A stretch of DNA of 64,000 bases. Source: Chiloscyllium plagiosum (taxonomy: Eukaryota). The notes under the pieces were generated by a model. That model had not been told where the DNA came from, searched no databases, and worked only from the letters and a program-made list of their open reading frames with translations. Positions 1 through 64,000 of this stretch are shown one piece after another. Positions within the stretch are counted from its first letter, which is position 1, and each line of letters starts with the position of its first letter. Both the position numbers and the translations under genes were made by a program. The stretch covers positions 9,171,412 to 9,235,411 of the forward strand of contig NC_057746.1 in the NCBI RefSeq assembly GCF_004010195.1. Reading direction: 5' to 3'.

Positions 1-478
1 AACATCTTTGTTAATCTTTCCTGAACCCTTTCAAGTTTCACAACGTCCTTCTGACAGGGGGAGACCAGAACTGGAGGATTGAAGCTACAGGGAGAGGCTG
101 AATAGGCTGGGGCAATTTTCCCTGGAGCATCAGAGGCTGCGGGGTGACCTTATAAAGGTTTATAAAATGATGACGGGCATGGATAGGATAAATAGACAAA
201 GTCCTTTCCCTGGGGTAGGGGAGTCCCAGAACTAGATGGCATAGGTTTAGGGTAAGAGGGGAAATATTTAAAAGAGACCTAAGGGGCATTATTTTCACGC
301 AGAGGGTGATGCATGTATGGAATGAGCAGCCAGAGGAAATGGTGGAGGCTGGTACAGTTACAGTTTGGAGGGATATGGGCCAAGTACTAGCAAAAGGAGC
401 TAGGTTAGTTTAGGATATCTGGTTGGCATGGACGAGATAGATCGAAGGGTTTGATCCACGCTGTACATCTCTATGACT
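1..478 (+). mobile_element. CR1-type LINE 3' fragment with an inverted 5' piece
   Basis: 1-72 is minus-strand CR1 ORF2; 73-478 is plus-strand ORF2 end (LGxFSLE..GDLIKVYKMM..GHRFRVRG) plus 3' UTR. Confidence 0.85.
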
Positions 479-754
479 ATAACCTAGAGTTGTGTGATTT
501 TTAACTTTGTCCACCCCAGTCCAACACTAGCACATCCACATCATTGATATACCAAGGGTCTAAGTTAGAGTTTGGGAATGTAAATACTGTAGTTTCTTGA
601 GATACTTAGTGAACAGTTATATTGTTTGTATTGTATTTTCACTGCAAGGTGCCTCAATCCCAGTATAACAATTGTATTGTTTACATTGAGATTGGTGAAT
701 AAACCTGTTAGACCATGCAACACCAGGTTATAGTCCATTAGCTTTACCTCGTGG

Positions 755-945
755 ATTTTCCCCTCTGCACCTTGGCAGCAGCTGCTCCAAGTTTAAGTGT
801 GTCACTGAGCACATAGCCCTGGACTTTGGAATGTGCCAGTCTGCAACACTCGTTCGAGGTCAATCCCTTCCTGTGCAAGACTAACAAATTTCAGGCAAAC
901 CAAAGAGTTAACGGTCCTCCAGGCACAGTTGATGTTTGTCTCCGT
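755..945 (-). mobile_element. Tx1/L1-clade LINE ORF2 C-terminal fragment
   Basis: reverse-complement match to 27299-27480 (ECCRLAHSKVQ..LKLGAAAAK). Confidence 0.7.
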
Positions 946-1194
946 GTTCAGGGAGCAGAGCACAGAATTGAACACATGCTGTATTCAATGTCCAATGTCC
1001 TCTACAGCCACAACATGACCTCTTAACTCCTATACTCAATACACTGACCAATGCAGTGTTCATCTGAGGATCACTGTGTTTCTGTTCAAAGTTGGCTTGA
1101 GTTTTAGTCAAGGTGCAGATTGCTGGCTCCAGGATTATACTATTTAGTTGTATTGGAGTCAGTTTCATTACAATGGGCCACTGCTTGATGACCA

Positions 1195-1392
1195 CAACGG
1201 TGAAGCATGATTCTCTCATTAAAGAGCGATGACCTTATTAGAGAGGTTTGACCTGAAGGTTATCATGCCTCAGGCAAGGGGTGAGGTTGAGAAGGCTCGA
1301 TCTTCAAGGTGACCTCAACCAGTACAAGAATTGAACCCATGTTATTGGTGTCACTCTGATTGGCGAACCAGCTGTCCAACCAACTGAGCTAA
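1195..1392 (-). mobile_element. tRNA-derived SINE (second family)
   Basis: A/B-box-like head (AGCTCAGTTGG...GGTTCAATTC) on the minus strand; same family as 37020-37205. Confidence 0.6.
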
Positions 1393-1842
1393 ATATTCAT
1401 CAATAAGCAATAGAGAACAACTTTATTACCAAAACGTTAACTCTGATTTCTCTCCATAGATGCTGCCAGACCTGCTGAACTTTTCCAGCAGTTTCTGTTT
1501 TCGTTTCTGATTTACAGCATCAGTTTTTTTAGGTTTTTATTTTATTACAATATTACCTCGTTTACGTGAAATAAATATATAGTATCATTCTAATTGCTAT
1601 TAGGGGTGGCAAGGTGGCTCAGTGGTTAGCACTGCTGCCTCACAATTCCAGCCTCGGGCAATGCTCTATGTGGGGTTTGCACATTCTCCCTGTGTCTGCA
1701 TGGATTTACCTCGGGTGCTCTGGTTTCCTCCCACAGTCCAAAGATGTGCAGGTTAAGTGAATTGGCCATGCTAAATTGCTCATAGTGTCCCAGGGTGTGC
1801 AGGTTAGGTGGATTGGCCATGGGAAAGGCAGGATTGCACGGA

Positions 1843-2757
1843 CTATAACACCAGGGTATAGTCCAACAGGTTTATTTGGAAACACTAGCTTTCGGAGCGC
1901 CGCTCCTTCATCAGGTGGTTATGGAGGACATAATTGTAAGACACAGAAAATATAGCAAAAGTTTTCAGTGCGATGTAACTGAAATTATACACAGATGCTC
2001 ACACTCACACTCGCACCCTCTCACCACAGACTTAACCCCTTTACACTCACACACACATATACACACTCTCTCACAGACACACTCAACTGCACAGATACAC
2101 ATATACGTTTGTGGGGGGAATTTGTACTTGCAGAGTTACATTGTGCTTTGCCCAAAAACGCATGAATCCATGTAAGATTCTGTTAATTCATTTTTAGATT
2201 AGAATCAGTCTAAACATTATGGCACAGACAACAGCACACAGAGGTGCTAACACCCAATACATTATTTGGGCTGACACCAATTGTTAAAGTTTACCTGAGA
2301 ATGTAATTTTTTTAAAAAAAGGTTTGTGATTTACATATGAAAGAAGTGAAACTATCGTGGTCATTCTAACAGATGAGAGACTTAAACAATTAGGGTACCT
2401 TCAATGTATAATTTCAGTTACATCACACTGTAACCTTTTGCTACAAATTCTGTGTCTTACAATTTTGTCCTCCACAACCACCTGATGAAGGAGCGTCGCT
2501 CTGACAGCTAGTGCTTTCAATCAAACGATGAGAGACTTAAACAATTAGGGTACCTTCAATGTATAATTTCAGTTACATCACACTGTAACCTTTTGCTACA
2601 AATTCTGTGTCTTACAATTTTGTCCTCCACAATCACCTGATGAAGGAGCGTCGCTCCGACAGCTAGTGCTTTCAATCAAACCTGTTGGACTATAACCTGG
2701 TTTTGTGTGGTTTTTAACTTTGTACACCCCAGTCCAACACCGGCATCTCTGAATCAT
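1843..2757 (+). mobile_element. Penelope-like element 3' end/pLTR with an inverted 5' segment and an internal 156-bp tandem duplication
   Basis: matches 24266-24780 in the opposite orientation; 1843-1990 inverted; 2372-2526 duplicated at 2528-2682. Confidence 0.85.
1886..1914 (-). ncRNA. Minimal hammerhead ribozyme-like core (Penelope pLTR)
   Basis: CAC-CUGAUGA-A-GGAGC(GGC)GCUCC-GAAAGCUA-GUG; stems I and II can form; palindromic AGCU stem III. Confidence 0.65.
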
Positions 2758-3778
2758 TACAAGGATAAGGTAGACATCTGGGTGGGATGCTCTTCAGGGG
2801 GCTAGTGTGGACTCAGTGGGCTGAATGGCTTGCTTCCACCCTGTAGGGATCTAAGATAATTGTAATAATGACTATAGAGACTCCTGTTACAACTTTTACA
2901 TTATGTGAATTAGTTTCATTATATTCTTTATCTTTAAATAATGTTACGGTATCAGTTTAGTTATAACCCATGCAGTATTCCACGGAAACACTCAGCCTTT
3001 GGCCTCAGGAACAACAAGAGGTCTGTCAGTGGATCGCCCTTTCCTTTTACAGACATCTGTTCGATTTTTAAAAAAAGACCTCTCCTGAAAGCTTGTGAAG
3101 TTTACCCCCCACAGCTATTCCTCAAAACATTGAGAGAAACTCTGAGCACAAACCACTTGAATCGACTGGAAAAGTACTCCGTTAATTTACCAGCTTGACT
3201 GCTTTTGATGCATGCTGGGAAACTGGGTTCGATGTCTTAGTGGGACAACACAATCTGTACACAGCAAAGGGTGTCGGGTCTCTGGCCAAACAAACAACAG
3301 ATGCAAACTCGGCCTCATGTAAAAAGCGTAGGTTTTAAAGTAATAACTTCTATTAAGATATAGTTTCGACTGGGTTCAGAACATAAGAACTAGGCAGAGG
3401 AGTAGGCAATTCAGCTTCTCGAACCTGCTCTACTGTTTAATACAATTGTGGCTGATCTCATCTCGTTTTCAACTCTATTTTGCCCTATAACATAAAACAT
3501 TCCACACACAACAGGCCCTTCAGTTCGCTGTCTGAGCTGACTACAAATCCCGTCTACCTGCATGTGGTCTGTACCCCTCTATTCTTTGCCTGTTCACATG
3601 TCTCTTTAAATGCCTGTTAAATGTTGCTATTTTATCTGCTTCTCCCACCTTCCCTGGCAGTGCATTCCAGGCACCAGACCCTCTGAACTATTCAGTCCCC
3701 ATCGCACATTTCCTTGAAAGTTCCCCCCATGTCCCCTAGTATTTGACACTTCCACCCTGGGAAAGAGACACTGACTAT

Positions 3779-4070
3779 GGGCGGCACGGTGGCACAGTGG
3801 TTAGCACTGCTGCCTCACAGCGCCAGAGACCCGGGTTCAATTCCCGCCTCAGGCGACTGTCAGTGTGGAGTTTGCACGTTCTCCCCGTGTCTGTGTGGGT
3901 TTCCTCTGGGTGCTCCGGATTCCTCCCACAGTCCAAAAATGTGCAAGTTAGGTGAATTGGCCATGCTAAATTGCCTGTAGTGTTGGGTGGAGGAATAAAT
4001 GTAGGGGAATGGGTCTGGGTGGGTCGGTGTGGACTTGTTGGGCCGAAGGGCCTGTTTCCACACTGTAAGT
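3779..4070 (+). mobile_element. HE1-type V-SINE
   Basis: GGCGGCACGGTGGCACAGTGGTTAGCACTGCTGCCTCACAGC...GGTTCAATTCC head; GTGGAGTTTGCAC core; CR1-like tail. Confidence 0.9.
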
Positions 4071-4079
4071 AATCGAATG

Positions 4080-4975
4080 TATCCATCCTATTCGTGCCTC
4101 TCATAACCTTATGTAGGTCTATGACCCCTCAGCCTCTCATGCTCAAGTGAAAATCATCCAAGTTTGTCCAGCCACTCCTTATAGCTAATAAGCACCAATT
4201 CAGACAACGTTCAGCTCTGAAGAAGAGTCATCTAGACTCGAAATGTGAGATTGCTCTGTCTCTATGGATGCCTGTCTAACCCGCTGTGATGTCCAGCATT
4301 TGTGTTTGTTTTCAGTACAGGTTCCAGCATCTGCAGTAACTTGCTCCAACATCCTGGTCAGCCTCTTCTGCACCCACTCCTTATCCTTCCTACAGTGTGG
4401 CGAGTAGAACTGCGCACAGTGCTGCAAATGTAGCCTCACCTTAGACATCTGCAACATGACTCACCAACTTTCCTTTTGCTATGCTCCGACCAATGAAGGC
4501 AAGCATGCCACGTTCCTTCTTTATCACCTTATCCACTTGTGTGGACACTTTCAGGAAGCTATGAACTTGGACACCAAGATACCTCTGCATATCAACGCTC
4601 CTAAGGCTGCGGCCATTTACTATATACGTTCCTCCTGCATTTGACCTCCCAAAAAGTATTACCTCACACCTGTCTCGATAAAACTCCATTCGCAGTTTCC
4701 TGCTCAACTTTCCAGCTGATCTTTGTCCTGCTACGTCCTTTGATATCCTTCCTCATCATTCATAACTCCACCAACTTTGTGTTGTCTGCAAACTTACTAC
4801 TCAATCCACTATGTTTTCATCGAAGTCACTTAACTATATATTTCAAATAACAGAGGCCCTACCACGGACCTCCTGTCAGAACACCCTTCATGACTGCCCT
4901 CTGCCTTTAATGGCCAAGCTAATTTTGTATACAAATTGCCAACTCACCATGAATTCCATGCGATTTGATCTTCTA
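4080..4975 (-). mobile_element. Degenerate CR1 LINE ORF2 fragment, interrupted at about 4200-4345 by a hammerhead-bearing terminal repeat
   Basis: ORF track RCEVILFGRSNAGGTYIVNGRSLRSVDMQRYLGVQVH; VRLHLQHCAQFYSPH. Confidence 0.8.
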
Positions 4976-5369
4976 TCATAAAGGATTTTGTTGAATGCTT
5001 CAGTTACATCTCAATTAATTATTAATTAAAAATCTATCTATCTATCTCCTCCTTACATTTATTCAATGTCCCGGCACCCACTGCGCTCTGGCAATGAGAT
5101 TGGGTTGGACCGAAGGGTGTGTTCCCATGCTGTATGACTCTGTGCAAATATGTCCAACTTCCTATGAATGCAAAAAAATACATGAATATGTATAAAAAAA
5201 ACTATACAGCATATCGGACATTTAATCTATATATGTATGTGAGAAGTAAAGCCAGTACTTATTTAGGGATTGTCTGGAGATTTGTTCACAGCTGAAAAAC
5301 ATCAATTTCCACAGTACTTCCTGATAGTTTGCTTTTGTTTACTGTAGCAATTGCATGTATTTTTTTCCC

Positions 5370-5697
5370 ATAGAATCTCTACAGTGTGGAAACAGGCCCT
5401 TCGGCCCAACAAGTCCCCACTGCCCCTCTGAAGAGTAACCCACCCAGATCCATTCCCCTACCCTATTATACTCTATTTGCCCCTGACAAATGCACCTAAC
5501 CTGCCCATCCCTGAACACTACGGGCAATTTAGCACGGCCAATTCACCTAACCTGCATTGTGGATGGTGGGAGGAAACTGAGGAAACCCACGCAGACACAG
5601 GGAGAATGTGCAAACTCCACACAGACTGAGGCTGGATTTGCTCCCAGGTCCCTGGCGCTGTGGGGCAGTAGTGGTTAAGCACTGAGCCACCCTGCCT
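5370..5697 (-). mobile_element. HE1-type V-SINE
   Basis: reverse complement of 3779-4070. Confidence 0.85.
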
Positions 5698-6072
5698 CCC
5701 ATTTGTTTGCTCCACTTTTTATTTGGAGATAGTATGTTAGAATCTTTTTCAAACCGTTTGCAGTTTGATCGAAGTGAAATACTGTGAAAGCTGGATGTCT
5801 GAAATATGCACAGAAAGTGCTGGAGAAACGCAGCAGGTCTGGTAGCAGACGTTGTAAAGATGAGTCAGGGGACTCTGTTTATGTTTCCAGCAACAGCCTG
5901 TTTTTAATCTGTATTTGCAATGCTGACACCATCTGGGTGGATTACAGCAAAACCATGTAGATTATTTGATACACCACTTAAACAGAAGATCTCTGGTTAA
6001 TGCCTGAACTCTTGTCCTCATAGTTTGTGATCCAACAACACACGTCACAATCAAATCTGATTCTGCTTTTAG

Positions 6073-6168
6073 GATCAGTTGAAAGCATCTTTGGATTCCA
6101 TGGAGAATGAAAAGGAAAGTAAAAGTGAATTAAAGCGACAACTGCAGAGAGAGATTTCCGAACTGCAT
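6073..6168 (+). CDS. TRIM gene A, coding exon 2 (coiled-coil, 96 bp)
   Basis: ttttag|GATCAG...CTGCAT|gtgagt; 96 bp, phase 0, DQLKASLDSMENEKESKSELKRQLQREISELH; typical 96-bp TRIM exon; paralogous to 28790-28885. Confidence 0.9.
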
Positions 6169-6249
6169 GTGAGTATGACTTCAGTTTCCCTTATAATCCC
6201 ATGATACTTTACCTACCTGCTGTTCAAATGATCTCCGTCACTGTTGTAG

Positions 6250-6483
6250 CAACTCACCGGATGCCTGGAGAAGGACATCTCTGCACAGTTTTTCAAAATC
6301 CATCAATATCTCGAAGACAAAGAGAAATATTTAATCGAAGAGCTGAGGCAAAAGAAGGAGGAAGATCTGCGACCAATGGAGAAGAGCCTGAAAAGAATCG
6401 AAGAGGAACTAACTTCGCTTGAGGAGGGGATATCGAACCTTTGTGTAGACATCAAACAGCAAGACAATATCTCCTTTCTCAAG
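6250..6483 (+). CDS. TRIM gene A, coding exon 3 (coiled-coil, 234 bp)
   Basis: tgtag|CAACTC...CTCAAG|gtgatc; QLTGCLEKDISAQFFKIHQYLEDKEKYLIEELRQKKEEDLRPMEKSL...DNISFLK; paralogous to 28965-29195. Confidence 0.92.
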
Positions 6484-6599
6484 GTGATCATTTTATATTA
6501 AAAAGACCCTAAGCTGCTGGTGTAATTGCAAACAGAAATTCATGAGATGGTCTGACATTGGTGAACTCAGTGTTGAGTCCAGAGAGCTGAATCAAAAGA

Positions 6600-8100
6600 T
6601 GAAGTGCTGCTTCTCAAGCTAGCGTTGAGCTCCATTACAGCACTGTAGCAGGACCTAGTTCAGAAACATTAGTGTCGTAACAAGTTGGAGAATAAGTGTT
6701 TGGAAGCTCAGGGTCACACGTGTTTTCTGAATGGGGGTGTGCTGCAAAGCCATTACCCTGTGAGTGTTTGGTCTCCCACAGTACAACATCCTGAAACGCA
6801 AATAATGTGTATGAGAGTAAAATAGGAACAAAGCAATCACTGTTTCACTTGAGGGGAGTGTTTGAATCATTGGTTGGTGTAAAGGGAGGATGCGGAAGCT
6901 AAGTGTTGCATCTCCTGCATTTGCAAGGAAAGGTGGTGTTTGGGATGAAAGCGGTTGTTGGTGACGACTGAGGACCAGGGTGTCTTAGAGGGAAAAGTCT
7001 CTTTTGGAGCACTGAAAGGGGGAGGGCAGGGGAAGGTCTGATTAGTGGGGGCACTATGCTGGAGGGTGGCAGGAAAGACAGAGGATGACGATTTAATATG
7101 CGGGCTGGTGAGGTGGAGGGTGATGAGGAGGGAAAATCTATCATGGTGCTAGTTGGGAGAGAGAAGGCGGAGTGCGGAGAGACACACAATGGATCAGCCA
7201 TTATGGAGAGTCCTATCATCCACCATGGTGAAGAATGAGGGGCTAACCTCGGTTGAGGAAAACAACAAGACTTGGTGGTAGCACGATGGCTCAGTGATTA
7301 GCACTGCAGCCTCACAGCACCAGGGGCCTGGGTTCGATTCCAGCTTCAGGCGACTGTCTGTCTGTGTGGAGCTTGCACATTCCCCCGGTGTCTGCATGGA
7401 TTTTCCTCCAAGTACTCCAGTTTCTTCTCAGAATCCAAAGATGTGTGGGTTCGGTGGATTGTTCATGCTAAATTGCCCATAGTGTCCAGGGGTGTGTAGA
7501 TTATTCATGGGAAATGCAGGTTTACAGGGATGGGGGGAAGTGGGCCTGGGTGAGATGTCCTACAGAAGGTCGGTGTGGGTTTGAAGGGCCGAATGGCCAG
7601 TTTCCATACGATAGGGATTCTATGATTCCAGCTGTTCAGAAGCAAAATTCCTAAAGATTGCACTGTCAGGACAGAAGCCACAGACTTGGGAAAAACTTGG
7701 AAGCAGGGTGTGACAACATGCTGCAGATATAACTGAGGGAGTTGATGGGCTTATAATGAAGCAGCTTATCCTCAGAAATGGGGACTGAATAGTTCAGGAA
7801 GGGTCAGAGATGGACTTAAGTGAGGGTGAAACAATGCTGGAAATTGACAAGGAATGTTTTGGAGCGAGTTGTAAAAGGCTTTGATCCAGTCTGGAATGAG
7901 TGAGGGAGGGAAATTTAGGGCTTGAATGATCCACGTTCAACGTATCTCACAAAAGGTCAGCCTTTGCCAGGCCGGTACCCATAGCAACACCTTCCACTGC
8001 AGTGGAAGTGAGTGGAGTTGAAGCTGAGGTAGTTCAGAGTGGGAACAAGCTCAGACAGGAGGAGGATGGTGGTGCTGGATCTGGACTGGTCTAACCTCTG
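6600..8100 (-). mobile_element. Old degenerate Penelope-like element (second family), RT and GIY-YIG remnants; HE1 SINE inserted at 7276-7625
   Basis: minus-strand remnants ELVPTLNYLSFNSTHF (RT), TTFPCKCRRCNT (Cys linker) and an LYxG-like GIY-YIG region. Confidence 0.65.
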
Positions 8101-8124
8101 TTAGAGACACAGAGAGGCTTCACT

Positions 8125-10312
8125 TAACAGGGTTGTTAAGGAGGCGTTTGGTGGGTTGGTGTTTATTGGTAAGGGGATTGAGTTTCGGAGCCATGAGGTC
8201 ATGCTTCAGCTGTACAAGACACTGGTAAGGCCACACCTGGAGTATCGCATACAGTTCTGGTCATTGCATGAAAGGAAGGATGTGGAAGCTTTGAAAGGGG
8301 TTCAGAGAAGGTCCATTAGGATGTTGCCTGGTATGGAGGGAAGTTCTTACGAGGAAAGGCTGAGGGAAATGAGTCTGTTTTCATTGCAGAGAAGAAAGTT
8401 AGGAGGTGACTAGACAGTATATTCCTGTCAGGGTGAAAGGAAAGGCTGGTAGATATAGGGAATGCTGGATGACTAAAGAAATTGAGGGTTTGGTTAAGAA
8501 AAAGAAGGAAGTATATGTCAGGTATAGACAGGATAGATCGAGTGAGTCCTGAGAATAATATGAAGGCAGTAGGAGTATACCGAAGAGGGAAATCAGGAGG
8601 ACAAAAAGGGGATTTGAGATAGCTTTTCCAAATAGAGTTAAGGAGAATCCAAAGGGCTTTTACAAATACATTAAGGACAAAAGGGTAACTAGGGAGTGAA
8701 TAGGGGCCCACCAAAGATCAGCAAGGCGGGCTTTGTGTGGAGCCGCAGGAGATGGGAGAGATATTAAACGAGTATTTTGCATCAGCATTTACTGTGGAAA
8801 AGCATATGGAAGATATAGACTGTCGGGAAATAGATAGTGACATCTTGCAAAATGTCCATATTACAGAGGAGGGAGTACTGGATGTTTTGAAACGCATAAA
8901 AGTGGATAACTCCCCAGGAGCTGATCAGGTGTACCCTAGATCTCTGTGGGAAACTAGGGAAGTGATTGCTGGGCCTCTTGCTGAGATATTTGTATCATCA
9001 ATAGTCACAGGTGAGGTGCCAGAAGACTGGAGGTTGGCTAACGTGATGCCATGTTTAAGAAGGGTGGTAAGGACAAGCCAGGGAACTACAGACCAGTGAG
9101 CCTGACCTTGGTGGTGGGCAAGTTATTGGAGGGAATCCTGAGGGACAGGATGTGCATGTATTTGGAAAGGCAAGGACTGATTCGGGATAGTCAACATGGT
9201 TTTATGCGTGGGAAATCATGTCTCGCAAACTTGATTGAGTTTTTTGAAGAAGTAACAAAGAGCATTGATGAGGGCAGAGCAGTAGATGTGATCTATGTGG
9301 ACTTCAGTAAGGCATTCGACAAGGTTCCCCGTGGGAGTCTGATTAGCAAGGTTCGATCTCGTGGAATACAGGGAGAACTAGCCATTTGGATACAGAACTG
9401 GCTCAAAAATAGAAGACAGAGGGTGGTGGTGGGGTGTTGTTTTTCAGAGTGGAGGCCTGTGGAGTGTTACAAGAATCAGTGCTGGCTCTATTACCTTACA
9501 TCATTTATATAAATGATTTGGATATAAGCATAAGAGGTACAGTTAGTAAGTTTGCAGATGACACCAAAATTTGAGGTGTAGTGGACAGCGAAGAGGGTTA
9601 CCTCCGAGTACAACAGGATCTTGATCAGATGGGCCAGTGGGTTGAGAAGTGGCAGTTGGAGTTTAATTCAGATAAATGCGAGGTGCAGCATTTTGGGAAA
9701 GCAAATCTTAGCAGGACTTATGCACTTAATGGTAAGATCCTAAGGAGTGTTCCTGAACAAAGAGACCTTGGAGTGCAGGTTCATAGCTCCTTGAAAGTTG
9801 CAGGTAAATAGGATAGTGAAGAAGGTGTTTGGTATGCTTTCCTTTATTGGTCAGAGTACTGAATACAGGAGTTGGGAGGTCATGTTGTGACTGTACAGGA
9901 CGTTAGTAAGGTCACTTTTGGAATGTTGCGTGCAATACTGGGCTCCTTCCTATCGGAACGATGTTGTGAAACTTAAGAGTTCAGCAAAGATTTAAAAGCT
10001 TGGGACATCTGGTCGGCATGAATATGTTGGACCGAAGGGTCTGTTTCCGTGCTGTATATAGGGCATAGCTTTTAAATTGAGGGGTGATAGATTTAGGACA
10101 GATATCAGGAGTAGTTTCTTCATTTGGAGAGTTGTAGGGGTGTGGAATGGCCTGCCTGCAACAGTAGTAGACTCGCTGACGTTAAGGGCAATTTAAATGA
10201 CATTTAAGGGTAGATAGGGATAATAATGGTTCGATGGGCATCAGGTTAGTTTCACAGGTCGGCGCACCGTCGAGGGCCGAAGGGTCTGTACTGCTGTAAT
10301 GTTCATTGTTCT
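8125..10312 (+). mobile_element. Nested CR1 LINE fragments, including an ORF2 RT region at about 8411-10040
   Basis: GNYRPVSLT, DSQHGF, YVDFSKAFDKVP, KFADDTK, DKCEV..FGK motifs with frameshifts. Confidence 0.93.
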
Positions 10313-10924
10313 ACGAAAACAAAAAATGCTGGCAATCACAGCAGGTCAGGCAGCATCCGTGGACAGTCAGAAAGGTAACGTTTCGAGTCTCAGAATGACA
10401 CTTCACCCACTCGGGGAAGAACCATTATCTAGACTCGAGATGTTAACTTTCTGTCTGTCCACGGATGCTGCCTGACCCGCTGTGATTTCCAGCATCTGCA
10501 GTAATGTTCTCCTGAGGAGACAATCAGGATGGACAATGAATTGTAAAGGGTTCGACGACCATGGTAAAGATGAACTGGTTGCTGTAATCCTTCATTTAAG
10601 CTAAAAGATTGTCTTGCTTTAGTTTTCTTTTTATTCCCCGCTCCCCGAATTTCCTGAAGTGAATGGTATGTTGGGGGTTCAGTCTGATGGTGACCAACCA
10701 TGAGTATCGATCTTTCAAACTTTAAAGTCTTAAACAGCAGAGCAAATCCTATCCGATGTGTTGAGGGCAGGGGTACCTGATGTGGTATCACTGTAGTGTG
10801 TCAGTGAAAGCTCCAATCAGTTCCGTTTGTTTTTTACTAAAATCACTGCTTATTTATTTTTATAATGTACAACCTAAACAGCACCATGTATCTATTAACG
10901 TGATTCTGATTCTTTATCCTGCAG

Positions 10925-10947
10925 GAAGCAAAGAGATTGGGAGAAAG
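10925..10947 (+). CDS. TRIM gene A, coding exon 4 (23 bp)
   Basis: ctgcag|GAAGCAAAGAGATTGGGAGAAAG|gtgagt; 23-bp micro-exon typical of C-IV TRIMs; phases fit the neighbouring exons. Confidence 0.88.
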
Positions 10948-11029
10948 GTGAGTGTCTAATCTCAGTGTGCATCTGGGTTTTGTTGCCTGCATCCAGCAAT
11001 GAATGATTAATTCAATCCCATTTTAACAG

Positions 11030-11250
11030 ATATCTGTCCAGCAAGGAGGACAGAGAAGATGCAGAGAGCAGTGAAGCTGAAGAAGATAACCATAAAAGCC
11101 AGGATTCTGAGGATGATGAAGGAGAAGGAAGTGAACGCTCAGCAGAAGAAGAAAAAGAGACGCCTCTATATTCAAGAAGGAAATACACAGGATTCCGAGG
11201 CCCGTTGCTCTACACAGTGTGGAAGCAAATGAAACAGATCATCTCTCCGG
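11030..11250 (+). CDS. TRIM gene A, coding exon 5 (linker with acidic stretch, 221 bp)
   Basis: aacag|ATATCTG...CTCCGG|gtaaga; YLSSKEDREDAESSEAEEDNHKSQDSEDDEGEGSERSAEEEKETPLYSRRKYTGFRGPLLYTVWKQMKQIISP. Confidence 0.9.
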
Positions 11251-13029
11251 GTAAGAAACCCCACAGCTTTGTGTCCACTCTCTGGAAAGTTTCTGTTCTG
11301 TTATTGAGTGGAGGAGGTCACTGTTGGCAGTATCCCCTGGGATCTCTCACTCAAGGGCCATACTTTGGGTGGGACCTGAGGGGAAGTGATACAACAATGT
11401 TCGGGATCAGAACAGCGTTTGTTATGGTATTCACATCCAGACGTTTAACAGAATTGGAAGTGGTCAGAAATCACGAGTCCTTTCCTAGGACACGGCAGCT
11501 CCCACGTTGGCAGGGGGCAGAAATGGAGTCGGTTCCAGATCCACAAATGTGTTTACATTGGCTGCTCGACATTTTAATTCTCCACAGTGTCACTTTTCAG
11601 ACCAGGTAAGGGCGAGTGTACACCTTACATTGGGATAACAGGGTAAGGTGTCATGTTGGACTCCTGGGGCACTTTTCGAAGGAGTAAAAACTGCTGGGAT
11701 TGAGGTAGAGTAGCCATCCTTTGTGAGAAGTGAGCTACGACATTGGGAGAGGTCAGGTACCATCTTGAGCTGTTAAATCTAGACAAGCTTGTCACAAAAT
11801 AGTGCATTGAGAATTCCTACCTGTCAAAGGACTGTCATCGTTGTCAAAAACTGTCATGGCATCAAAGGGACCAGTCTCAGCATTTAAAGCTCCCGATATA
11901 TAAATGAGTGAAAATAAATCTGGAAAGTTTCTATCTCACTCTGTTGACATAAGCCTGACAATTTCCTCTCTTGTCGAAGAGTGTATGCTGGAAAACTACA
12001 ACCGGCCAGGCAGCATCTGGTGAGCAGGAGAGTTGACATTTCGAGCATTAGCTCTTCAACAGGAGCGTTGGAAACATGGAGTCTCCTGCACCTTAGATGC
12101 TACCTGACAGGCTGTGCTTTTCCAGCACCACACTCTTCGACTCTGATCTCCAGCATCTGCAGTCCTCACAATCTCCTAATTTCCTGTCTTGGGTGAGTGC
12201 TGGAAAGCTATGCGAATTCAGGTTATTACGGTAGGGTTCACTTGAGGTAGACAGCGGCAATTGCTTTTAGATTTTTTTTGATGTGGGACTGTGAATTCCA
12301 ACACTTGAATGCAACATTTCGTGTCATAAGACTGTATCTTGCTCTTGAAATGTGCATATAATAATTGTGCTTTTATGACTGAGTATTTTTCTTAGTATAT
12401 GAAGTCCGTAAAACATTTACATTAGAACAATAGAACTTCAACTTTCATTATCTATGCTTGGGTCTGGAGGTAAGCCATGGTTGATGCTCAGTGTGTTGGC
12501 ATGGGAGGTCAAAGAGCATAGGGTAGTAACTGGGTGAATGGGTTGGTATGTAATGGCATTATGTTGGCATAGGTGCCACCCAGCATCCAGTCTGTCTGAT
12601 CTAGAAAGTGACCACAAGTAGGCCATCACTAACAGAGGAAATGTTGGCAAACTACTGCAGGTGTGGCTACATCTGAAAAAATTCATATTGGACCTGAAGC
12701 ATTCACTCTGTTTCTCTCTTCACAGATGAGTTTCATCCAGTATTCTGTGAGTCTATTACCGCCTTACCTGTGGTCACCTTGTTGATCAGACAGACTGAAT
12801 GCTGAGTGGAAAAACTGCAGATCAAGGATAACTGTCACCTCTCCCTCCCCTCGCAGGCTGTTCAGAGGAAGTGGTGTTTCACATGGAACACTGTCATTCA
12901 TTTATTGACATCCATATTTATTCCAGGCAGTTGCTGTCCTGTCACCTTACAGTGATGCACCACTGAAAGCCAGTGTTTCTGCACATGCACAGTCCCTGCA
13001 CCATTAATGGTCAAGTTTGGACAATAAAC

Positions 13030-13775
13030 ACTGCCATCTACCCAGTTTGTAATCCATCTGTACTTATTGGAGAGCAGCAATGTGTCTAACTATACTCTGG
13101 ACCTAGTCTGTAATACATCTGTCCGCTGTACACAGAGTCATACGGTATGGAAACAGACTCTGCAGTCCAACCAATCCATGCCAACCATAATCCCAAACTA
13201 GACTAGTCCCACTTACCCACTCCTGCCCCATATCCCTTCAAACCTTTCCTATTCATGTACTTATCCAAATGTCTTTTAAATGTTGTAACTGTAGCCACAT
13301 CCACCACTTCAGGAGGTTCATTCCACCCATGAAACACCTTTTGTGTAAAACAATTGTCCCTCGTGTCTTTTTTTTTAAACCTCCTTCCTCTCCCCTTAAA
13401 AATGTACCCCCTATCGAGGGAAAAGACAACTACCATTAACTCTGTCTATACCCTGTATTATTTTATAAACTTCTACATGGTCACCTCTCAACTTCCTACA
13501 CTCCAGCCCTGCTTATCCAGCCTTTCTTTATAACTCAAACCTTCATATTGGAATGTGGTAATCTGTCTAACTATGCACTGTACCCAGCCTGTAATACATC
13601 TGACCACTGTACATATCAGAGTGGCAATATATCTAACAATGCACTGCACCGCACCCAGTCTGTAATATAGCTGTCCACAGTACATATTGAAGTGTATGAT
13701 ATATCTAACTACAAATTGTAACCAGTCTGTTATACATCTAACCACTGTACAGATTGGAGTGTGGTCACACATTAA
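13030..13775. repeat. Degenerate ~65-bp tandem repeat interrupted by a minus-strand CR1 3' fragment (13135-13548)
   Basis: recurring TCTAACTAT..CTGTA..CAGTCTGTAATACATCTG.CCACTGTACA units. Confidence 0.65.
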
Positions 13776-13838
13776 ACTATATTTTCCTAACCATTTTGGT
13801 GTAGATTACTTAACGTGATGTATTTGCTGTTTTTGCAG

Positions 13839-14380
13839 CCCCAGCCTCACTGACCCTGGACCCAAACACAGCGCACCGTAATCTCATCCTGTCTGAGGAC
13901 CTGACCAGTGTGAGACACAGTGACAGGGAATTACAGCTTCCTGACAACCCGGAGAGATTTGACAGGGCCCCATGTGTTCTGGGGTCACAGGGATTCACAT
14001 CAGGGGAACACTACTGGGAGGTGGAGGTGGGGAAGAAGGCTGAGTGGGACGTGGGTGTGACTAAAGAGTCTGCAAATAGGAAGGGAAAGATAACACTGGG
14101 ACCTAGGAGTGGGTACTGGGCAGTATGGCTAATAAATGGGGATGAATATGAAGCCACTGAAAGCTCACTAGTCACCCTGACTCCAAGTGTGAAACCCAGG
14201 AGCATTGGAGTTTACCTGGACTATGAGGGCGGACTGGTGACCTTTTACAACGCTGATGACATGTCCGTTCTCTACACCTTCACTGACACATTCACCGAGA
14301 AACTCTTCCCTTATTTCTGTCCAGGATTCTTCGAAGAGGGTAAAAATGATGCTCCTCTTCAACTGTGTCATTTCAAATAA
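13839..14380 (+). CDS. TRIM gene A, last coding exon (PRY/SPRY, B30.2)
   Basis: ttgcag|CCCCAGCC; [52 protein letters not shown] motifs; TAA stop at 14378-14380. Confidence 0.96.
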
Positions 14381-17203
14381 TAGATTCCTAAACTGGTGGC
14401 TCTGAGTAATTTTCCCTCATTGCTCTCCCCACACACAATGAGAGAGAAAGGATTGGCGGATGGAGGGGAGGACATAAAATGAAATGTGACCTCAGCCCTC
14501 AGTGTATGTCAGACATATGTCTGGTGGTGATTTATGGGTTTATCTGTGTTTCTACCTTGTGGTACCTTAAAAACCTGATTGAAACTCAGTGTAGTCTGCC
14601 AGGGTGTTAGGTGGGAAAACCAGGAGTCAGGTGGGAACAGTTGGATCAGGCGGGAAGTGTTTTGCCTGTTCTGCTTTTCCTGCCAGGAGGTTCAGGAACT
14701 TAACCCAAGGAATCAGCCTGCATCTTCAGAAAGGGGAATGATTTTGGGAATCCGAATCTTTCTTTTGTGGTGTTTGAACAATTGTAAGTCATGCATCACT
14801 TGTGGGTGTTGTTCAGTTCTGATGTAATATTTTCCTAATATACAATACATTTTTTGACACATGTATGAAGACCCAGTTTGTTGTTGAAATTTATTTGCAA
14901 AAGGAACTTTCATGTTAAAACCTAACTGCTAAGTGGCTTTCCTATAGTTTTAGTTTTGGATGCCCCATCAATCAAATCACCCGTAATTATAAGAACAATT
15001 ATCAAACGATGTGCACCAGAGGCAGTACAACAATAACAAAAGGGGAGGGAAAGAGGGAGGGAAATGAATTAAGAAAGGCTTGGAGGGGGAGCATTGCACT
15101 CCAACCCCTGCAGTGCTCACCTCTGTCCAAATACCTTAAGGCTGCTGGGAGACACTGCCTTCTTCCTCTCTGCAATGACCTGGGCATGAACATAGCCCCA
15201 GAAGAGGGGCAAGGCAGCTGGGCATCACTAGCTCCCCCCTCCCAGCCTGACATCTGGATCTATGGGGTGGCTATGTTCTTGGATTTTTAATAATTGGATT
15301 GAAATCAGCAGAAACCCGTGAGCGAGCTCAGGCCACTTTTGCTGTGTCGAACCCCCATGTAAGTCACTTTAAAAAGTTCAAGTGATGCGTAAGGATCATG
15401 CTTGGTTTGTGCCAAAACATTAACTTGCCTTCTCCTTCAGCGCCAGCTAACACGATGTGCTTTTGATATAGCAGGCGCTGTATTTGAAGGTAAATTAAGA
15501 ATGGCAATAACCTATTTATGGCGTCTTCATTGTGGATGGTCTTTAACAACAGCCTAATATTTCTAATCCTCCAACTCCAACCCCATTGCTCACTGCGGTG
15601 AAAGTGCCTGCATTTGGCACTTTTTATTGATAGTCAGACTAAGGTTGGCAATCCATCATATAAAGTCGTAGAGTCATACAGATATACAGCACAGAATCAG
15701 ACCCTTCGGTCCAATTTGTCCATGCCGACCAGATATCCCAACCCAATCTAGTCCCATTTGCCAGCACCCGGCCCACATCCCGAAAAGGGGAAGCCTCTAT
15801 CCTGCCACGAAAAAAGAATAAAAGTCACTTCACGCTGACTCTGCTCTCAATGAGATGAACATGGGAAGTGTCTGCCTCTGAAAGGAGGGTTTTCCAGTTA
15901 ATCGCCTCTCGGACGTCAGTCTGCATCTTTAACACATTTCTGAAGGATTGACTAAGAGACCCGATAGCTTGCTCTTCCATTATTTTTGAGATTTGTTCAT
16001 TTAGTTCATCAAACGGGTGACTTGGTGGCGTTACAAAACCAAAGCAGCGCACAATATTGATTGGTCCCGTGTAGATGTTCAAATTAATCACCAGAACTTT
16101 AAAATTCAGTGGCTCGCTCACGGCCCAGTTCTGTTCTCAATAACAACGTTTGGGGAGACTATGTCTTGGGGAGAGAGGGTCTCCCGGGTTGAATCACTGA
16201 ACAAGCTGCCAAGATCAATGGAGAGGCTATCTTCCACCCACAGCACCATGCTTATTCCTGAAGCAGACTTTTACAATGTCTCCTCTCAGCTCCCACAGAA
16301 ATGAGCTGGGAGTGGGTGAAATGAAGCCTGAAAGTTCAAACAAACCCCTTGCTGAAAATTGGTCAAAAAATGGAGATTTGGAGGAATGTGGGAACTCTTG
16401 AGACATGTAAGGTTGTAGGGCATGTCTGATAACGTGTTGCAAACCAGTTGACAGGTAACCATAGAAAGTCCAATGCATTCCCGTATTCCCCCCCCCCCCG
16501 CCCTCACAAAATCTAATGCTCCATCTATACCACTGCTATGACCTCACACCACTCCCACCAGCCCCTCCATTGCTCTTCCATAACCACTATTGTGGTGATA
16601 TGGTGCTGGAAAAGCACAGCCCCGGTCAGGCCGCAACTGAGGAGCAGGAGAGTTGAGATTTCGAGCATAAACTCTTCAATTATCCAGCTCTTCAACTCTC
16701 CTGCTCCTCGGATGTTGCCTGACTGGCTGTGTTTTTCCAGCACCATACCTTAGGACTCTGATCTCCGGCATTTGCAGTCCTCACTTTCTCCTACTCTTCT
16801 GGTGATCACTCTTTGTTAGATTAACGTCCTGTGGCTCGGGTGACTGACCTTCAGCAACTACAACCATCTTCCCTTTGTGATAGGTATGACTTCCAACAGT
16901 TTTCCCGATTCCACTTGATTTATATGTGGCCAGAGTTCTTTGATCCGCAGGTCAGGAAAATACTGCCTTGATGCCACGCACAGTCAAAATTTGCACAGTG
17001 ACTGACCCTGTGATATTGGTACTCAGAAATTTTAAGTCCTCTTTGTGACCGAGGTTTGTCTGTGTCTGTAACCAGAGGTCGATAAGCCAAATTAATGACT
17101 TGTGGACATCTCTGTCTAATGTCTTTGAGCTGTATGATTGACAAGCAAGGAAACCAAAGCTGATCAATGATGTTGCTCGGTGCCACTGTCCCTTTTGAGA
17201 GCA

Positions 17204-17252
17204 CCAATCGAGAAGTGAAACTGCAGGAGTGAAACCAAAAGTTAAAGTGAGT
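17204..17252 (+). promoter_or_regulatory. CCAAT box plus clustered IRF-E/ISRE-like motifs upstream of the TRIM-B ATG
   Basis: CCAAT (17204), AGAAGTGAAACT, GAGTGAAACC, GAAACCAAAAGT and AAAGTGA within 60 bp of the start codon; similar to AANNGAAA/GAAANNGAAA. Confidence 0.5.
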
Positions 17253-17260
17253 TACAAGCA

Positions 17261-17683
17261 ATGGAGATGGCCGCCTGTCAAGCGAGCTTATCCCTGGCCG
17301 AGGATCTGACCTGCTCCATCTGCCTGTCCCTGTTTTTGGAGCCGGTTCGGCTGCACTGTGATCACAATTTCTGCAGATCCTGTATCCAGAGGTGCTGGGC
17401 AAACCAGGGGGAGGGGGCGTCCTGCCCGGAGTGTCGCGCTGTTTGCCCCAGCAGAGGCTACACCAGCAACAGGGTGTTGGCCAATCTCTGTGAGAAAGCC
17501 CGGCAGCTGGAGCTGAACCCGGGGCTGCAGCAGGAAGGGGGTTCCCGCTGTCTGGAACACGATGAGAAGCTGAAGCTGTTCTGTCAGGACGACCAGGCTC
17601 TGATCTGTGTCATTTGTCGAGATTCACCGGCACACTCAGGCCACAGCTTCCTGCCTGTCGCTGATGCAGTGAGAAAGTACAAG
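17261..17683 (+). CDS. TRIM gene B, coding exon 1 (RING + B-box2); TRIM39/TRIM35/A33-like E3 ligase
   Basis: C3HC4 RING CSIC...CDHNFCRSC...CPEC; B-box CLEHDEKLKLFCQDDQALICVICRDSPAHSGH; donor AAG|gtaaga; 423 bp. Confidence 0.96.
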
Positions 17684-19289
17684 GTAAGAGGCGAGAGAGA
17701 GAGAGAGCGCGCCTTCAGCTTGTGACTGGGATTGCAGGAGTGAAGGGCTGCAGTCACTTGTTGCCTGAAGACTCAGGATCCCCGGATCTCTGTTTGCAAT
17801 CAGACCGCTGGATTTTTCTCTCTCTCTCTCTCTCCAACCCGGCATTGGGGGTTCCTTGCTGTTTAGCTGAGAGCCCGTTCAAAGCAGTGCCCAGAATCTG
17901 ATTGCTCAGTGTGAGGGACACGGTCAGATCCTGTGTGGTTTGTGGGTGTCTGACTCTGGGCTGGGTCATTTTGATTAATGTCCTTTGTTTACCTTTGATC
18001 ACCATTTTTTCTACGGTGCAGCAAGAGGCCCTTCGGTCGCTTTCTTCTGGCTCCCCCCCCCCCTCCCAAAAAACCCCTTGGTTATTGTGAATAAACATCC
18101 AGTGGCCCAATTCAATTACCCCTCCAACACTGGCTACTTTATGACTCCCCTCCCATGTCCTTCTACCTTCAGTGAATGATTCTTCAGCACAGGATTGCCA
18201 AAAAGCTCTCTAAAAGTTCAGGGTCACCAAACTGGTTGGAAATATTGGAGGACTGAAAATCTGTTTCATTGGAATATTTACGTTAAATCCTGCGATGATA
18301 TGGACAACACGGCTTCATTGCCTTGTCTTTTCCCATAATCTGACATTTCATTCCCCCTCAGACAATGATCTGCAAACCTTTTTAGGTTTGTTCACAGGAA
18401 GTGGGCATCGCTCGCTAGGCCAGCATTCATTGCCCATCCCTAATTGCCCAGAGGGCAGTTGAGAGTTCAACCACATTGCTGAGATTCTGGAGTCACATGT
18501 AGGTCAGACCTGGTGAGGATGGCAGATTTCCTTCCCCCGAGGATATTAGTAAACCAGATGGGTTTATCTTCCACCAATCAACAATGGTCTTCAGTCGATT
18601 CTAAATTCCAGTTTATTTTATTGAATACAAATTCCACATCTACTGGGGTAGGATTCAGAACCTGGGTCCCCGAGAACAGAATTTCTCAATCAATAGGAGA
18701 AAGTGAGGAGTGCAGATGCTGAAGATCAGAGTCAAAATGTGTGGCGCTGGAAAAGCACAGCAGGTCAGGCAGCATCCGAGGAGCAGGAGAGTCCAGACTC
18801 ACAGCAACGAGCTTGACTCTGAACCACCCTCTGGGCACTGGAAGGTTGGCAGTAAATGCTGGCTTGGCCAGCGTTGCTCCCACGCCACACTCTGTGAATG
18901 AATAATGAAAACTGAAAGGTGTTTTCATGTACCCTCAAGTCCCTCCTGGAGAATCATGGCTGAATATGATATTTCTCCTTGTTTTTCTGACCAAAATGCT
19001 TTGCTTTACTCTTCTCAACATTAAATTCCTTCTGCCCTTGCCCACGGTTTCCATTTTGTCTTCATCCTCCTGAAATTTCTGAGCACAACCCCTGACAATT
19101 CACGATAACACCAAAGTTGTGAAATGGTTGCCTGTATGTCTAATGTTTTAATACAGCTTAAGATAAACAGTGATCCTCATGCTGAACCCGAGGGAAATGC
19201 ACCGTAAACTGTACCAGGTCAAAAGCAGCCACTCACCACAATGTTCTTGCACACCTCGTGCGTTGAAATGCAGAATACCTGGAGATCGG

Positions 19290-19825
19290 CGTTACTACAA
19301 CTGTTTATATTACCAATACAACATCATATTCTTACCAAGACTCTTAACAATTTTTATAGATGAGCCGTGGAAAGCATTCTATCCGTATGCATCACAGCTT
19401 GGTATGACAACTGCTCTGTCCAGGGCCTTAAGAATCAACAAGAGAGTTGTGAACACCGCTCAGTCTATCACTTTCCACCATTGACTCTGTCTGTACTTCT
19501 TGATGCCTTGGGAAGGCAGCCAACATCATCAAATGCCCCTCCCACCCCAGTTGTAAGCTCTTCCAACCTCTTCCACTGGGCAGAAGATACAAACGCTTAA
19601 ACACATGTACCAACAGATTCAAGAGCAGCTTCTTCCCCACTGATATTAGATTTCCAAATGGACCTCTCAAATTTTAAGTTTAAATGCTGATCTCGCTGTT
19701 TACGCTCCTTCTCTGCAGCCGTAACATTGTATTTGTCACTCTGTTCTATCATGGGATGATCTGCCTGAAAACAAGTCTTTTCACTGTACCTGGATACATA
19801 TGACAATAATAAATCAAATCAAATT
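19290..19825 (+). mobile_element. Rex/Babar-type LINE 3' fragment
   Basis: ESILSVCITAWYDNCS..RVVNTAQSIT, resembling the Rex1-type RT C-terminus; short (AAATC)n tail. Confidence 0.7.
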
Positions 19826-20262
19826 ATATTCCCCTGTGGGGCCATATGTGCCTCCAACTCACCTTAGTTACAACATTCCATACATACACAAGAAACTGAA
19901 TTTTGGCCTGACGGCATTTCCTCTTACTCTGCATATGTTACTAACTCTTTTCAAATTGCTCTCTGTCTCTCTTCCTATTCTTTTTGCCTCTTGTTTTTCC
20001 TCCTTTAAAGGTATGCTTGATTTGCAAGCCTGTGCTAAGTTAGTTCAAATCCTCCCAACAGCACAAGAAAATTGTCATACAAAAATATTTAACCCAGTTC
20101 AAAGCCCTACTGGCCTGTGCAGTTCCCAGCATCCCCAAACTGATTAGAGTACAAGTCCAAAACCTTCCAGCTTCTCTCCAGCTATTTATTACGCTGCGAT
20201 TTCAATATTCATGAGTATTACTAATGGCAGCAAACCGCGATTGCAATGTTTAAAGAGACTTT

Positions 20263-21490
20263 GTATTCACAGATGGGACATGGGCATTGCTGGCTGGCCA
20301 GCATTTATGACCCATCCTTGATTGCCGCTTAAGGTGGTGGAGAACTGAATTCTTGAAACACTGCATCCCACGTGCTGTCGGTAGACCCACAACGGCATTA
20401 AGGAGGGAATTCCATGATTTTGATCCAATGATTGAGGAGAAACAGTGATATATTTCCAAGTCAGGCTGGGGAGTGACTTGGAGGGAAACTTGCAGCTGGT
20501 GGTATTTCCATGTATCTGCAACTTTCCAGATGGGAGTGGCTGTGGGTTTGGAAGGTATTGTCTGAGGATCATTACTGAATTTCTGCATCTTGTAGATAGT
20601 GTGCACTGCTGCTACTGAGCATCAGTGGTAGAGAGAGTGGATGTTTGTGGATGTGGTGCTAATCAAATGGACTGCTTTGTCCTGGATGGTGTCAAGCTTC
20701 TTGAGTGTTGTTGGAGCTGCACCCATCCAGGCAAGTGGGGAGGATCCCATCACACTCCTGCCTTGTGCCTTGTAAATGATGGACAGGCTTTGGAGAGTCA
20801 GGAGGTGAGTTATTCGCTGCCAGTATTCCTAACCTCTGACCTGCTCTTGTAGCTATTCTATGGTGTATTTGAACATGACTGCTTCAGCATCTGAGGAGTC
20901 ATGAATGGTGCTCAACATTGTGCAAGCATTGACGATCATCCCCACTTCTGACCTTATGATAGATGGGAGGTCATTGGTGAAGCAGCTAAAGATGGTTGGG
21001 TCTTGGACACTGTACCGAGAGACTCCTGTAGAGATGCTGTGGTACTGACATGGCTGACCTCCAACAACCATGACCATTTTCCTATGTGCCAGGTATGACT
21101 CCAATCAGCAGAGAGTTTGACCCCCTGACTCCCACTGATTCCAGTTTTGCAAGGGCTTCGTGATGCTACACTTGGTCGATGTGGCCTTGATACCAAGGGC
21201 TGTCCCTCTCACCTCACCTCTGGAATTGAGCTCTTTTGTCCATGTTTGAATCTAGTCTGTAATGAGGCAGGAGCTGAGTGGCCCTGGCAGAGCCCAAACT
21301 TCTCACTGAGCAGGTTATTGCTGAGCATGAGAGCACTGTTGATGACACCTTCCATCACTTCACCAATGATCGAGAGTACATTGATAGAGTAATTGGTTGC
21401 ATTGGATTTGTCCTGCCTTTTGTGTACAGGACATATCTGGGCAAATTTTCCACATTGTTGGGAAGATGTCAGTATTGTAAGTTGCTGGTT
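20263..21490 (-). mobile_element. Degenerate CR1/L2-group LINE
   Basis: RT remnant SYLAHRKMVMVVGGQ...PTIFSCFTNDLPSIIRSEVGM; 3' UTR shared with 27690-27870, 28055-28555 and 55855-56030. Confidence 0.75.
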
Positions 21491-22407
21491 TCTCACCTGG
21501 TTGCCTAACACCTGTATGAAGGACCACATTCCTCTCTCAGTGATGTAGTGGCAATTAAGATAGATCACAACTGCTGTTCATTCCCTTTCTCAGCCTTTGA
21601 GTGTTCTGCCGCTGCTCAGTGATATCCTTTACCTTGGCACCAGTGAGGCAGCACTCCTGCCTGTTCCCCCTAATGATTGAGTTACCCTGTCTCTGTTGTT
21701 TCTCCAGTCTTCTGCCTGTCAACTCCCTCAGCCTCACCTATGCAGGCTCTGACAGCCCAACCCAAAAGAATCATCACTCTCACAAGTATTTCAGCTGCTT
21801 TGCCAGTCGGAATGAACTACACCCTTTACTATCTGCCTCCCCCCCCCTCTTTGCTTGCCCATTCTCACCCTTGCTGCTCACCCTTAAGTTGGCAGAGTGG
21901 CCTCATCCAGAAGCATGCCGCCTTTCAGTCTTGACAAGAGCATGTGGGTTCAAATCCCACCAGGGCAGCTGCTAAATACCAATCTGAAATTCAAAGCTGG
22001 CCTGTGCAGTTCCCAGCATCCCCAAACTGAATATAGTACAAATCCAAAGCCTTCCAGCTTCTCTCCAGCAATACATTACTCTGTGATTTCAATATTCAGG
22101 AATATTATTAATGGCAACAAACCGTGATTGCAATGTTTGAAGAGACTTTTTAAAGTTGTTTTAATGAAACAACTGTGCATCTGATTCACTGATGACCTTT
22201 ACGGAAGAAAGTCTGCTGTTTTTACGTGGTCTGTGATTCTATATCCACAGTAACATGGGTGTCTCTTCAAAGCGCTGTGTGATTATGGCCGAAGAGACCA
22301 CTCAGCTGTTTTCCATGCTCCAATCAAAAGAGAGACCAACTCGCATCAACCAAGTCATCGGGAATGATAATTACAAACCTAACCCCTTGTAAAGTCTTCC
22401 TTGCTAT

Positions 22408-23505
22408 TGGTGATGTACTGGACAGCGAAGAAGGTTACCTCCGAGTACAATGGGATCTTGACCAGACGGGCCAATGGGCTGAGGAGTGGCAGATGGAGAT
22501 TTATTTAGATAAATGTGAGGTGCTGCATTTTGGGAAAGCAAATCTTAGCAGGACTTATACACTTAATGGTAAGGTCCAAGGGAGTGTTGCTGGACAAAGA
22601 GACCTTGGAGTATAGGTTCATAGCTCCTTGAAAGTAGACAGGATAGTGAAGAAGGTGTTTGGTATGCTTTTCTTTATTGGTTAGTGTATTGAGTACAGGA
22701 ATTGGGAGGTCATGTTGCAGCTGTACAGGACATTGGTTAGGCCACTGTTGGAATATTGCGTGCAATTCTGGTCTCCTTCCTATCTGAAGGATGTTGTGAA
22801 ACTTGAAAGAGTTCAGCAAAGATTTACAAGGATATTGCCAGGGTTGGAGGATTTGAGCTACAGGGAGAGGCTGAATAGGCTGGGGCTATTTTCCCTGGAG
22901 CGTTGGAGGCTGGGGGGTGACCTTATAAAAGTTTATAAAATCATGATGGGGATAGATAGGGTAAATAGACAAAGTCTTTTCCCTGGGGTGGGGGAAGTTC
23001 AGACTAGAGGGCATAGGTTTAGGGTGAGAGGGGAAAGATATAAAAGTGAACTAAGGGGCAACTTGTTCACGCAGAGGGTGGTACGTGTATGGAATGAGCT
23101 GCCAAAGGAAGTGATGGACACTGGTACAATTGCAGCATTTAAAAGGCATCTGGATGAGTACATCAGTAAGAAGGGTTTAGAGGGATATGGGTCAAGAGTG
23201 TGGTGCTGGAAAAGCACAGCAGGTCAGGCAGCATCCAACGAGCAGGAGAATTGCTATTTTGGTGTGAGGGGCTCTTGCCTGAAACATCGATTTTCCTGCT
23301 CTTCAGGTGCTGCCTGACCTGCTGTGCTTTTCCAGCACCACACTCTCGACTCTGATCTCTAGCATCTACAGTCCTTGTTTTATCCTTCGAGGGATATGGG
23401 CCAAGTGCTGGCAAATGGGACGAGGTTCAGGTTACGATATCTGGTCAGCATGGACGAGTTGGACCGAAGGGTCTGTTTCTGTGCTGTACATCTCCATGAC
23501 TCTGA
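22408..23505 (+). mobile_element. CR1 LINE 3' portion
   Basis: ORF 22712-23317 LYRTLVRPLLEYCVQFWSP...TRGHRFRVRG; interrupted at about 23197-23388. Confidence 0.92.
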
Positions 23506-24265
23506 AACAGCTGGGGGTGTGCCAACTTTTGGAGAGCTGCCCCACAGACTAGTCAAGCAATGGCCTGACATAGTAATACCAATGGATCGTACCTATCAGG
23601 CAATGTTCCGATGCTACCATCATCAGCCTTAAGTAATTCCTGTAGCAATGACAGGACAGACCCAGCAGAGGTGGAGACACAGTCGTACACAGTCAGCAGG
23701 GAGTTGCCCTGGGAGTCCTCCCTATGTCTACTTTGTCAATCTCCTTTAGCATCTTATTGAGAACATAGAACAGTACAGCACAAGGAAATGTCCTTCAGCC
23801 CACAGTGTTGTGCTGAACATGACACCAAATCAATCTAATCCCTTCAGCCTGCCCTTGGTCCATATCTCCCCATTCCTTGCATATTCATGTGCTTATCTAA
23901 ACATTTCTTAAATACCCCTGTCGTATCTGCCTCCATCACTGCCCCTCATTAACCTCAATTAGATCTCCTCTCATTCTTCTAAAGTCCAGAGAGTCGGCCT
24001 GGACGGATATGTGGTAAGTAACGTCTAGGCCACAGTAGTTCCAGGCAGTGACTATGTCGCAACAGAGAAGGTAACCATCTCCCTTTGATGCTCAATGGCA
24101 TTACAACACTACAAACATCCGAGCGATTGGAGTAAACATAAAAATATTGTGGCTACAACAGCAGGTCAGGGGATAGGAATACCACAGCAAGCAACTCATC
24201 TCGTGTCTTCCCATTGTATGTGCACCATCTACAAGTACCAAGGCAAAAGGGTGATGGAATACTGG

Positions 24266-27080
24266 TGATTTGGGGGTGCCAGTGTTGGACTAGGGTGTAC
24301 AAAGTTAAAAATCACACAATACCAGGTTATAGTCCAACAGGTTTTATTGGAAGCACATTAGCTTTCGGAGCGCCGCTCCTTCATCAGGTGGTTGGGGAGG
24401 ACACAATTGTAGGGCACAGAATTTATAGCAAAAATTTACAGTGTGATGTAACTGAAATTATACATTGAAAAATACTTTGGTTGTCTGTTGAGTCTTTCAT
24501 CTGTTCGAATACCATGATAGTTTCACTTCTTTCATGTGTAAATCACAAACCCTTTTTTTAAAAAGGTGCATTCTCAGTTTAACTGTAACAATGGTGATGG
24601 TTAGACAATATGTTGAAGGTGTTAGCCCCCTGTGTTCTCTGTCTGTACCATGATGTTTAGATTGATTCTAATCTAAGGAGTGAGATAACAGAGTTTTACA
24701 TGAATTCATGCAGTTTTTGAGCTAAGTACAATGTAACTCTGCAAGTACAAATTCACCACACAAAATATATGTGTACATATGTGTGTGTTGTGTGTGTGTG
24801 TCTGTCTGTCTGCGTTGGGGGTTCTGAGTGTGAGAGAGAGTGTGTGTGTGTGTAGTGAGTGTAGAGTGTCTTATATCTGTGAGGGGGTGCGTGTGGGAGT
24901 GTGTGTGTGTGTGTCTGGGGTGGAGGGGTGGTACATGTGTGTGAGCGTGGGAGTGTGTGTGTCTGTAAGGGTGTGTGTGTGTCCGTGTATATGTGTGTCC
25001 GTGTGTATGTGTATGTATAGCAGTGTGTGTGTGTAGGAGTGTGTATAGTGCAATGGTGGTCACCTGTAGTGTGACATGAACCCAAAGTCCCGGTTGAGGC
25101 CCTCCCTATGGGTGTGGAACTTAGCTATCAGCCTCTGCTCGGCCACTTTTCTCTGCTGCCTGTCCCGAAGTCCACCTTGGAGGACGGCCACCCGAAGGTC
25201 CAAGGCTGAATGTCCTGGATCACTGAAGTGTTCCCCAACTGGGAGGGAACCCTCCTGTCTGTTGATTGTTGTGCGGTGCCCATTCATCCGTTGTCGTAGC
25301 CTTTGCTCGGTTTCCCCAATGTACCATGTCTCCGGGCATCCCTGCCTGCAACGTATAAGATAGACACCATTGGCTGAGTCACATGAGTACCCACCATGTA
25401 CACGGTGGGAGGTGTCCCCACGCGTAATGGTGGTATCCATGTCCACACTCTGACACGTCTTGCAGCATCTACCTTGACAGGGTTGTATGGAGTTGTCCTG
25501 ACAGCCGGGCAACTTGCTACAAACAATGATCTGTTTGAGGTTTGGCGGTTGTTTAAAGGCAAGTAGTGGAAGTGTGGGGTAGATCTTGGTGAGGTGGTCA
25601 TCCTCATTGATAATGTGTTGCAGGTCACGAAGAACATGGCGTAATCTTTCAGCTCCTGGGAAACACTGAACAACGAAGGGTACCCTGTCGGTTGCAGCAC
25701 AGTATCCGTGTCCTGAGGAGGTCATTACGGTTCTTCTCTGTGGCACGTCGGAACTGGCAGTCGATGAGTTGAGCATCGTACCCTGTTCTTGTGAGGGAAT
25801 CCCTGAGTACATCCAGATGTCTGTCATGTTCCTCCTCATCTGAGCAGATCCAGTGTATGCGTAGGGCGTGTCCATAGGGGATAGCTGTTTTAATATGTTT
25901 TGGGTGGAAGCTGGAGAAGTGTAGCATTGTGAGGTTGTCTGTGGGTTTGCGGTAGAATGTGGTGCTGAGGTCTCCATCCTTGATGGAGATGCATGTGTCC
26001 AAGAATGAGACAGATATTCGAGAGTAGTTCATGGTGAGTTTGATGGTGGGATGAAACTTGTTGATGTCACTGTGTAGTTTTGAGTGACTCCTTACCATGG
26101 GTCCAGAGGAAGAAAATGTCGTCAATGTACCTGGTGTACAATGTTGGTTGGAGGTCCTGCGTAGGGAAGAAGTCTTGTTCGAACCTATGCATGAAGATGT
26201 TGGCATATTGGGGTGAAAATTTGGTCCCCATGACTGTTCCGTGTGTCTGGATGAAGAACTGGTTGTCAAAGGTGAAGACGTTGTGATCGAGGATAAAGCG
26301 GATGAGTTGTAGGACGGTGTTTGGAGATTGGCAGTTGTTGGTGTTGAGTACTGAGGCTGTTGCTATTGTGCGATCATTGTGGGGGATGCTGGTGCAGAGA
26401 GCGGAAACGTCCATTGATGAGAAATGTTCCTGGTTCGACTGGTCTGTGGGTGCTGAGTTTCTGTAGGCAATCCGTGGTGTCGCGACAGAAGCTGGGGATT
26501 CCCTGTACAATAGGTTTCACGATGCCTTCCACATTGCCGGAGAGATTCTCACACAGGGTCCATTGCCCGACACGATGGGACATCCTGGTGTGTTGGCTTT
26601 GTGTACCTTTGGAAGGCAGTAGAAGTCGCCTACATGAGAAGTACGTGGGATGAGGACGTGTAGGGAACTCTGAAGGACTAGATCCAAAGTTCTGATCAAT
26701 GTGTTTAATTTACGGGTGTGTTCTTCGGTCAGATCAGCTGGTAGTTGCCTGTAGTGTTCCTGGTTGTTCAGTTATCGGTACACTTCCTTGCAGTAGTCTG
26801 TTCTATTCTGAATGACAATGGCTCCTCCTTTATCTGCTGGTTTGATGACAATGTTGTGATTGGTTTTGAGAGCCTGGATGGCATTGCATTGTGAACGGGT
26901 GATGTTTTGCTCTACCTTGTGGGTATGGCTGATGAATCTGGCATTTATATATTTCCTGACGGTTTGAGTATACATGTCAAGCCCAGGGCAGCGGCCCTCC
27001 GGTGAAGTCCACGTTGACACCTTCTTTGGTCACTCCTCTACAGATCCCTGTGATGACTGTTCCAGTTCATTAGTGGGCTC
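24266..27080 (-). mobile_element. Penelope-like retroelement, 5'-truncated, with frameshifted RT and GIY-YIG endonuclease and a 3' pLTR
   Basis: IVIKPADKGGAIV, FYCLPKVHK, MDVSALCTSIPH, GTVMGTKFSPQYANIFM, YTRYIDDIF, VYLIRCRQGCPETWYIGETEQRLRQRMNGHR; TSD-like ATGGAATACTGG (24254) / ATGAAATACTGG (27081). Confidence 0.95.
24359..24387 (-). ncRNA. Minimal hammerhead ribozyme-like core in the pLTR of the Penelope element
   Basis: CUGAUGA-A-GGAGC(GGC)GCUCC-GAAAGCUA. Confidence 0.65.
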
Positions 27081-27298
27081 ATGAAATACTGGATTGCCTG
27101 GATGGGTGTAACTCCAACAGCACTTGATTAGCAGCACACCCACCATTCTCAGCTTTCACTGGCTTCACCATTATGTACAACACTAACAGTGTGTAAGCCC
27201 CTTCCAAACCCACAATCACTTCCATCTCGTTGGACATGAGTGCCACCTGCAAATTCCCTCCACCCCACAGACCATCTTGACTTGGAAATCTATCATCA

Positions 27299-27688
27299 GG
27301 CGCTCTTTGGTCTGTCTGAAACCTGTTGATCTGCCAGCTGAAGGAGTTGACCCCGACTGAGTGTTGCAGACTGGCACATTCCAAGGTCCAAGACTATGTG
27401 TTGAGGGATGCGCTGAAGCTTGGGGCAGCTGCCGCCAAGGCGCGGTGGGGAAAGACCACTGTGTAACGTCTGCCTGCCTAAGCACAGGGGGCCTACGCAG
27501 TAAGGGGGCTCTGCTGACCCCCCCAGCTAAATATATGGATAGTAAACGTACAGACCTGTATATATGAATGATTAATTCCGATCTCTGTGTGCAAAGAAAT
27601 GAAATGTGTGCCTATGAATGGCACCACCAATTGTAAAGATCATCAAAATATTTTATGAATAAAGTATATTTTTGAAATTTAAAAAAAT
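27299..27688 (+). mobile_element. Tx1/L1-clade LINE 3' end with poly(A), inserted into an older LINE
   Basis: KELTPTECCRLAHSKVQDYVLRDALKLGAAAAKARWGKTTV*, AATAAA and A-tail; the host LINE continues on both sides. Confidence 0.75.
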
Positions 27689-28789
27689 CATTCCTTCAGT
27701 GTCACTGGGTTAAAATCCTGGAACTCCTTCTGAAACCACATTGCAGATCTACCTGCAGCACATGGACTGCAGCAGCTCAAGAAGGCAGCTCACCACCGCC
27801 TTTTCCAAGTCGTTTCAGGATAGGAAGTAAATTCTGGCCAAGCCGAGGATGTGATCAAAAACGAATAAATACTGTCTTGTCAAAATCACTTCTGATATTG
27901 ATAGTAATTAAGTCAGCTTTATAGTTGAAATTAAAATCTTACAGGTATATTCACCCACCTCATCTCTTTTTCCTGTGATGATTTTGTCTTACCTAATTCA
28001 GGTATGCAGCCTTATCCTAAGGCAATAAAAACAGAAAACACTCAAAAAGCTCAGCAGGTCAGGAGGGTGATGGAATACTCCCTTCTTGCCTGGATGGGGG
28101 CATCTCCATCAACACTCAAAGAGCTTGACACCATCCAGGACAAAGCAGCCCGCTTGATTGGCTCCACATCCACAAGCGTCCGTTCCCTTCACCACCGATG
28201 CTCAGGAGCAGTAGTGTGTACTATTCACAAAATTTAACCAAAGATCCTTAGACAACACCTTCCAAACCCATGACCACTTCCATCAAGGACAAAGGCAACA
28301 GATACACGGGAACAACACCACCTTCAAGTTCTCCTCCAAGCCACTCACCATCCTGACTTGGAAATGTATCGGCGTTCCTTCACTGTCTCTGGGTCAGAAT
28401 CCTGGAATTCCCTCTCTAAGGTCATTGTGGGTCACCCCACAGCAGGTGGACTGCTGCGGTTCAAGATGGCAGCTCACCACTAGCTTCTGAAGGGCAATTA
28501 GGGATGGGTAATAAATGGTGGCCCCAGCCAGCGATGCCCACATCCCACAAGATGAAGACATTATAAAAAAGCCAGGCAGCAACTGTGGAATTTTACCAGC
28601 ACTTTCTTCATTATCAGCTGTCCACCATCTGCAGTGTTATCCTGACCCAGTGAAAGCCCTTCATCAGGCTTCTCATTCTCTGCTGCCTCTTCCCAAATTA
28701 TAAAAGCTAGTGTCTCCTTGTGCCTGACTGGGTTGTGGTATAAAAGTAGAGATTACAATAGTTGACGGTGAGATCTGATTTCATTCCAG

Positions 28790-28885
28790 AATGAACTGAA
28801 AGAGCTCTTGAGTTCCGAGGACGACGACATGAAAATGATCAGCAAATTAAAACAAAAGCAGGCGAAGGAGATTTCAAAACTGGAT
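28790..28885 (+). CDS. TRIM gene B, coding exon 2 (96 bp)
   Basis: ttccag|AATGAA...CTGGAT|gtgagt; NELKELLSSEDDDMKMISKLKQKQAKEISKLD. Confidence 0.92.
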
Positions 28886-28964
28886 GTGAGTATTACTTCA
28901 GCTCCCTTTAGGCACAGCAATCCATGAACAACCCACCGTTTGAACCATTCTCTCACTGTCGTAG

Positions 28965-29195
28965 CAATTCACAGCATCCCTGGAGGAAGACATCTCCGCA
29001 AAGTTTGCCAAGATTCACCAATATCTCAAAGACAAGGAGAAGCAGTCAATTAATCGGCTGAGGAGACGAAAGGAGGAAGACCAGCGACGATTGGAAGAGA
29101 ATTTGAAACAAATAGAAGAGGTTGCTGCACTTTTTGAAACCCTTATGAGTTTTGTTGCGGACAATGAGCAGAATACTGGCATCTCCTTTCTCAAG
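28965..29195 (+). CDS. TRIM gene B, coding exon 3 (231 bp)
   Basis: cgtag|CAATTC...CTCAAG|gtgatt; QFTASLEEDISAKFAKIHQYLKDKEKQSINRLRRRKEED...GISFLK. Confidence 0.93.
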
Positions 29196-29544
29196 GTGAT
29201 TTTTTTATATATACAGACCAATCTCCAAGCTTTTAGTCCAGTGTACTATTTTACAGCCCCATCACAACATTTGGCAAAGAGGGGTTAGTCAGGACTGGGC
29301 TTGATGTGCAGTGGGTGGGGGGAATGTTCCACACTGTCGATGTCTCGTTTTACTCACAGTGCAGCTGGAACCTGAGTAAAGGTGAATTACGGAGCCTCTT
29401 GCAGGTCCCTGATGTGATTTCAATGTTCGTAAAGGAATGAGGGGCTGAAGGTAGGCACTGACACTGAGAAACCAGCCCACATCTTCAAACGCATACTTGT
29501 TGTGTTGGCTTCTCCCAGTTTGACAGCAATATATAGTCATTGAT

Positions 29545-30221
29545 CCCTACAGTACAGAAACAGGCCTTTCAGCCCAACACTGACTCTCCAAAGATTAAGC
29601 CACCCAGACCCATTCCCCTACCCTATTGCTCTACATTTCCCCTGCACTGGGCGGCACAGTAGCTCAGTGGTTAGCATTGCTGCCTCATGGCACCAGGGAT
29701 CTGGGTTCGATTCCAGCCTCGGGCAACTGTCTGTGTGGAGTTTGCACATTTTCCCCGTGTCTGTGTGGGTTTCCTCTGGGTGCTCCAGTTTCCTCCCACA
29801 GTCCAAACATGTGCAGGTTAGGTCAATTGGCCATGCTAAATTGTCCATAGTGTTCAAGGATGTGTAGGTTAGATGCATTAATCGGGGTAAATGTAGAATA
29901 ATGGGGTGGAGGAGTGGGTCTGGGTGGGTTGCTGTTCGAGGGTCAGTGTGGACTTGTTGGGCTGAAGGGCCTGTTTCCACACGGTAGGGATTCTATGACT
30001 AATGCACCTAACTTACACATCCCTGAACACTATGGACAATTTAACATGGCCAGTTCACCTACCCTGGACTGTGGGAGGAAACTGGGGCACCTGAAGGAAA
30101 CCCACACAGACACAGGAAGAGTATGCAAACTCCACATAGATGGTCGCCCAAGGCTGGAATCGAACCGGGGTCCCTAGTGCTGTGAGGCAGCAGTGCTAAC
30201 CACTGAGCCACCGTGCCACCC
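29545..30221. mobile_element. HE1 SINE (+, about 29649-29998) nested in an HE1 SINE (-)
   Basis: minus-strand tail at 29545-29648 and head at 30000-30221 flank a plus-strand copy. Confidence 0.85.
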
Positions 30222-30688
30222 TTGAGTGAGTGAGCCCCGTGAGTGTTAACCCTGGCAGCAGAAATGTGTTTGGATTCACGGGAGTAACGCCCGAGAGCAG
30301 TGATGTGACCGAAAGGATCAATAAATTCTCAATAAAAACATAAAGAACTACAGATACTGTGAATCAGAAACAGAAAATGCTGGTGAAGCTCAGCAGCTCT
30401 GGCAGTGTCTGTGGAGAGAGATTAGAGTTAACATTTCAGGCCAAGTGACCCTTCCTGACAACTCAGTAAATTCTCAATGTGTTCAGTAGCGGAGGAAAAC
30501 CTGTCAAGTGCACTCAGAGTTGGGGCAGGAGATGGAGTAACTGTCACATCATTGAATCAAGTCAGTGAAAATTTCACCCAAAACCCTTCGTAGTTTTCAG
30601 GAATTACTGGGTAATCATTAAGACAACAAAATACAGTTGAAACATCATTGTCTATTTGTTAAAATGCTTCTAATTCTCTCTCCTGCAG

Positions 30689-30711
30689 AAATTGGAAAGA
30701 TTGAAAGAAAA
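30689..30711 (+). CDS. TRIM gene B, coding exon 4 (23 bp)
   Basis: ctgcag|AAATTGGAAAGATTGAAAGAAAA|gtgagt. Confidence 0.9.
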
Positions 30712-30803
30712 GTGAGTATCAAATGCAAGCCCGTATACAGGTTTACACGTTGATCACAGTTTGTGCCCAGTAACAAGTGATTAAATTAATCCCATTTGAA
30801 CAG

Positions 30804-30949
30804 ATACGAGGACAAAGTGAAGGAATTGGAAATTTTCCAGGACAACAATGAGATGGAGATGGTGGAGTTTGAGAGAGAGAAGTACACAGGGTTTCAAAGT
30901 CCCTTACTGTGCGCAGTGTGGAAGGAAATGAAACCAATCATTGCTCCAG
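30804..30949 (+). CDS. TRIM gene B, coding exon 5 (146 bp)
   Basis: gaacag|ATACGAG...CTCCAG|gtaaga; YEDKVKELEIFQDNNEMEMVEFEREKYTGFQSPLLCAVWKEMKPIIAP. Confidence 0.92.
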
Positions 30950-31319
30950 GTAAGAAGCTGCAAGCAGGAAGAGAGGGGTTGAAACGAACCAGTGATGAGA
31001 CGGGGTGGGGGGAGGGAAGATATGGTCAAGCAAAGGGGGGGTGGGGGTAGGAATGTGATGTAGCACAGCAGCAACTTGAGGAATGATTGCAAAGTGTGGC
31101 GGAATGGGTCAGACTGTAGCCATGTTAAAAACAAAAGCATTAGCAGGTGAGGCCAGAAATGATTGAAAAGAGAAGGAAATGGGTTTGAGGCCCTGTACCT
31201 GAATGTACGCAGCATTCATAACAAAAAGGATCAACTGTTAACATCGATGGAGATGAATATGTATGACCTGATATGCATTACAGTGACATGGGTGACTGCG
31301 TGAGAGGAAAGAGAGGAGG

Positions 31320-32995
31320 CCACTTGGCCCTTTGACCCAGCTCTTTCTTCCAATAAGATCAGCTTTTAACCTCAGCTCCACGCTCCTGCATGTCTCTGAT
31401 AATCTTGCGTCCCCTTGGTAATCAAGAATCTACCTACTTGTACCTTGGAAATGTTTAACGATTCTGCATCCATTGCCTTTTGTGGAAGGGAATTCCATAG
31501 ACTGTATCCTTTGAGGAAAGAAATGATCCATACTCATACCTGCCTTAAATAGGCGACCCGTTATGATCCTTAATTCTAGATTCTACCACAAGAGAAACAG
31601 ACCCTTCGGTCCAACTCATCCGTGCTGACCAGATATCCAAAATTAATCTCATCCAATTTGCCAGCATTTGGCCCATATCCTTCCAAGCCCTTCCTATTCA
31701 TATACCCATCTAAAATCCTTTTAAATGTTGCAATTGTAAGGCCTCCACCACTTCCTCTGGCAGCTCATTCCACACATTACCCTGTCCATGAAAAGGTTGC
31801 CCCTTTAGTCTCTTTTAAATCTCACCTTAAAGCTACGCTCTCTAGTTTTGGACTCCCCTGTGCTGGGGAAAAGACCTTGGCTTTACACCCTATCCATGCC
31901 TCTCACGTTTTTATAAACTTCTACAAGAGGAATCAGTCTGGTAAACCTTCACTGCACTCCATCCATAACCAGAACATCTTTCCTCAGGTAAGGAGACCAA
32001 AACTGCACACAGTATTCCAGGTGTGGTCTCACCAATGCCCTGTTTAATTGCAGAAAGATATCCCTGCTCCTGTACTCAGATCCTCTCACTCTGAAGGCCA
32101 ACATACTATATGCCTTCTTGACTCCCTGTTGCTCCTGCATGCTTACATTAAGTGACTGGTGTATGAGGACACTCAGGCCTCTCTTAATTTATAACCATTC
32201 AGCTAATAATCCATCTTCCCATTTCCCAAAGTGGATAACCTCACATTTATCCAACTTCATATTGCATCAGCAATGTGTTTGCTCACTCACCCAACCTGTC
32301 CAAATCACGGTTCGGCATCTCCGCATCCATCTCGCAGCCTTGTGTCATCTGCAAATCTGGGGCTATAACATTTAGTTTGCTCATATAAATCATTAATTTA
32401 TATTGTGAATAGCTAGAGCCCTGACACTGATCCCTGCTGTATCCCACAATTCGTGCCTGCCATTCGGAAAAAGACCTGTCTCTTTCTACATGAAAACTGA
32501 AAGAGCTGTGGACGCTGGAAATCAGAAACAAAAACAGAAACTGCTGGAAAAGCTGAGGAAGCCTCACTCGACCTGAAACGTTAACTCTACACAGATGCTG
32601 CCAGTTGAAACTTTATTGCTGGAACAGCACAGCAGGTTAGGCAGCATCCAGGGAACAGGAGATTCGACGTTTCGGGCACAGGCCCTTCTTCAGGATGCTG
32701 CCAGACCTGCTAAGCTTTTCCAGCAATCTCTGTTTTTGTTCCTGTTTATTTCTACTCTCTGTTCCCTCTTCATTTCAATACACTACCCCAATCCCATGAA
32801 CTTCAATTTTACACACTAGTCTCGTACGTGGGACCTTACCAAAAGCCTTTCAAAAGTCCAAATAAACCACATCCACTGGCTCCCCCTCATCAACTGTATG
32901 AGGTGTGTCCTTGAAGAATTCCAGTAGATTTGTCAAACATGATTTCACTTTTGTAAATCCATGCTGACTCTGTTCAATTCTGCCGCTATTTGCTG
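31320..32995 (-). mobile_element. Stack of minus-strand CR1 fragments
   Basis: ALVRPHLEYCVQFWSPYLRKD; DFxKAFGKVPH; SQHGF remnants. Confidence 0.8.
32666..32693 (-). ncRNA. Minimal hammerhead ribozyme-like core (second terminal-repeat family)
   Basis: CUGAAGA-A-GGGC(CUGU)GCCC-GAAACGUC; palindromic ACGU stem III; GUC cleavage triplet. Confidence 0.6.
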
Positions 32996-33032
32996 AGTAA
33001 AACTTAACATAATGTGTTTTAATTTTCCCTAG

Positions 33033-33577
33033 ATGCTATCTCCCTGACCCTGGACTCAAACACAGCACATCCAGGCCTCATTCTGTCTGAAGACCGAACC
33101 AGTGTGAGATATAGTAGCAAACAATTACAGCTTCCTAATAATCCGGAGAGATTCGACACGGCTCCGTATGTCCTGGGATTGCAGGGATTCACTTCCGGGA
33201 AACATTACTGGGAAGTGGAGGTCAAGGACAAGGCTGAGTGGGAAGTGGGAGTGGTCAGAAAGTCAGCCAGTCGGAAGGGAAAGATAACACTAGATCCTAA
33301 AACTGGATACTGGATTGTGTTGCTGAAAAATGGGAATGAATACAGAGCCAGTCAAAGTCCATTAGTCCCCCTGAGTCCGAGTGTGAAACCCAGGACCATT
33401 GGAGTTTACCTGGACTATGAGGGAGGGCTGGTGAGCTTTTACAATGCTGATGACATGTCTGTACTCTACACGTTCACTGACACATTCACCGAGAAACTCT
33501 TTCCTTTATTCTCTCCTGGAGTGTACAAAGCAGGTACAAATGTTGCCCCTCTTAAACTCCATCATTTCGGACCATAG
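33033..33577 (+). CDS. TRIM gene B, last coding exon (PRY/SPRY); joined CDS 1464 nt, 487 aa
   Basis: ccctag|ATGCTATC; [42 protein letters not shown]; TAG stop; exon phases sum to one intact frame. Confidence 0.96.
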
Positions 33578-34156
33578 ATCTCTAAATTCTTGTCAGAGCA
33601 AGAAGGGATAGAGTGCTGATATTGACCCCCAATAAGGTGAGAGAGGAGTAATATGGCCATTTTATGAAATGTGATCTGTGGAGTGAAGTAGAGAGTAGCT
33701 AAGTGTAGCTCAGCAACAAGAGCTTCCCCAGCACTGCCTATGAGCCATGGAAGCAGGAATTAAGCCTCGTCCCAAATCCTCCTTCCCCTTCAAGCAAGAT
33801 GCTGTGGCTAAATCACTACAAGTTACCTTTAGTTTGGCTACTTATTAAGAAATCTCTCAGATGGTTAAGTATGAAATGAATGATTTAAACATTATTGCAT
33901 GTAGCAGCCAAAAAAGACCCCTCAGGGAGGCAAGTTAAGCTTCACAACTCAACAGGGCTATTATCAAAACTGAAGTGAGGAGGAGTTTCTTCTCTCAAGA
34001 GGGTTGTGAGTCTTTGCACCTCCTTCCCACAGAAAGCTGTGGGGGTAGAGTCCTTGTGTATATTCAAGACTGAGACAGCTAAATTCTTGATCAGCAGAGG
34101 AATCAAAGGTTTATAGGGTAAAGGCAGGAAAGTAGATGTTCGGAATGTCAGACAGG

Positions 34157-34593
34157 TATGGAAACCACTTTGAGGACCCTGACCATGCTGTCCTCTGAGG
34201 TAACCGTTTTTTAGCAGAGTTGTTTTCTAACTGAAGTCGTTTACAAGAATTCTTTTGCTGATCTTGCAGTTGTATCCTCTCACCCACTCTCTCTATATGG
34301 GAGCTCTGTTAGAACCGCACCACTAGTTATCTGCTACTAACTTCTGCTAACAGTATGCTACGTCACAGCCTAATGTTGTTAGACCACCTCATGTTGTTAG
34401 ACATACATTGTTCTGTAACTAACAGTAGGTCATTTGTAATCCTATATAACCTGTGAGACCCTGTAGCTTGGCGGAGAGGTCGTGGTGTTGAGTGGTCACT
34501 GCTCTCTTCCCGTGATATCATGAATAAATGTGTCAATTACTCAAGGCCTGCACATGAGATTTAATCAGCAAGAAACAGAAAACTGCTACAACA
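34157..34593 (+). mobile_element. Putative solo LTR (437 bp) inserted into a CR1 3' end
   Basis: TA...CA ends (5' TG decayed); TSD-like ACAGG/ATAGG; TATATAA at 34443; AATAAA at 34523; the CR1 3' UTR is continuous across it. Confidence 0.65.
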
Positions 34594-37019
34594 ATAGGCC
34601 ATCATCTATTGAAGCAAGCTCAAGGGGCTGAATGGCCTCCTCCTGTTCCAATTTCTCATGGTCGGAAGGTCTTGCAAAGAGGCCAGAGGTGGTATTTTCC
34701 GATGCTTTCGTGCTGTGGATTATCTAAGTCTCTGAAACATGTAGGAACCCAGGATTCACTACTGCCCATTCAACAATGACCTCAGTCTCAGGTTTGAGAT
34801 GTTGGTTGCTGATGTTTTTAACGAGAGCATGGTCTCTGGACTGTGCCTCCCTGTCAATGCTTCCAATTGATTGCTTTTTTGAAAGGCCATTCAGGGGTGT
34901 TATTACACACCTCTGGAGCAAGTGGACTGGCCTTCTGCATCACAAACGCCCTCTCTTTGGTGTACTCTTTAGAAGTATTATAACTATAGGCAGGACAGAC
35001 TGCAGCAATGTGAGGACCTGATTACCCTAGCTGATATCCCAGCATCGCTACTAGGCAATCTGAGCCATTAATGTTCAAATCATAGAATCCCTTCAGCATG
35101 GAAGCAGGCCATTTGCCCATCAAGTCCACACCGATCATCTGAAGTGCATCCCACCCTTACCCAACCCCTCTGTAAGCCTGCATTTCCCATGTCCGATCCA
35201 CCTAACCTGCACATCCCTAAACACTATGGGGCAACTTAGCATGGCCATTCTCACAACTGAACTTATTGCATCTCATACTAATAAAGCTGCTCTACCATCT
35301 TTTCATCCTTGCCTATCCTTTCAAAATGTCATATATGTAGTTCTCAACTTTATATAAATATCCTCTGTATTAGCTACAAGAGCATACCATTAATTCATTC
35401 ATATGGCTTCTAATATGACACGATTTAAGTAAAGAGTCATTACTTTTGCCTTTTCCGCCCTTTGACTCTGTTTGCTAATTTTATATGCTCATACACTGGG
35501 CCCCAGGCCTGACACAGAATGAAACCAAAATGGATTCTCAAGGGATACAAACAGGTAACACATCCATCTTAACAGAGGTGACAATGGTAAAAAGACACTG
35601 ACTATGTCATACCATACAGACTTCCTTTGGCAGAGAATTGAAAGAGGAATAGTATTTTAAATAAAAGAATATTCTACCTCTCCTCCCAACCAAACCTGTC
35701 TTCCCTTTTAATAGACAACTAATGGTGTACAAAGGCACAGCATTTGCAAATCTGTCTTTGCTTGCCTATTATATACATATTTAATGTGCAAAGATTATAT
35801 ACACATTGGAAGTTCTGCTTTTTGACTATGATTTGAAGTATTAAATTGTGAAAAAAACGCTGAGGCGTTTCCGAATATGTATAGCAAGCAATAAGAAATA
35901 TACAGCAAGTGATTGCATTTACCAGTACCATGCCTATTTCATTCTAAGACAGCATTGTTTTCCATTGTTTTAATAAGTGACACTTTTTCTTCATAAAATC
36001 ACATCTGACATTTTTTGGCAAAAAGCCGATAGGTTGATAATAAGTGCATTTGTAGAGGGGAGCTTTCTCCTAGTTTTATCAGTATTTGGGGGGGGGGGGG
36101 GGGTTAAATCTGACGAATCCAGTTCACTCCTGATGTAACTGCAACCCTGCAGTGAAAGTTATTTCTCTGCATCACAGAGCCTCTATTGGAAACAGGGGCG
36201 CTGGTGATTTTTAGCCCACCAAGACTGGTTTACAAAGTAAGCATCTCTGAAAGGTACCAGAAGGCGTATTAAAAATGTTCCCAATTTTTTTAAAAAGGAT
36301 TTAATTTGTTAAGAAACGGACTGGGATACACCTTTGAAAGCAGTGCATGGTTCGGTTTTGGATTCCATGTTATTTTCAGAGTTTTAACATTCAGAAAATG
36401 GAGGGACACACTTCAACAGCTCCAATTTAGTTCCCAGCCCGAGCACACATTGAGAGGACAACTTAGACCCATCCTTGAAGTAGACTTTAGATCATAGAAC
36501 ATTACAGCGCAGTACAAGCCCTCAATGTTGCACTGACCTGTGATACCAATCTGAAGGCCATCTAACCTACACTACTGAGTGCATAAAATTCCCAGGATAG
36601 TACATGATCCAAGGGGATGACAGTCAGAGAGTAGGGAGCTGGAATCGGGAGTAGACCCAATCTAAATTCAGTCACAGGGTTGTTAAAGTGGTATATTAAT
36701 GCAGAGTCACACAAACCTAACACAGAGAGAGCACAGATTTAAGATGTGAGTTCTGGTGGAAGATCCTGCATGTGGAACATTAAAGCTATTTTTACTCAGT
36801 GCAGTTGCTGCCTGGCTTGTTTTCCTGTTTTGATCTCAGATATCCAGCTTCTGCACTGGAAATACAAGGAGGTCTGGTGAGAGGAATGGGATTGGGAAGC
36901 CGTGAGTGTGTAGTGGTTGGGTCTGGGAGGGAGAGGTTGCAGGAGACTTTTGAGGTCAGGTCAAGCATGATCTTTTTTTAGTTAGATACACTAAATAGTA
37001 ATGGCATGGAATCTATTCG

Positions 37020-37205
37020 CTTGATTGGCTGGCTTTCTAGTTTGTGATGCTGAGTGATGCCAACAATGTGGGTTCAATTCCAGTTGAGGTTACTATGAAG
37101 GATTCTCCTTCTCAATTCTGTCTTCCCCAGAGTGTGGAGCGCATCAGGTGAAAGCACGACTGGTTGCCTATCTCTATTGAGAGAGCAGCCTTATGGGTCT
37201 GTAAT
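37020..37205 (+). mobile_element. tRNA-derived SINE (second family)
   Basis: GGGTTCAATTCC B-box; matches the reverse complement of 1195-1392. Confidence 0.6.
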
Positions 37206-38526
37206 GACCTTACAGGGCAAGACTTCACCTCTGTCACAAAGGCTGCTTGTGAGAAAATGATGGTCATGGATTAGCAAGGATTGAGATCCACAGGAAAGCA
37301 GCCTCACAGAGATGTCAACTCTCAGTGATAGCAGCCAAAGTAATGATTGCACAATGAGATATATAAATGGAACAACTGTTCCAATGTACAGATACGTCCT
37401 CGGTTTAAAGATTTGTTGCTAGAGCTTCAATCTACAGGGCGTCTAACCACAGGCAGGTCTAATGGGTTCTCCATGTCAGTGAAAGAAGATCGTAACAGCG
37501 CAAAGCCCTTGTCCAGATAGATGCTGCCCATTTTCAGACGGCTTTTCCCTCACAAGGCCCTTGTTTTGCAACCATCCCCTGCCAGTCACCTCTGCCAAAG
37601 CAGTTAATCCCCTTCCAGTGGGATGGCAAGGCTTGCAGAGGGGATGAAAAGGAAGGAAAGATATTGACACCAATTCCATCTCGATATCTACTGCGCCTCG
37701 AGAGCCTGTTCCGCTGAGTCCTTTCAGTGTGGTGCCTGAGCAACGTGGGAGATGTCAGGACACAGGGCAGAGGGGGAGCAATCTCTGAGGCACTAACAGT
37801 GAGACACACGGAGCCCAGAGATGGGCGATGTAGGGTCAGAGAGAAACCCGGGGGTGCAGCATGAGCCCAACTAAGACAAGGAAGTGACGACAGAGGGGAG
37901 AGAGAGATGTAAGGGCACTCTGGGTTAGACCATGGGGTCAATGACACTAAGACACATGCACATAACACAGGTTGAATATTCAGTTCACTTTTCATGTCCG
38001 GAATTGAAATGAATTCGCTTTATTGTCACTCAAATGAGTCCAGTGAGAAGTTTTACAGTCACTGCATTACAGCACCATCTCAGATACAAAGGCACAGATA
38101 CTCATGTTCAAATTCTTAGAAACAAAAAAAAGTTAGGAAAGTCAAGAAATAAACAGCCCATCATTATCAGTCTTCAGAATAAACCTGAAAAATAAAAAAA
38201 AGTGAGAAGTTCAGAGTATCAGTCTTTCTGACCCACTCCACGCTGGCACCAACTCACAAAGGAGACCCCCAATACCAGGCCGCCACCAATGTAGGGGTTG
38301 CCCCACTTTAGGCGCCATCTCTTCACCGCTGGGCCCACTTCGCTGACACCACAGACCCAACACTCACCCAGCAACCAAGAGTCATTGGCTCTGCTGCCGG
38401 GACAGGCCACACTCAGCATCTCACTTTAACTGCAGTTGTTGCTTTGCGGGGCTGCCATCTTGAAGAGTCCGCTGCCTCCGTCCCCGATCACTGGACAGGC
38501 TTTGCTGCCACTACTGGGCCAAAATA

Positions 38527-39300
38527 CCAGGAGGGGAACCTCACTGCTGCCCCCTGCTGGCCCTGAACACCAGGAGGGGAACCTCACTGCTGCCCCCCAC
38601 TGGCCCTGAATGCCAGGAGGGGAACCTCACTGCTGCCCCCCGCTGGCTGTGAACACCAGGAGGGGAACCTCACTGCTGCCCCCCACTGGCCCTGAATGCC
38701 AGGAGGGGAACCTCACTGCTGCCCCCCCGCTGGCCCTGAACACCAGGAGGGGAACCTCACTGCTGCGCACCGCTGGCCCCGAATGCCTGGAGGGGAACCT
38801 CACTGCTGCCCCCCGCTGGCCCTGAACACCAGGAGGGGAACCTCACTGCTGCCCCCCACTGGCCTTGAACACCAGGAGGGGAACCTCTCTGCTGCCCACC
38901 ACTGGCCCCAAATGCCTGGAGGGGAACCTCACTGCTGCCCCCGTCTGGCCGTGAACACCAGGAGGGGAACCTCACTGCTGCGCACCGCTGGCCCCGAATG
39001 CCTGGAGGGGAACCTTACTGCTGCCCCCCGCTGGCCCTGAACACCAGGAGGGGAACCTCACTGCTGCCACCCACTGGCCTTGACCACCAGGAGGGGAACC
39101 TCACTGCTGCCCCCCACTAGCCCCAAATGCCTGGAGGGGAACCTCTCTGCTGCCCCCTGCTGGCCCTGAACACCAGGAAGGAAACCTCACTGCTGCCCCC
39201 TGCTGGCCCTGAACACCAGGAGGGGAACCTCACTGCTGCCCCCCACGAGACCCGAATGCCTGGATGGGAACCTCACTGCTGCCCCCAGCTGGTCCCAAAT
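38527..39300. repeat. 43-bp GC-rich minisatellite, about 18 copies
   Basis: unit CCAGGAGGGGAACCTCACTGCTGCCCCCCGCTGGCCCTGAACA; starts at 38527, 38570, 38613 and onward. Confidence 0.97.
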
Positions 39301-39587
39301 GATGAGAGATTGCATTCACTGCTGCCGCCTCCGATCACCAGGGGAATATCCTCACTGCCGCCGGTTCCTCCAATCACCGGGAAGAGCCACATCTGCCACT
39401 CTGCATGTGAGCCTCCCTCGCTACCATGCGTCTGTGTGTGTGGCCAGATTGTGGCTTCTATTGATATCAAAGCAAACATTCGAAGATATGAGAGTGGTGT
39501 CTGTGAAACATTCCTTCCTCACCTTCTGTGGACTCAGTATTCTTCATGAGTTGATACCTCTGGCACATACCCACTTTACAGTGCCAG

Positions 39588-40087
39588 NNNNNNNNNNNNN
39601 NNNNNNNNNNNNNNNNNNNNNNNNNNNNNNNNNNNNNNNNNNNNNNNNNNNNNNNNNNNNNNNNNNNNNNNNNNNNNNNNNNNNNNNNNNNNNNNNNNNN
39701 NNNNNNNNNNNNNNNNNNNNNNNNNNNNNNNNNNNNNNNNNNNNNNNNNNNNNNNNNNNNNNNNNNNNNNNNNNNNNNNNNNNNNNNNNNNNNNNNNNNN
39801 NNNNNNNNNNNNNNNNNNNNNNNNNNNNNNNNNNNNNNNNNNNNNNNNNNNNNNNNNNNNNNNNNNNNNNNNNNNNNNNNNNNNNNNNNNNNNNNNNNNN
39901 NNNNNNNNNNNNNNNNNNNNNNNNNNNNNNNNNNNNNNNNNNNNNNNNNNNNNNNNNNNNNNNNNNNNNNNNNNNNNNNNNNNNNNNNNNNNNNNNNNNN
40001 NNNNNNNNNNNNNNNNNNNNNNNNNNNNNNNNNNNNNNNNNNNNNNNNNNNNNNNNNNNNNNNNNNNNNNNNNNNNNNNNNNNNNNN
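39588..40087. other. Assembly gap (other gaps at 53049-53506, 59165-59224 and about 62519-63018)
   Basis: runs of N. Confidence 1.
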
Positions 40088-43000
40088 GACAATCGGTGAG
40101 GAACCCAGGACCCCGACAATTAGTGAGGAAACCTGTATCCATGACAATCAGTTAGGAATCCTGTACCACGACACTCGTTTAGAATCCTGGACCCCTGACA
40201 ATCAGTGAGGAATCCTGTACACCGACAATTGGTGAGGAATCTTGTACCCCTGACTATCGGTTAGGAAATCTGTACCCATGACAATCAATGAGGAATCCTA
40301 TACCCCGACAATCGGTTAGGAATCCTGTACCCCTTACAATAAGTAATGAATCCTGTACCGCTACAATCGGTGAGGAATCCTGTACGACTTCAATCAGTGA
40401 GGAATCCTGTACCTCAACAATCATTTAGGAATCCTGTACCCCTGACAGTAGGGAATGAATCCTGTACCGCTACAATCGGTGAGGAATCCTGTACCCCGAC
40501 AATCGGTGAGGAATCGTGTATGCCTGACAATTAGTGAGGAACCCAGGACCACAACAATCAGTGAGGAATCGTGTACCCCTGACAATTGGTAAGGAATCCT
40601 GTACACCTGACAATTAGTGAGGAATCCAGAACCCCTGACAAACAGTGAGAATTCCTGAACCCCTGACAATCGGTTAGGAATCCTGCACCTCGACAATCAG
40701 TGAGGAAATCTGTACCCCGAGTATCGGTTAGGAATTCTGTATCCCTGAAAATCGATTAAGAAACCTATACCCCAACAATGGGTGAAGAATCCTGTACTAC
40801 TGTTAATCGGTTAAAAATCCTGACCCCCTGCAAATAAGTTAGGAATCGTGTACCCCGACAATCGGTTAGGAATCCTGTACCCCGACAACTGTTTAGGAAT
40901 TCTGAACCCCAACAATCGCTGAGTAATCCTGTACCCCGACAATCGGTGAGTAATCCTGTACCCTGACAATCAGTGAGGAATCCTGTACCCCAACAATCGG
41001 TGAGGAATTCTGTACCCATAACAATCTGTGAGGAATCCTGAACCCCTGACAATCGGTTAGAAATCCTGTACCCCGACAATCGGTGAGGAATCCTGTACTC
41101 CATCAATCGGTGAGGAACCCTGTACCCTGACAATCAGTGAGGAACCCAGAACCCCCCGACAATCAGTGAGGAAACCTGTACTCCTGACAATCAGTTAGGA
41201 ATCCTGTACCACGACAATCGTATAGAATCCTGGACCCCTGACAATTGGTGAGGAATCCTGTAGCCCGGCAATCATTTAGGAATCCTGTACCCCTGACAAT
41301 AGGTCATGAATCCTGTACCCTGACAATCAGTGAGGAATCCTGTACCCCTGACAATCAGTGAGGAATCCTGTACCCCGACAATCGGTGAGGAATCCAGAAC
41401 CCCTGACAATCGGTGAGGAATCCTGTACACCGACAATCGGTGAGGAATCCTGTACCCCGACAATCAGTGAGGAATCCTGTACCCCAGACAATCGGTAAGG
41501 AATCCTGTACCCCTGACAATCAGTGAGGAATCCAGAACCCCTGAAAATCAGTGAGGAATCATGTAACCCTGACAATCGGTTAGGAATCCTGCACCTCGAC
41601 AATCGGTGAGGAAATCTGTACCCCGATTATCGGTGAAGAATCCTGTATACTGTCAATTGGTGAGGAATCCTGTACCCCTGACAATTGGTTAGGAATCCTG
41701 TATCCCTGGCAATTGGTTCGGAATCCTGTATCCCTGACAATCAGTTAGGAATCCTGTACCACGACAATCGGTAAGGAAACCTGTATCCCTGACAATCGGT
41801 GAGAAATCATTTAGGAATCCTGTACTCCTTACAATTGGTAATTAATCCTGTACCACTACAATTGGTAAGGAATCCTGTACCCCAACAATCAGTGAGTAAT
41901 CCTGTACCCCTGACAATCAGTTAGGAACCCAGGACCCCGACAATCGGTGAGGAATCCTGTACCCCGACAATCGGTGAGGAATCCTGTACCCCGACAATCG
42001 GTGAGGAATCCAGAACCCCTGACAATCGGTGAGGAATCCTGTACCCCGACAATCAGTGAGAAAACCTGTACCCCTGACAATCGGTTAGGAATCCAGAACC
42101 CCTGACAATCGGTTAGGAATCCTGCACCTCGACAATCGGTGAGGAAATCTGTACCCCGATTATCGGTTAGGAATTCTGTATCCCTGAAAATCGATTAAGA
42201 AACCTGTATCCCGACAATCGGTGAAGAATCCTATACCACTGAAAATCGGTTAAAAATCCTGTGCCCCTGTAAATAGGTTAGGAATCCTGTACCCCGACAA
42301 TCGGTGAGGAATCCTGTATCCCATCAATTGGTGAGGAATCCTGTACCACTGACAATTGGTTAGGAATCCTGTACCCTGACAATCGATTAGGAATCCTGTA
42401 CCCCTGACAATCAGTTAGGAATCCTGTGCCCCTGACAACCATTTAGGAAACCTGTACCCCTGATACTAAGTTAGTAATCCTGTACTCTGCCAATCAACAT
42501 GGATTTAGTAAAGGGAGGTCATGCCTGACAAACCTGTTGGAATTTTTTGAAGAGGTAACAAGTAGGTTAGACCAGGGAAACCCAGTGGATGTGGTCTATC
42601 TATATTAACGATTTGGATGAGGGAACCGGGGGCATTCTAGCGAATTTTGCCGATGATACGAAGTTAGGTGGACAGGTAGGTAGTACTGAGGAAGTGGGGA
42701 GGCTACAGAAGGATCTAGACCGGTTGGGAGAGTGGTCCAGGAAATGGCTGATGGAATTTAACGTGCGCAAGTGCGAGGTCTTGCACTTTGGCAAGAAGAA
42801 TGAAAGCATAGCCTAGTTTCTAAATGGTGGGGAAATTAATAAAGCCAAAGCACAAAGGGATCTGGGAGTGCTAGTCGAGGATTCTCTAAAGGTAAACATG
42901 CAGGTTGAGTCCGTGATTAAGAAAGCGAATGCAATGTTGTCTCTTATCTCAAGAGGGTTGGAATATAAAAGCAGAGATGTACTACTAAGACTTTATAAAG

Positions 43001-46000
43001 CTCTGGTTAGGCCCCATTTGGAGTACTGTGTCCAGTTTTGGTCCCCACACCTCAGGAAGGACATACTGGCACTGGAACGTGTCCAGCGGAGATTCACACG
43101 GATGATCCCTGTAATGACAGGTCTAACATATGAGGAACGGCTGAGGATACTGGGATTGTATTCGTTGGAGTTTAGAAGATTAAGTGGAGACTTAATAGAG
43201 ACGTACAAAATAATACATGGCTTGGAAAAGGTGGATGCTAGGAAATTGTTTCAGTTAAACGAGGAGACTAGGACCCGTGGACACAGCCTTAGAATTAGAG
43301 GGGGTCATTTCAGAACAGACATGCGGAGACATTTCTTCAGCCAGAGAGTGGTGGGCCTGTGGAATTCATTGCCACGGAGTGCAGTGGAAGCTGGGACGCT
43401 AAATGTCTTCAAGGCCGAGATTGATAGATTCTTGTTGTCTCGAGGAATTAAGGGCTACGGGGAGAACGCTGGTAAGTGGAGCTGAAATGCGCATCAGCCA
43501 TGATTGAATGGCGGAGTGGACTTGATGGGCCGAATGGCCTTACTTCCACTCCTATGTCTTATGGTCTTATGGTCTTATGTTTAGGAATCCTGTACCTCTG
43601 ACAATTGGTAAGGAATCCTATACCCCGACAATCGGTTATGAATCCTGTACCCAGAACAATCGGGGAGGAATCCTGTATCCCTGACAATCGGTTAGGAATC
43701 TTGTACATCTGACAATAGCTGAGGAATCCTGTACCCCGACAATCATTTAGTAATCCTGTACCCCCAATAATAGGTTAGCATTCCTGTACCCCTGACAATA
43801 GGTTATAAATCCTGTACCCCAATAATCGGTTAGTAATCCAGTACCCTGACAAACGGTGAGGAATAGTGTACCCCTGACAATCAGTGAGGAATCGTGTAAC
43901 CCAACATTCGTTAGTAATCCGGTACCCCTGTCAATAGATTAGGAAACCTGGACCCCAACAATCGGTGAGGAATCCTGTACCCCTGACAATTGGTTAGGAA
44001 TCCTGTACCCCGACAATCAGTGAGGAATCCTGTGCCCCTGACAATTGGTTAGGAATCCTGTACCCCGACAATCAGTGAGGAATCCTGTACCCCTGACAAT
44101 TAGTTAGGAATCCTGTACCCCTGACAATCAGTGAGGAATCCTGTGCCACTGACAATCATTGAGGAACCCTGTAACCCCGACAATCGGTGACACATCCTGT
44201 ACCCCTGTCAATAGATTAGAAAACCTGTACCCCAACAATCGGTTAGGAATCCTGTACCCCTGATAATCGATTAGGAATCCTGTACCCCTGACAATCTGTA
44301 AGGATCCTGTACCCCGACAATCGGTTAGGAATCCTGTACCCCGACAATAGGTGAGGAATCCTGTACCCCTGACAATCATTTAGGAATCCTGTACCCTTGT
44401 AAATCAGTTTGGAATCCTGTATCCTGACAATCTATGAGGAATCCTGTACCCTGAAAATCAATGAGGAATCCTGAATCCCTGATAATAGATTAGGAATCCT
44501 ATACCCCGACAATCAGATAGTAATCCTGTATCCTTGACAATTGGTGACGTATCCTGTGCCCCTGTCAATAGGCGAGGAATCCTGTACACCTGTCAATATG
44601 TTAGGAATCCTGTACCCCAACAATCGGTTAGTAATCCTGTACCCTGACAATCGGTGAGGAATAGTGTACGCCTGACAATCGGTGAGGAATAGTATAACCC
44701 TGTTGATAGGGTTGGAATCCTGTACCCTGACAATCGGTTAGGAATCCTGTACCCCTGACAATCAGTTAGTAATCCTGTACCCCCGATAATAGGTTCGGAA
44801 ACCTGTACCCCGACAATCGGATAGTAATCCTCTACCCTGGCAATCGGTGAGGAATCCTGTATCTCGACAAACAGTGAGGAATCCTGTACCCCTGACAATC
44901 GGTTAGGAATCCTGTACCCCTGACAATCAGTTAGTAATCCTGTACCCCCGATAATAGGTTCGGAAACCTGTACCCCGACAATCGGATAGTAATCCTCTAC
45001 CCTGGCAATCGGTTAGGAATCCTGTATCTCGACAATCAGTGAGGAATCCTGTACTCCTGACAATCGGTTAGGAATCCTGTACCCCTGACAATCAGTTAGT
45101 AATCCTGTACCCCCGATAATAGGTTCGGAAACCTGTACCCCGACAATCGGATAGTAATCCTGTACCCTGAAAACCGGTTAGGAATCATGTACCCCTGAAA
45201 ATCGGTTAGGAATCCTGTACCCCTGACAATCAGTGGGAAATCCTGTACCCCTGACAATTGATTAGGAAATCTGTACCACGCCAATGGGCTAGGAATCCTG
45301 TACCCCAAAAAGTGGTTAGGAATCCTGTACCTCTGACAGTCATTTAGGAATCCTGTGGCCCGGCAATCAGTGAGGAATCGTGTACCCCTGACACTCTGTG
45401 AGGAATCCTGTAACACCGACAACCGGTGACGCATCCTGTACCCCTGAAAATCGGTGAGGAATCTGCACTCCCGACAATCGGTGAGGAGTCCTGTAACCCC
45501 GACAAACGGTTAGGAATTCTGTACCCCTGTCAATAGGTTAGGAATCCTGTACCCCGACAATCAGTGAGGAATCCTGTACCCCTGACAATCGGTTAAGAAT
45601 CCTGTACCCCTGACAATAGGTTAGGAATCCTGTACCCCGACATTCAGTAAGGAATCCTGTAACCATGACAATTGGTTAGGAATCCTGTACCGCGACAATG
45701 GGCTAGGAATCCTGTACCCTGAAAACCGGTTAGGAATCCTGTACCTCTGACAGTCGGTTAGGAATCCTGTATCCCTGACAATTGGTTAGGAAACCTGTAC
45801 CCCGACAATCGGCGAGGAATTCTGTACCCTGACAATCGGTGAGGAATCCTGTACCCCTTACAATTGATTAGGAATCCTGTACCCCTGACAATCGGTAAGG
45901 AATGCTGTACTCCAACAATCGGTGAGGAATCCTGTACCCTGACAATCAGTTAGTAATCCTGTGCCCCTGACAATCGGCTAGTAATCCTGTAACCCTGACA

Positions 46001-49000
46001 ATAGGTTAGGAATCCTGTACCCCTGACTATCAGTTAGGAATCCTGCACCCCTAACAATCGGTGAGGAATCCTGTACCCCAAAAATCGGTCAGGAATCCTG
46101 TGCCTCTGACAGTCAGTTAGGAATACTGTACCCCTGACAATTGGTTAGGAAACCTGCACCCCGACATTCGGTGAGGAATTCTGTACCCCGGCAATCGGTG
46201 AGGAATGCTGTATCCCAACGATCGGTGAGGAATCCTGTACCTCTGACAATCAGAAAGGAATCCTGTACCCATGACAAATGGTTAGGAATCCTGTACCGCG
46301 ACAATGGGCTTGGAATACTGTACCCTGAAAACCGGTTAGGAATCCTGTACTTCTGACAGTCAGTTAGGAATCCTGTACCCCTGACAATTGGTTAGGAAAC
46401 CTGTACCCCGACAATCGGCGAGGAATTCTGTACCCCGACAATCGGTGAGGAATGCTGTACCCCAACAATCGGTGAGGAATCCTGTACCCTGACAATCAGT
46501 TAGAAATCCTGTGCCCCTGACAATCGGCTAGTAATCCTGTACTCCTGTCAATAGGTTAGGAAACCTGTACACCAACAATCGGTGAGGAATCCTGTATCCC
46601 TGACAATCGGTTAGGAATCCTGAACCCATGACAATCAGTGAGGAATCCTGGACCCCAAAAATCGGTTAGGAATCCTGTACCTCTGACAGTCGGTTAGGAA
46701 TCCTGTACCCCTGACAATCAGTTAGGAATCCTATACCCCTGACAATCGGTGAGGAATCCCATACCGCTGACAATCGGTGAGGAATCCTGCACCCCATACA
46801 ATTGGTGAGGAATCCTGCAACCCCACCAATCAGTTTGGAATCCTGTACCCCTGTCAATAGGTTAGGAATCCTGTACCCCTGTCAATAGGTTAGGAACCCT
46901 GGACCCCAACAATCAGTAAGGAATCCGGTACCCCCGATAATAGGTTAGTAATCCTGTACCCCTGACAATAGGTTAGGAATCCTGTACCCCAACAATCGGT
47001 TAGTAATCCTGTACCGTGACAATCGGTGAGGAATAGTGTACCCCTGACAATCGGTGAGGAATAGTGTAACCCTGTCGATAGGGTAGGAATCCTGTACCCT
47101 GACAATCGGTTAGGAATCCTGTACCCCTGACAATAGGTTAGGAATTCTGTACCCCAACAATCGGTTAGTAATCCTGTACCCTGACAATCGGTGAGGAATA
47201 GTGTACCCTTGACAATCGGTGAGGAATAGTGCAACCCTGTCGAGAGGGTAGGATTCCTGTACCCTGACAATCGGTTAGGAATCCTGTACCCCTGATAATC
47301 AGTTAGTAATCCTGTACCCCCGATAATTGGTTCAGAAACCTGTACCCCGACAATCGGATAGTAATCCTGTACCCTGGCAATCGGTTAGGAATCCTGTACC
47401 CCTGACAATCGGTGAGGAATCCTATACTCCTGACAATCGGTGAGGAATCCCATACCGCTGACAATAGGTTAGGAATCCTGTACCCCATACAATTGGTGAG
47501 GAATCCTGCAACCCCACCAATCAGTTTGGAATCCTGTACCCCTGTCAATAGGTTAGGAATCCCATACCCCTGTCAATAGGTTAGGAACCCTGGAACCCAA
47601 CAATCGGTAAGGAATCCGGTACCCCCGATAATAGGTTAGTAATCCTGTACCCCTGACAATAGGTTAGGAATCCTGTACCCTGACAATCGGTTAGTAATCC
47701 TGTACCCCTGACAATCGGTTAGTAATCCTGTACCCTGACAATCGGTGAGGAATAGTGTACCCCTGACAATCGGTGATGAATAGTGTAACCTTGTCGATAG
47801 GGTAGGAATCCTGTACCCTGACAATTGGTTAGGAATCCTGTACCCCTGACAATCACTTAGTAATCCTGTACCCCCGATAATAGGTTCAGAAACCTGTACC
47901 CCTGACAATCGGATAGTAATCCTGTACCCTGGCAATCGGTGAGGAATCCTGTACCCCTGAAAATCGGTTAGGAATCCTGTACCCCCGACAATCGGATAGT
48001 AATCCTGTACCCCTGACAATTGATTAGGAAACCTGTACCACGCCAATGGGCTAAGAATCCTGTACCCCAAAAAGTGGTTAGTAATCCTGTACCTCTGACA
48101 GTCATTTAGGAATCCTGTGGCCCGACAATCAGTGAGGAATCGTGTTCCCCTGACAATCAGTGAGGAATCCTGTACCCCTGACAATCGGTGAGGAATCGTG
48201 TACCCCTGACAATCAGTGAGGAATCTTGTACCCCTGACAATCAGTGAGGAATCCTGTGCCACTGACAATCATTGAGGAACCCTGTAACCACTCCCGACAA
48301 TCGGTGAGGAGTCCTGTAACCCCGACAATCGGTTAGGAATTCTGTACCCCTGTCAATGGGTTAGGAATCCTGTACCCTGACAATCGGTTAGGAATCCTGT
48401 ACCCCTGACAATAGGTTAGGAATCCTGTACACTCACATTCAGTAAGGAATCCTGTACCAATGACAATTGGTTAGGAATTCTGTACTGTGACAATGGGCTA
48501 CGAATCCTGTATCCTGAAAACCGGTTAGGAATCCTGTACCTCTGACAATTGGTTAGGTAACCTGTACCCCTGACAATCGGTGAGGAATCCTGTACCCTGA
48601 CAATCGGTTTAGGAATCCTGTACCCTGACAATTGGTTAGGAATCCTGTACCCCTGACAATCTGTAAGGAATCCTGTACCCCCGATAATAGGTTCGGAAAC
48701 CTGTACCCCGACAATCGGATAGTAATCCTGTACCCCTGACAATTGATTAGGAAACCTGTACCACGCCAATGGGCTAGGACGACAATCAGTGAGGAATGCT
48801 GTACCCCAACAATCGGTGAGGAATCCTGTACCCTGACAATCAGTTAGTAATCCAGTGCCCTGACAATCGGCTAGTAATTCTGTACCTTTGTCAATAGGTT
48901 AGGAAACCTGTACCCCAACAAACGGTGAGGAATCCTGTACCCCTGACAATCGGTTAGGAATCCTGTACCCCTGTCAATGGGTTAGGAATCCTGTACCCCA

Positions 49001-50064
49001 ACAAACGGTTAGGAATCCTGTACCCCTGACAATCGGTTAGGAATCCTGTGCCCCTGTCAATTGATTAGGAATCCTGTACCTCTGTCAATGGGATAGGAAT
49101 CCTGTACTCCCGACAATTGGTGAGGAGTCCTGTAACTCTGACAACCGGTGACGCATCCTGTGCCCCTGTCAATAGGTTAGGAATCCTGTGCCCCTGTCAA
49201 TTGATTAGGAATCCTGTACCTCTGTCAATGGGATAGGAATCCTGTACCCCGACAATCGGTGAGGAATCCTGTACCCCTGACAATCGGTTAGGAATCCTGT
49301 ACCTCTGACAATAGGTTAGGAATCCAATCCCCCTGACAATTGATTAGGAATCCTGTACCCCGACAATCAGAAAAGATTCCTTGTACCCCTGACAATCGGT
49401 TAGGAATCCTGTACCTCTGACAATAGGTTAGGAATCCAGTACCCCTGACAATTGATTAGGAATCCTGTACCGCGACAATGGGCTAGGAATCCTGTACCTT
49501 TGACAATAGGTGAGGAATCCTGTACCTCTGACAGTCGGTTAGGAATCCTGTACCCCTGACAATTGGTTAGGAATCCTGTACCGTGACAATAGGCTGGAAT
49601 CCTGTACCCTGAAAACCGGTTAGGAATCCTGTACCTCTGACAGTCGGTTAGGAATCCTGTACACCTGACAATTAGTTAGGAAACCTGTACCCCTGACAAT
49701 CGGCGAGGAATTCTGTACCCTGACAATCGGTGAGGAATCCTGTACCGCGACAATGGGCTAGGAATCCTGTACCCTGAAAACCGGTTAGGAATCCTGTACC
49801 TCTGACAGTCGGTTAGGAATCCTGTACCCCTTACAATTGATTAGGAATCCTGTACCCCTGACAATCGGTGAGGAATGCTGTATTCCAACAATCGGAGAGG
49901 AATCGTGTACCCCTGACAATTGGTGAGGAATCCTGTACTCCCAACAATCGGTGAGGAATCTTGTACCCTGACAATCAGTTAGTAATCCTGTGCCCCTGAC
50001 AATCGGCTAGTAATCCTGTACCCCTGACAATACGTTAGGAATCCTGTACCCCTGACTATCAGTT
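40088..50064. repeat. 27/28-bp satellite array (about 9 kb net), interrupted by a CR1
   Basis: unit GACAATCGGT(G/T)AGGAATCCTGTACCCC(T); diverged copies with recurring variant blocks. Confidence 0.98.
42497..43579 (+). mobile_element. Relatively young CR1 LINE fragment inside the satellite, with an internal RT deletion
   Basis: QHGFSKGRSCLTNLLEFFEEVT joined at about 42600 to YINDLDEG..FADDTKLGG; open 205-aa C-terminal ORF; (TATGGTCT)n tail. Confidence 0.93.
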
Positions 50065-52050
50065 ATCAGCCCTTGATCGCGGATTGAGGATCAGCCCTTG
50101 ATCGCGGATTGAGGATCAGCCCTTGATCGCGGATTGAGGATCAGCCCTTGATCGCGGATTGAGGATCAGCCCTTGATCGCGGATTGAGGATCAGCCCTTG
50201 ATCGCGGATTGAGGATCAGCCCTTGATCGCGGATTGAGGATCAGCCCTTGATCGCGGATTGAGGATCAGCCCTTGATCGCGGATTGAGGATCAGCCCTTG
50301 ATCGCGGATTGAGGATCAGCCCTTGATCGCGGATTGAGGATCAGCCCTTGATCGCGGATTGAGGATCAGCCCTTGATCGCGGATTGAGGATCAGCCCTTG
50401 ATCGCGGATTGAGGATCAGCCCTTGATCGCGGATTGAGGATCAGCCCTTGATCGCGGATTGAGGATCAGCCCTTGATCGCGGATTGAGGATCAGCCCTTG
50501 ATCGCGGATTGAGGATCAGCCCTTGATCGCGGATTGAGGATCAGCCCTTGATCGCGGATTGAGGATCAGCCCTTGATCGCGGATTGAGGATCAGCCCTTG
50601 ATCGCGGATTGAGGATCAGCCCTTGATCGCGGATTGAGGATCAGCCCTTGATCGCGGATTGAGGATCAGCCCTTGATCGCGGATTGAGGATCAGCCCTTG
50701 ATCGCGGATTGAGGATCAGCCCTTGATCGCGGATTGAGGATCAGCCCTTGATCGCGGATTGAGGATCAGCCCTTGATCGCGGATTGAGGATCAGCCCTTG
50801 ATCGCGGATTGAGGATCAGCCCTTGATCGCGGATTGAGGATCAGCCCTTGATCGCGGATTGAGGATCAGCCCTTGATCGCGGATTGAGGATCAGCCCTTG
50901 ATCGCGGATTGAGGATCAGCCCTTGATCGCGGATTGAGGATCAGCCCTTGATCGCGGATTGAGGATCAGCCCTTGATCGCGGATTGAGGATCAGCCCTTG
51001 ATCGCGGATTGAGGATCAGCCCTTGATCGCGGATTGAGGATCAGCCCTTGATCGCGGATTGAGGATCAGCCCTTGATCGCGGATTGAGGATCAGCCCTTG
51101 ATCGCGGATTGAGGATCAGCCCTTGATCGCGGATTGAGGATCAGCCCTTGATCGCGGATTGAGGATCAGCCCTTGATCGCGGATTGAGGATCAGCCCTTG
51201 ATCGCGGATTGAGGATCAGCCCTTGATCGCGGATTGAGGATCAGCCCTTGATCGCGGATTGAGGATCAGCCCTTGATCGCGGATTGAGGATCAGCCCTTG
51301 ATCGCGGATTGAGGATCAGCCCTTGATCGCGGATTGAGGATCAGCCCTTGATCGCGGATTGAGGATCAGCCCTTGATCGCGGATTGAGGATCAGCCCTTG
51401 ATCGCGGATTGAGGATCAGCCCTTGATCGCGGATTGAGGATCAGCCCTTGATCGCGGATTGAGGATCAGCCCTTGATCGCGGATTGAGGATCAGCCCTTG
51501 ATCGCGGATTGAGGATCAGCCCTTGATCGCGGATTGAGGATCAGCCCTTGATCGCGGATTGAGGATCAGCCCTTGATCGCGGATTGAGGATCAGCCCTTG
51601 ATCGCGGATTGAGGATCAGCCCTTGATCGCGGATTGAGGATCAGCCCTTGATCGCGGATTGAGGATCAGCCCTTGATCGCGGATTGAGGATCAGCCCTTG
51701 ATCGCGGATTGAGGATCAGCCCTTGATCGCGGATTGAGGATCAGCCCTTGATCGCGGATTGAGGATCAGCCCTTGATCGCGGATTGAGGATCAGCCCTTG
51801 ATCGCGGATTGAGGATCAGCCCTTGATCGCGGATTGAGGATCAGCCCTTGATCGCGGATTGAGGATCAGCCCTTGATCGCGGATTGAGGATCAGCCCTTG
51901 ATCGCGGATTGAGGATCAGCCCTTGATCGCGGATTGAGGATCAGCCCTTGATCGCGGATTGAGGATCAGCCCTTGATCGCGGATTGAGGATCAGCCCTTG
52001 ATCGCGGATTGGGGATCAGCCCTTGATCGCGGATTGAGGATCAGCCCTTG
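50065..52050. repeat. Near-perfect 25-bp tandem array, about 79.4 copies
   Basis: unit ATCAGCCCTTGATCGCGGATTGAGG; only one variant seen (A>G at 52012). Confidence 0.99.
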
Positions 52051-52777
52051 GTTGTAGAGTTGAGTCTTTCACACCCAGAGCCAGCTCCCAGGCAGGGATC
52101 AGCAAAGGAAACAATCTGGCACCTTCGGTGACCTGTGGGGAAAGGAAACAAAGTGGTTAAGGTTTCAACTTGCATCTGAACAGCATTATCACGGCCGCAC
52201 TGCTCGAGGAACTACCGTAACTAACTCAGTCAGAACAGAAAAGTCAACCTTCCCCAGCACCGCTCCGTCAGACACACTTGGGAAAGGGACAGCACCAGGT
52301 TAAGGAAAAGGAAAGTAAAAGAAAACATCAATTAATCTCGAATTGAAGTAAAAGTTGTAGTGACTCTGAAATAACCCAATAAGATAGCTTACCTCGAACT
52401 CTGTCCCCACCAACCCCGAGTAGCCAGGCCTGTGGAAAACATTAGGCCCCTCGCTGAGCTCCAACATGTCCTGCTGGAACGAAGAACTGCAGCCGCTGGA
52501 AACCTGAACCAGAAAAGACTGGAGAAGGGAGAAAGTGTAGTTTCTGAGCTAACCTTTCAAAAAAAGGGAAGTAAGATGGAAGAGAATGGTAGAAAACAGG
52601 GTAGAAGTAGAGGGAAAGAATGAAGGTAATCCATACAGGGTGGATCCCAGCTGAGACCAGCAGAGGAGTGATTTCGGTGGGAAAGCCACAGCAAATCCTC
52701 CTGAGCTGAGTCTCCCGTCCAAGTGAAGAGAGCGCTTAGCTTGGGTATAGCCTTTGCTTGATGCAGCCGTCCGAGTG

Positions 52778-52970
52778 GTTGGTGTCCTCGAAGAGTCCCA
52801 GCAGGCAAAGTCTGGCTGGCCTCTTGCAGGACCATGGGGGCCGAGCTCTGGAAGCGCAGGTGGGTCTTGAAGCCCTGGGCGATGTCCCGTAGCGGGCGCT
52901 GGAAGGGCAGCTTGCGGATCAGCAGCTCGGTGGGGTTCTGGTAGCGGCGGATCTCTGGCAGTCCCACGGT
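52778..52970 (-). pseudogene. Histone H3 pseudogene fragment
   Basis: [52 protein letters not shown], then a frameshift to [10 protein letters not shown]; several substitutions at invariant positions; N-terminal tail and C-terminus absent. Confidence 0.9.
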
Positions 52971-53626
52971 CCTTTCCCCTCCCGGTGAACTTCCGCGCCG
53001 TCTGCTTCGTCCTCGCCCATCCCCACTCTCTCCCATCCCCATCCTCTCNNNNNNNNNNNNNNNNNNNNNNNNNNNNNNNNNNNNNNNNNNNNNNNNNNNN
53101 NNNNNNNNNNNNNNNNNNNNNNNNNNNNNNNNNNNNNNNNNNNNNNNNNNNNNNNNNNNNNNNNNNNNNNNNNNNNNNNNNNNNNNNNNNNNNNNNNNNN
53201 NNNNNNNNNNNNNNNNNNNNNNNNNNNNNNNNNNNNNNNNNNNNNNNNNNNNNNNNNNNNNNNNNNNNNNNNNNNNNNNNNNNNNNNNNNNNNNNNNNNN
53301 NNNNNNNNNNNNNNNNNNNNNNNNNNNNNNNNNNNNNNNNNNNNNNNNNNNNNNNNNNNNNNNNNNNNNNNNNNNNNNNNNNNNNNNNNNNNNNNNNNNN
53401 NNNNNNNNNNNNNNNNNNNNNNNNNNNNNNNNNNNNNNNNNNNNNNNNNNNNNNNNNNNNNNNNNNNNNNNNNNNNNNNNNNNNNNNNNNNNNNNNNNNN
53501 NNNNNNTAACCAACACTTTCCAGACACTATGTGACTGAGGCTAGTGACTGGGCAAAGTGCCTGAACTCGCCTTATCCTGCAATTAACAGTTGATGCTGCT
53601 AGATTAGCAGAGCGCATGATGTGGAG

Positions 53627-55025
53627 GAGGAGGTCTTGGGCTGGGATGAACAAAGTTAAAAATCACACAAGCCCAGGTTCTGGTCCAAGAGGTTTATTTG
53701 GATCACTAGCTTTCAGAGTGCTGCTCCATCATCAGGTTGCTGTGGAGAATAGGACCAAGACACATCATTTATCGTGAAAGATTACAGTGTCATGCAATTG
53801 AAATGATATATTGAACAAACCTGGATTGTTGTTAAGTCTTTCATCATTTAGAATATTTTGATTCATTAATACGTAAATCCCAGAACTTCTTTTAAGTCAC
53901 CTTTTCAAGATAACTTAAGGTTTAATAACAAATGGTGACAACTCAGCTCAGACAATGCAGTAAAGGTGTGAAGTTAGAGTCTGTCTGTATCCTAACCTTT
54001 CCTGAAGAAGGCCTTATGCCCGAAATGTCGATTCTCCTGCTCCTCGGATGCTGCCTGACCTGCTGTGCTTTTCCAGCACCACACTCTCGACTCTGATCTC
54101 CAGCATTTGCGGCCCTCACTTTCTCCCATATATCCCAATTTTGAGTCAGACTGGTTCCAAAGTGGAATTTACAAAATGTTACATATATTGACTGCCTGCA
54201 GATTATGCATTTTGTGATCAAAATAGAATGTATCTGCAACTATAATTCTGCCAATACAAATTCACCCAATCGACTAATATGTGTGTGCACGTCTTTTAGA
54301 GAGACAGCGAGGGTATGTGCGTGTGAGTGGGTGAGTGTGAGTCAAAGTGCGTGTTTGCATGTGTGAAAGCTTGGTGAAAGTGTGTATGTGGATGTGATGG
54401 AGTATAAGCCTGTGAGAGAGTATTGGAGATGTATGTTTGTGTGTATGAGAGAGAGCTTGTGTATGAGAGAGGATCTGCATGACTGTGTGAGGATGTAAGA
54501 GTGTTTGTGTATGTGTGAGCGAGTGTGCATGGTGTAGTGGGGTCACCTGTAGTCCAGGTTGAAGCCATTCCCATGGGTACCGAACTTGGTTTTCAGCCTC
54601 TGCGAGGCCACTCTGAGTTGTTGTATATCCCAAAGTCCTCCTTGGAGGATGTTCACTCGATGATCTGAGGCCAAATTTCCCTGACTGCTGAATTCTGGGA
54701 GGGAACACCCCTGCCTGGTGATTGCTGTGAGGTGTCATCTGTTGTTGTAGCGTCTGCTTGGTCTCACCAATGAGCCAGGCCTCGGGGCATCCTTGCCTGC
54801 AGCGTATGAGGTAGACAGCGCTGGCCGAGACAAAGATTGTGATACAGCCAGACCTGCTGCGTACACGGTGCGTGGTGTCCCCACGTATAATGGTGGTATC
54901 CGTGTCGACACTCTGACATGTGTTGCAGGGTTGCCATGATAGGGCTGTACAGTGTTGTGGTCGATGTTATCCTGCAGGCTGGGCAGTTTGCTGTGAATAA
55001 TGGTCTGTTTAAGGTTTGGCAGTGG
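53627..55025 (-). mobile_element. Penelope-like element 3' fragment (GIY-YIG region and pLTR), with another terminal repeat inserted at about 54000-54127
   Basis: homologous to 24266-25560 (VYLIRCRQGCPEAW-like; CTATAACC/GGAGC hairpin terminus). Confidence 0.85.
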
Positions 55026-56466
55026 GCTAAAGGTGAAAAGTGGGACAGATGCTGGAATTTGAATCCTAAAAATAAATCAGGAATTAGATGTCCTTAAAGG
55101 TTAGGTTTTGAAGTATCATTGTTAAAGGGATTATGATGGTAGTGCGAGTAAATGGGAACTGTTCAATCAGCCATGGCTACATTAAATGGCGGGCTAAATG
55201 GTCTGCTGTCCCTGTGTTCCCTGGGGATGAGAGGTGGTAATCAAAACAGAATCAGGTTTGTGAGATGTTCTGATAACAACGTCGGAAAACGTGAGGACTA
55301 CAGATGCTGGAGAGTCAGAGTTGAAGAGTGTGGCCCTGGAAAAGTACAGCCAGTCAGGCAGCATCCGAGGGGCAGGAGAGTCGACGTTTCAGGCATAAGC
55401 CCTTCATGAGGAAGGGCTTTTCACTTGATTTTGTGCTGGAACTTCAACTGGCCGTTATGTGCAGTGCAGGGGCTACTCCAGCAGAGGGAGGCAGTCTGTG
55501 GAGCTGACTGTGACTGGAGCTGACCGTTTCCCAGCATTAAGGAAGATATTCACCCCAGCTGCCTGCACAGTTACAACACGATGGGCAATTTAGAATGGCC
55601 AATTACCCTGACCTGCACATCTTTGGACTGTGGGAGGAAACCGGAGCACCTGGAAGAAACCACGCAGACACAGAGAGAATGTGCAAACTACACAGACAGT
55701 CGCTCTTGGCTGGAATTGAACCTGGGTCCCTGGTGTTGTGAGGCAGCAGTGCTAACCACTGAGCCACCATGTTATCCTCATGGGTCTAGGTAGGATGCTG
55801 TTCGGAGGGTTGGTGTAGACCTGTTGGGCTGAATGGCCTGTTCCCACACTGTGGAGATATATCGCCGTTCCTTCACTGTCACTGGGTCAAACTCCTGGAA
55901 TTCCCTCCCCACAGCAGGTAGGCAGCAGTGATTCAAGAAGGCAGCTCACCACCATCTTCAGAAGGGGGCAACTAGGGACAGGCAGTGACTGCTGGGCCCA
56001 GACAGCGATGCCCAATTCCCATGAGAGAATAAAATAAAATTGAAACTAAGAGGTATCAAATTTAAAAGAGTAATGAGGAGGAAGTGTTTTGAATTGATTA
56101 GCTCAGAGGGTGGTGGATGCCAGGACATTGAGTAAAGTTAAGGAGGAGATAGACATATTTTTAATTAGTGATGGGTTGAAGGGATATGGAGAGTTAGAAG
56201 GATGGTGGGGTTGAAGCTGAGATGAGATTAACTTTCGTCATATCAAATGGTGGAGCAGGCTCAAGGGGTTCAACTGGTCAGTTCCTCTCCCACCTCTGAG
56301 TGAGAAGGAAAGTGGGGTTGAAGCTGAGATGAGATTAACTTTCGTCATATTAAATGGTGGAGCAGGCTCAAGGGGTTCAATTGGTCAGTTCCTCTCCCAC
56401 CTCTTGAGTTCCGACATTGATATGTAAGTGAGATGCTTCGGCAATAGCAGTAGAAGGTGACATGGA

Positions 56467-56507
<41 letters not shown>

Positions 56508-56510
<3 letters not shown>

Positions 56511-56882
56511 GTGGCACGGTTACTCAGTGGTTAGCACCAATGCCTCACCGTGCTAGTGACCCTGGTTCAATCCCAGCCTCAAGCACTGTCTGTGTGGAGT
56601 TTGCACATTCTCCCCGTGTCTGCGTGGGTTTCCTCCGGGTGCTCTGGTTTCCTCCCACAGTCCAAAGATGTGCAGGTCAGGTGGATTGGCCACAGTAACT
56701 TGCCCCATAGTGTCCTGGGATGTGCAGGTTAGGGTGGAATGGCCCACGTGCAGGCTAGGTGCATTATCCATGAGGAGGGCTGGGATAGGGTCAAGGATGG
56801 GTGTGGGTGGTATGCCCTTTGGGATGGTTGGTGTGGACCTGTTGGGCCCAATGGCCTGTTTCCACACTTGTGTGGATTCTAT
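56508..56882 (+). mobile_element. HE1-type V-SINE preceded by a (GA)n microsatellite
   Basis: typical head, core and tail; (GA)n at 56470-56506. Confidence 0.88.
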
Positions 56883-57811
56883 CTCTTCCCTAAATGCACA
56901 AGGATTAATCCTGGTCTGCCCCATTCCCGGGGACACTGCAAGTTGCAAGCAGAGATCTGTTTAAGCAACAGACCCAGGGATACATAGGTGTTCCAAAAGG
57001 CACGATGAATTCTCTATCATGTGACCTCTCAGTGTTGTATACATGAGCCTGTGCAACAGAGAAAATGGGTCAAATGCTGACAAAAGGGAGTTGGACAGCA
57101 TGGAGGAGTTGGACTGAAGGGTCTGTTTCCATGCTGTACATCTCTGAGACTCGATGACCTCATTCTCATTACATCTTGTTCTGAATCACTGGGGTAGCTG
57201 GTGGTTAAGCCTCATTGTCCCCAGTGTCATTAGGAACATTAACAATTTCAAGGAGTATTCCCCAGTTTCCCTGAATTTCTGACAGAAATCACAGACCAGG
57301 TTTCTGCATTGAACCAGAATCAATATTTATTACAAGAAATTAGTCTCTAACTTCAGGTAACCATGATGTGGAGGAGCCGGTGTTGGACTGGGGTAGACTA
57401 AGTTAAAAACCACACAACACTTGGTTATAGTCCAACAAGTTTATCTGGAAACACTAGCTTACTTCCCAATAAGCCTTTTGGACTATAACCTGGTATTGTG
57501 CAATTTTTAACGGAAGAAGGGCTAATGCCCGAAACGTCGATTCTCCTGTTCCCTAGATGCTGCCTGACCTGCTGCGCTTTTCCAGCAACACATTTCCATC
57601 TCTGCAATTTTTAACTTCAGGTAATCAGTTAGAAACCACCGGCATATAATTACCAACTTCTAATCCCCTTCGAAACTCCCCTGTCACACACATACACCCA
57701 CAGACAAATGACAAAGGTAAAGCATATTATGATCATAGGAAAGACAGGAAAGACTGGAAAGACAGTTCAATAGTATTCATTCCCAGATTCTGTTGTCGAA
57801 ATGATCTCATA

Positions 57812-58525
57812 CAGTCATAGAGATGTACAGCATGGAAACAGACCCTTTGGTCCGCGCAGACCAGATATCCCAACCCAATCTAGTCCCACCTGCCAGCACC
57901 CGGCCCATATCCCTCCAAACAGATTATGATCATAGGAAAGACTGGAAAGACAGTTCAATAGTGTTCATTCCCAGATTCTGTTGTCGAAATGATTTACAAG
58001 GATGTTGCCAGGGTTGGAGATTTTGAGCTGTAGGGAGAGGTAGGTGAGCCCTCTAGTTCTGGACTCACCTACCCCAGGGAAAAGACTTTGTCTATTTATC
58101 CTATCCATGCCCATTTTGATTTTGTAAAGGTCTACCAGGTCACCCCTCAACCTCCGACGCTCCAGGGAAAACAGCCCCAAGCCTGTTCAACCTCTCCCTA
58201 CAGCTCAAAATCTCCAACCTTGGCAACATCCTTGTAAATCTTTTCTGAACCCTTTCAAGTTTCACAACATCTTTCCAATAGGAAGGAGACCAGAATTGTA
58301 CGCGATATTCCAACTGTGGCCTAACCAATGTCCTGTACAGCCGCAACATGACCTCCCAACTCCTGTACTCAATACTCTGACCAATAAAAGAGAGCATACC
58401 AAACGCCTTCTTCACTATTCTACCTACCTGTGACTTCACTTTCAAAGAGCTATGAACCTCCAGACCAAGGTCTCTTTGATCAGCAATACTCCCTAGGACT
58501 CTACCATTAAGTGTATAAGTCCTTC
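57812..58525 (-). mobile_element. Rearranged CR1 fragments
   Basis: ORF 58140-58538 RTLVRPQLEYRVQFWSP; 3' end at 57812-57920; short inverted piece at 57992-58040. Confidence 0.85.
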
Positions 58526-61068
58526 TGCTGGTCAACACATTGCAGTGCTCCTTACTCTGAATACTTGCAGAGGCAGCGGATGGCTGGTATCACATAAAAA
58601 ATGCCTTTGATTTATCAGTTACAAGCCACAACTTACAACTATTGATGCAGGAAAGATAAGACCATAAGACATGGAGCAGAAATTAGGCCATTCAGCCCAT
58701 CAAGTCTACTCCACCATTCAGTCATGTCTGATAAGGTTCGCAACACCATTCTCCCATTTTCTCCCCATAACCCTTGATCCCCATGATACTCAAACTGCTT
58801 TTCATCAGGTTTACAGTGTGCTTTGACTGCAGTGAACAGAGAGACCACTCTTGAGCTGAGGAAGTACTGTACTCCCCTCTTTCTCTTTGAAATTTGTTCC
58901 CAGCTTCAGGTTTTCCAGAGACCTGAGAACCAATCACTCAATTGTTGCCAGGCAGAACAGTCTCTGTGTGGGAGAAGGGAATACTATTTTGCCTACTGAC
59001 CACTTCCTTACAGAAAACATGTTTGGCTCTAGCGAAAGAGGGCCTACCCACAATGCCACTGGTATCTCAAATTAGCTACACTCAGGAACTAACAGTAAAA
59101 GAGCCAATACCTGAGCATTACCTAATCGGAGGAATATGTTTTCTAAACAACCCGCTAATGGGATNNNNNNNNNNNNNNNNNNNNNNNNNNNNNNNNNNNN
59201 NNNNNNNNNNNNNNNNNNNNNNNNCTTGCAGAGGCAGCAGATGGCTGGTATCACATAAAAAATGCCTCTGACTTATCAGTTACAAGCCACAACTTACAAC
59301 TATTGAGCAGGAAAGATAAGACCATAAGACATGGAGCAGAAATTAGGCCATTCAGCCCATCGAGTCTGCTCCACCATTCAGTCATGTCTGATAAGGTTCT
59401 CAATGCCATTCTCCCCATAACCCTTGATCCCCATGATACTCAAACTGCTTTTCATCAGGTGCTTTGACTGCAGTGAACAGAGAGACCACTCCTGAGCTGA
59501 GGAAGTACTGTACTCCCCTCTTTCTCTTTGAAATTTCAGGCTTTCCAGAGACCTGAGAACCAATCACTCAGTTGTTGCCAGGCATAACAGTCTCTGTGCG
59601 GGAGAAGGAAATACCATTTTACCTACTGACCACTTCCTTACAGAAAACATGTTTGGCTCTAGCGAAAGAGGGCCTACCCACAATGCCACTGGTACCTCAA
59701 ATTAGCTACACTCAGGAACTAACAGTAAAAGAGCCAATACCTAAGCCATTACCTAATCGGAGGAACATGTTTTCTAAACAACGCGCTAATGGGATTCTCG
59801 ACCTCACAATGGCACTGCACCTCCAGAATCCACAAAGGCTCTCTCTGTCTCCCCAGGAGTCCAGCCGACACATTGCCTCCACAGACTAAATGGCACCAGG
59901 GTATTCCATATGGATGACCACTGTCCTATGGAACTATTGTGAACAGGATGCTACCCATTACTGTTTCAATGCCTTTAGATTAGCTAACCTCCTGTGGGCA
60001 TTGTTTACCTGACAGATACTGCTGGACACGCAGCATTGATTCAACAATCTCAAACTATCAACTATAATCAGAACGGTATTGTCCTGTAATTAACATCAGT
60101 CTCTTCTGACCCTAGAAAGAACGGAATATGCCTGTACTTCAGGGAACAGAGCTGAGGCTCATCTGTACAGAGTACCCATTCTGTGTACGTGTGGTTAATT
60201 TCTCTTCCCACGATAGAGTGAAATAAACCTGTGTGGATCAATTTCACAAGACCCTCATACGAGTTTTATTCATAAATGGACAATTCTCTGATACGCTGTC
60301 ATCGGCTATTGGTCACTCATCCATAGACCAGTCAACTTCTTGTAGCCTGCAAAGGCTGTGTCTGTACCCACCCAGACGTGATCTCTACAAACTGCAACAG
60401 TCAGTCAGCAATGAGCCTGCACTGGAGATTAACATGTAATTAGGACATCTAAGAGCATGCCACTTACTTCTGCACTTTGAGTTATATTTTCGAACAATAA
60501 ACAACATTTTGCATAACTTGAGTTAGAGTGCCAGTATTAGGTCTTTGTATTGCACATTCACATTACTCTGACAGTTTTTACACAGTTAGGTTTCTATGGA
60601 ACTAGATTGACCAGTCTGACGAGGCTGTGTGGGACCTGCCAAACAAGCAAACCAGAGAGAAATGTGAATTATTGCAAGAATAGGGAACATGGTTTAACCA
60701 GTCAGTCATTGCAATGCAACAGTTCAAATACCTCAATGAACATAATGCTCCAAAAAGCAAGGATTCTCTCAAAATGAATCAGAGTTGGAATGGGGTCTGA
60801 GTTAATTTGCAAACAGAATTCAAACTCTCAATGAAATTTCTGCCTCCTTTTGTAATGGGAGGACATTCTCAGTTGATTCCCTGGAAACATTATCGTTACA
60901 GAAGTGAAGGTGGGACGATATAGATTTGTACGAAGAGTAAATGATTGTGTGCCACGTCACATAGAGACAGGGTAATCCAGTTCTGGTGCTGCCTCACACT
61001 TTGTGCTGCAGCTCCCACCTTTATAAACCCAGCAGTGAAAGACCGACTGGGCCTGTCGCTGGGTCCCA

Positions 61069-61247
61069 TCAGCGAGACACAGCACAAACCCGGTGGGGTT
61101 TCGGGTTGGACACTAAACCGATTCTCGGGCTGGTGTCCAGGTCGGTCACGCCTGGTGGGGCTTGGAAGTGGAACTTCTGCAGCAGGGTGGTGAAGAACAG
61201 GAAAAGCTCCACTTTAGCCAGTGCCTCACCAGCGCACACCCTGTGAC
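61069..61247 (-). CDS. Cytochrome P450 family 2 (CYP2K/2W-like), last coding exon with the heme-binding Cys
   Basis: minus-strand acceptor ttctttttcag|GT; GHRVCAGEALAKVELFLFFTTLLQKFHFQAPPGVTDLDTSPRIGLVSNPKPHRVCAVSR*; phase-1 start matches CYP2 exon 9; upstream exons not visible. Confidence 0.92.
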
Positions 61248-61279
61248 CTGAAAAAGAACAGGGACGGTCAGTACCTCAC

Positions 61280-61865
61280 CCACACACACAGACACAGACA
61301 CACACACACACACACACACAGACACACATACACACACACACACAGACACACACACACACACAGACACACACACAGTCCGTTCATAGACCACCATCTTCCA
61401 AACCCCCATCGCTGAAACCATCCCAATGGTCACCAACTGAGAGCAATTCCATTCCCACAGTGTGTCTCTCCATCCCTGTTCAGACAGAACTCGAACAGCT
61501 GGGAGTACATTCGGCCCTTCATGCTCTTTGCTCATTCAATAAGAACCTGGCTGATCTGCTCCCTCCACCCCACCTTCCCAAACCTTCCCACACACAGACA
61601 CACATACACACACACACAGTCACACACACAGACACATATACACAGTCACATGCACACAGACACACATATACACAGTTACACACATACAGACACAGATACA
61701 CACATATACACAGTTAGACACATACAGAGACATATACACAGTCACACACACACAGGCAGACGTACACACACACACACACAGATGCACACACAGACACAGT
61801 CACACACACACGTACAGTCTCACACACACACATACAGTCAGACACACACACAGACACACACAGCA
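61280..61865. repeat. (CA)n-rich microsatellite tracts in the CYP intron
   Basis: CA/CAGA repeats at 61280-61375 and 61588-61862. Confidence 0.95.
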
Positions 61866-62309
61866 CGGTTCGTTCATCTTCCAAATTCCCATCGCTGAAA
61901 CCATCCCAATGGTCACCGATTGAGAGCAATTCCATTCCCAGCAATGTGTCTCTCCATCCCTGTACAGACAGAACTCGAACAGCTGGGAGTACATTCGGCC
62001 CTTCATGCTCTTTGCTCATTCAATAAGAACCTGGCTGATCTGCTCCCTCCACCCACCTTCCCAAACCTTCCCCATTCCTATCCATTTAATTCGGATCCAA
62101 TAGCCTGGTCCTGAATCCACTCAATGACTGAACATCCACAGACCCTCAGGGCAGGGAATTCCAAAGACACACCCCACTCTGAGTGAGAAAACATTGTCCT
62201 TCGCCCCGTCCTAAAGGGACACTCCTTTACTGTGAGGCTGTCCATTGAACAGAAATAATCTCCCAGCACATCCCCACTCCAGGGCTTGAAGAATTGTCCT
62301 TTTTTTATT

Positions 62310-62518
62310 TCAAAAATATATTTATTCATAAATATTTTGATGATCTGTACAATTGGTCATGCCAGACATATATAAACATTCCTTTTCTTGGTATACCGAG
62401 ACACAGTAATCATTCATATATACAGGTCTGTACCATTACATGTTTAGTTGGGGGGTCTGTGGAGCCCCCTTACTGCGTCGGACCCCTGTGCTTTGGCAAG
62501 CAGATGTTACACGGTAGT
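62310..62518 (-). mobile_element. Tx1-type LINE 3' UTR and poly(A)
   Basis: reverse-complement similarity to 27460-27688. Confidence 0.7.
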
Positions 62519-64000
62519 NNNNNNNNNNNNNNNNNNNNNNNNNNNNNNNNNNNNNNNNNNNNNNNNNNNNNNNNNNNNNNNNNNNNNNNNNNNNNNNNNN
62601 NNNNNNNNNNNNNNNNNNNNNNNNNNNNNNNNNNNNNNNNNNNNNNNNNNNNNNNNNNNNNNNNNNNNNNNNNNNNNNNNNNNNNNNNNNNNNNNNNNNN
62701 NNNNNNNNNNNNNNNNNNNNNNNNNNNNNNNNNNNNNNNNNNNNNNNNNNNNNNNNNNNNNNNNNNNNNNNNNNNNNNNNNNNNNNNNNNNNNNNNNNNN
62801 NNNNNNNNNNNNNNNNNNNNNNNNNNNNNNNNNNNNNNNNNNNNNNNNNNNNNNNNNNNNNNNNNNNNNNNNNNNNNNNNNNNNNNNNNNNNNNNNNNNN
62901 NNNNNNNNNNNNNNNNNNNNNNNNNNNNNNNNNNNNNNNNNNNNNNNNNNNNNNNNNNNNNNNNNNNNNNNNNNNNNNNNNNNNNNNNNNNNNNNNNNNN
63001 NNNNNNNNNNNNNNNNNNCCACCCCAGTCCAATACCAGCTCCTCCACATTATGGTTACCTGAAGTTAGAGACTAATTTCTTGTAATACACATCGATTCTT
63101 GTTCAATGCAGAAACCTGGTCTGTGATTTCTATTGGAAAGTCGGGGAAACTGGGGAATACTTCTTGACTACCAGCTACCCCAGTGATTCATAACAAGATG
63201 TAATGAGTATGAGGTCATCGAGTCTCAGAGATGTACAGCATGGAAACAGACCCTTCAGTCCAACTGCTCCATGCTGACCAGATATCCGAAATTAATCAAC
63301 TCCCTTTTGTCAGCATTTGACCCAGATCCCTCTGAACCCTTTCAAGTTTCACAACATCCTTCCTACAGCAGGGAGACCAGAACTGAATGCAATATTCCAA
63401 AAGGGCCCTAACCAAGGTCCTGTACAACTATAACATGACCTCCAACTCCTATACTGAAGTGAACTGTTAATCTGTGACAGCCCATTTTGCTCTCTGTAAT
63501 AATTGAGGAATCACAGCTGAAAAGGAAAATAGTTACTTGTTGGACACCAAAACAGAGCCACTACTTGTTTTGTATGTGGGCTAGTCCCAGCCTGGGGCAG
63601 ACAGTTCTGCAGACCCATCCCTGAGTCTGCTTTGTAAAGGGCTCCGTTGATGCTTTCCAACTGTATCACCAACTGCCCAGAGTGTGGGGCCTGGACTGGT
63701 GGCTGGTCGCTTGCTGTTTTGAGTCAGAGCATGGAGATGGGCAGGTTTGTACTTTTTCTTTGTTGCACAGGCTCATGTATACAACACTGAGAGGTCACAT
63801 GATAGAGAATTCATTGTGCCTTTTGGAACACCTATGTATCACGGGGTCTGTCGCTTAAACAGATCTCTGCTTGCAACTTGCAGTGCCCACAGGAATGGGG
63901 CAGACCAGGATTAATCTTTGTGCATTTAGAGAAGAGATAGAATCCGCACAAGTGTGGAAACAGGCCATTCGGCCCAACAGATCCACACCAACCTTCCAAA

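Follow-up and report, generated by a model that had tools for sequence, protein, structure and literature searches.

Hammerhead-bearing repeats in the shark Chiloscyllium plagiosum as pLTR ends of Penelope-like elements, with short copies that are probably run-off products of a capped leader RNA

Minimal hammerhead ribozymes of metazoan Penelope-like elements (PLEs) have been known as a class since 2014, and as a ribozyme find the repeats described here are ordinary. The available part of that description (Cervera & De la Pena 2014, PMC4209133) lists a type I core, an extra nucleotide that separates positions 9 and 10.1, a G10.1-C11.1 pair and a palindromic 15.2-16.2, all of which recur here. 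So do several families per genome, a majority of single motifs, pairs on opposite strands and a U3-A8 variant. Published accounts call both the PLE transposition cycle and the part its hammerhead plays unclear (PMC8557442, PMC11167929). For the Poseidon element of Anolis, internal initiation of reverse transcription, the use of unprocessed RNA as its substrate and cleavage assisted by protein have been reported (PMC11167929), and Penelope of D. virilis has an internal, TATA-less promoter (PMC2377424).

The window analyzed is a stretch of 64,000 nt from contig NC_057746.1, in which an earlier note had listed 12 copies of three repeat families (A, B and C) with hammerhead cores. The family sequence is present at all 12 places, with coordinates exact or off by at most one base. 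The full pattern that had been ascribed to them (core, stem II of at least 4 bp, palindrome and UH) stands in four, all on the minus strand: 1886-1914, 24359-24387 and 53707-53735 in family A and 32666-32693 in family B. Markov controls of the window gave a mean of 0.06 full-pattern matches and a maximum of 1 (n = 50). The other eight copies are defective: A14C at 2482 and 2637, a lost palindrome and a stem II one base short at 54002, U4G at the 5′-truncated 57511, A6U at 12035, G5C at 55383, UG at the cut site and no palindrome at 4217, and no CUGA at 10377, which is truncated in a fold-back. Our search found 27 family fragments in the window, against the 12 listed.

Genome-wide, exact-pattern matches number 15,860 for family A and 61,357 for family B, and family C has 13 strict and 511 CpG-tolerant matches; reversed controls gave 0 in each case. 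Across 774 kb of unselected genome, a descriptor blind to family detected 57 motifs, where five Markov controls gave 0-2 each. The high density of repeats claimed earlier is supported; the 774 kb hold 189 fragments. Exactly one extra nucleotide is present in 56 of the 57 motifs (A in 49); it is real, but not the non-canonical oddity it was taken for, being a listed feature of PLE hammerheads (PMC4209133). The 10.1-11.1 pair is G-C in 43/57 and G-U in 11/57, positions 15.2-16.2 are CG or GC in 36/57 with the CpG decay products CA or TG in 15 more, and stem I has 3-4 bp, its pairs differing by family. The architecture is that of a minimal type I hammerhead, with core, unpaired nucleotide, short stem I and a palindrome lacking a stable stem III.

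The covariation noted earlier holds between families: the core is fixed, and the sequences of stems I and II differ yet pair across 10 motif groups. Stem I forms on average 2.7-3.75 of 4 pairs over these groups, against 2.2 with swapped arms, and one family shows U3-A8 covariation within the core. Within family B (65 copies), non-CpG core positions are kept in 621/646 cases (96.1%) and the flank at positions 45-61 in 1043/1102 (94.6%). A core no better kept than its flank is expected of dead copies, so comparing core and flank across copies, put forward earlier as a refuting test, is not diagnostic.

The proposed origin from PLEs is borne out, since families A, B and C are the pLTR ends of elements encoding a reverse transcriptase (RT) and a GIY-YIG endonuclease. 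The family A motif lies 3′ of the endonuclease in 11/12 loci (one being the window itself) and in 17/20 loci of a second set that has one locus in common with the first. It flanks the ORF on both sides in loci L107 and L109, and in 4/4 loci examined the tail runs into the ATG of the ORF at +123. A B-type motif is found behind the endonuclease in 13/15 loci (one being the query). Locus L160 has an open 749-aa RT plus GIY-YIG frame; in L160 and L161, RVT_1 scores above cutoff and GIY-YIG just below it (E = 3e-4). YIDD and YIGET motifs are present in A and B ORFs. Family C has endonuclease remnants upstream in 4/30 loci, and both domains in L181. A single ORF with RT plus C-terminal GIY-YIG, pLTRs, an inverted 5′ copy and an optional tail, all of which are seen here, are features of endonuclease-bearing (EN+) PLEs. 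The ORFs of A, B and a further family, D, have a CX2-5CxxC linker between RT and endonuclease, a Neptune feature, although a zinc-finger-like linker is also ascribed to Nematis (PMC8557442).

The window itself holds three PLE fragments that matched no Pfam family and were identified by tblastn against natural long copies. In two family A loci the core lies directly behind an ORF relic. The 5′-truncated and frameshifted element at 24266..27082 (-), antisense in a TRIM intron, shows in order RT (YIDD), a CX4CxxC linker, GIY-YIG endonuclease (stop at 25060), a CA-rich 3′ UTR, pLTR and tail, and the intact core 24359-24387 is within its pLTR. An older relic, 53616..55052 (-), has an endonuclease remnant (54552-55052), a 3′ UTR and a pLTR with the core 53707-53735; a solo B copy (-3 to +124) is inserted into it at 53999..54122 (+). 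The pLTR fragment 1845..1991 (-), with the intact motif 1886-1914, is antisense in intron 1 of a TRIM gene and forms the inverted 5′ arm of a single insertion unit of about 1845-2757. The rest of this unit, 1987..2757 (+), comprises 3′ UTR, pLTR and tail with a 155-bp tandem duplication (2372-2681), whose two hammerhead copies both carry the A14C change. A family A fold-back pair without core occupies 57359..57511.

Among the B copies, the young 32603-32695 (-), antisense in a TRIM intron, has an intact core and matches at 92/93 positions the pLTR that follows the 749-aa ORF; with its inverted partner 32685-32740 (+) it makes up 32603..32740. A second young solo copy, 57513..57604 (+2 to +94, plus strand), is inserted into a family A tail between 13-bp direct repeats. 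A further solo copy, 55287..55413 (-; -3 to +125), carries G5C. The old fold-back pair 11978..12169 has a compensated GAGC/GCUC stem II in its minus arm, but also A6U. Family C is represented by a solo pLTR/tail at 4210..4352 (+), with core and stem II but no palindrome or cut triplet, and by a head-to-head pair at 10321..10495, both arms of which end inside the core. Absent from the earlier list were a B fold-back pair at 16601..16787, a B fragment without core at 18700..18793 (-), a B fold-back pair with truncated cores at 23197..23375, and a pLTR/tail fragment of a further related family at 30332..30453 (-), nearest to reference family D (96/119).

The short copies have defined ends. In family B, 54/109 5′ ends fall at -10..+5 and none at -34..-11 (p = 1.9e-10), and a simulation recovered 66 of 71 true ends in the empty zone. 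The family A values are 13/20 versus 0/7 (p = 0.006), with 25 of 73 copies kept for the analysis of ends. The 3′ ends are bimodal (41 and 46 of 109 in B, 9 and 14 of 25 in A), and this is the PLE tail (PMC8557442, PMC11167929). Direct repeats of at least 8 nt flank 7/11 young solo B copies and 0/110 control pairs. Accumulation of 5′ ends at the cut site was looked for and rejected: 0/65 non-inverted B copies begin at +26..+30. The 5/109 B copies overall that do so are all inverted, and one window copy (18700..18793) starts there, at +28. A 45-bp fold-back spacing was considered as the sign of a master mini-element and also rejected, as among 50 of 962 sites listed the junctions vary widely and arm lengths differ.

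Families A, C and D carry a TATA-like box some 30 nt ahead of the 5′ edge, and ORF-side copies have the box at -33 to -41 (8/9 A, 8/8 C and 8/8 D); in family B the TATA-like word, sought with hand-chosen variants, is weak. The base just before the predicted start, counted by eye as the non-element base in the first 100 matches listed for each family, is G75/A10/T15 in A and G59/A28/T13 in B, where the element itself has C. At a control position one base further in, the first 100 matches listed gave, again by eye, G10/C59/T31, with C inflated by fold-back microhomology; the expected fraction of G is 0.26-0.29. G-copies lack a join to the element body in 18/19 A loci (one of 20, with T rather than G, was left out) and in 20/20 B loci. 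In small samples of families C and D no clear G excess is seen (4/9 and 1/4 non-templated bases).

A G before the start would fit reverse transcription of the cap, and an untemplated 5′ G has been so read in L1/SVA (PMC4859970). The repeats are pLTR ends of several RT plus GIY-YIG PLE families with known minimal hammerheads, and their solo and fold-back stubs are probably run-off cDNAs of a capped, uncleaved 5′ leader RNA; the sharply fixed 5′ end with its extra G suggests that the stubs are likely copies of the first 90-130 nt of this RNA. A TATA/initiator promoter within the pLTR would start transcription 4-8 nt before the core, such that the first RNA bases form stem I. The element RT would begin inside the RNA at one site roughly 85-95 nt or another roughly 121-130 nt downstream (the second lying, in family A, at the ATG of the ORF), copy through the uncut hammerhead to the 5′ end and add C opposite the cap. 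The cDNA may then join target DNA via microhomology, giving the target-site duplication, or fold back on a second copy.

An alternative, which we consider unlikely, is that the stubs are trans-mobilized mini-elements, that is, ORF-less truncated copies with a pLTR promoter whose short capped leader RNAs are copied in trans by PLE protein. The very high stub number is in its favor, neither the ends nor the G would differ with such sources, and pLTR sequences suffice for trans-mobilization in rotifers (PMC3846280). However, stubs begin downstream of the TATA-like box, from which they would not be re-transcribed, and fold-back centers vary between insertions. No distinct non-autonomous family, as had been suggested, was found: two young solo B copies are 92/93 and 88/92 identical to ORF-linked pLTRs, solo copies share no common head, and neither a head nor an internal sequence of their own, as in a SINE-like family, separates them from the autonomous partner.

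Quite unlikely as the main source is ordinary 5′ truncation of cDNA begun in the 3′ pLTR, in which RT halts, or a microhomology hot spot lies, at the front edge of the hammerhead and the G reflects either the target preference of the endonuclease or terminal-transferase activity. Of the G-copies with a target duplication, 8/8 have the G within it, so it could be target-chosen instead of cap-derived; a clearly untemplated G is seen, by eye only, at a few fold-back junctions. ATT, the word preferred by the Anolis enzyme (PMC11167929), occurs in B at -4..-2. Many copies extend upstream (27/109 in B), and since 7/10 young A loci reach far upstream, ordinary truncation contributes too. Against it as the general explanation are the position of the edge behind the TATA-like box in A, C and D and the G excess, found in unrelated contexts at -9 (A) and -5 (B) and gone one base further in.

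That the host has co-opted the ribozymes to act on TRIM pre-mRNA is very improbable. The presence of copies inside TRIM introns had been noted, and 8/12 listed copies do lie in introns of two TRIM genes, but of the cores in these introns the three that are intact run antisense to the genes, and every sense copy is broken. Intact copies make up only 23/65 in B, where G12 shows CpG decay (75% kept); inserted copies, those in the window included, are likely inert. Chance resemblance to a hammerhead is the most improbable reading: no Rfam hammerhead family matches the window at E ≤ 5 (its sole matches are weak ones to mir-761, overlapping the B pair 16601..16787, and DLG2-AS1) and the active fold is energetically marginal in the energy model, but the descriptor's excess over controls, the near-constant extra nucleotide, the compensated stems and the U3-A8 family all speak against it.

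In the leader-RNA reading the hammerhead would act only as a dimer or with element protein, in an active element, and cleavage would remove the cap and the first 32-37 nt, or trim tandem transcripts. In the energy model a forced double-hammerhead dimer is not favored over two monomers (-18.3 vs -20.2 and -10.7 vs -13.8 kcal/mol). In one RNA run, a 3′-biased single-cell library, 1,159 reads show no pile-up of read starts or ends, and 93% continue into unlike sequence; a second sequencing run gave no reads. It is about an even chance that PLE mRNA starts with the hammerhead, stem I being its first capped nucleotides, and that the ribozyme is a self-decapping switch more than a tandem-trimming device; the genomic stubs, in hundreds of thousands, would then be leader run-off cDNAs that record start and cap at single-base resolution, only uncut RNA being copied. 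If the extra G is the copied cap, the start is fixed at the first base of stem I, the dominance of leader-sized stubs (about 0.87 million fragments by rough extrapolation) is explained, and a direct test becomes available of whether cleavage withdraws RNA from the retrotransposition pool. The junction signature matters more than the ribozyme find itself.

The present analysis adds the 5′ edge at the core in B, the upstream TATA-like box in A, C and D, and the G before the predicted start. The fixed 5′ edge and extra G have no description in the available part of PMC4209133, whose searchable supplements contain no shark terms; that part gives about 9,000 motifs in Xenopus, far fewer than the 61,357 exact B matches counted here. 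Insertion units of EN+ PLEs (PMC8557442, PMC3846280) likewise have head-to-head inverted copies, an optional 30-40 bp tail, target duplications of about 9-13 bp, TATA and Inr-like words in the pLTR and, as in Neptune, the CX2-5CxxC linker, but most copies here are only leader-sized. Solo pLTRs without duplications were ascribed in rotifers to recombination or deletion (PMC3846280), whereas the copies here often have duplications. Non-LTR retrozymes (bioRxiv 10.64898/2026.07.22.740005) are also pLTR-related and non-coding with a type I hammerhead, but form tandem arrays; of the 189 copies here 6 are tandem and 67 head-to-head, and the one tandem pair of the window has both cores mutated. In vitro work on Poseidon from Anolis carolinensis (Frangieh et al. 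2024, PMC11167929) has, as proposed here, two internal RT start sites that set the tail and uncleaved RNA as the template. The Poseidon hammerhead contains the start of the ORF, and the tail falls within that ORF, whereas in family A the tail ends at the ATG, which is located 123 nt downstream.

Every one of the 12 sites at which the earlier note placed hammerhead cores is present in the window; four keep the whole motif and the other eight are defective. The motif matches four times in the window, whereas 50 control sequences average 0.06 matches, and 774 kb of unselected DNA hold 57, against 0-2 in each of five controls. The hammerhead motif is far more frequent than chance. In the 3.56 Gb assembly that contains the window (G000:C37:9171412-9235411), exact patterns number 15,860 for family A and 61,357 for family B, and family C has 13 strict and 511 CpG-tolerant matches. 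One extra nucleotide follows CUGANGA in 56 of the 57 motifs from unselected DNA. It had been called non-canonical, a description that should be dropped: with G10.1-C11.1 and the palindrome it is listed among the emergent features of the minimal hammerheads of Penelope-like elements (PLEs) (Cervera and De la Pena, PMC4209133). The unselected sample also shows at least four further hammerhead groups (e.g., the locus blocks L054-L063 and L074-L083), with cores CUGAGGA or CUGAAGA and different stem II and stem I sequences. These groups have here no link to an ORF.

The stop codon of a frameshifted relic with reverse transcriptase (RT) and GIY-YIG endonuclease domains is followed, 675 bases on, by the family A motif at 24359-24387; the motif at 53707 sits behind an older endonuclease remnant. 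In two sets of loci, which share one locus and of which the first includes the window itself, the A motif is downstream of the endonuclease in 11/12 and 17/20 cases, and in two loci (L107 and L109) it flanks the ORF on both sides. B-type motifs are downstream of the endonuclease in 13/15 loci, and the window copy at 32603-32695 is identical at 92 of 93 positions to the pseudo-LTR (pLTR) behind a 749-aa RT and GIY-YIG frame. Among 30 family C loci, one (L181) has RT and endonuclease immediately upstream and three more have endonuclease remnants. A fourth PLE family, D, has a U3-A8 core, lies behind its own endonuclease in 11/15 loci and has 964 exact copies. Proteins of A and B share only 31% identity; the CX4CxxC linker is present in those of A, B and D. 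It is almost certain that the repeats are PLE pLTRs with a hammerhead motif. The hammerhead class, the fold-backs and the solo copies are already published (PMC4209133; PMC8557442; PMC3846280; bioRxiv 10.64898/2026.07.22.740005; PMC2377424; PMC6765202). In the family D loci L142-L154 (e.g., G000:C16:10687869-10691255) the U3-A8 core is covariant, a strong TATA-like box is at -36 relative to C3 of the core, and a polypyrimidine-AG immediately precedes the downstream ATG.

Two TRIM genes, both on the + strand, are found in the window. In the first, the RING/B-box exon lies outside the window, ~1.1 kb ahead of its start; the exons at 6073-6168 and 6250-6483 encode the coiled coil, and PRY-SPRY occupies 13814-14377. 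The second gene spans 17246-33574. In a TRIM intron, one more PLE has left traces of RT and endonuclease (6595-8100, - strand), heavily decayed and split by another repeat; no hammerhead was seen behind them. Also present are a 43-bp array (38526-39292) and, within 40088-52050, ~10 kb of satellite with 27/28-bp units, after which come 2 kb of 25-bp satellite whose units match at 99%. A frame at 52919-53330 (- strand) translates to what we take, by eye, to be a histone H3-like sequence, probably a decayed copy. LINE-like RT fragments, presumably of CR1 type, are at 9042-9512, 22685-23317 and 42817-43485 (+ strand), the first with an RVT_1 match.

Covariation of stem II around a fixed core, as proposed earlier, is borne out across ten motif groups, which are related and hence not independent: stem II and the 3-4 bp stem I vary yet remain paired, and own arms of stem I form 2.7-3.75 of 4 pairs vs a mean of 2.2 with swapped arms. 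A comparison of core and flank across copies is not diagnostic here, equal decay being what dead copies would show. Within family B the core is kept at 96.1% vs 94.6% for the flank, without sign of protection; G12, which lies in a CpG, is kept at 75%, and the core is intact in 23/65 copies. By these sequence comparisons, selection worked in the active PLE lineages and not on inserted copies, and the copies in the window are most likely inert.

The search for short copies used sequence beyond the predicted cut site (+28) on its 3′ side, so that detection was independent of the core. Their 3′ ends form two clusters, at +84-95 (41/109) and +121-130 (46/109) in family B and at +84-93 (9/25) and +119-129 (14/25) in family A, the second A end falling at the ATG of the ORF in 4/4 loci. 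These clusters are the PLE tail, which work in Anolis links to two internal RT starts (PMC11167929). Of the family B 5′ ends, 54/109 fall within -10..+5, none at -34..-11 and 27 further upstream (p=1.9e-10); non-inverted copies give 30/65 at -10..+5 (p=1.2e-6), young loci 21/30 at -10..-1, and family A 13/20 within -14..+5. A leave-one-out simulation recovered 66/71 ends set in the empty zone. No pile-up of 5′ ends at the cut site was found among the copies measured. Among 189 copies, 67 are arranged head-to-head and 6 in tandem. Direct repeats of at least 8 nt flank 7/11 young solo B copies (controls 0/110) and 7/30 unselected ones (controls 5/870). Two B insertions 3.7 kb apart (L283 and L284, G000:C1:3888000-3892200) have identical flanks and target duplication, which points to a local segmental duplication. 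Short tandem hammerhead runs, with three B copies ~175 bp apart (L100) and two C-like copies 128 bp apart (L048), are candidate retrozyme seeds.

In the ORF-side copies of A, C and D a TATA-like box occupies -33 to -41, the family B word being weaker; the box is ~30 nt ahead of an A at -8 (family A) or -4 (B, C, D). No transcription start signal was seen in RNA reads. The element base just ahead of this predicted start is C in family A and in the tested subfamilies of B. Copies without that C were counted by eye for their junction base: among the first 100 matches listed for each, 75 carry G in family A (of 1,927 matches) and 59 in family B (of 9,014), and 10 carry it at a control position one base further in (of 9,313); the expected G share is 0.26-0.29. 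Small samples of C and D give no clear excess. Among 39 G copies inspected, 38 have no join to the element body: 24 are fold-backs, six have no target duplication, and in eight the target duplication includes the G. The last is in favor of another possible origin of the extra G, by target preference or terminal-transferase activity. The simplest inference from the G excess is that the cDNA would reach a fixed 5′ end of the RNA and gain a single further C there, and run-off on a capped leader probably accounts for the short copies.

An extra G at the pLTR junction was not found in the papers searched, though Lunse et al. 2016, one supplement of PMC4209133 and the supplements of the bioRxiv preprint may bear on it. 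The linker shared by A, B and D is a Neptune-like trait. In a nearest-neighbor model the double hammerhead is not favored over two monomers, which agrees with reports that PLE hammerheads cleave poorly or with the help of protein (PMC4209133; PMC11167929). TATA and Inr-like words are reported in the pLTRs of rotifer PLEs (PMC3846280), as the TATA-like box is found here in A, C and D. The G before the predicted PLE start resembles the untemplated 5′ G of L1 and SVA, which is interpreted as cap copying (PMC4859970).

Follow-up and report, generated by a model that had tools for sequence, protein, structure and literature searches.

Minisatellites whose units carry a CTCF motif are a kind already known in mouse, as DXPas34, and in human, as tandem repeats bound by CTCF/BORIS. 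Mouse DXPas34 is the closest described case to the array that we analyse here, as both are lineage-restricted and are built from a short monomer, of 34 bp there and 43 bp here, with a CTCF motif per monomer (PMC3149622, available text). The number of DXPas34 sites is described in the same text as varying widely among rodents, with one vole having none. DXPas34 is, however, CpG-rich (a feature that is itself variable among rodents), sits at the promoter of Tsix and has been the subject of functional work, according to the available sections of PMC3149622, whereas our array is CpG-poor (observed/expected 0.17) and is located 5 kb beyond a stop codon. Of the traits that define the mouse system, short tandem monomers with a CTCF core are found at this locus, at p<1e-4 in 14 of the 18 units, and CpG richness is not.

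In the accessible part of PMC5504073 the CTCF motif is described as common to lamprey, chicken and human, and the domain borders of the skate are reported to carry inward-facing CTCF motifs, so that the motif is in use in cartilaginous fish (PMC10115646, available text). Shark CTCF and CTCFL are described as having 11 fingers each, with the testis-associated CTCFL present in sharks and CTCF ChIP-seq reported for a sister species, the brownbanded bamboo shark (all in the available text of PMC7471279). A literature search, with most subscription papers outside its reach, found no published CTCF tandem array in sharks.

The array described here lies within a window of 64 kb (the whole stretch of DNA that was analysed), downstream of two TRIM genes and, in the current assembly, upstream of a large satellite. 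The features on which the argument depends are as follows.

6073-14380, plus strand: second TRIM gene, 3' exons, with coiled coil and PRY-SPRY
17261-33577, plus strand: TRIM gene with RING, B-box, coiled coil and PRY-SPRY
38000-38524, minus strand: left flank of the array, terminating at about 38000-38025 with AATAAA and an imperfect tail that is short
38525-39299: minisatellite array, 18 units of 43 bp, with a minus-strand core in every intact unit
38545-38563, minus strand: full-consensus CTCF core of unit 1, 22.7 bits, p about 1e-8, without CpG
39148-39166, minus strand: full-consensus CTCF core of unit 15, from consensus and matrix scan
39191-39209, minus strand: full-consensus CTCF core of unit 16, from consensus and matrix scan
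39300-39365: right edge of the array, with decayed sequence resembling the unit (about 70% over 54 columns) and no CTCF site
39588-40087, no strand: gap of exactly 500 N between the array contig and the satellite
40088-50065, plus strand: 27/28-bp satellite in one orientation, with a LINE-like interruption at about 42495-43580
50065-52050, plus strand: 25-bp array, 79 copies, 99% identical, CpG observed/expected 1.03
62519-63018, no strand: second gap of exactly 500 N

The TRIM genes upstream of the array are immune-type genes. RING, B-box and PRY-SPRY domains were assigned by Pfam in the gene at 17261-33577, whose three main exons match Chiloscyllium plagiosum P0121 at 141/141, 77/77 and 181/181 residues, and whose exons are 91-97% identical to C. 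punctatum and Hemiscyllium relatives; these matches identify the window as DNA of a bamboo shark. An intron of this gene holds, on the minus strand at 25060-26700, frameshifted remnants that resemble a Penelope-type element, with reverse transcriptase and GIY-YIG-like parts recognised by eye, and a relative at 71% lies on the far side of the satellite, at 54270-55090.

Some 5 kb separate the stop codon of this nearer TRIM gene from the beginning of the array, which spans 0.8 kb. Tandem Repeats Finder reports 17.8 copies of period 43 with 84% matches at 38526-39292, and direct counting gives 18 units, with a mean pairwise identity of 87% and 67% G+C, one of which (unit 5) has an extra base and is 44 bp long. 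Units 6 and 11 have the same sequence, and on average units differ least from each other at a lag of five; together these are the trace of a partial block duplication of five units. The regular period, the decayed copies at the edge and this partial five-unit duplication all point to local amplification, and there is no second copy of the unit or of its flanks within the 64-kb window. Exact patterns of the unit also had no match in metagenome and viral collections, where shark DNA would not be expected.

The three copies of the full CTCF core consensus that had been noticed from the sequence are confirmed: CCASYAGRKGGCRS occurs three times in the window, always on the minus strand and always inside the array, at 38547-60, 39150-63 and 39193-206, and thus in 3 of the 18 units. 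Each unit had also been said to read GGCCAG(C/T)(A/G)GGGGGCAGCAG, a description that holds for 8 of the 18 units and fails for the other 10, with 15 of the 18 lacking the A at core position 6. For a graded view we applied a reconstructed JASPAR MA0139.1 position matrix to the window (the totals of its columns pass evenly from 913 to 908). With this reconstructed matrix the MA0139 scan that had been proposed found a site at p<1e-4 in 14 of the 18 units and none in the remaining four (units 5, 6, 11 and 17, which have lost it); 12 of the 18 reach p<1e-5, a typical unit scores 17.5-18.2 bits and the three perfect units lie near 1e-8. The number of sites, given earlier as about 18, was therefore overstated and is better put at 12-14.

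Of the 21 matches at p<1e-4 in the window, the array contains 15 (14 on the minus strand and one weak match on the plus strand), and 12 of the 13 sites at p<1e-5 are also within it. Elsewhere in the window a single CTCF-like site reaches p<1e-5, at 55475-55493; it is on the plus strand and faces rightward, and would therefore form a divergent pair with the array around the satellite if the join between them is true. The cores follow one another at the 43-bp period, leaving 24 bp between 19-bp motifs, and on the minus strand they face lower coordinates, which is the TRIM gene side; the side that a core faces is the side on which a loop forms (PMC12885311, available text). Both the likeness to CTCF sites and their common orientation toward the TRIM genes, as the sequence-only reading had it, are supported by the consensus matches, the matrix scores and the gene positions. 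Each unit is also an imperfect inverted repeat, so that a weak CTCF-like half-site on the plus strand opposes the minus-strand core, although this half-site attains p<1e-4 only once, at 39081-39099.

How surprising such an array is depends on what is counted. As the 18 copies descend from a single unit and represent one event, the right test is the chance of such a site in one 43-bp unit. In dinucleotide shuffles the observed score was reached in 0 of 5000 for unit 1, 5 of 5000 for unit 2 and 18 of 5000 for unit 7, and p<1e-5 was reached in 72, 96 and 151 of 5000 for the same three units. Among 4427 overlapping, circularised 43-mers drawn from the same window minus the array and the satellite, four attained at least 13.5 bits and none at least 16 bits. 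The match of the array unit thus clearly exceeds what chance would give at a single locus (about 0.1-0.4%), but a scan of many windows and many minisatellites will encounter such units.

The variation among the units suggests how their sites came to differ. Three dinucleotide columns, 1-2, 31-32 and 40-41, were chosen after the variation had been seen. Of their 54 cells, 51 read CG, TG or CA and only 9 are still CG, and these columns account for 37 of the 65 departures from the majority. Deamination of methylated CpG leaves just such a CG/TG/CA pattern, and CpG observed/expected is 0.17 in the array against 0.32 for 1-38000. We infer CpG decay as the cause of the unit variation, together with the mechanism of amplification set out below. 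Columns 31-32 fall inside the CTCF core and read CG in six units (about 18 bits), TG in three and CA in seven. C>T at column 31 adds 4.5 bits and produces the perfect consensus of three units, which has no CpG left to methylate, whereas G>A at column 32, seen in seven units, lowers the score by 0.6 bits and is near-neutral. With three TG units against seven CA units, the perfect copies are the rarer of the two decay products and not an enriched state. Outside the CpG columns there are 17 distinct changes, 10 of them in the 17 columns of the motif and 7 in the 20 remaining columns. Of these 17 changes 4 damage the motif, where 26% of all conceivable changes would do so (P=0.75 for a draw this mild or milder, with low power at 17 alleles). 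The units accordingly give no indication of selection on the motif, damaging changes not being depleted in a comparison of low power; this unit-level test is blind to selection on the whole array, and redundancy among copies would blunt selection on each of them. Selective maintenance of the array is not supported.

The explanation that we favour, and hold to be somewhat better than an even bet, is that this is an ordinary minisatellite amplified from a CTCF-competent unit, with no selected barrier role evident. In this model, slippage and unequal exchange in place would have expanded one G+C-rich 43-bp unit, whose founder would already have held a near-consensus CTCF core with a central CpG. 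Germline methylation would then have led to the decay of the three CpGs of the unit, one of the two decay products at the core giving a perfect, CpG-free consensus and thereby the three ‘perfect’ copies, while other mutations would have destroyed the site in four units. The outcome would be about 12 strong core sites on the same strand, to which CTCF, and in testis also CTCFL, can probably bind via fingers 3-7; an array so bound would stall cohesin coming from the TRIM side. The concentration of differences in CpG-type columns and the creation of the perfect copies by C>T at column 31 both favour this model, whereas the rarity of so good a unit locally (none of 4427 at 16 bits or above), and the position of 12 of the 13 p<1e-5 sites 3' of a gene cluster, facing the genes as a loop anchor would, count against it. 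Judged by the motif, CTCF probably binds the array units in vitro at least, and occupancy of the array in vivo seems rather likely, with the proviso that predicted CTCF sites inside repeats can be unbound and few sites affect folding (PMC11828424, available text). A search for ChIP libraries over 29600-39587 listed none.

The 500-N gap and the roughly 12 kb of satellite (40088-52050) that had been noted to the right of the array are both present. Between the array and the gap lie 288 bases of non-satellite sequence, and the piece that begins with the satellite, 40088-62518, is 22.4 kb long with a 500-N gap on each side; the other gaps in the window measure 458 and 60 N. We take a fixed gap of 500 N to be a placeholder of Hi-C scaffolding, in which small repeat-rich pieces are presumably poorly placed. 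The satellite monomer, allowing at most 7 mismatches, occurs 115 times in 40088-52050 and not once in 1-39587. Given the two 500-N gaps and the absence of the monomer left of the gap, the adjacency of array and satellite rests on scaffolding, and a border between them is not supported.

Several further observations concern the piece beyond the gap. The 25-bp array at 50065-52050 joins the end of the older, diverged 28-bp satellite directly and is not CpG-depleted, so that it is either very young or unmethylated, or else an artefact of gap filling. The LINE-like insert at 42495-43580 in the 28-bp satellite holds an open frame of 222 codons without a Pfam match. A histone H3-like fragment on the minus strand at 52790-52990, with stops and drift (Pfam Histone, E 5e-10), adjoins the 458-N gap and is probably a pseudogene. 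Near-copies of about 600 bp at 58564-59164 and 59225-59795 (91%) flank the 60-N gap, and a pair of 310 bp lies at 61281-61589 and 61765-62072 (89%); both pairs are possibly haplotypes assembled twice. Finally, an inverted similarity between 56819-57394 and 63021-64000 (94% over 247 bp and 77% over 347 bp) reaches across the second 500-N gap and may reflect either repeat copies or misplacement of the 22-kb piece.

The sequence-only reading had proposed that the array acts as a barrier that halts the spread of satellite heterochromatin into the TRIM genes, which we consider improbable. In the current assembly the array does stand between the TRIM genes and 12 kb of satellite, with sites whose position, orientation and number would suit the role, since insulation grows with the number of sites (PMC11828424, available text; PMC7087399). 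Furthermore, CTCF sites are described at the borders of H3K9me2 and H3K27me3 (PMC12885311, available text), and unit 1 resembles the site of chicken HS4. The position nevertheless depends on the 500-N joins on either side of the 22.4-kb piece, with no monomer on the array side, and the array itself bears a history of methylation, without a trace of selection on its motif (17 alleles, low power). The HS4 barrier, moreover, reportedly works without its CTCF site. In the available text of PMC12885311, characterised CTCF sites at insulators and barriers typically, though not obligatorily, have a further motif upstream, bound by fingers 9-11 and set 7-10 bp away from the core. This upstream motif is absent at that spacing here: at gaps of 7-10 none of the 18 units fits at more than 4 of 10 bases, against a random mean of 3.3. 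At a gap of 6 the fit is at most 6 of 10 bases. A look-alike matching 8 of 10 bases, 3 bp from the core in 9 of the 18 units, was rejected for its wrong spacing, and 3.5% of random places equal it over gaps 2-10. The published insulation tests used a spacing of 180 bp and omitted sites less than 60 bp apart, and tandem sites from outside boundaries did not insulate (PMC11828424, available text). An insulator against the satellite is thus unsupported on three counts, namely the 500-N join with no monomer on the array side, the upstream motif and selection. Equally improbable, in our judgement, is the broader idea of a young, tunable border, born inside a decayed retroelement, made methylation-proof by CpG decay and variable in copy number, that shields a fast-evolving TRIM cluster from satellite heterochromatin and has counterparts at many gene/satellite borders of cartilaginous fish. 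It is slightly easier, though still unlikely, to see the array as an occupied, working loop anchor for the TRIM cluster, in which leftward cores close a loop or sub-domain with a strength set by copy number, regardless of what is on the right. Twelve co-oriented sites at p<1e-5 face the genes, domain borders in skate have inward-facing motifs (PMC10115646, available text), the rise of insulation with site number has been seen in experiment and model (PMC11828424, available text), and in gene clusters tandem sites insulate and balance promoter use (PMC7087399). Conversely, no convergent plus-strand site at p<1e-4 exists in 1-38524, although a partner could lie outside the window, and the upstream motif missing at the 7-10 bp spacer weakens this proposal as it does the barrier.

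A different origin is suggested by the left flank, whose minus-strand end of AATAAA and a short imperfect tail resembles the 3' terminus of a fish LINE and would suit a decayed non-LTR retroelement. Elements of the CR1 group make up 22-34% of shark and ray genomes (PMC13343379, available text); given this abundance and the LINE-like end of the flank, the array may have grown inside a decayed retroelement copy. The further reading, of the array as part of a dispersed non-LTR retroelement family with a repeated CTCF unit in its UTR and cassettes genome-wide, is improbable, even if that flank end, the repeated subunits near the 5' UTR of some CR1-group elements (PMC13343379, available text) and the spread of CTCF sites by repeats in lamprey (PMC5504073, available text) point that way. 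The window contains no second copy of unit or flank, no reading-frame remnant and no convincing target-site duplication, and Pfam searches of seven short frames around the array gave nothing below E 0.1. The published subunits are described as 1-5 copies of 100-500 bp, as opposed to 18 of 43 bp here (PMC13343379, available text), and if the flank should be a retroelement, a history in which insertion came first and amplification later would still be simpler. Least credible of all, to the point of being very improbable, is that the unit matters as a hairpin, a quadruplex or a coding repeat and not as a protein-binding site. Each unit does form an imperfect inverted repeat of -5 to -9 kcal/mol as DNA, and frames of 70-140 codons span the array. 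However, folding of the whole array as RNA gave z = -1.76, with 1 of 20 shuffles equally good, canonical quadruplex patterns are absent from the array, and Rfam and tRNA scans returned no matches. As for coding, protein searches with the plus-strand frame of the array were empty and those with the minus-strand frame retrieved nothing beyond unrelated repeat proteins, either bacterial or unnamed, that were 30-46% identical.

The ordinary minisatellite that we prefer can be set against further systems besides DXPas34. It had been likened to DXZ4, and with DXZ4/Dxz4, FIRRE and ICCE it does share a tandem array of co-oriented CTCF motifs with a proposed role as boundary or loop anchor (PMC6985041, available text). 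The DXZ4 unit, in contrast, is described as 3 kb long and CpG-rich, with a promoter and paired CTCF-YY1 sites, and as binding CTCF on the hypomethylated inactive X and being conserved across mammals (same text). The comparison fails on unit size (43 bp against 3 kb) and on CpG content (0.17 against CpG-rich), and the array is not a DXZ4-type macrosatellite. The repeat-borne CTCF sites of the Arctic lamprey, for example hAT-Tip100 family 274, resemble it as lineage-specific repeats with canonical CpG-free motifs, but are interspersed transposons with single ChIP-verified peaks (PMC5504073, available text). Compared by eye, 17 of 21 bases are shared between the core of unit 1 and the probe for chicken HS4, and the array differs from the insulator sites of IL3 and chicken HS4 in having no upstream motif at the 7-10 bp spacer (PMC12885311, available text).

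As it stands, the locus is one more CTCF-motif minisatellite, with putative sites and a function that is unsupported. If occupied, it would provide a natural test of how CTCF sites spaced at 43 bp add up, a spacing that the modelling study omitted (PMC11828424, available text), and of whether a chromatin border of a shark is tuned by the number of copies in a minisatellite. The array would function, if at all, as a clustered CTCF site made by tandem repetition, by analogy with the clustered sites termed 2xCTS, in which several cores likewise lie within about 10-100 bp through tandem repetition (PMC4562119) and which, unlike the array, were identified by ChIP and show enrichment at promoters and enhancers, not borders.
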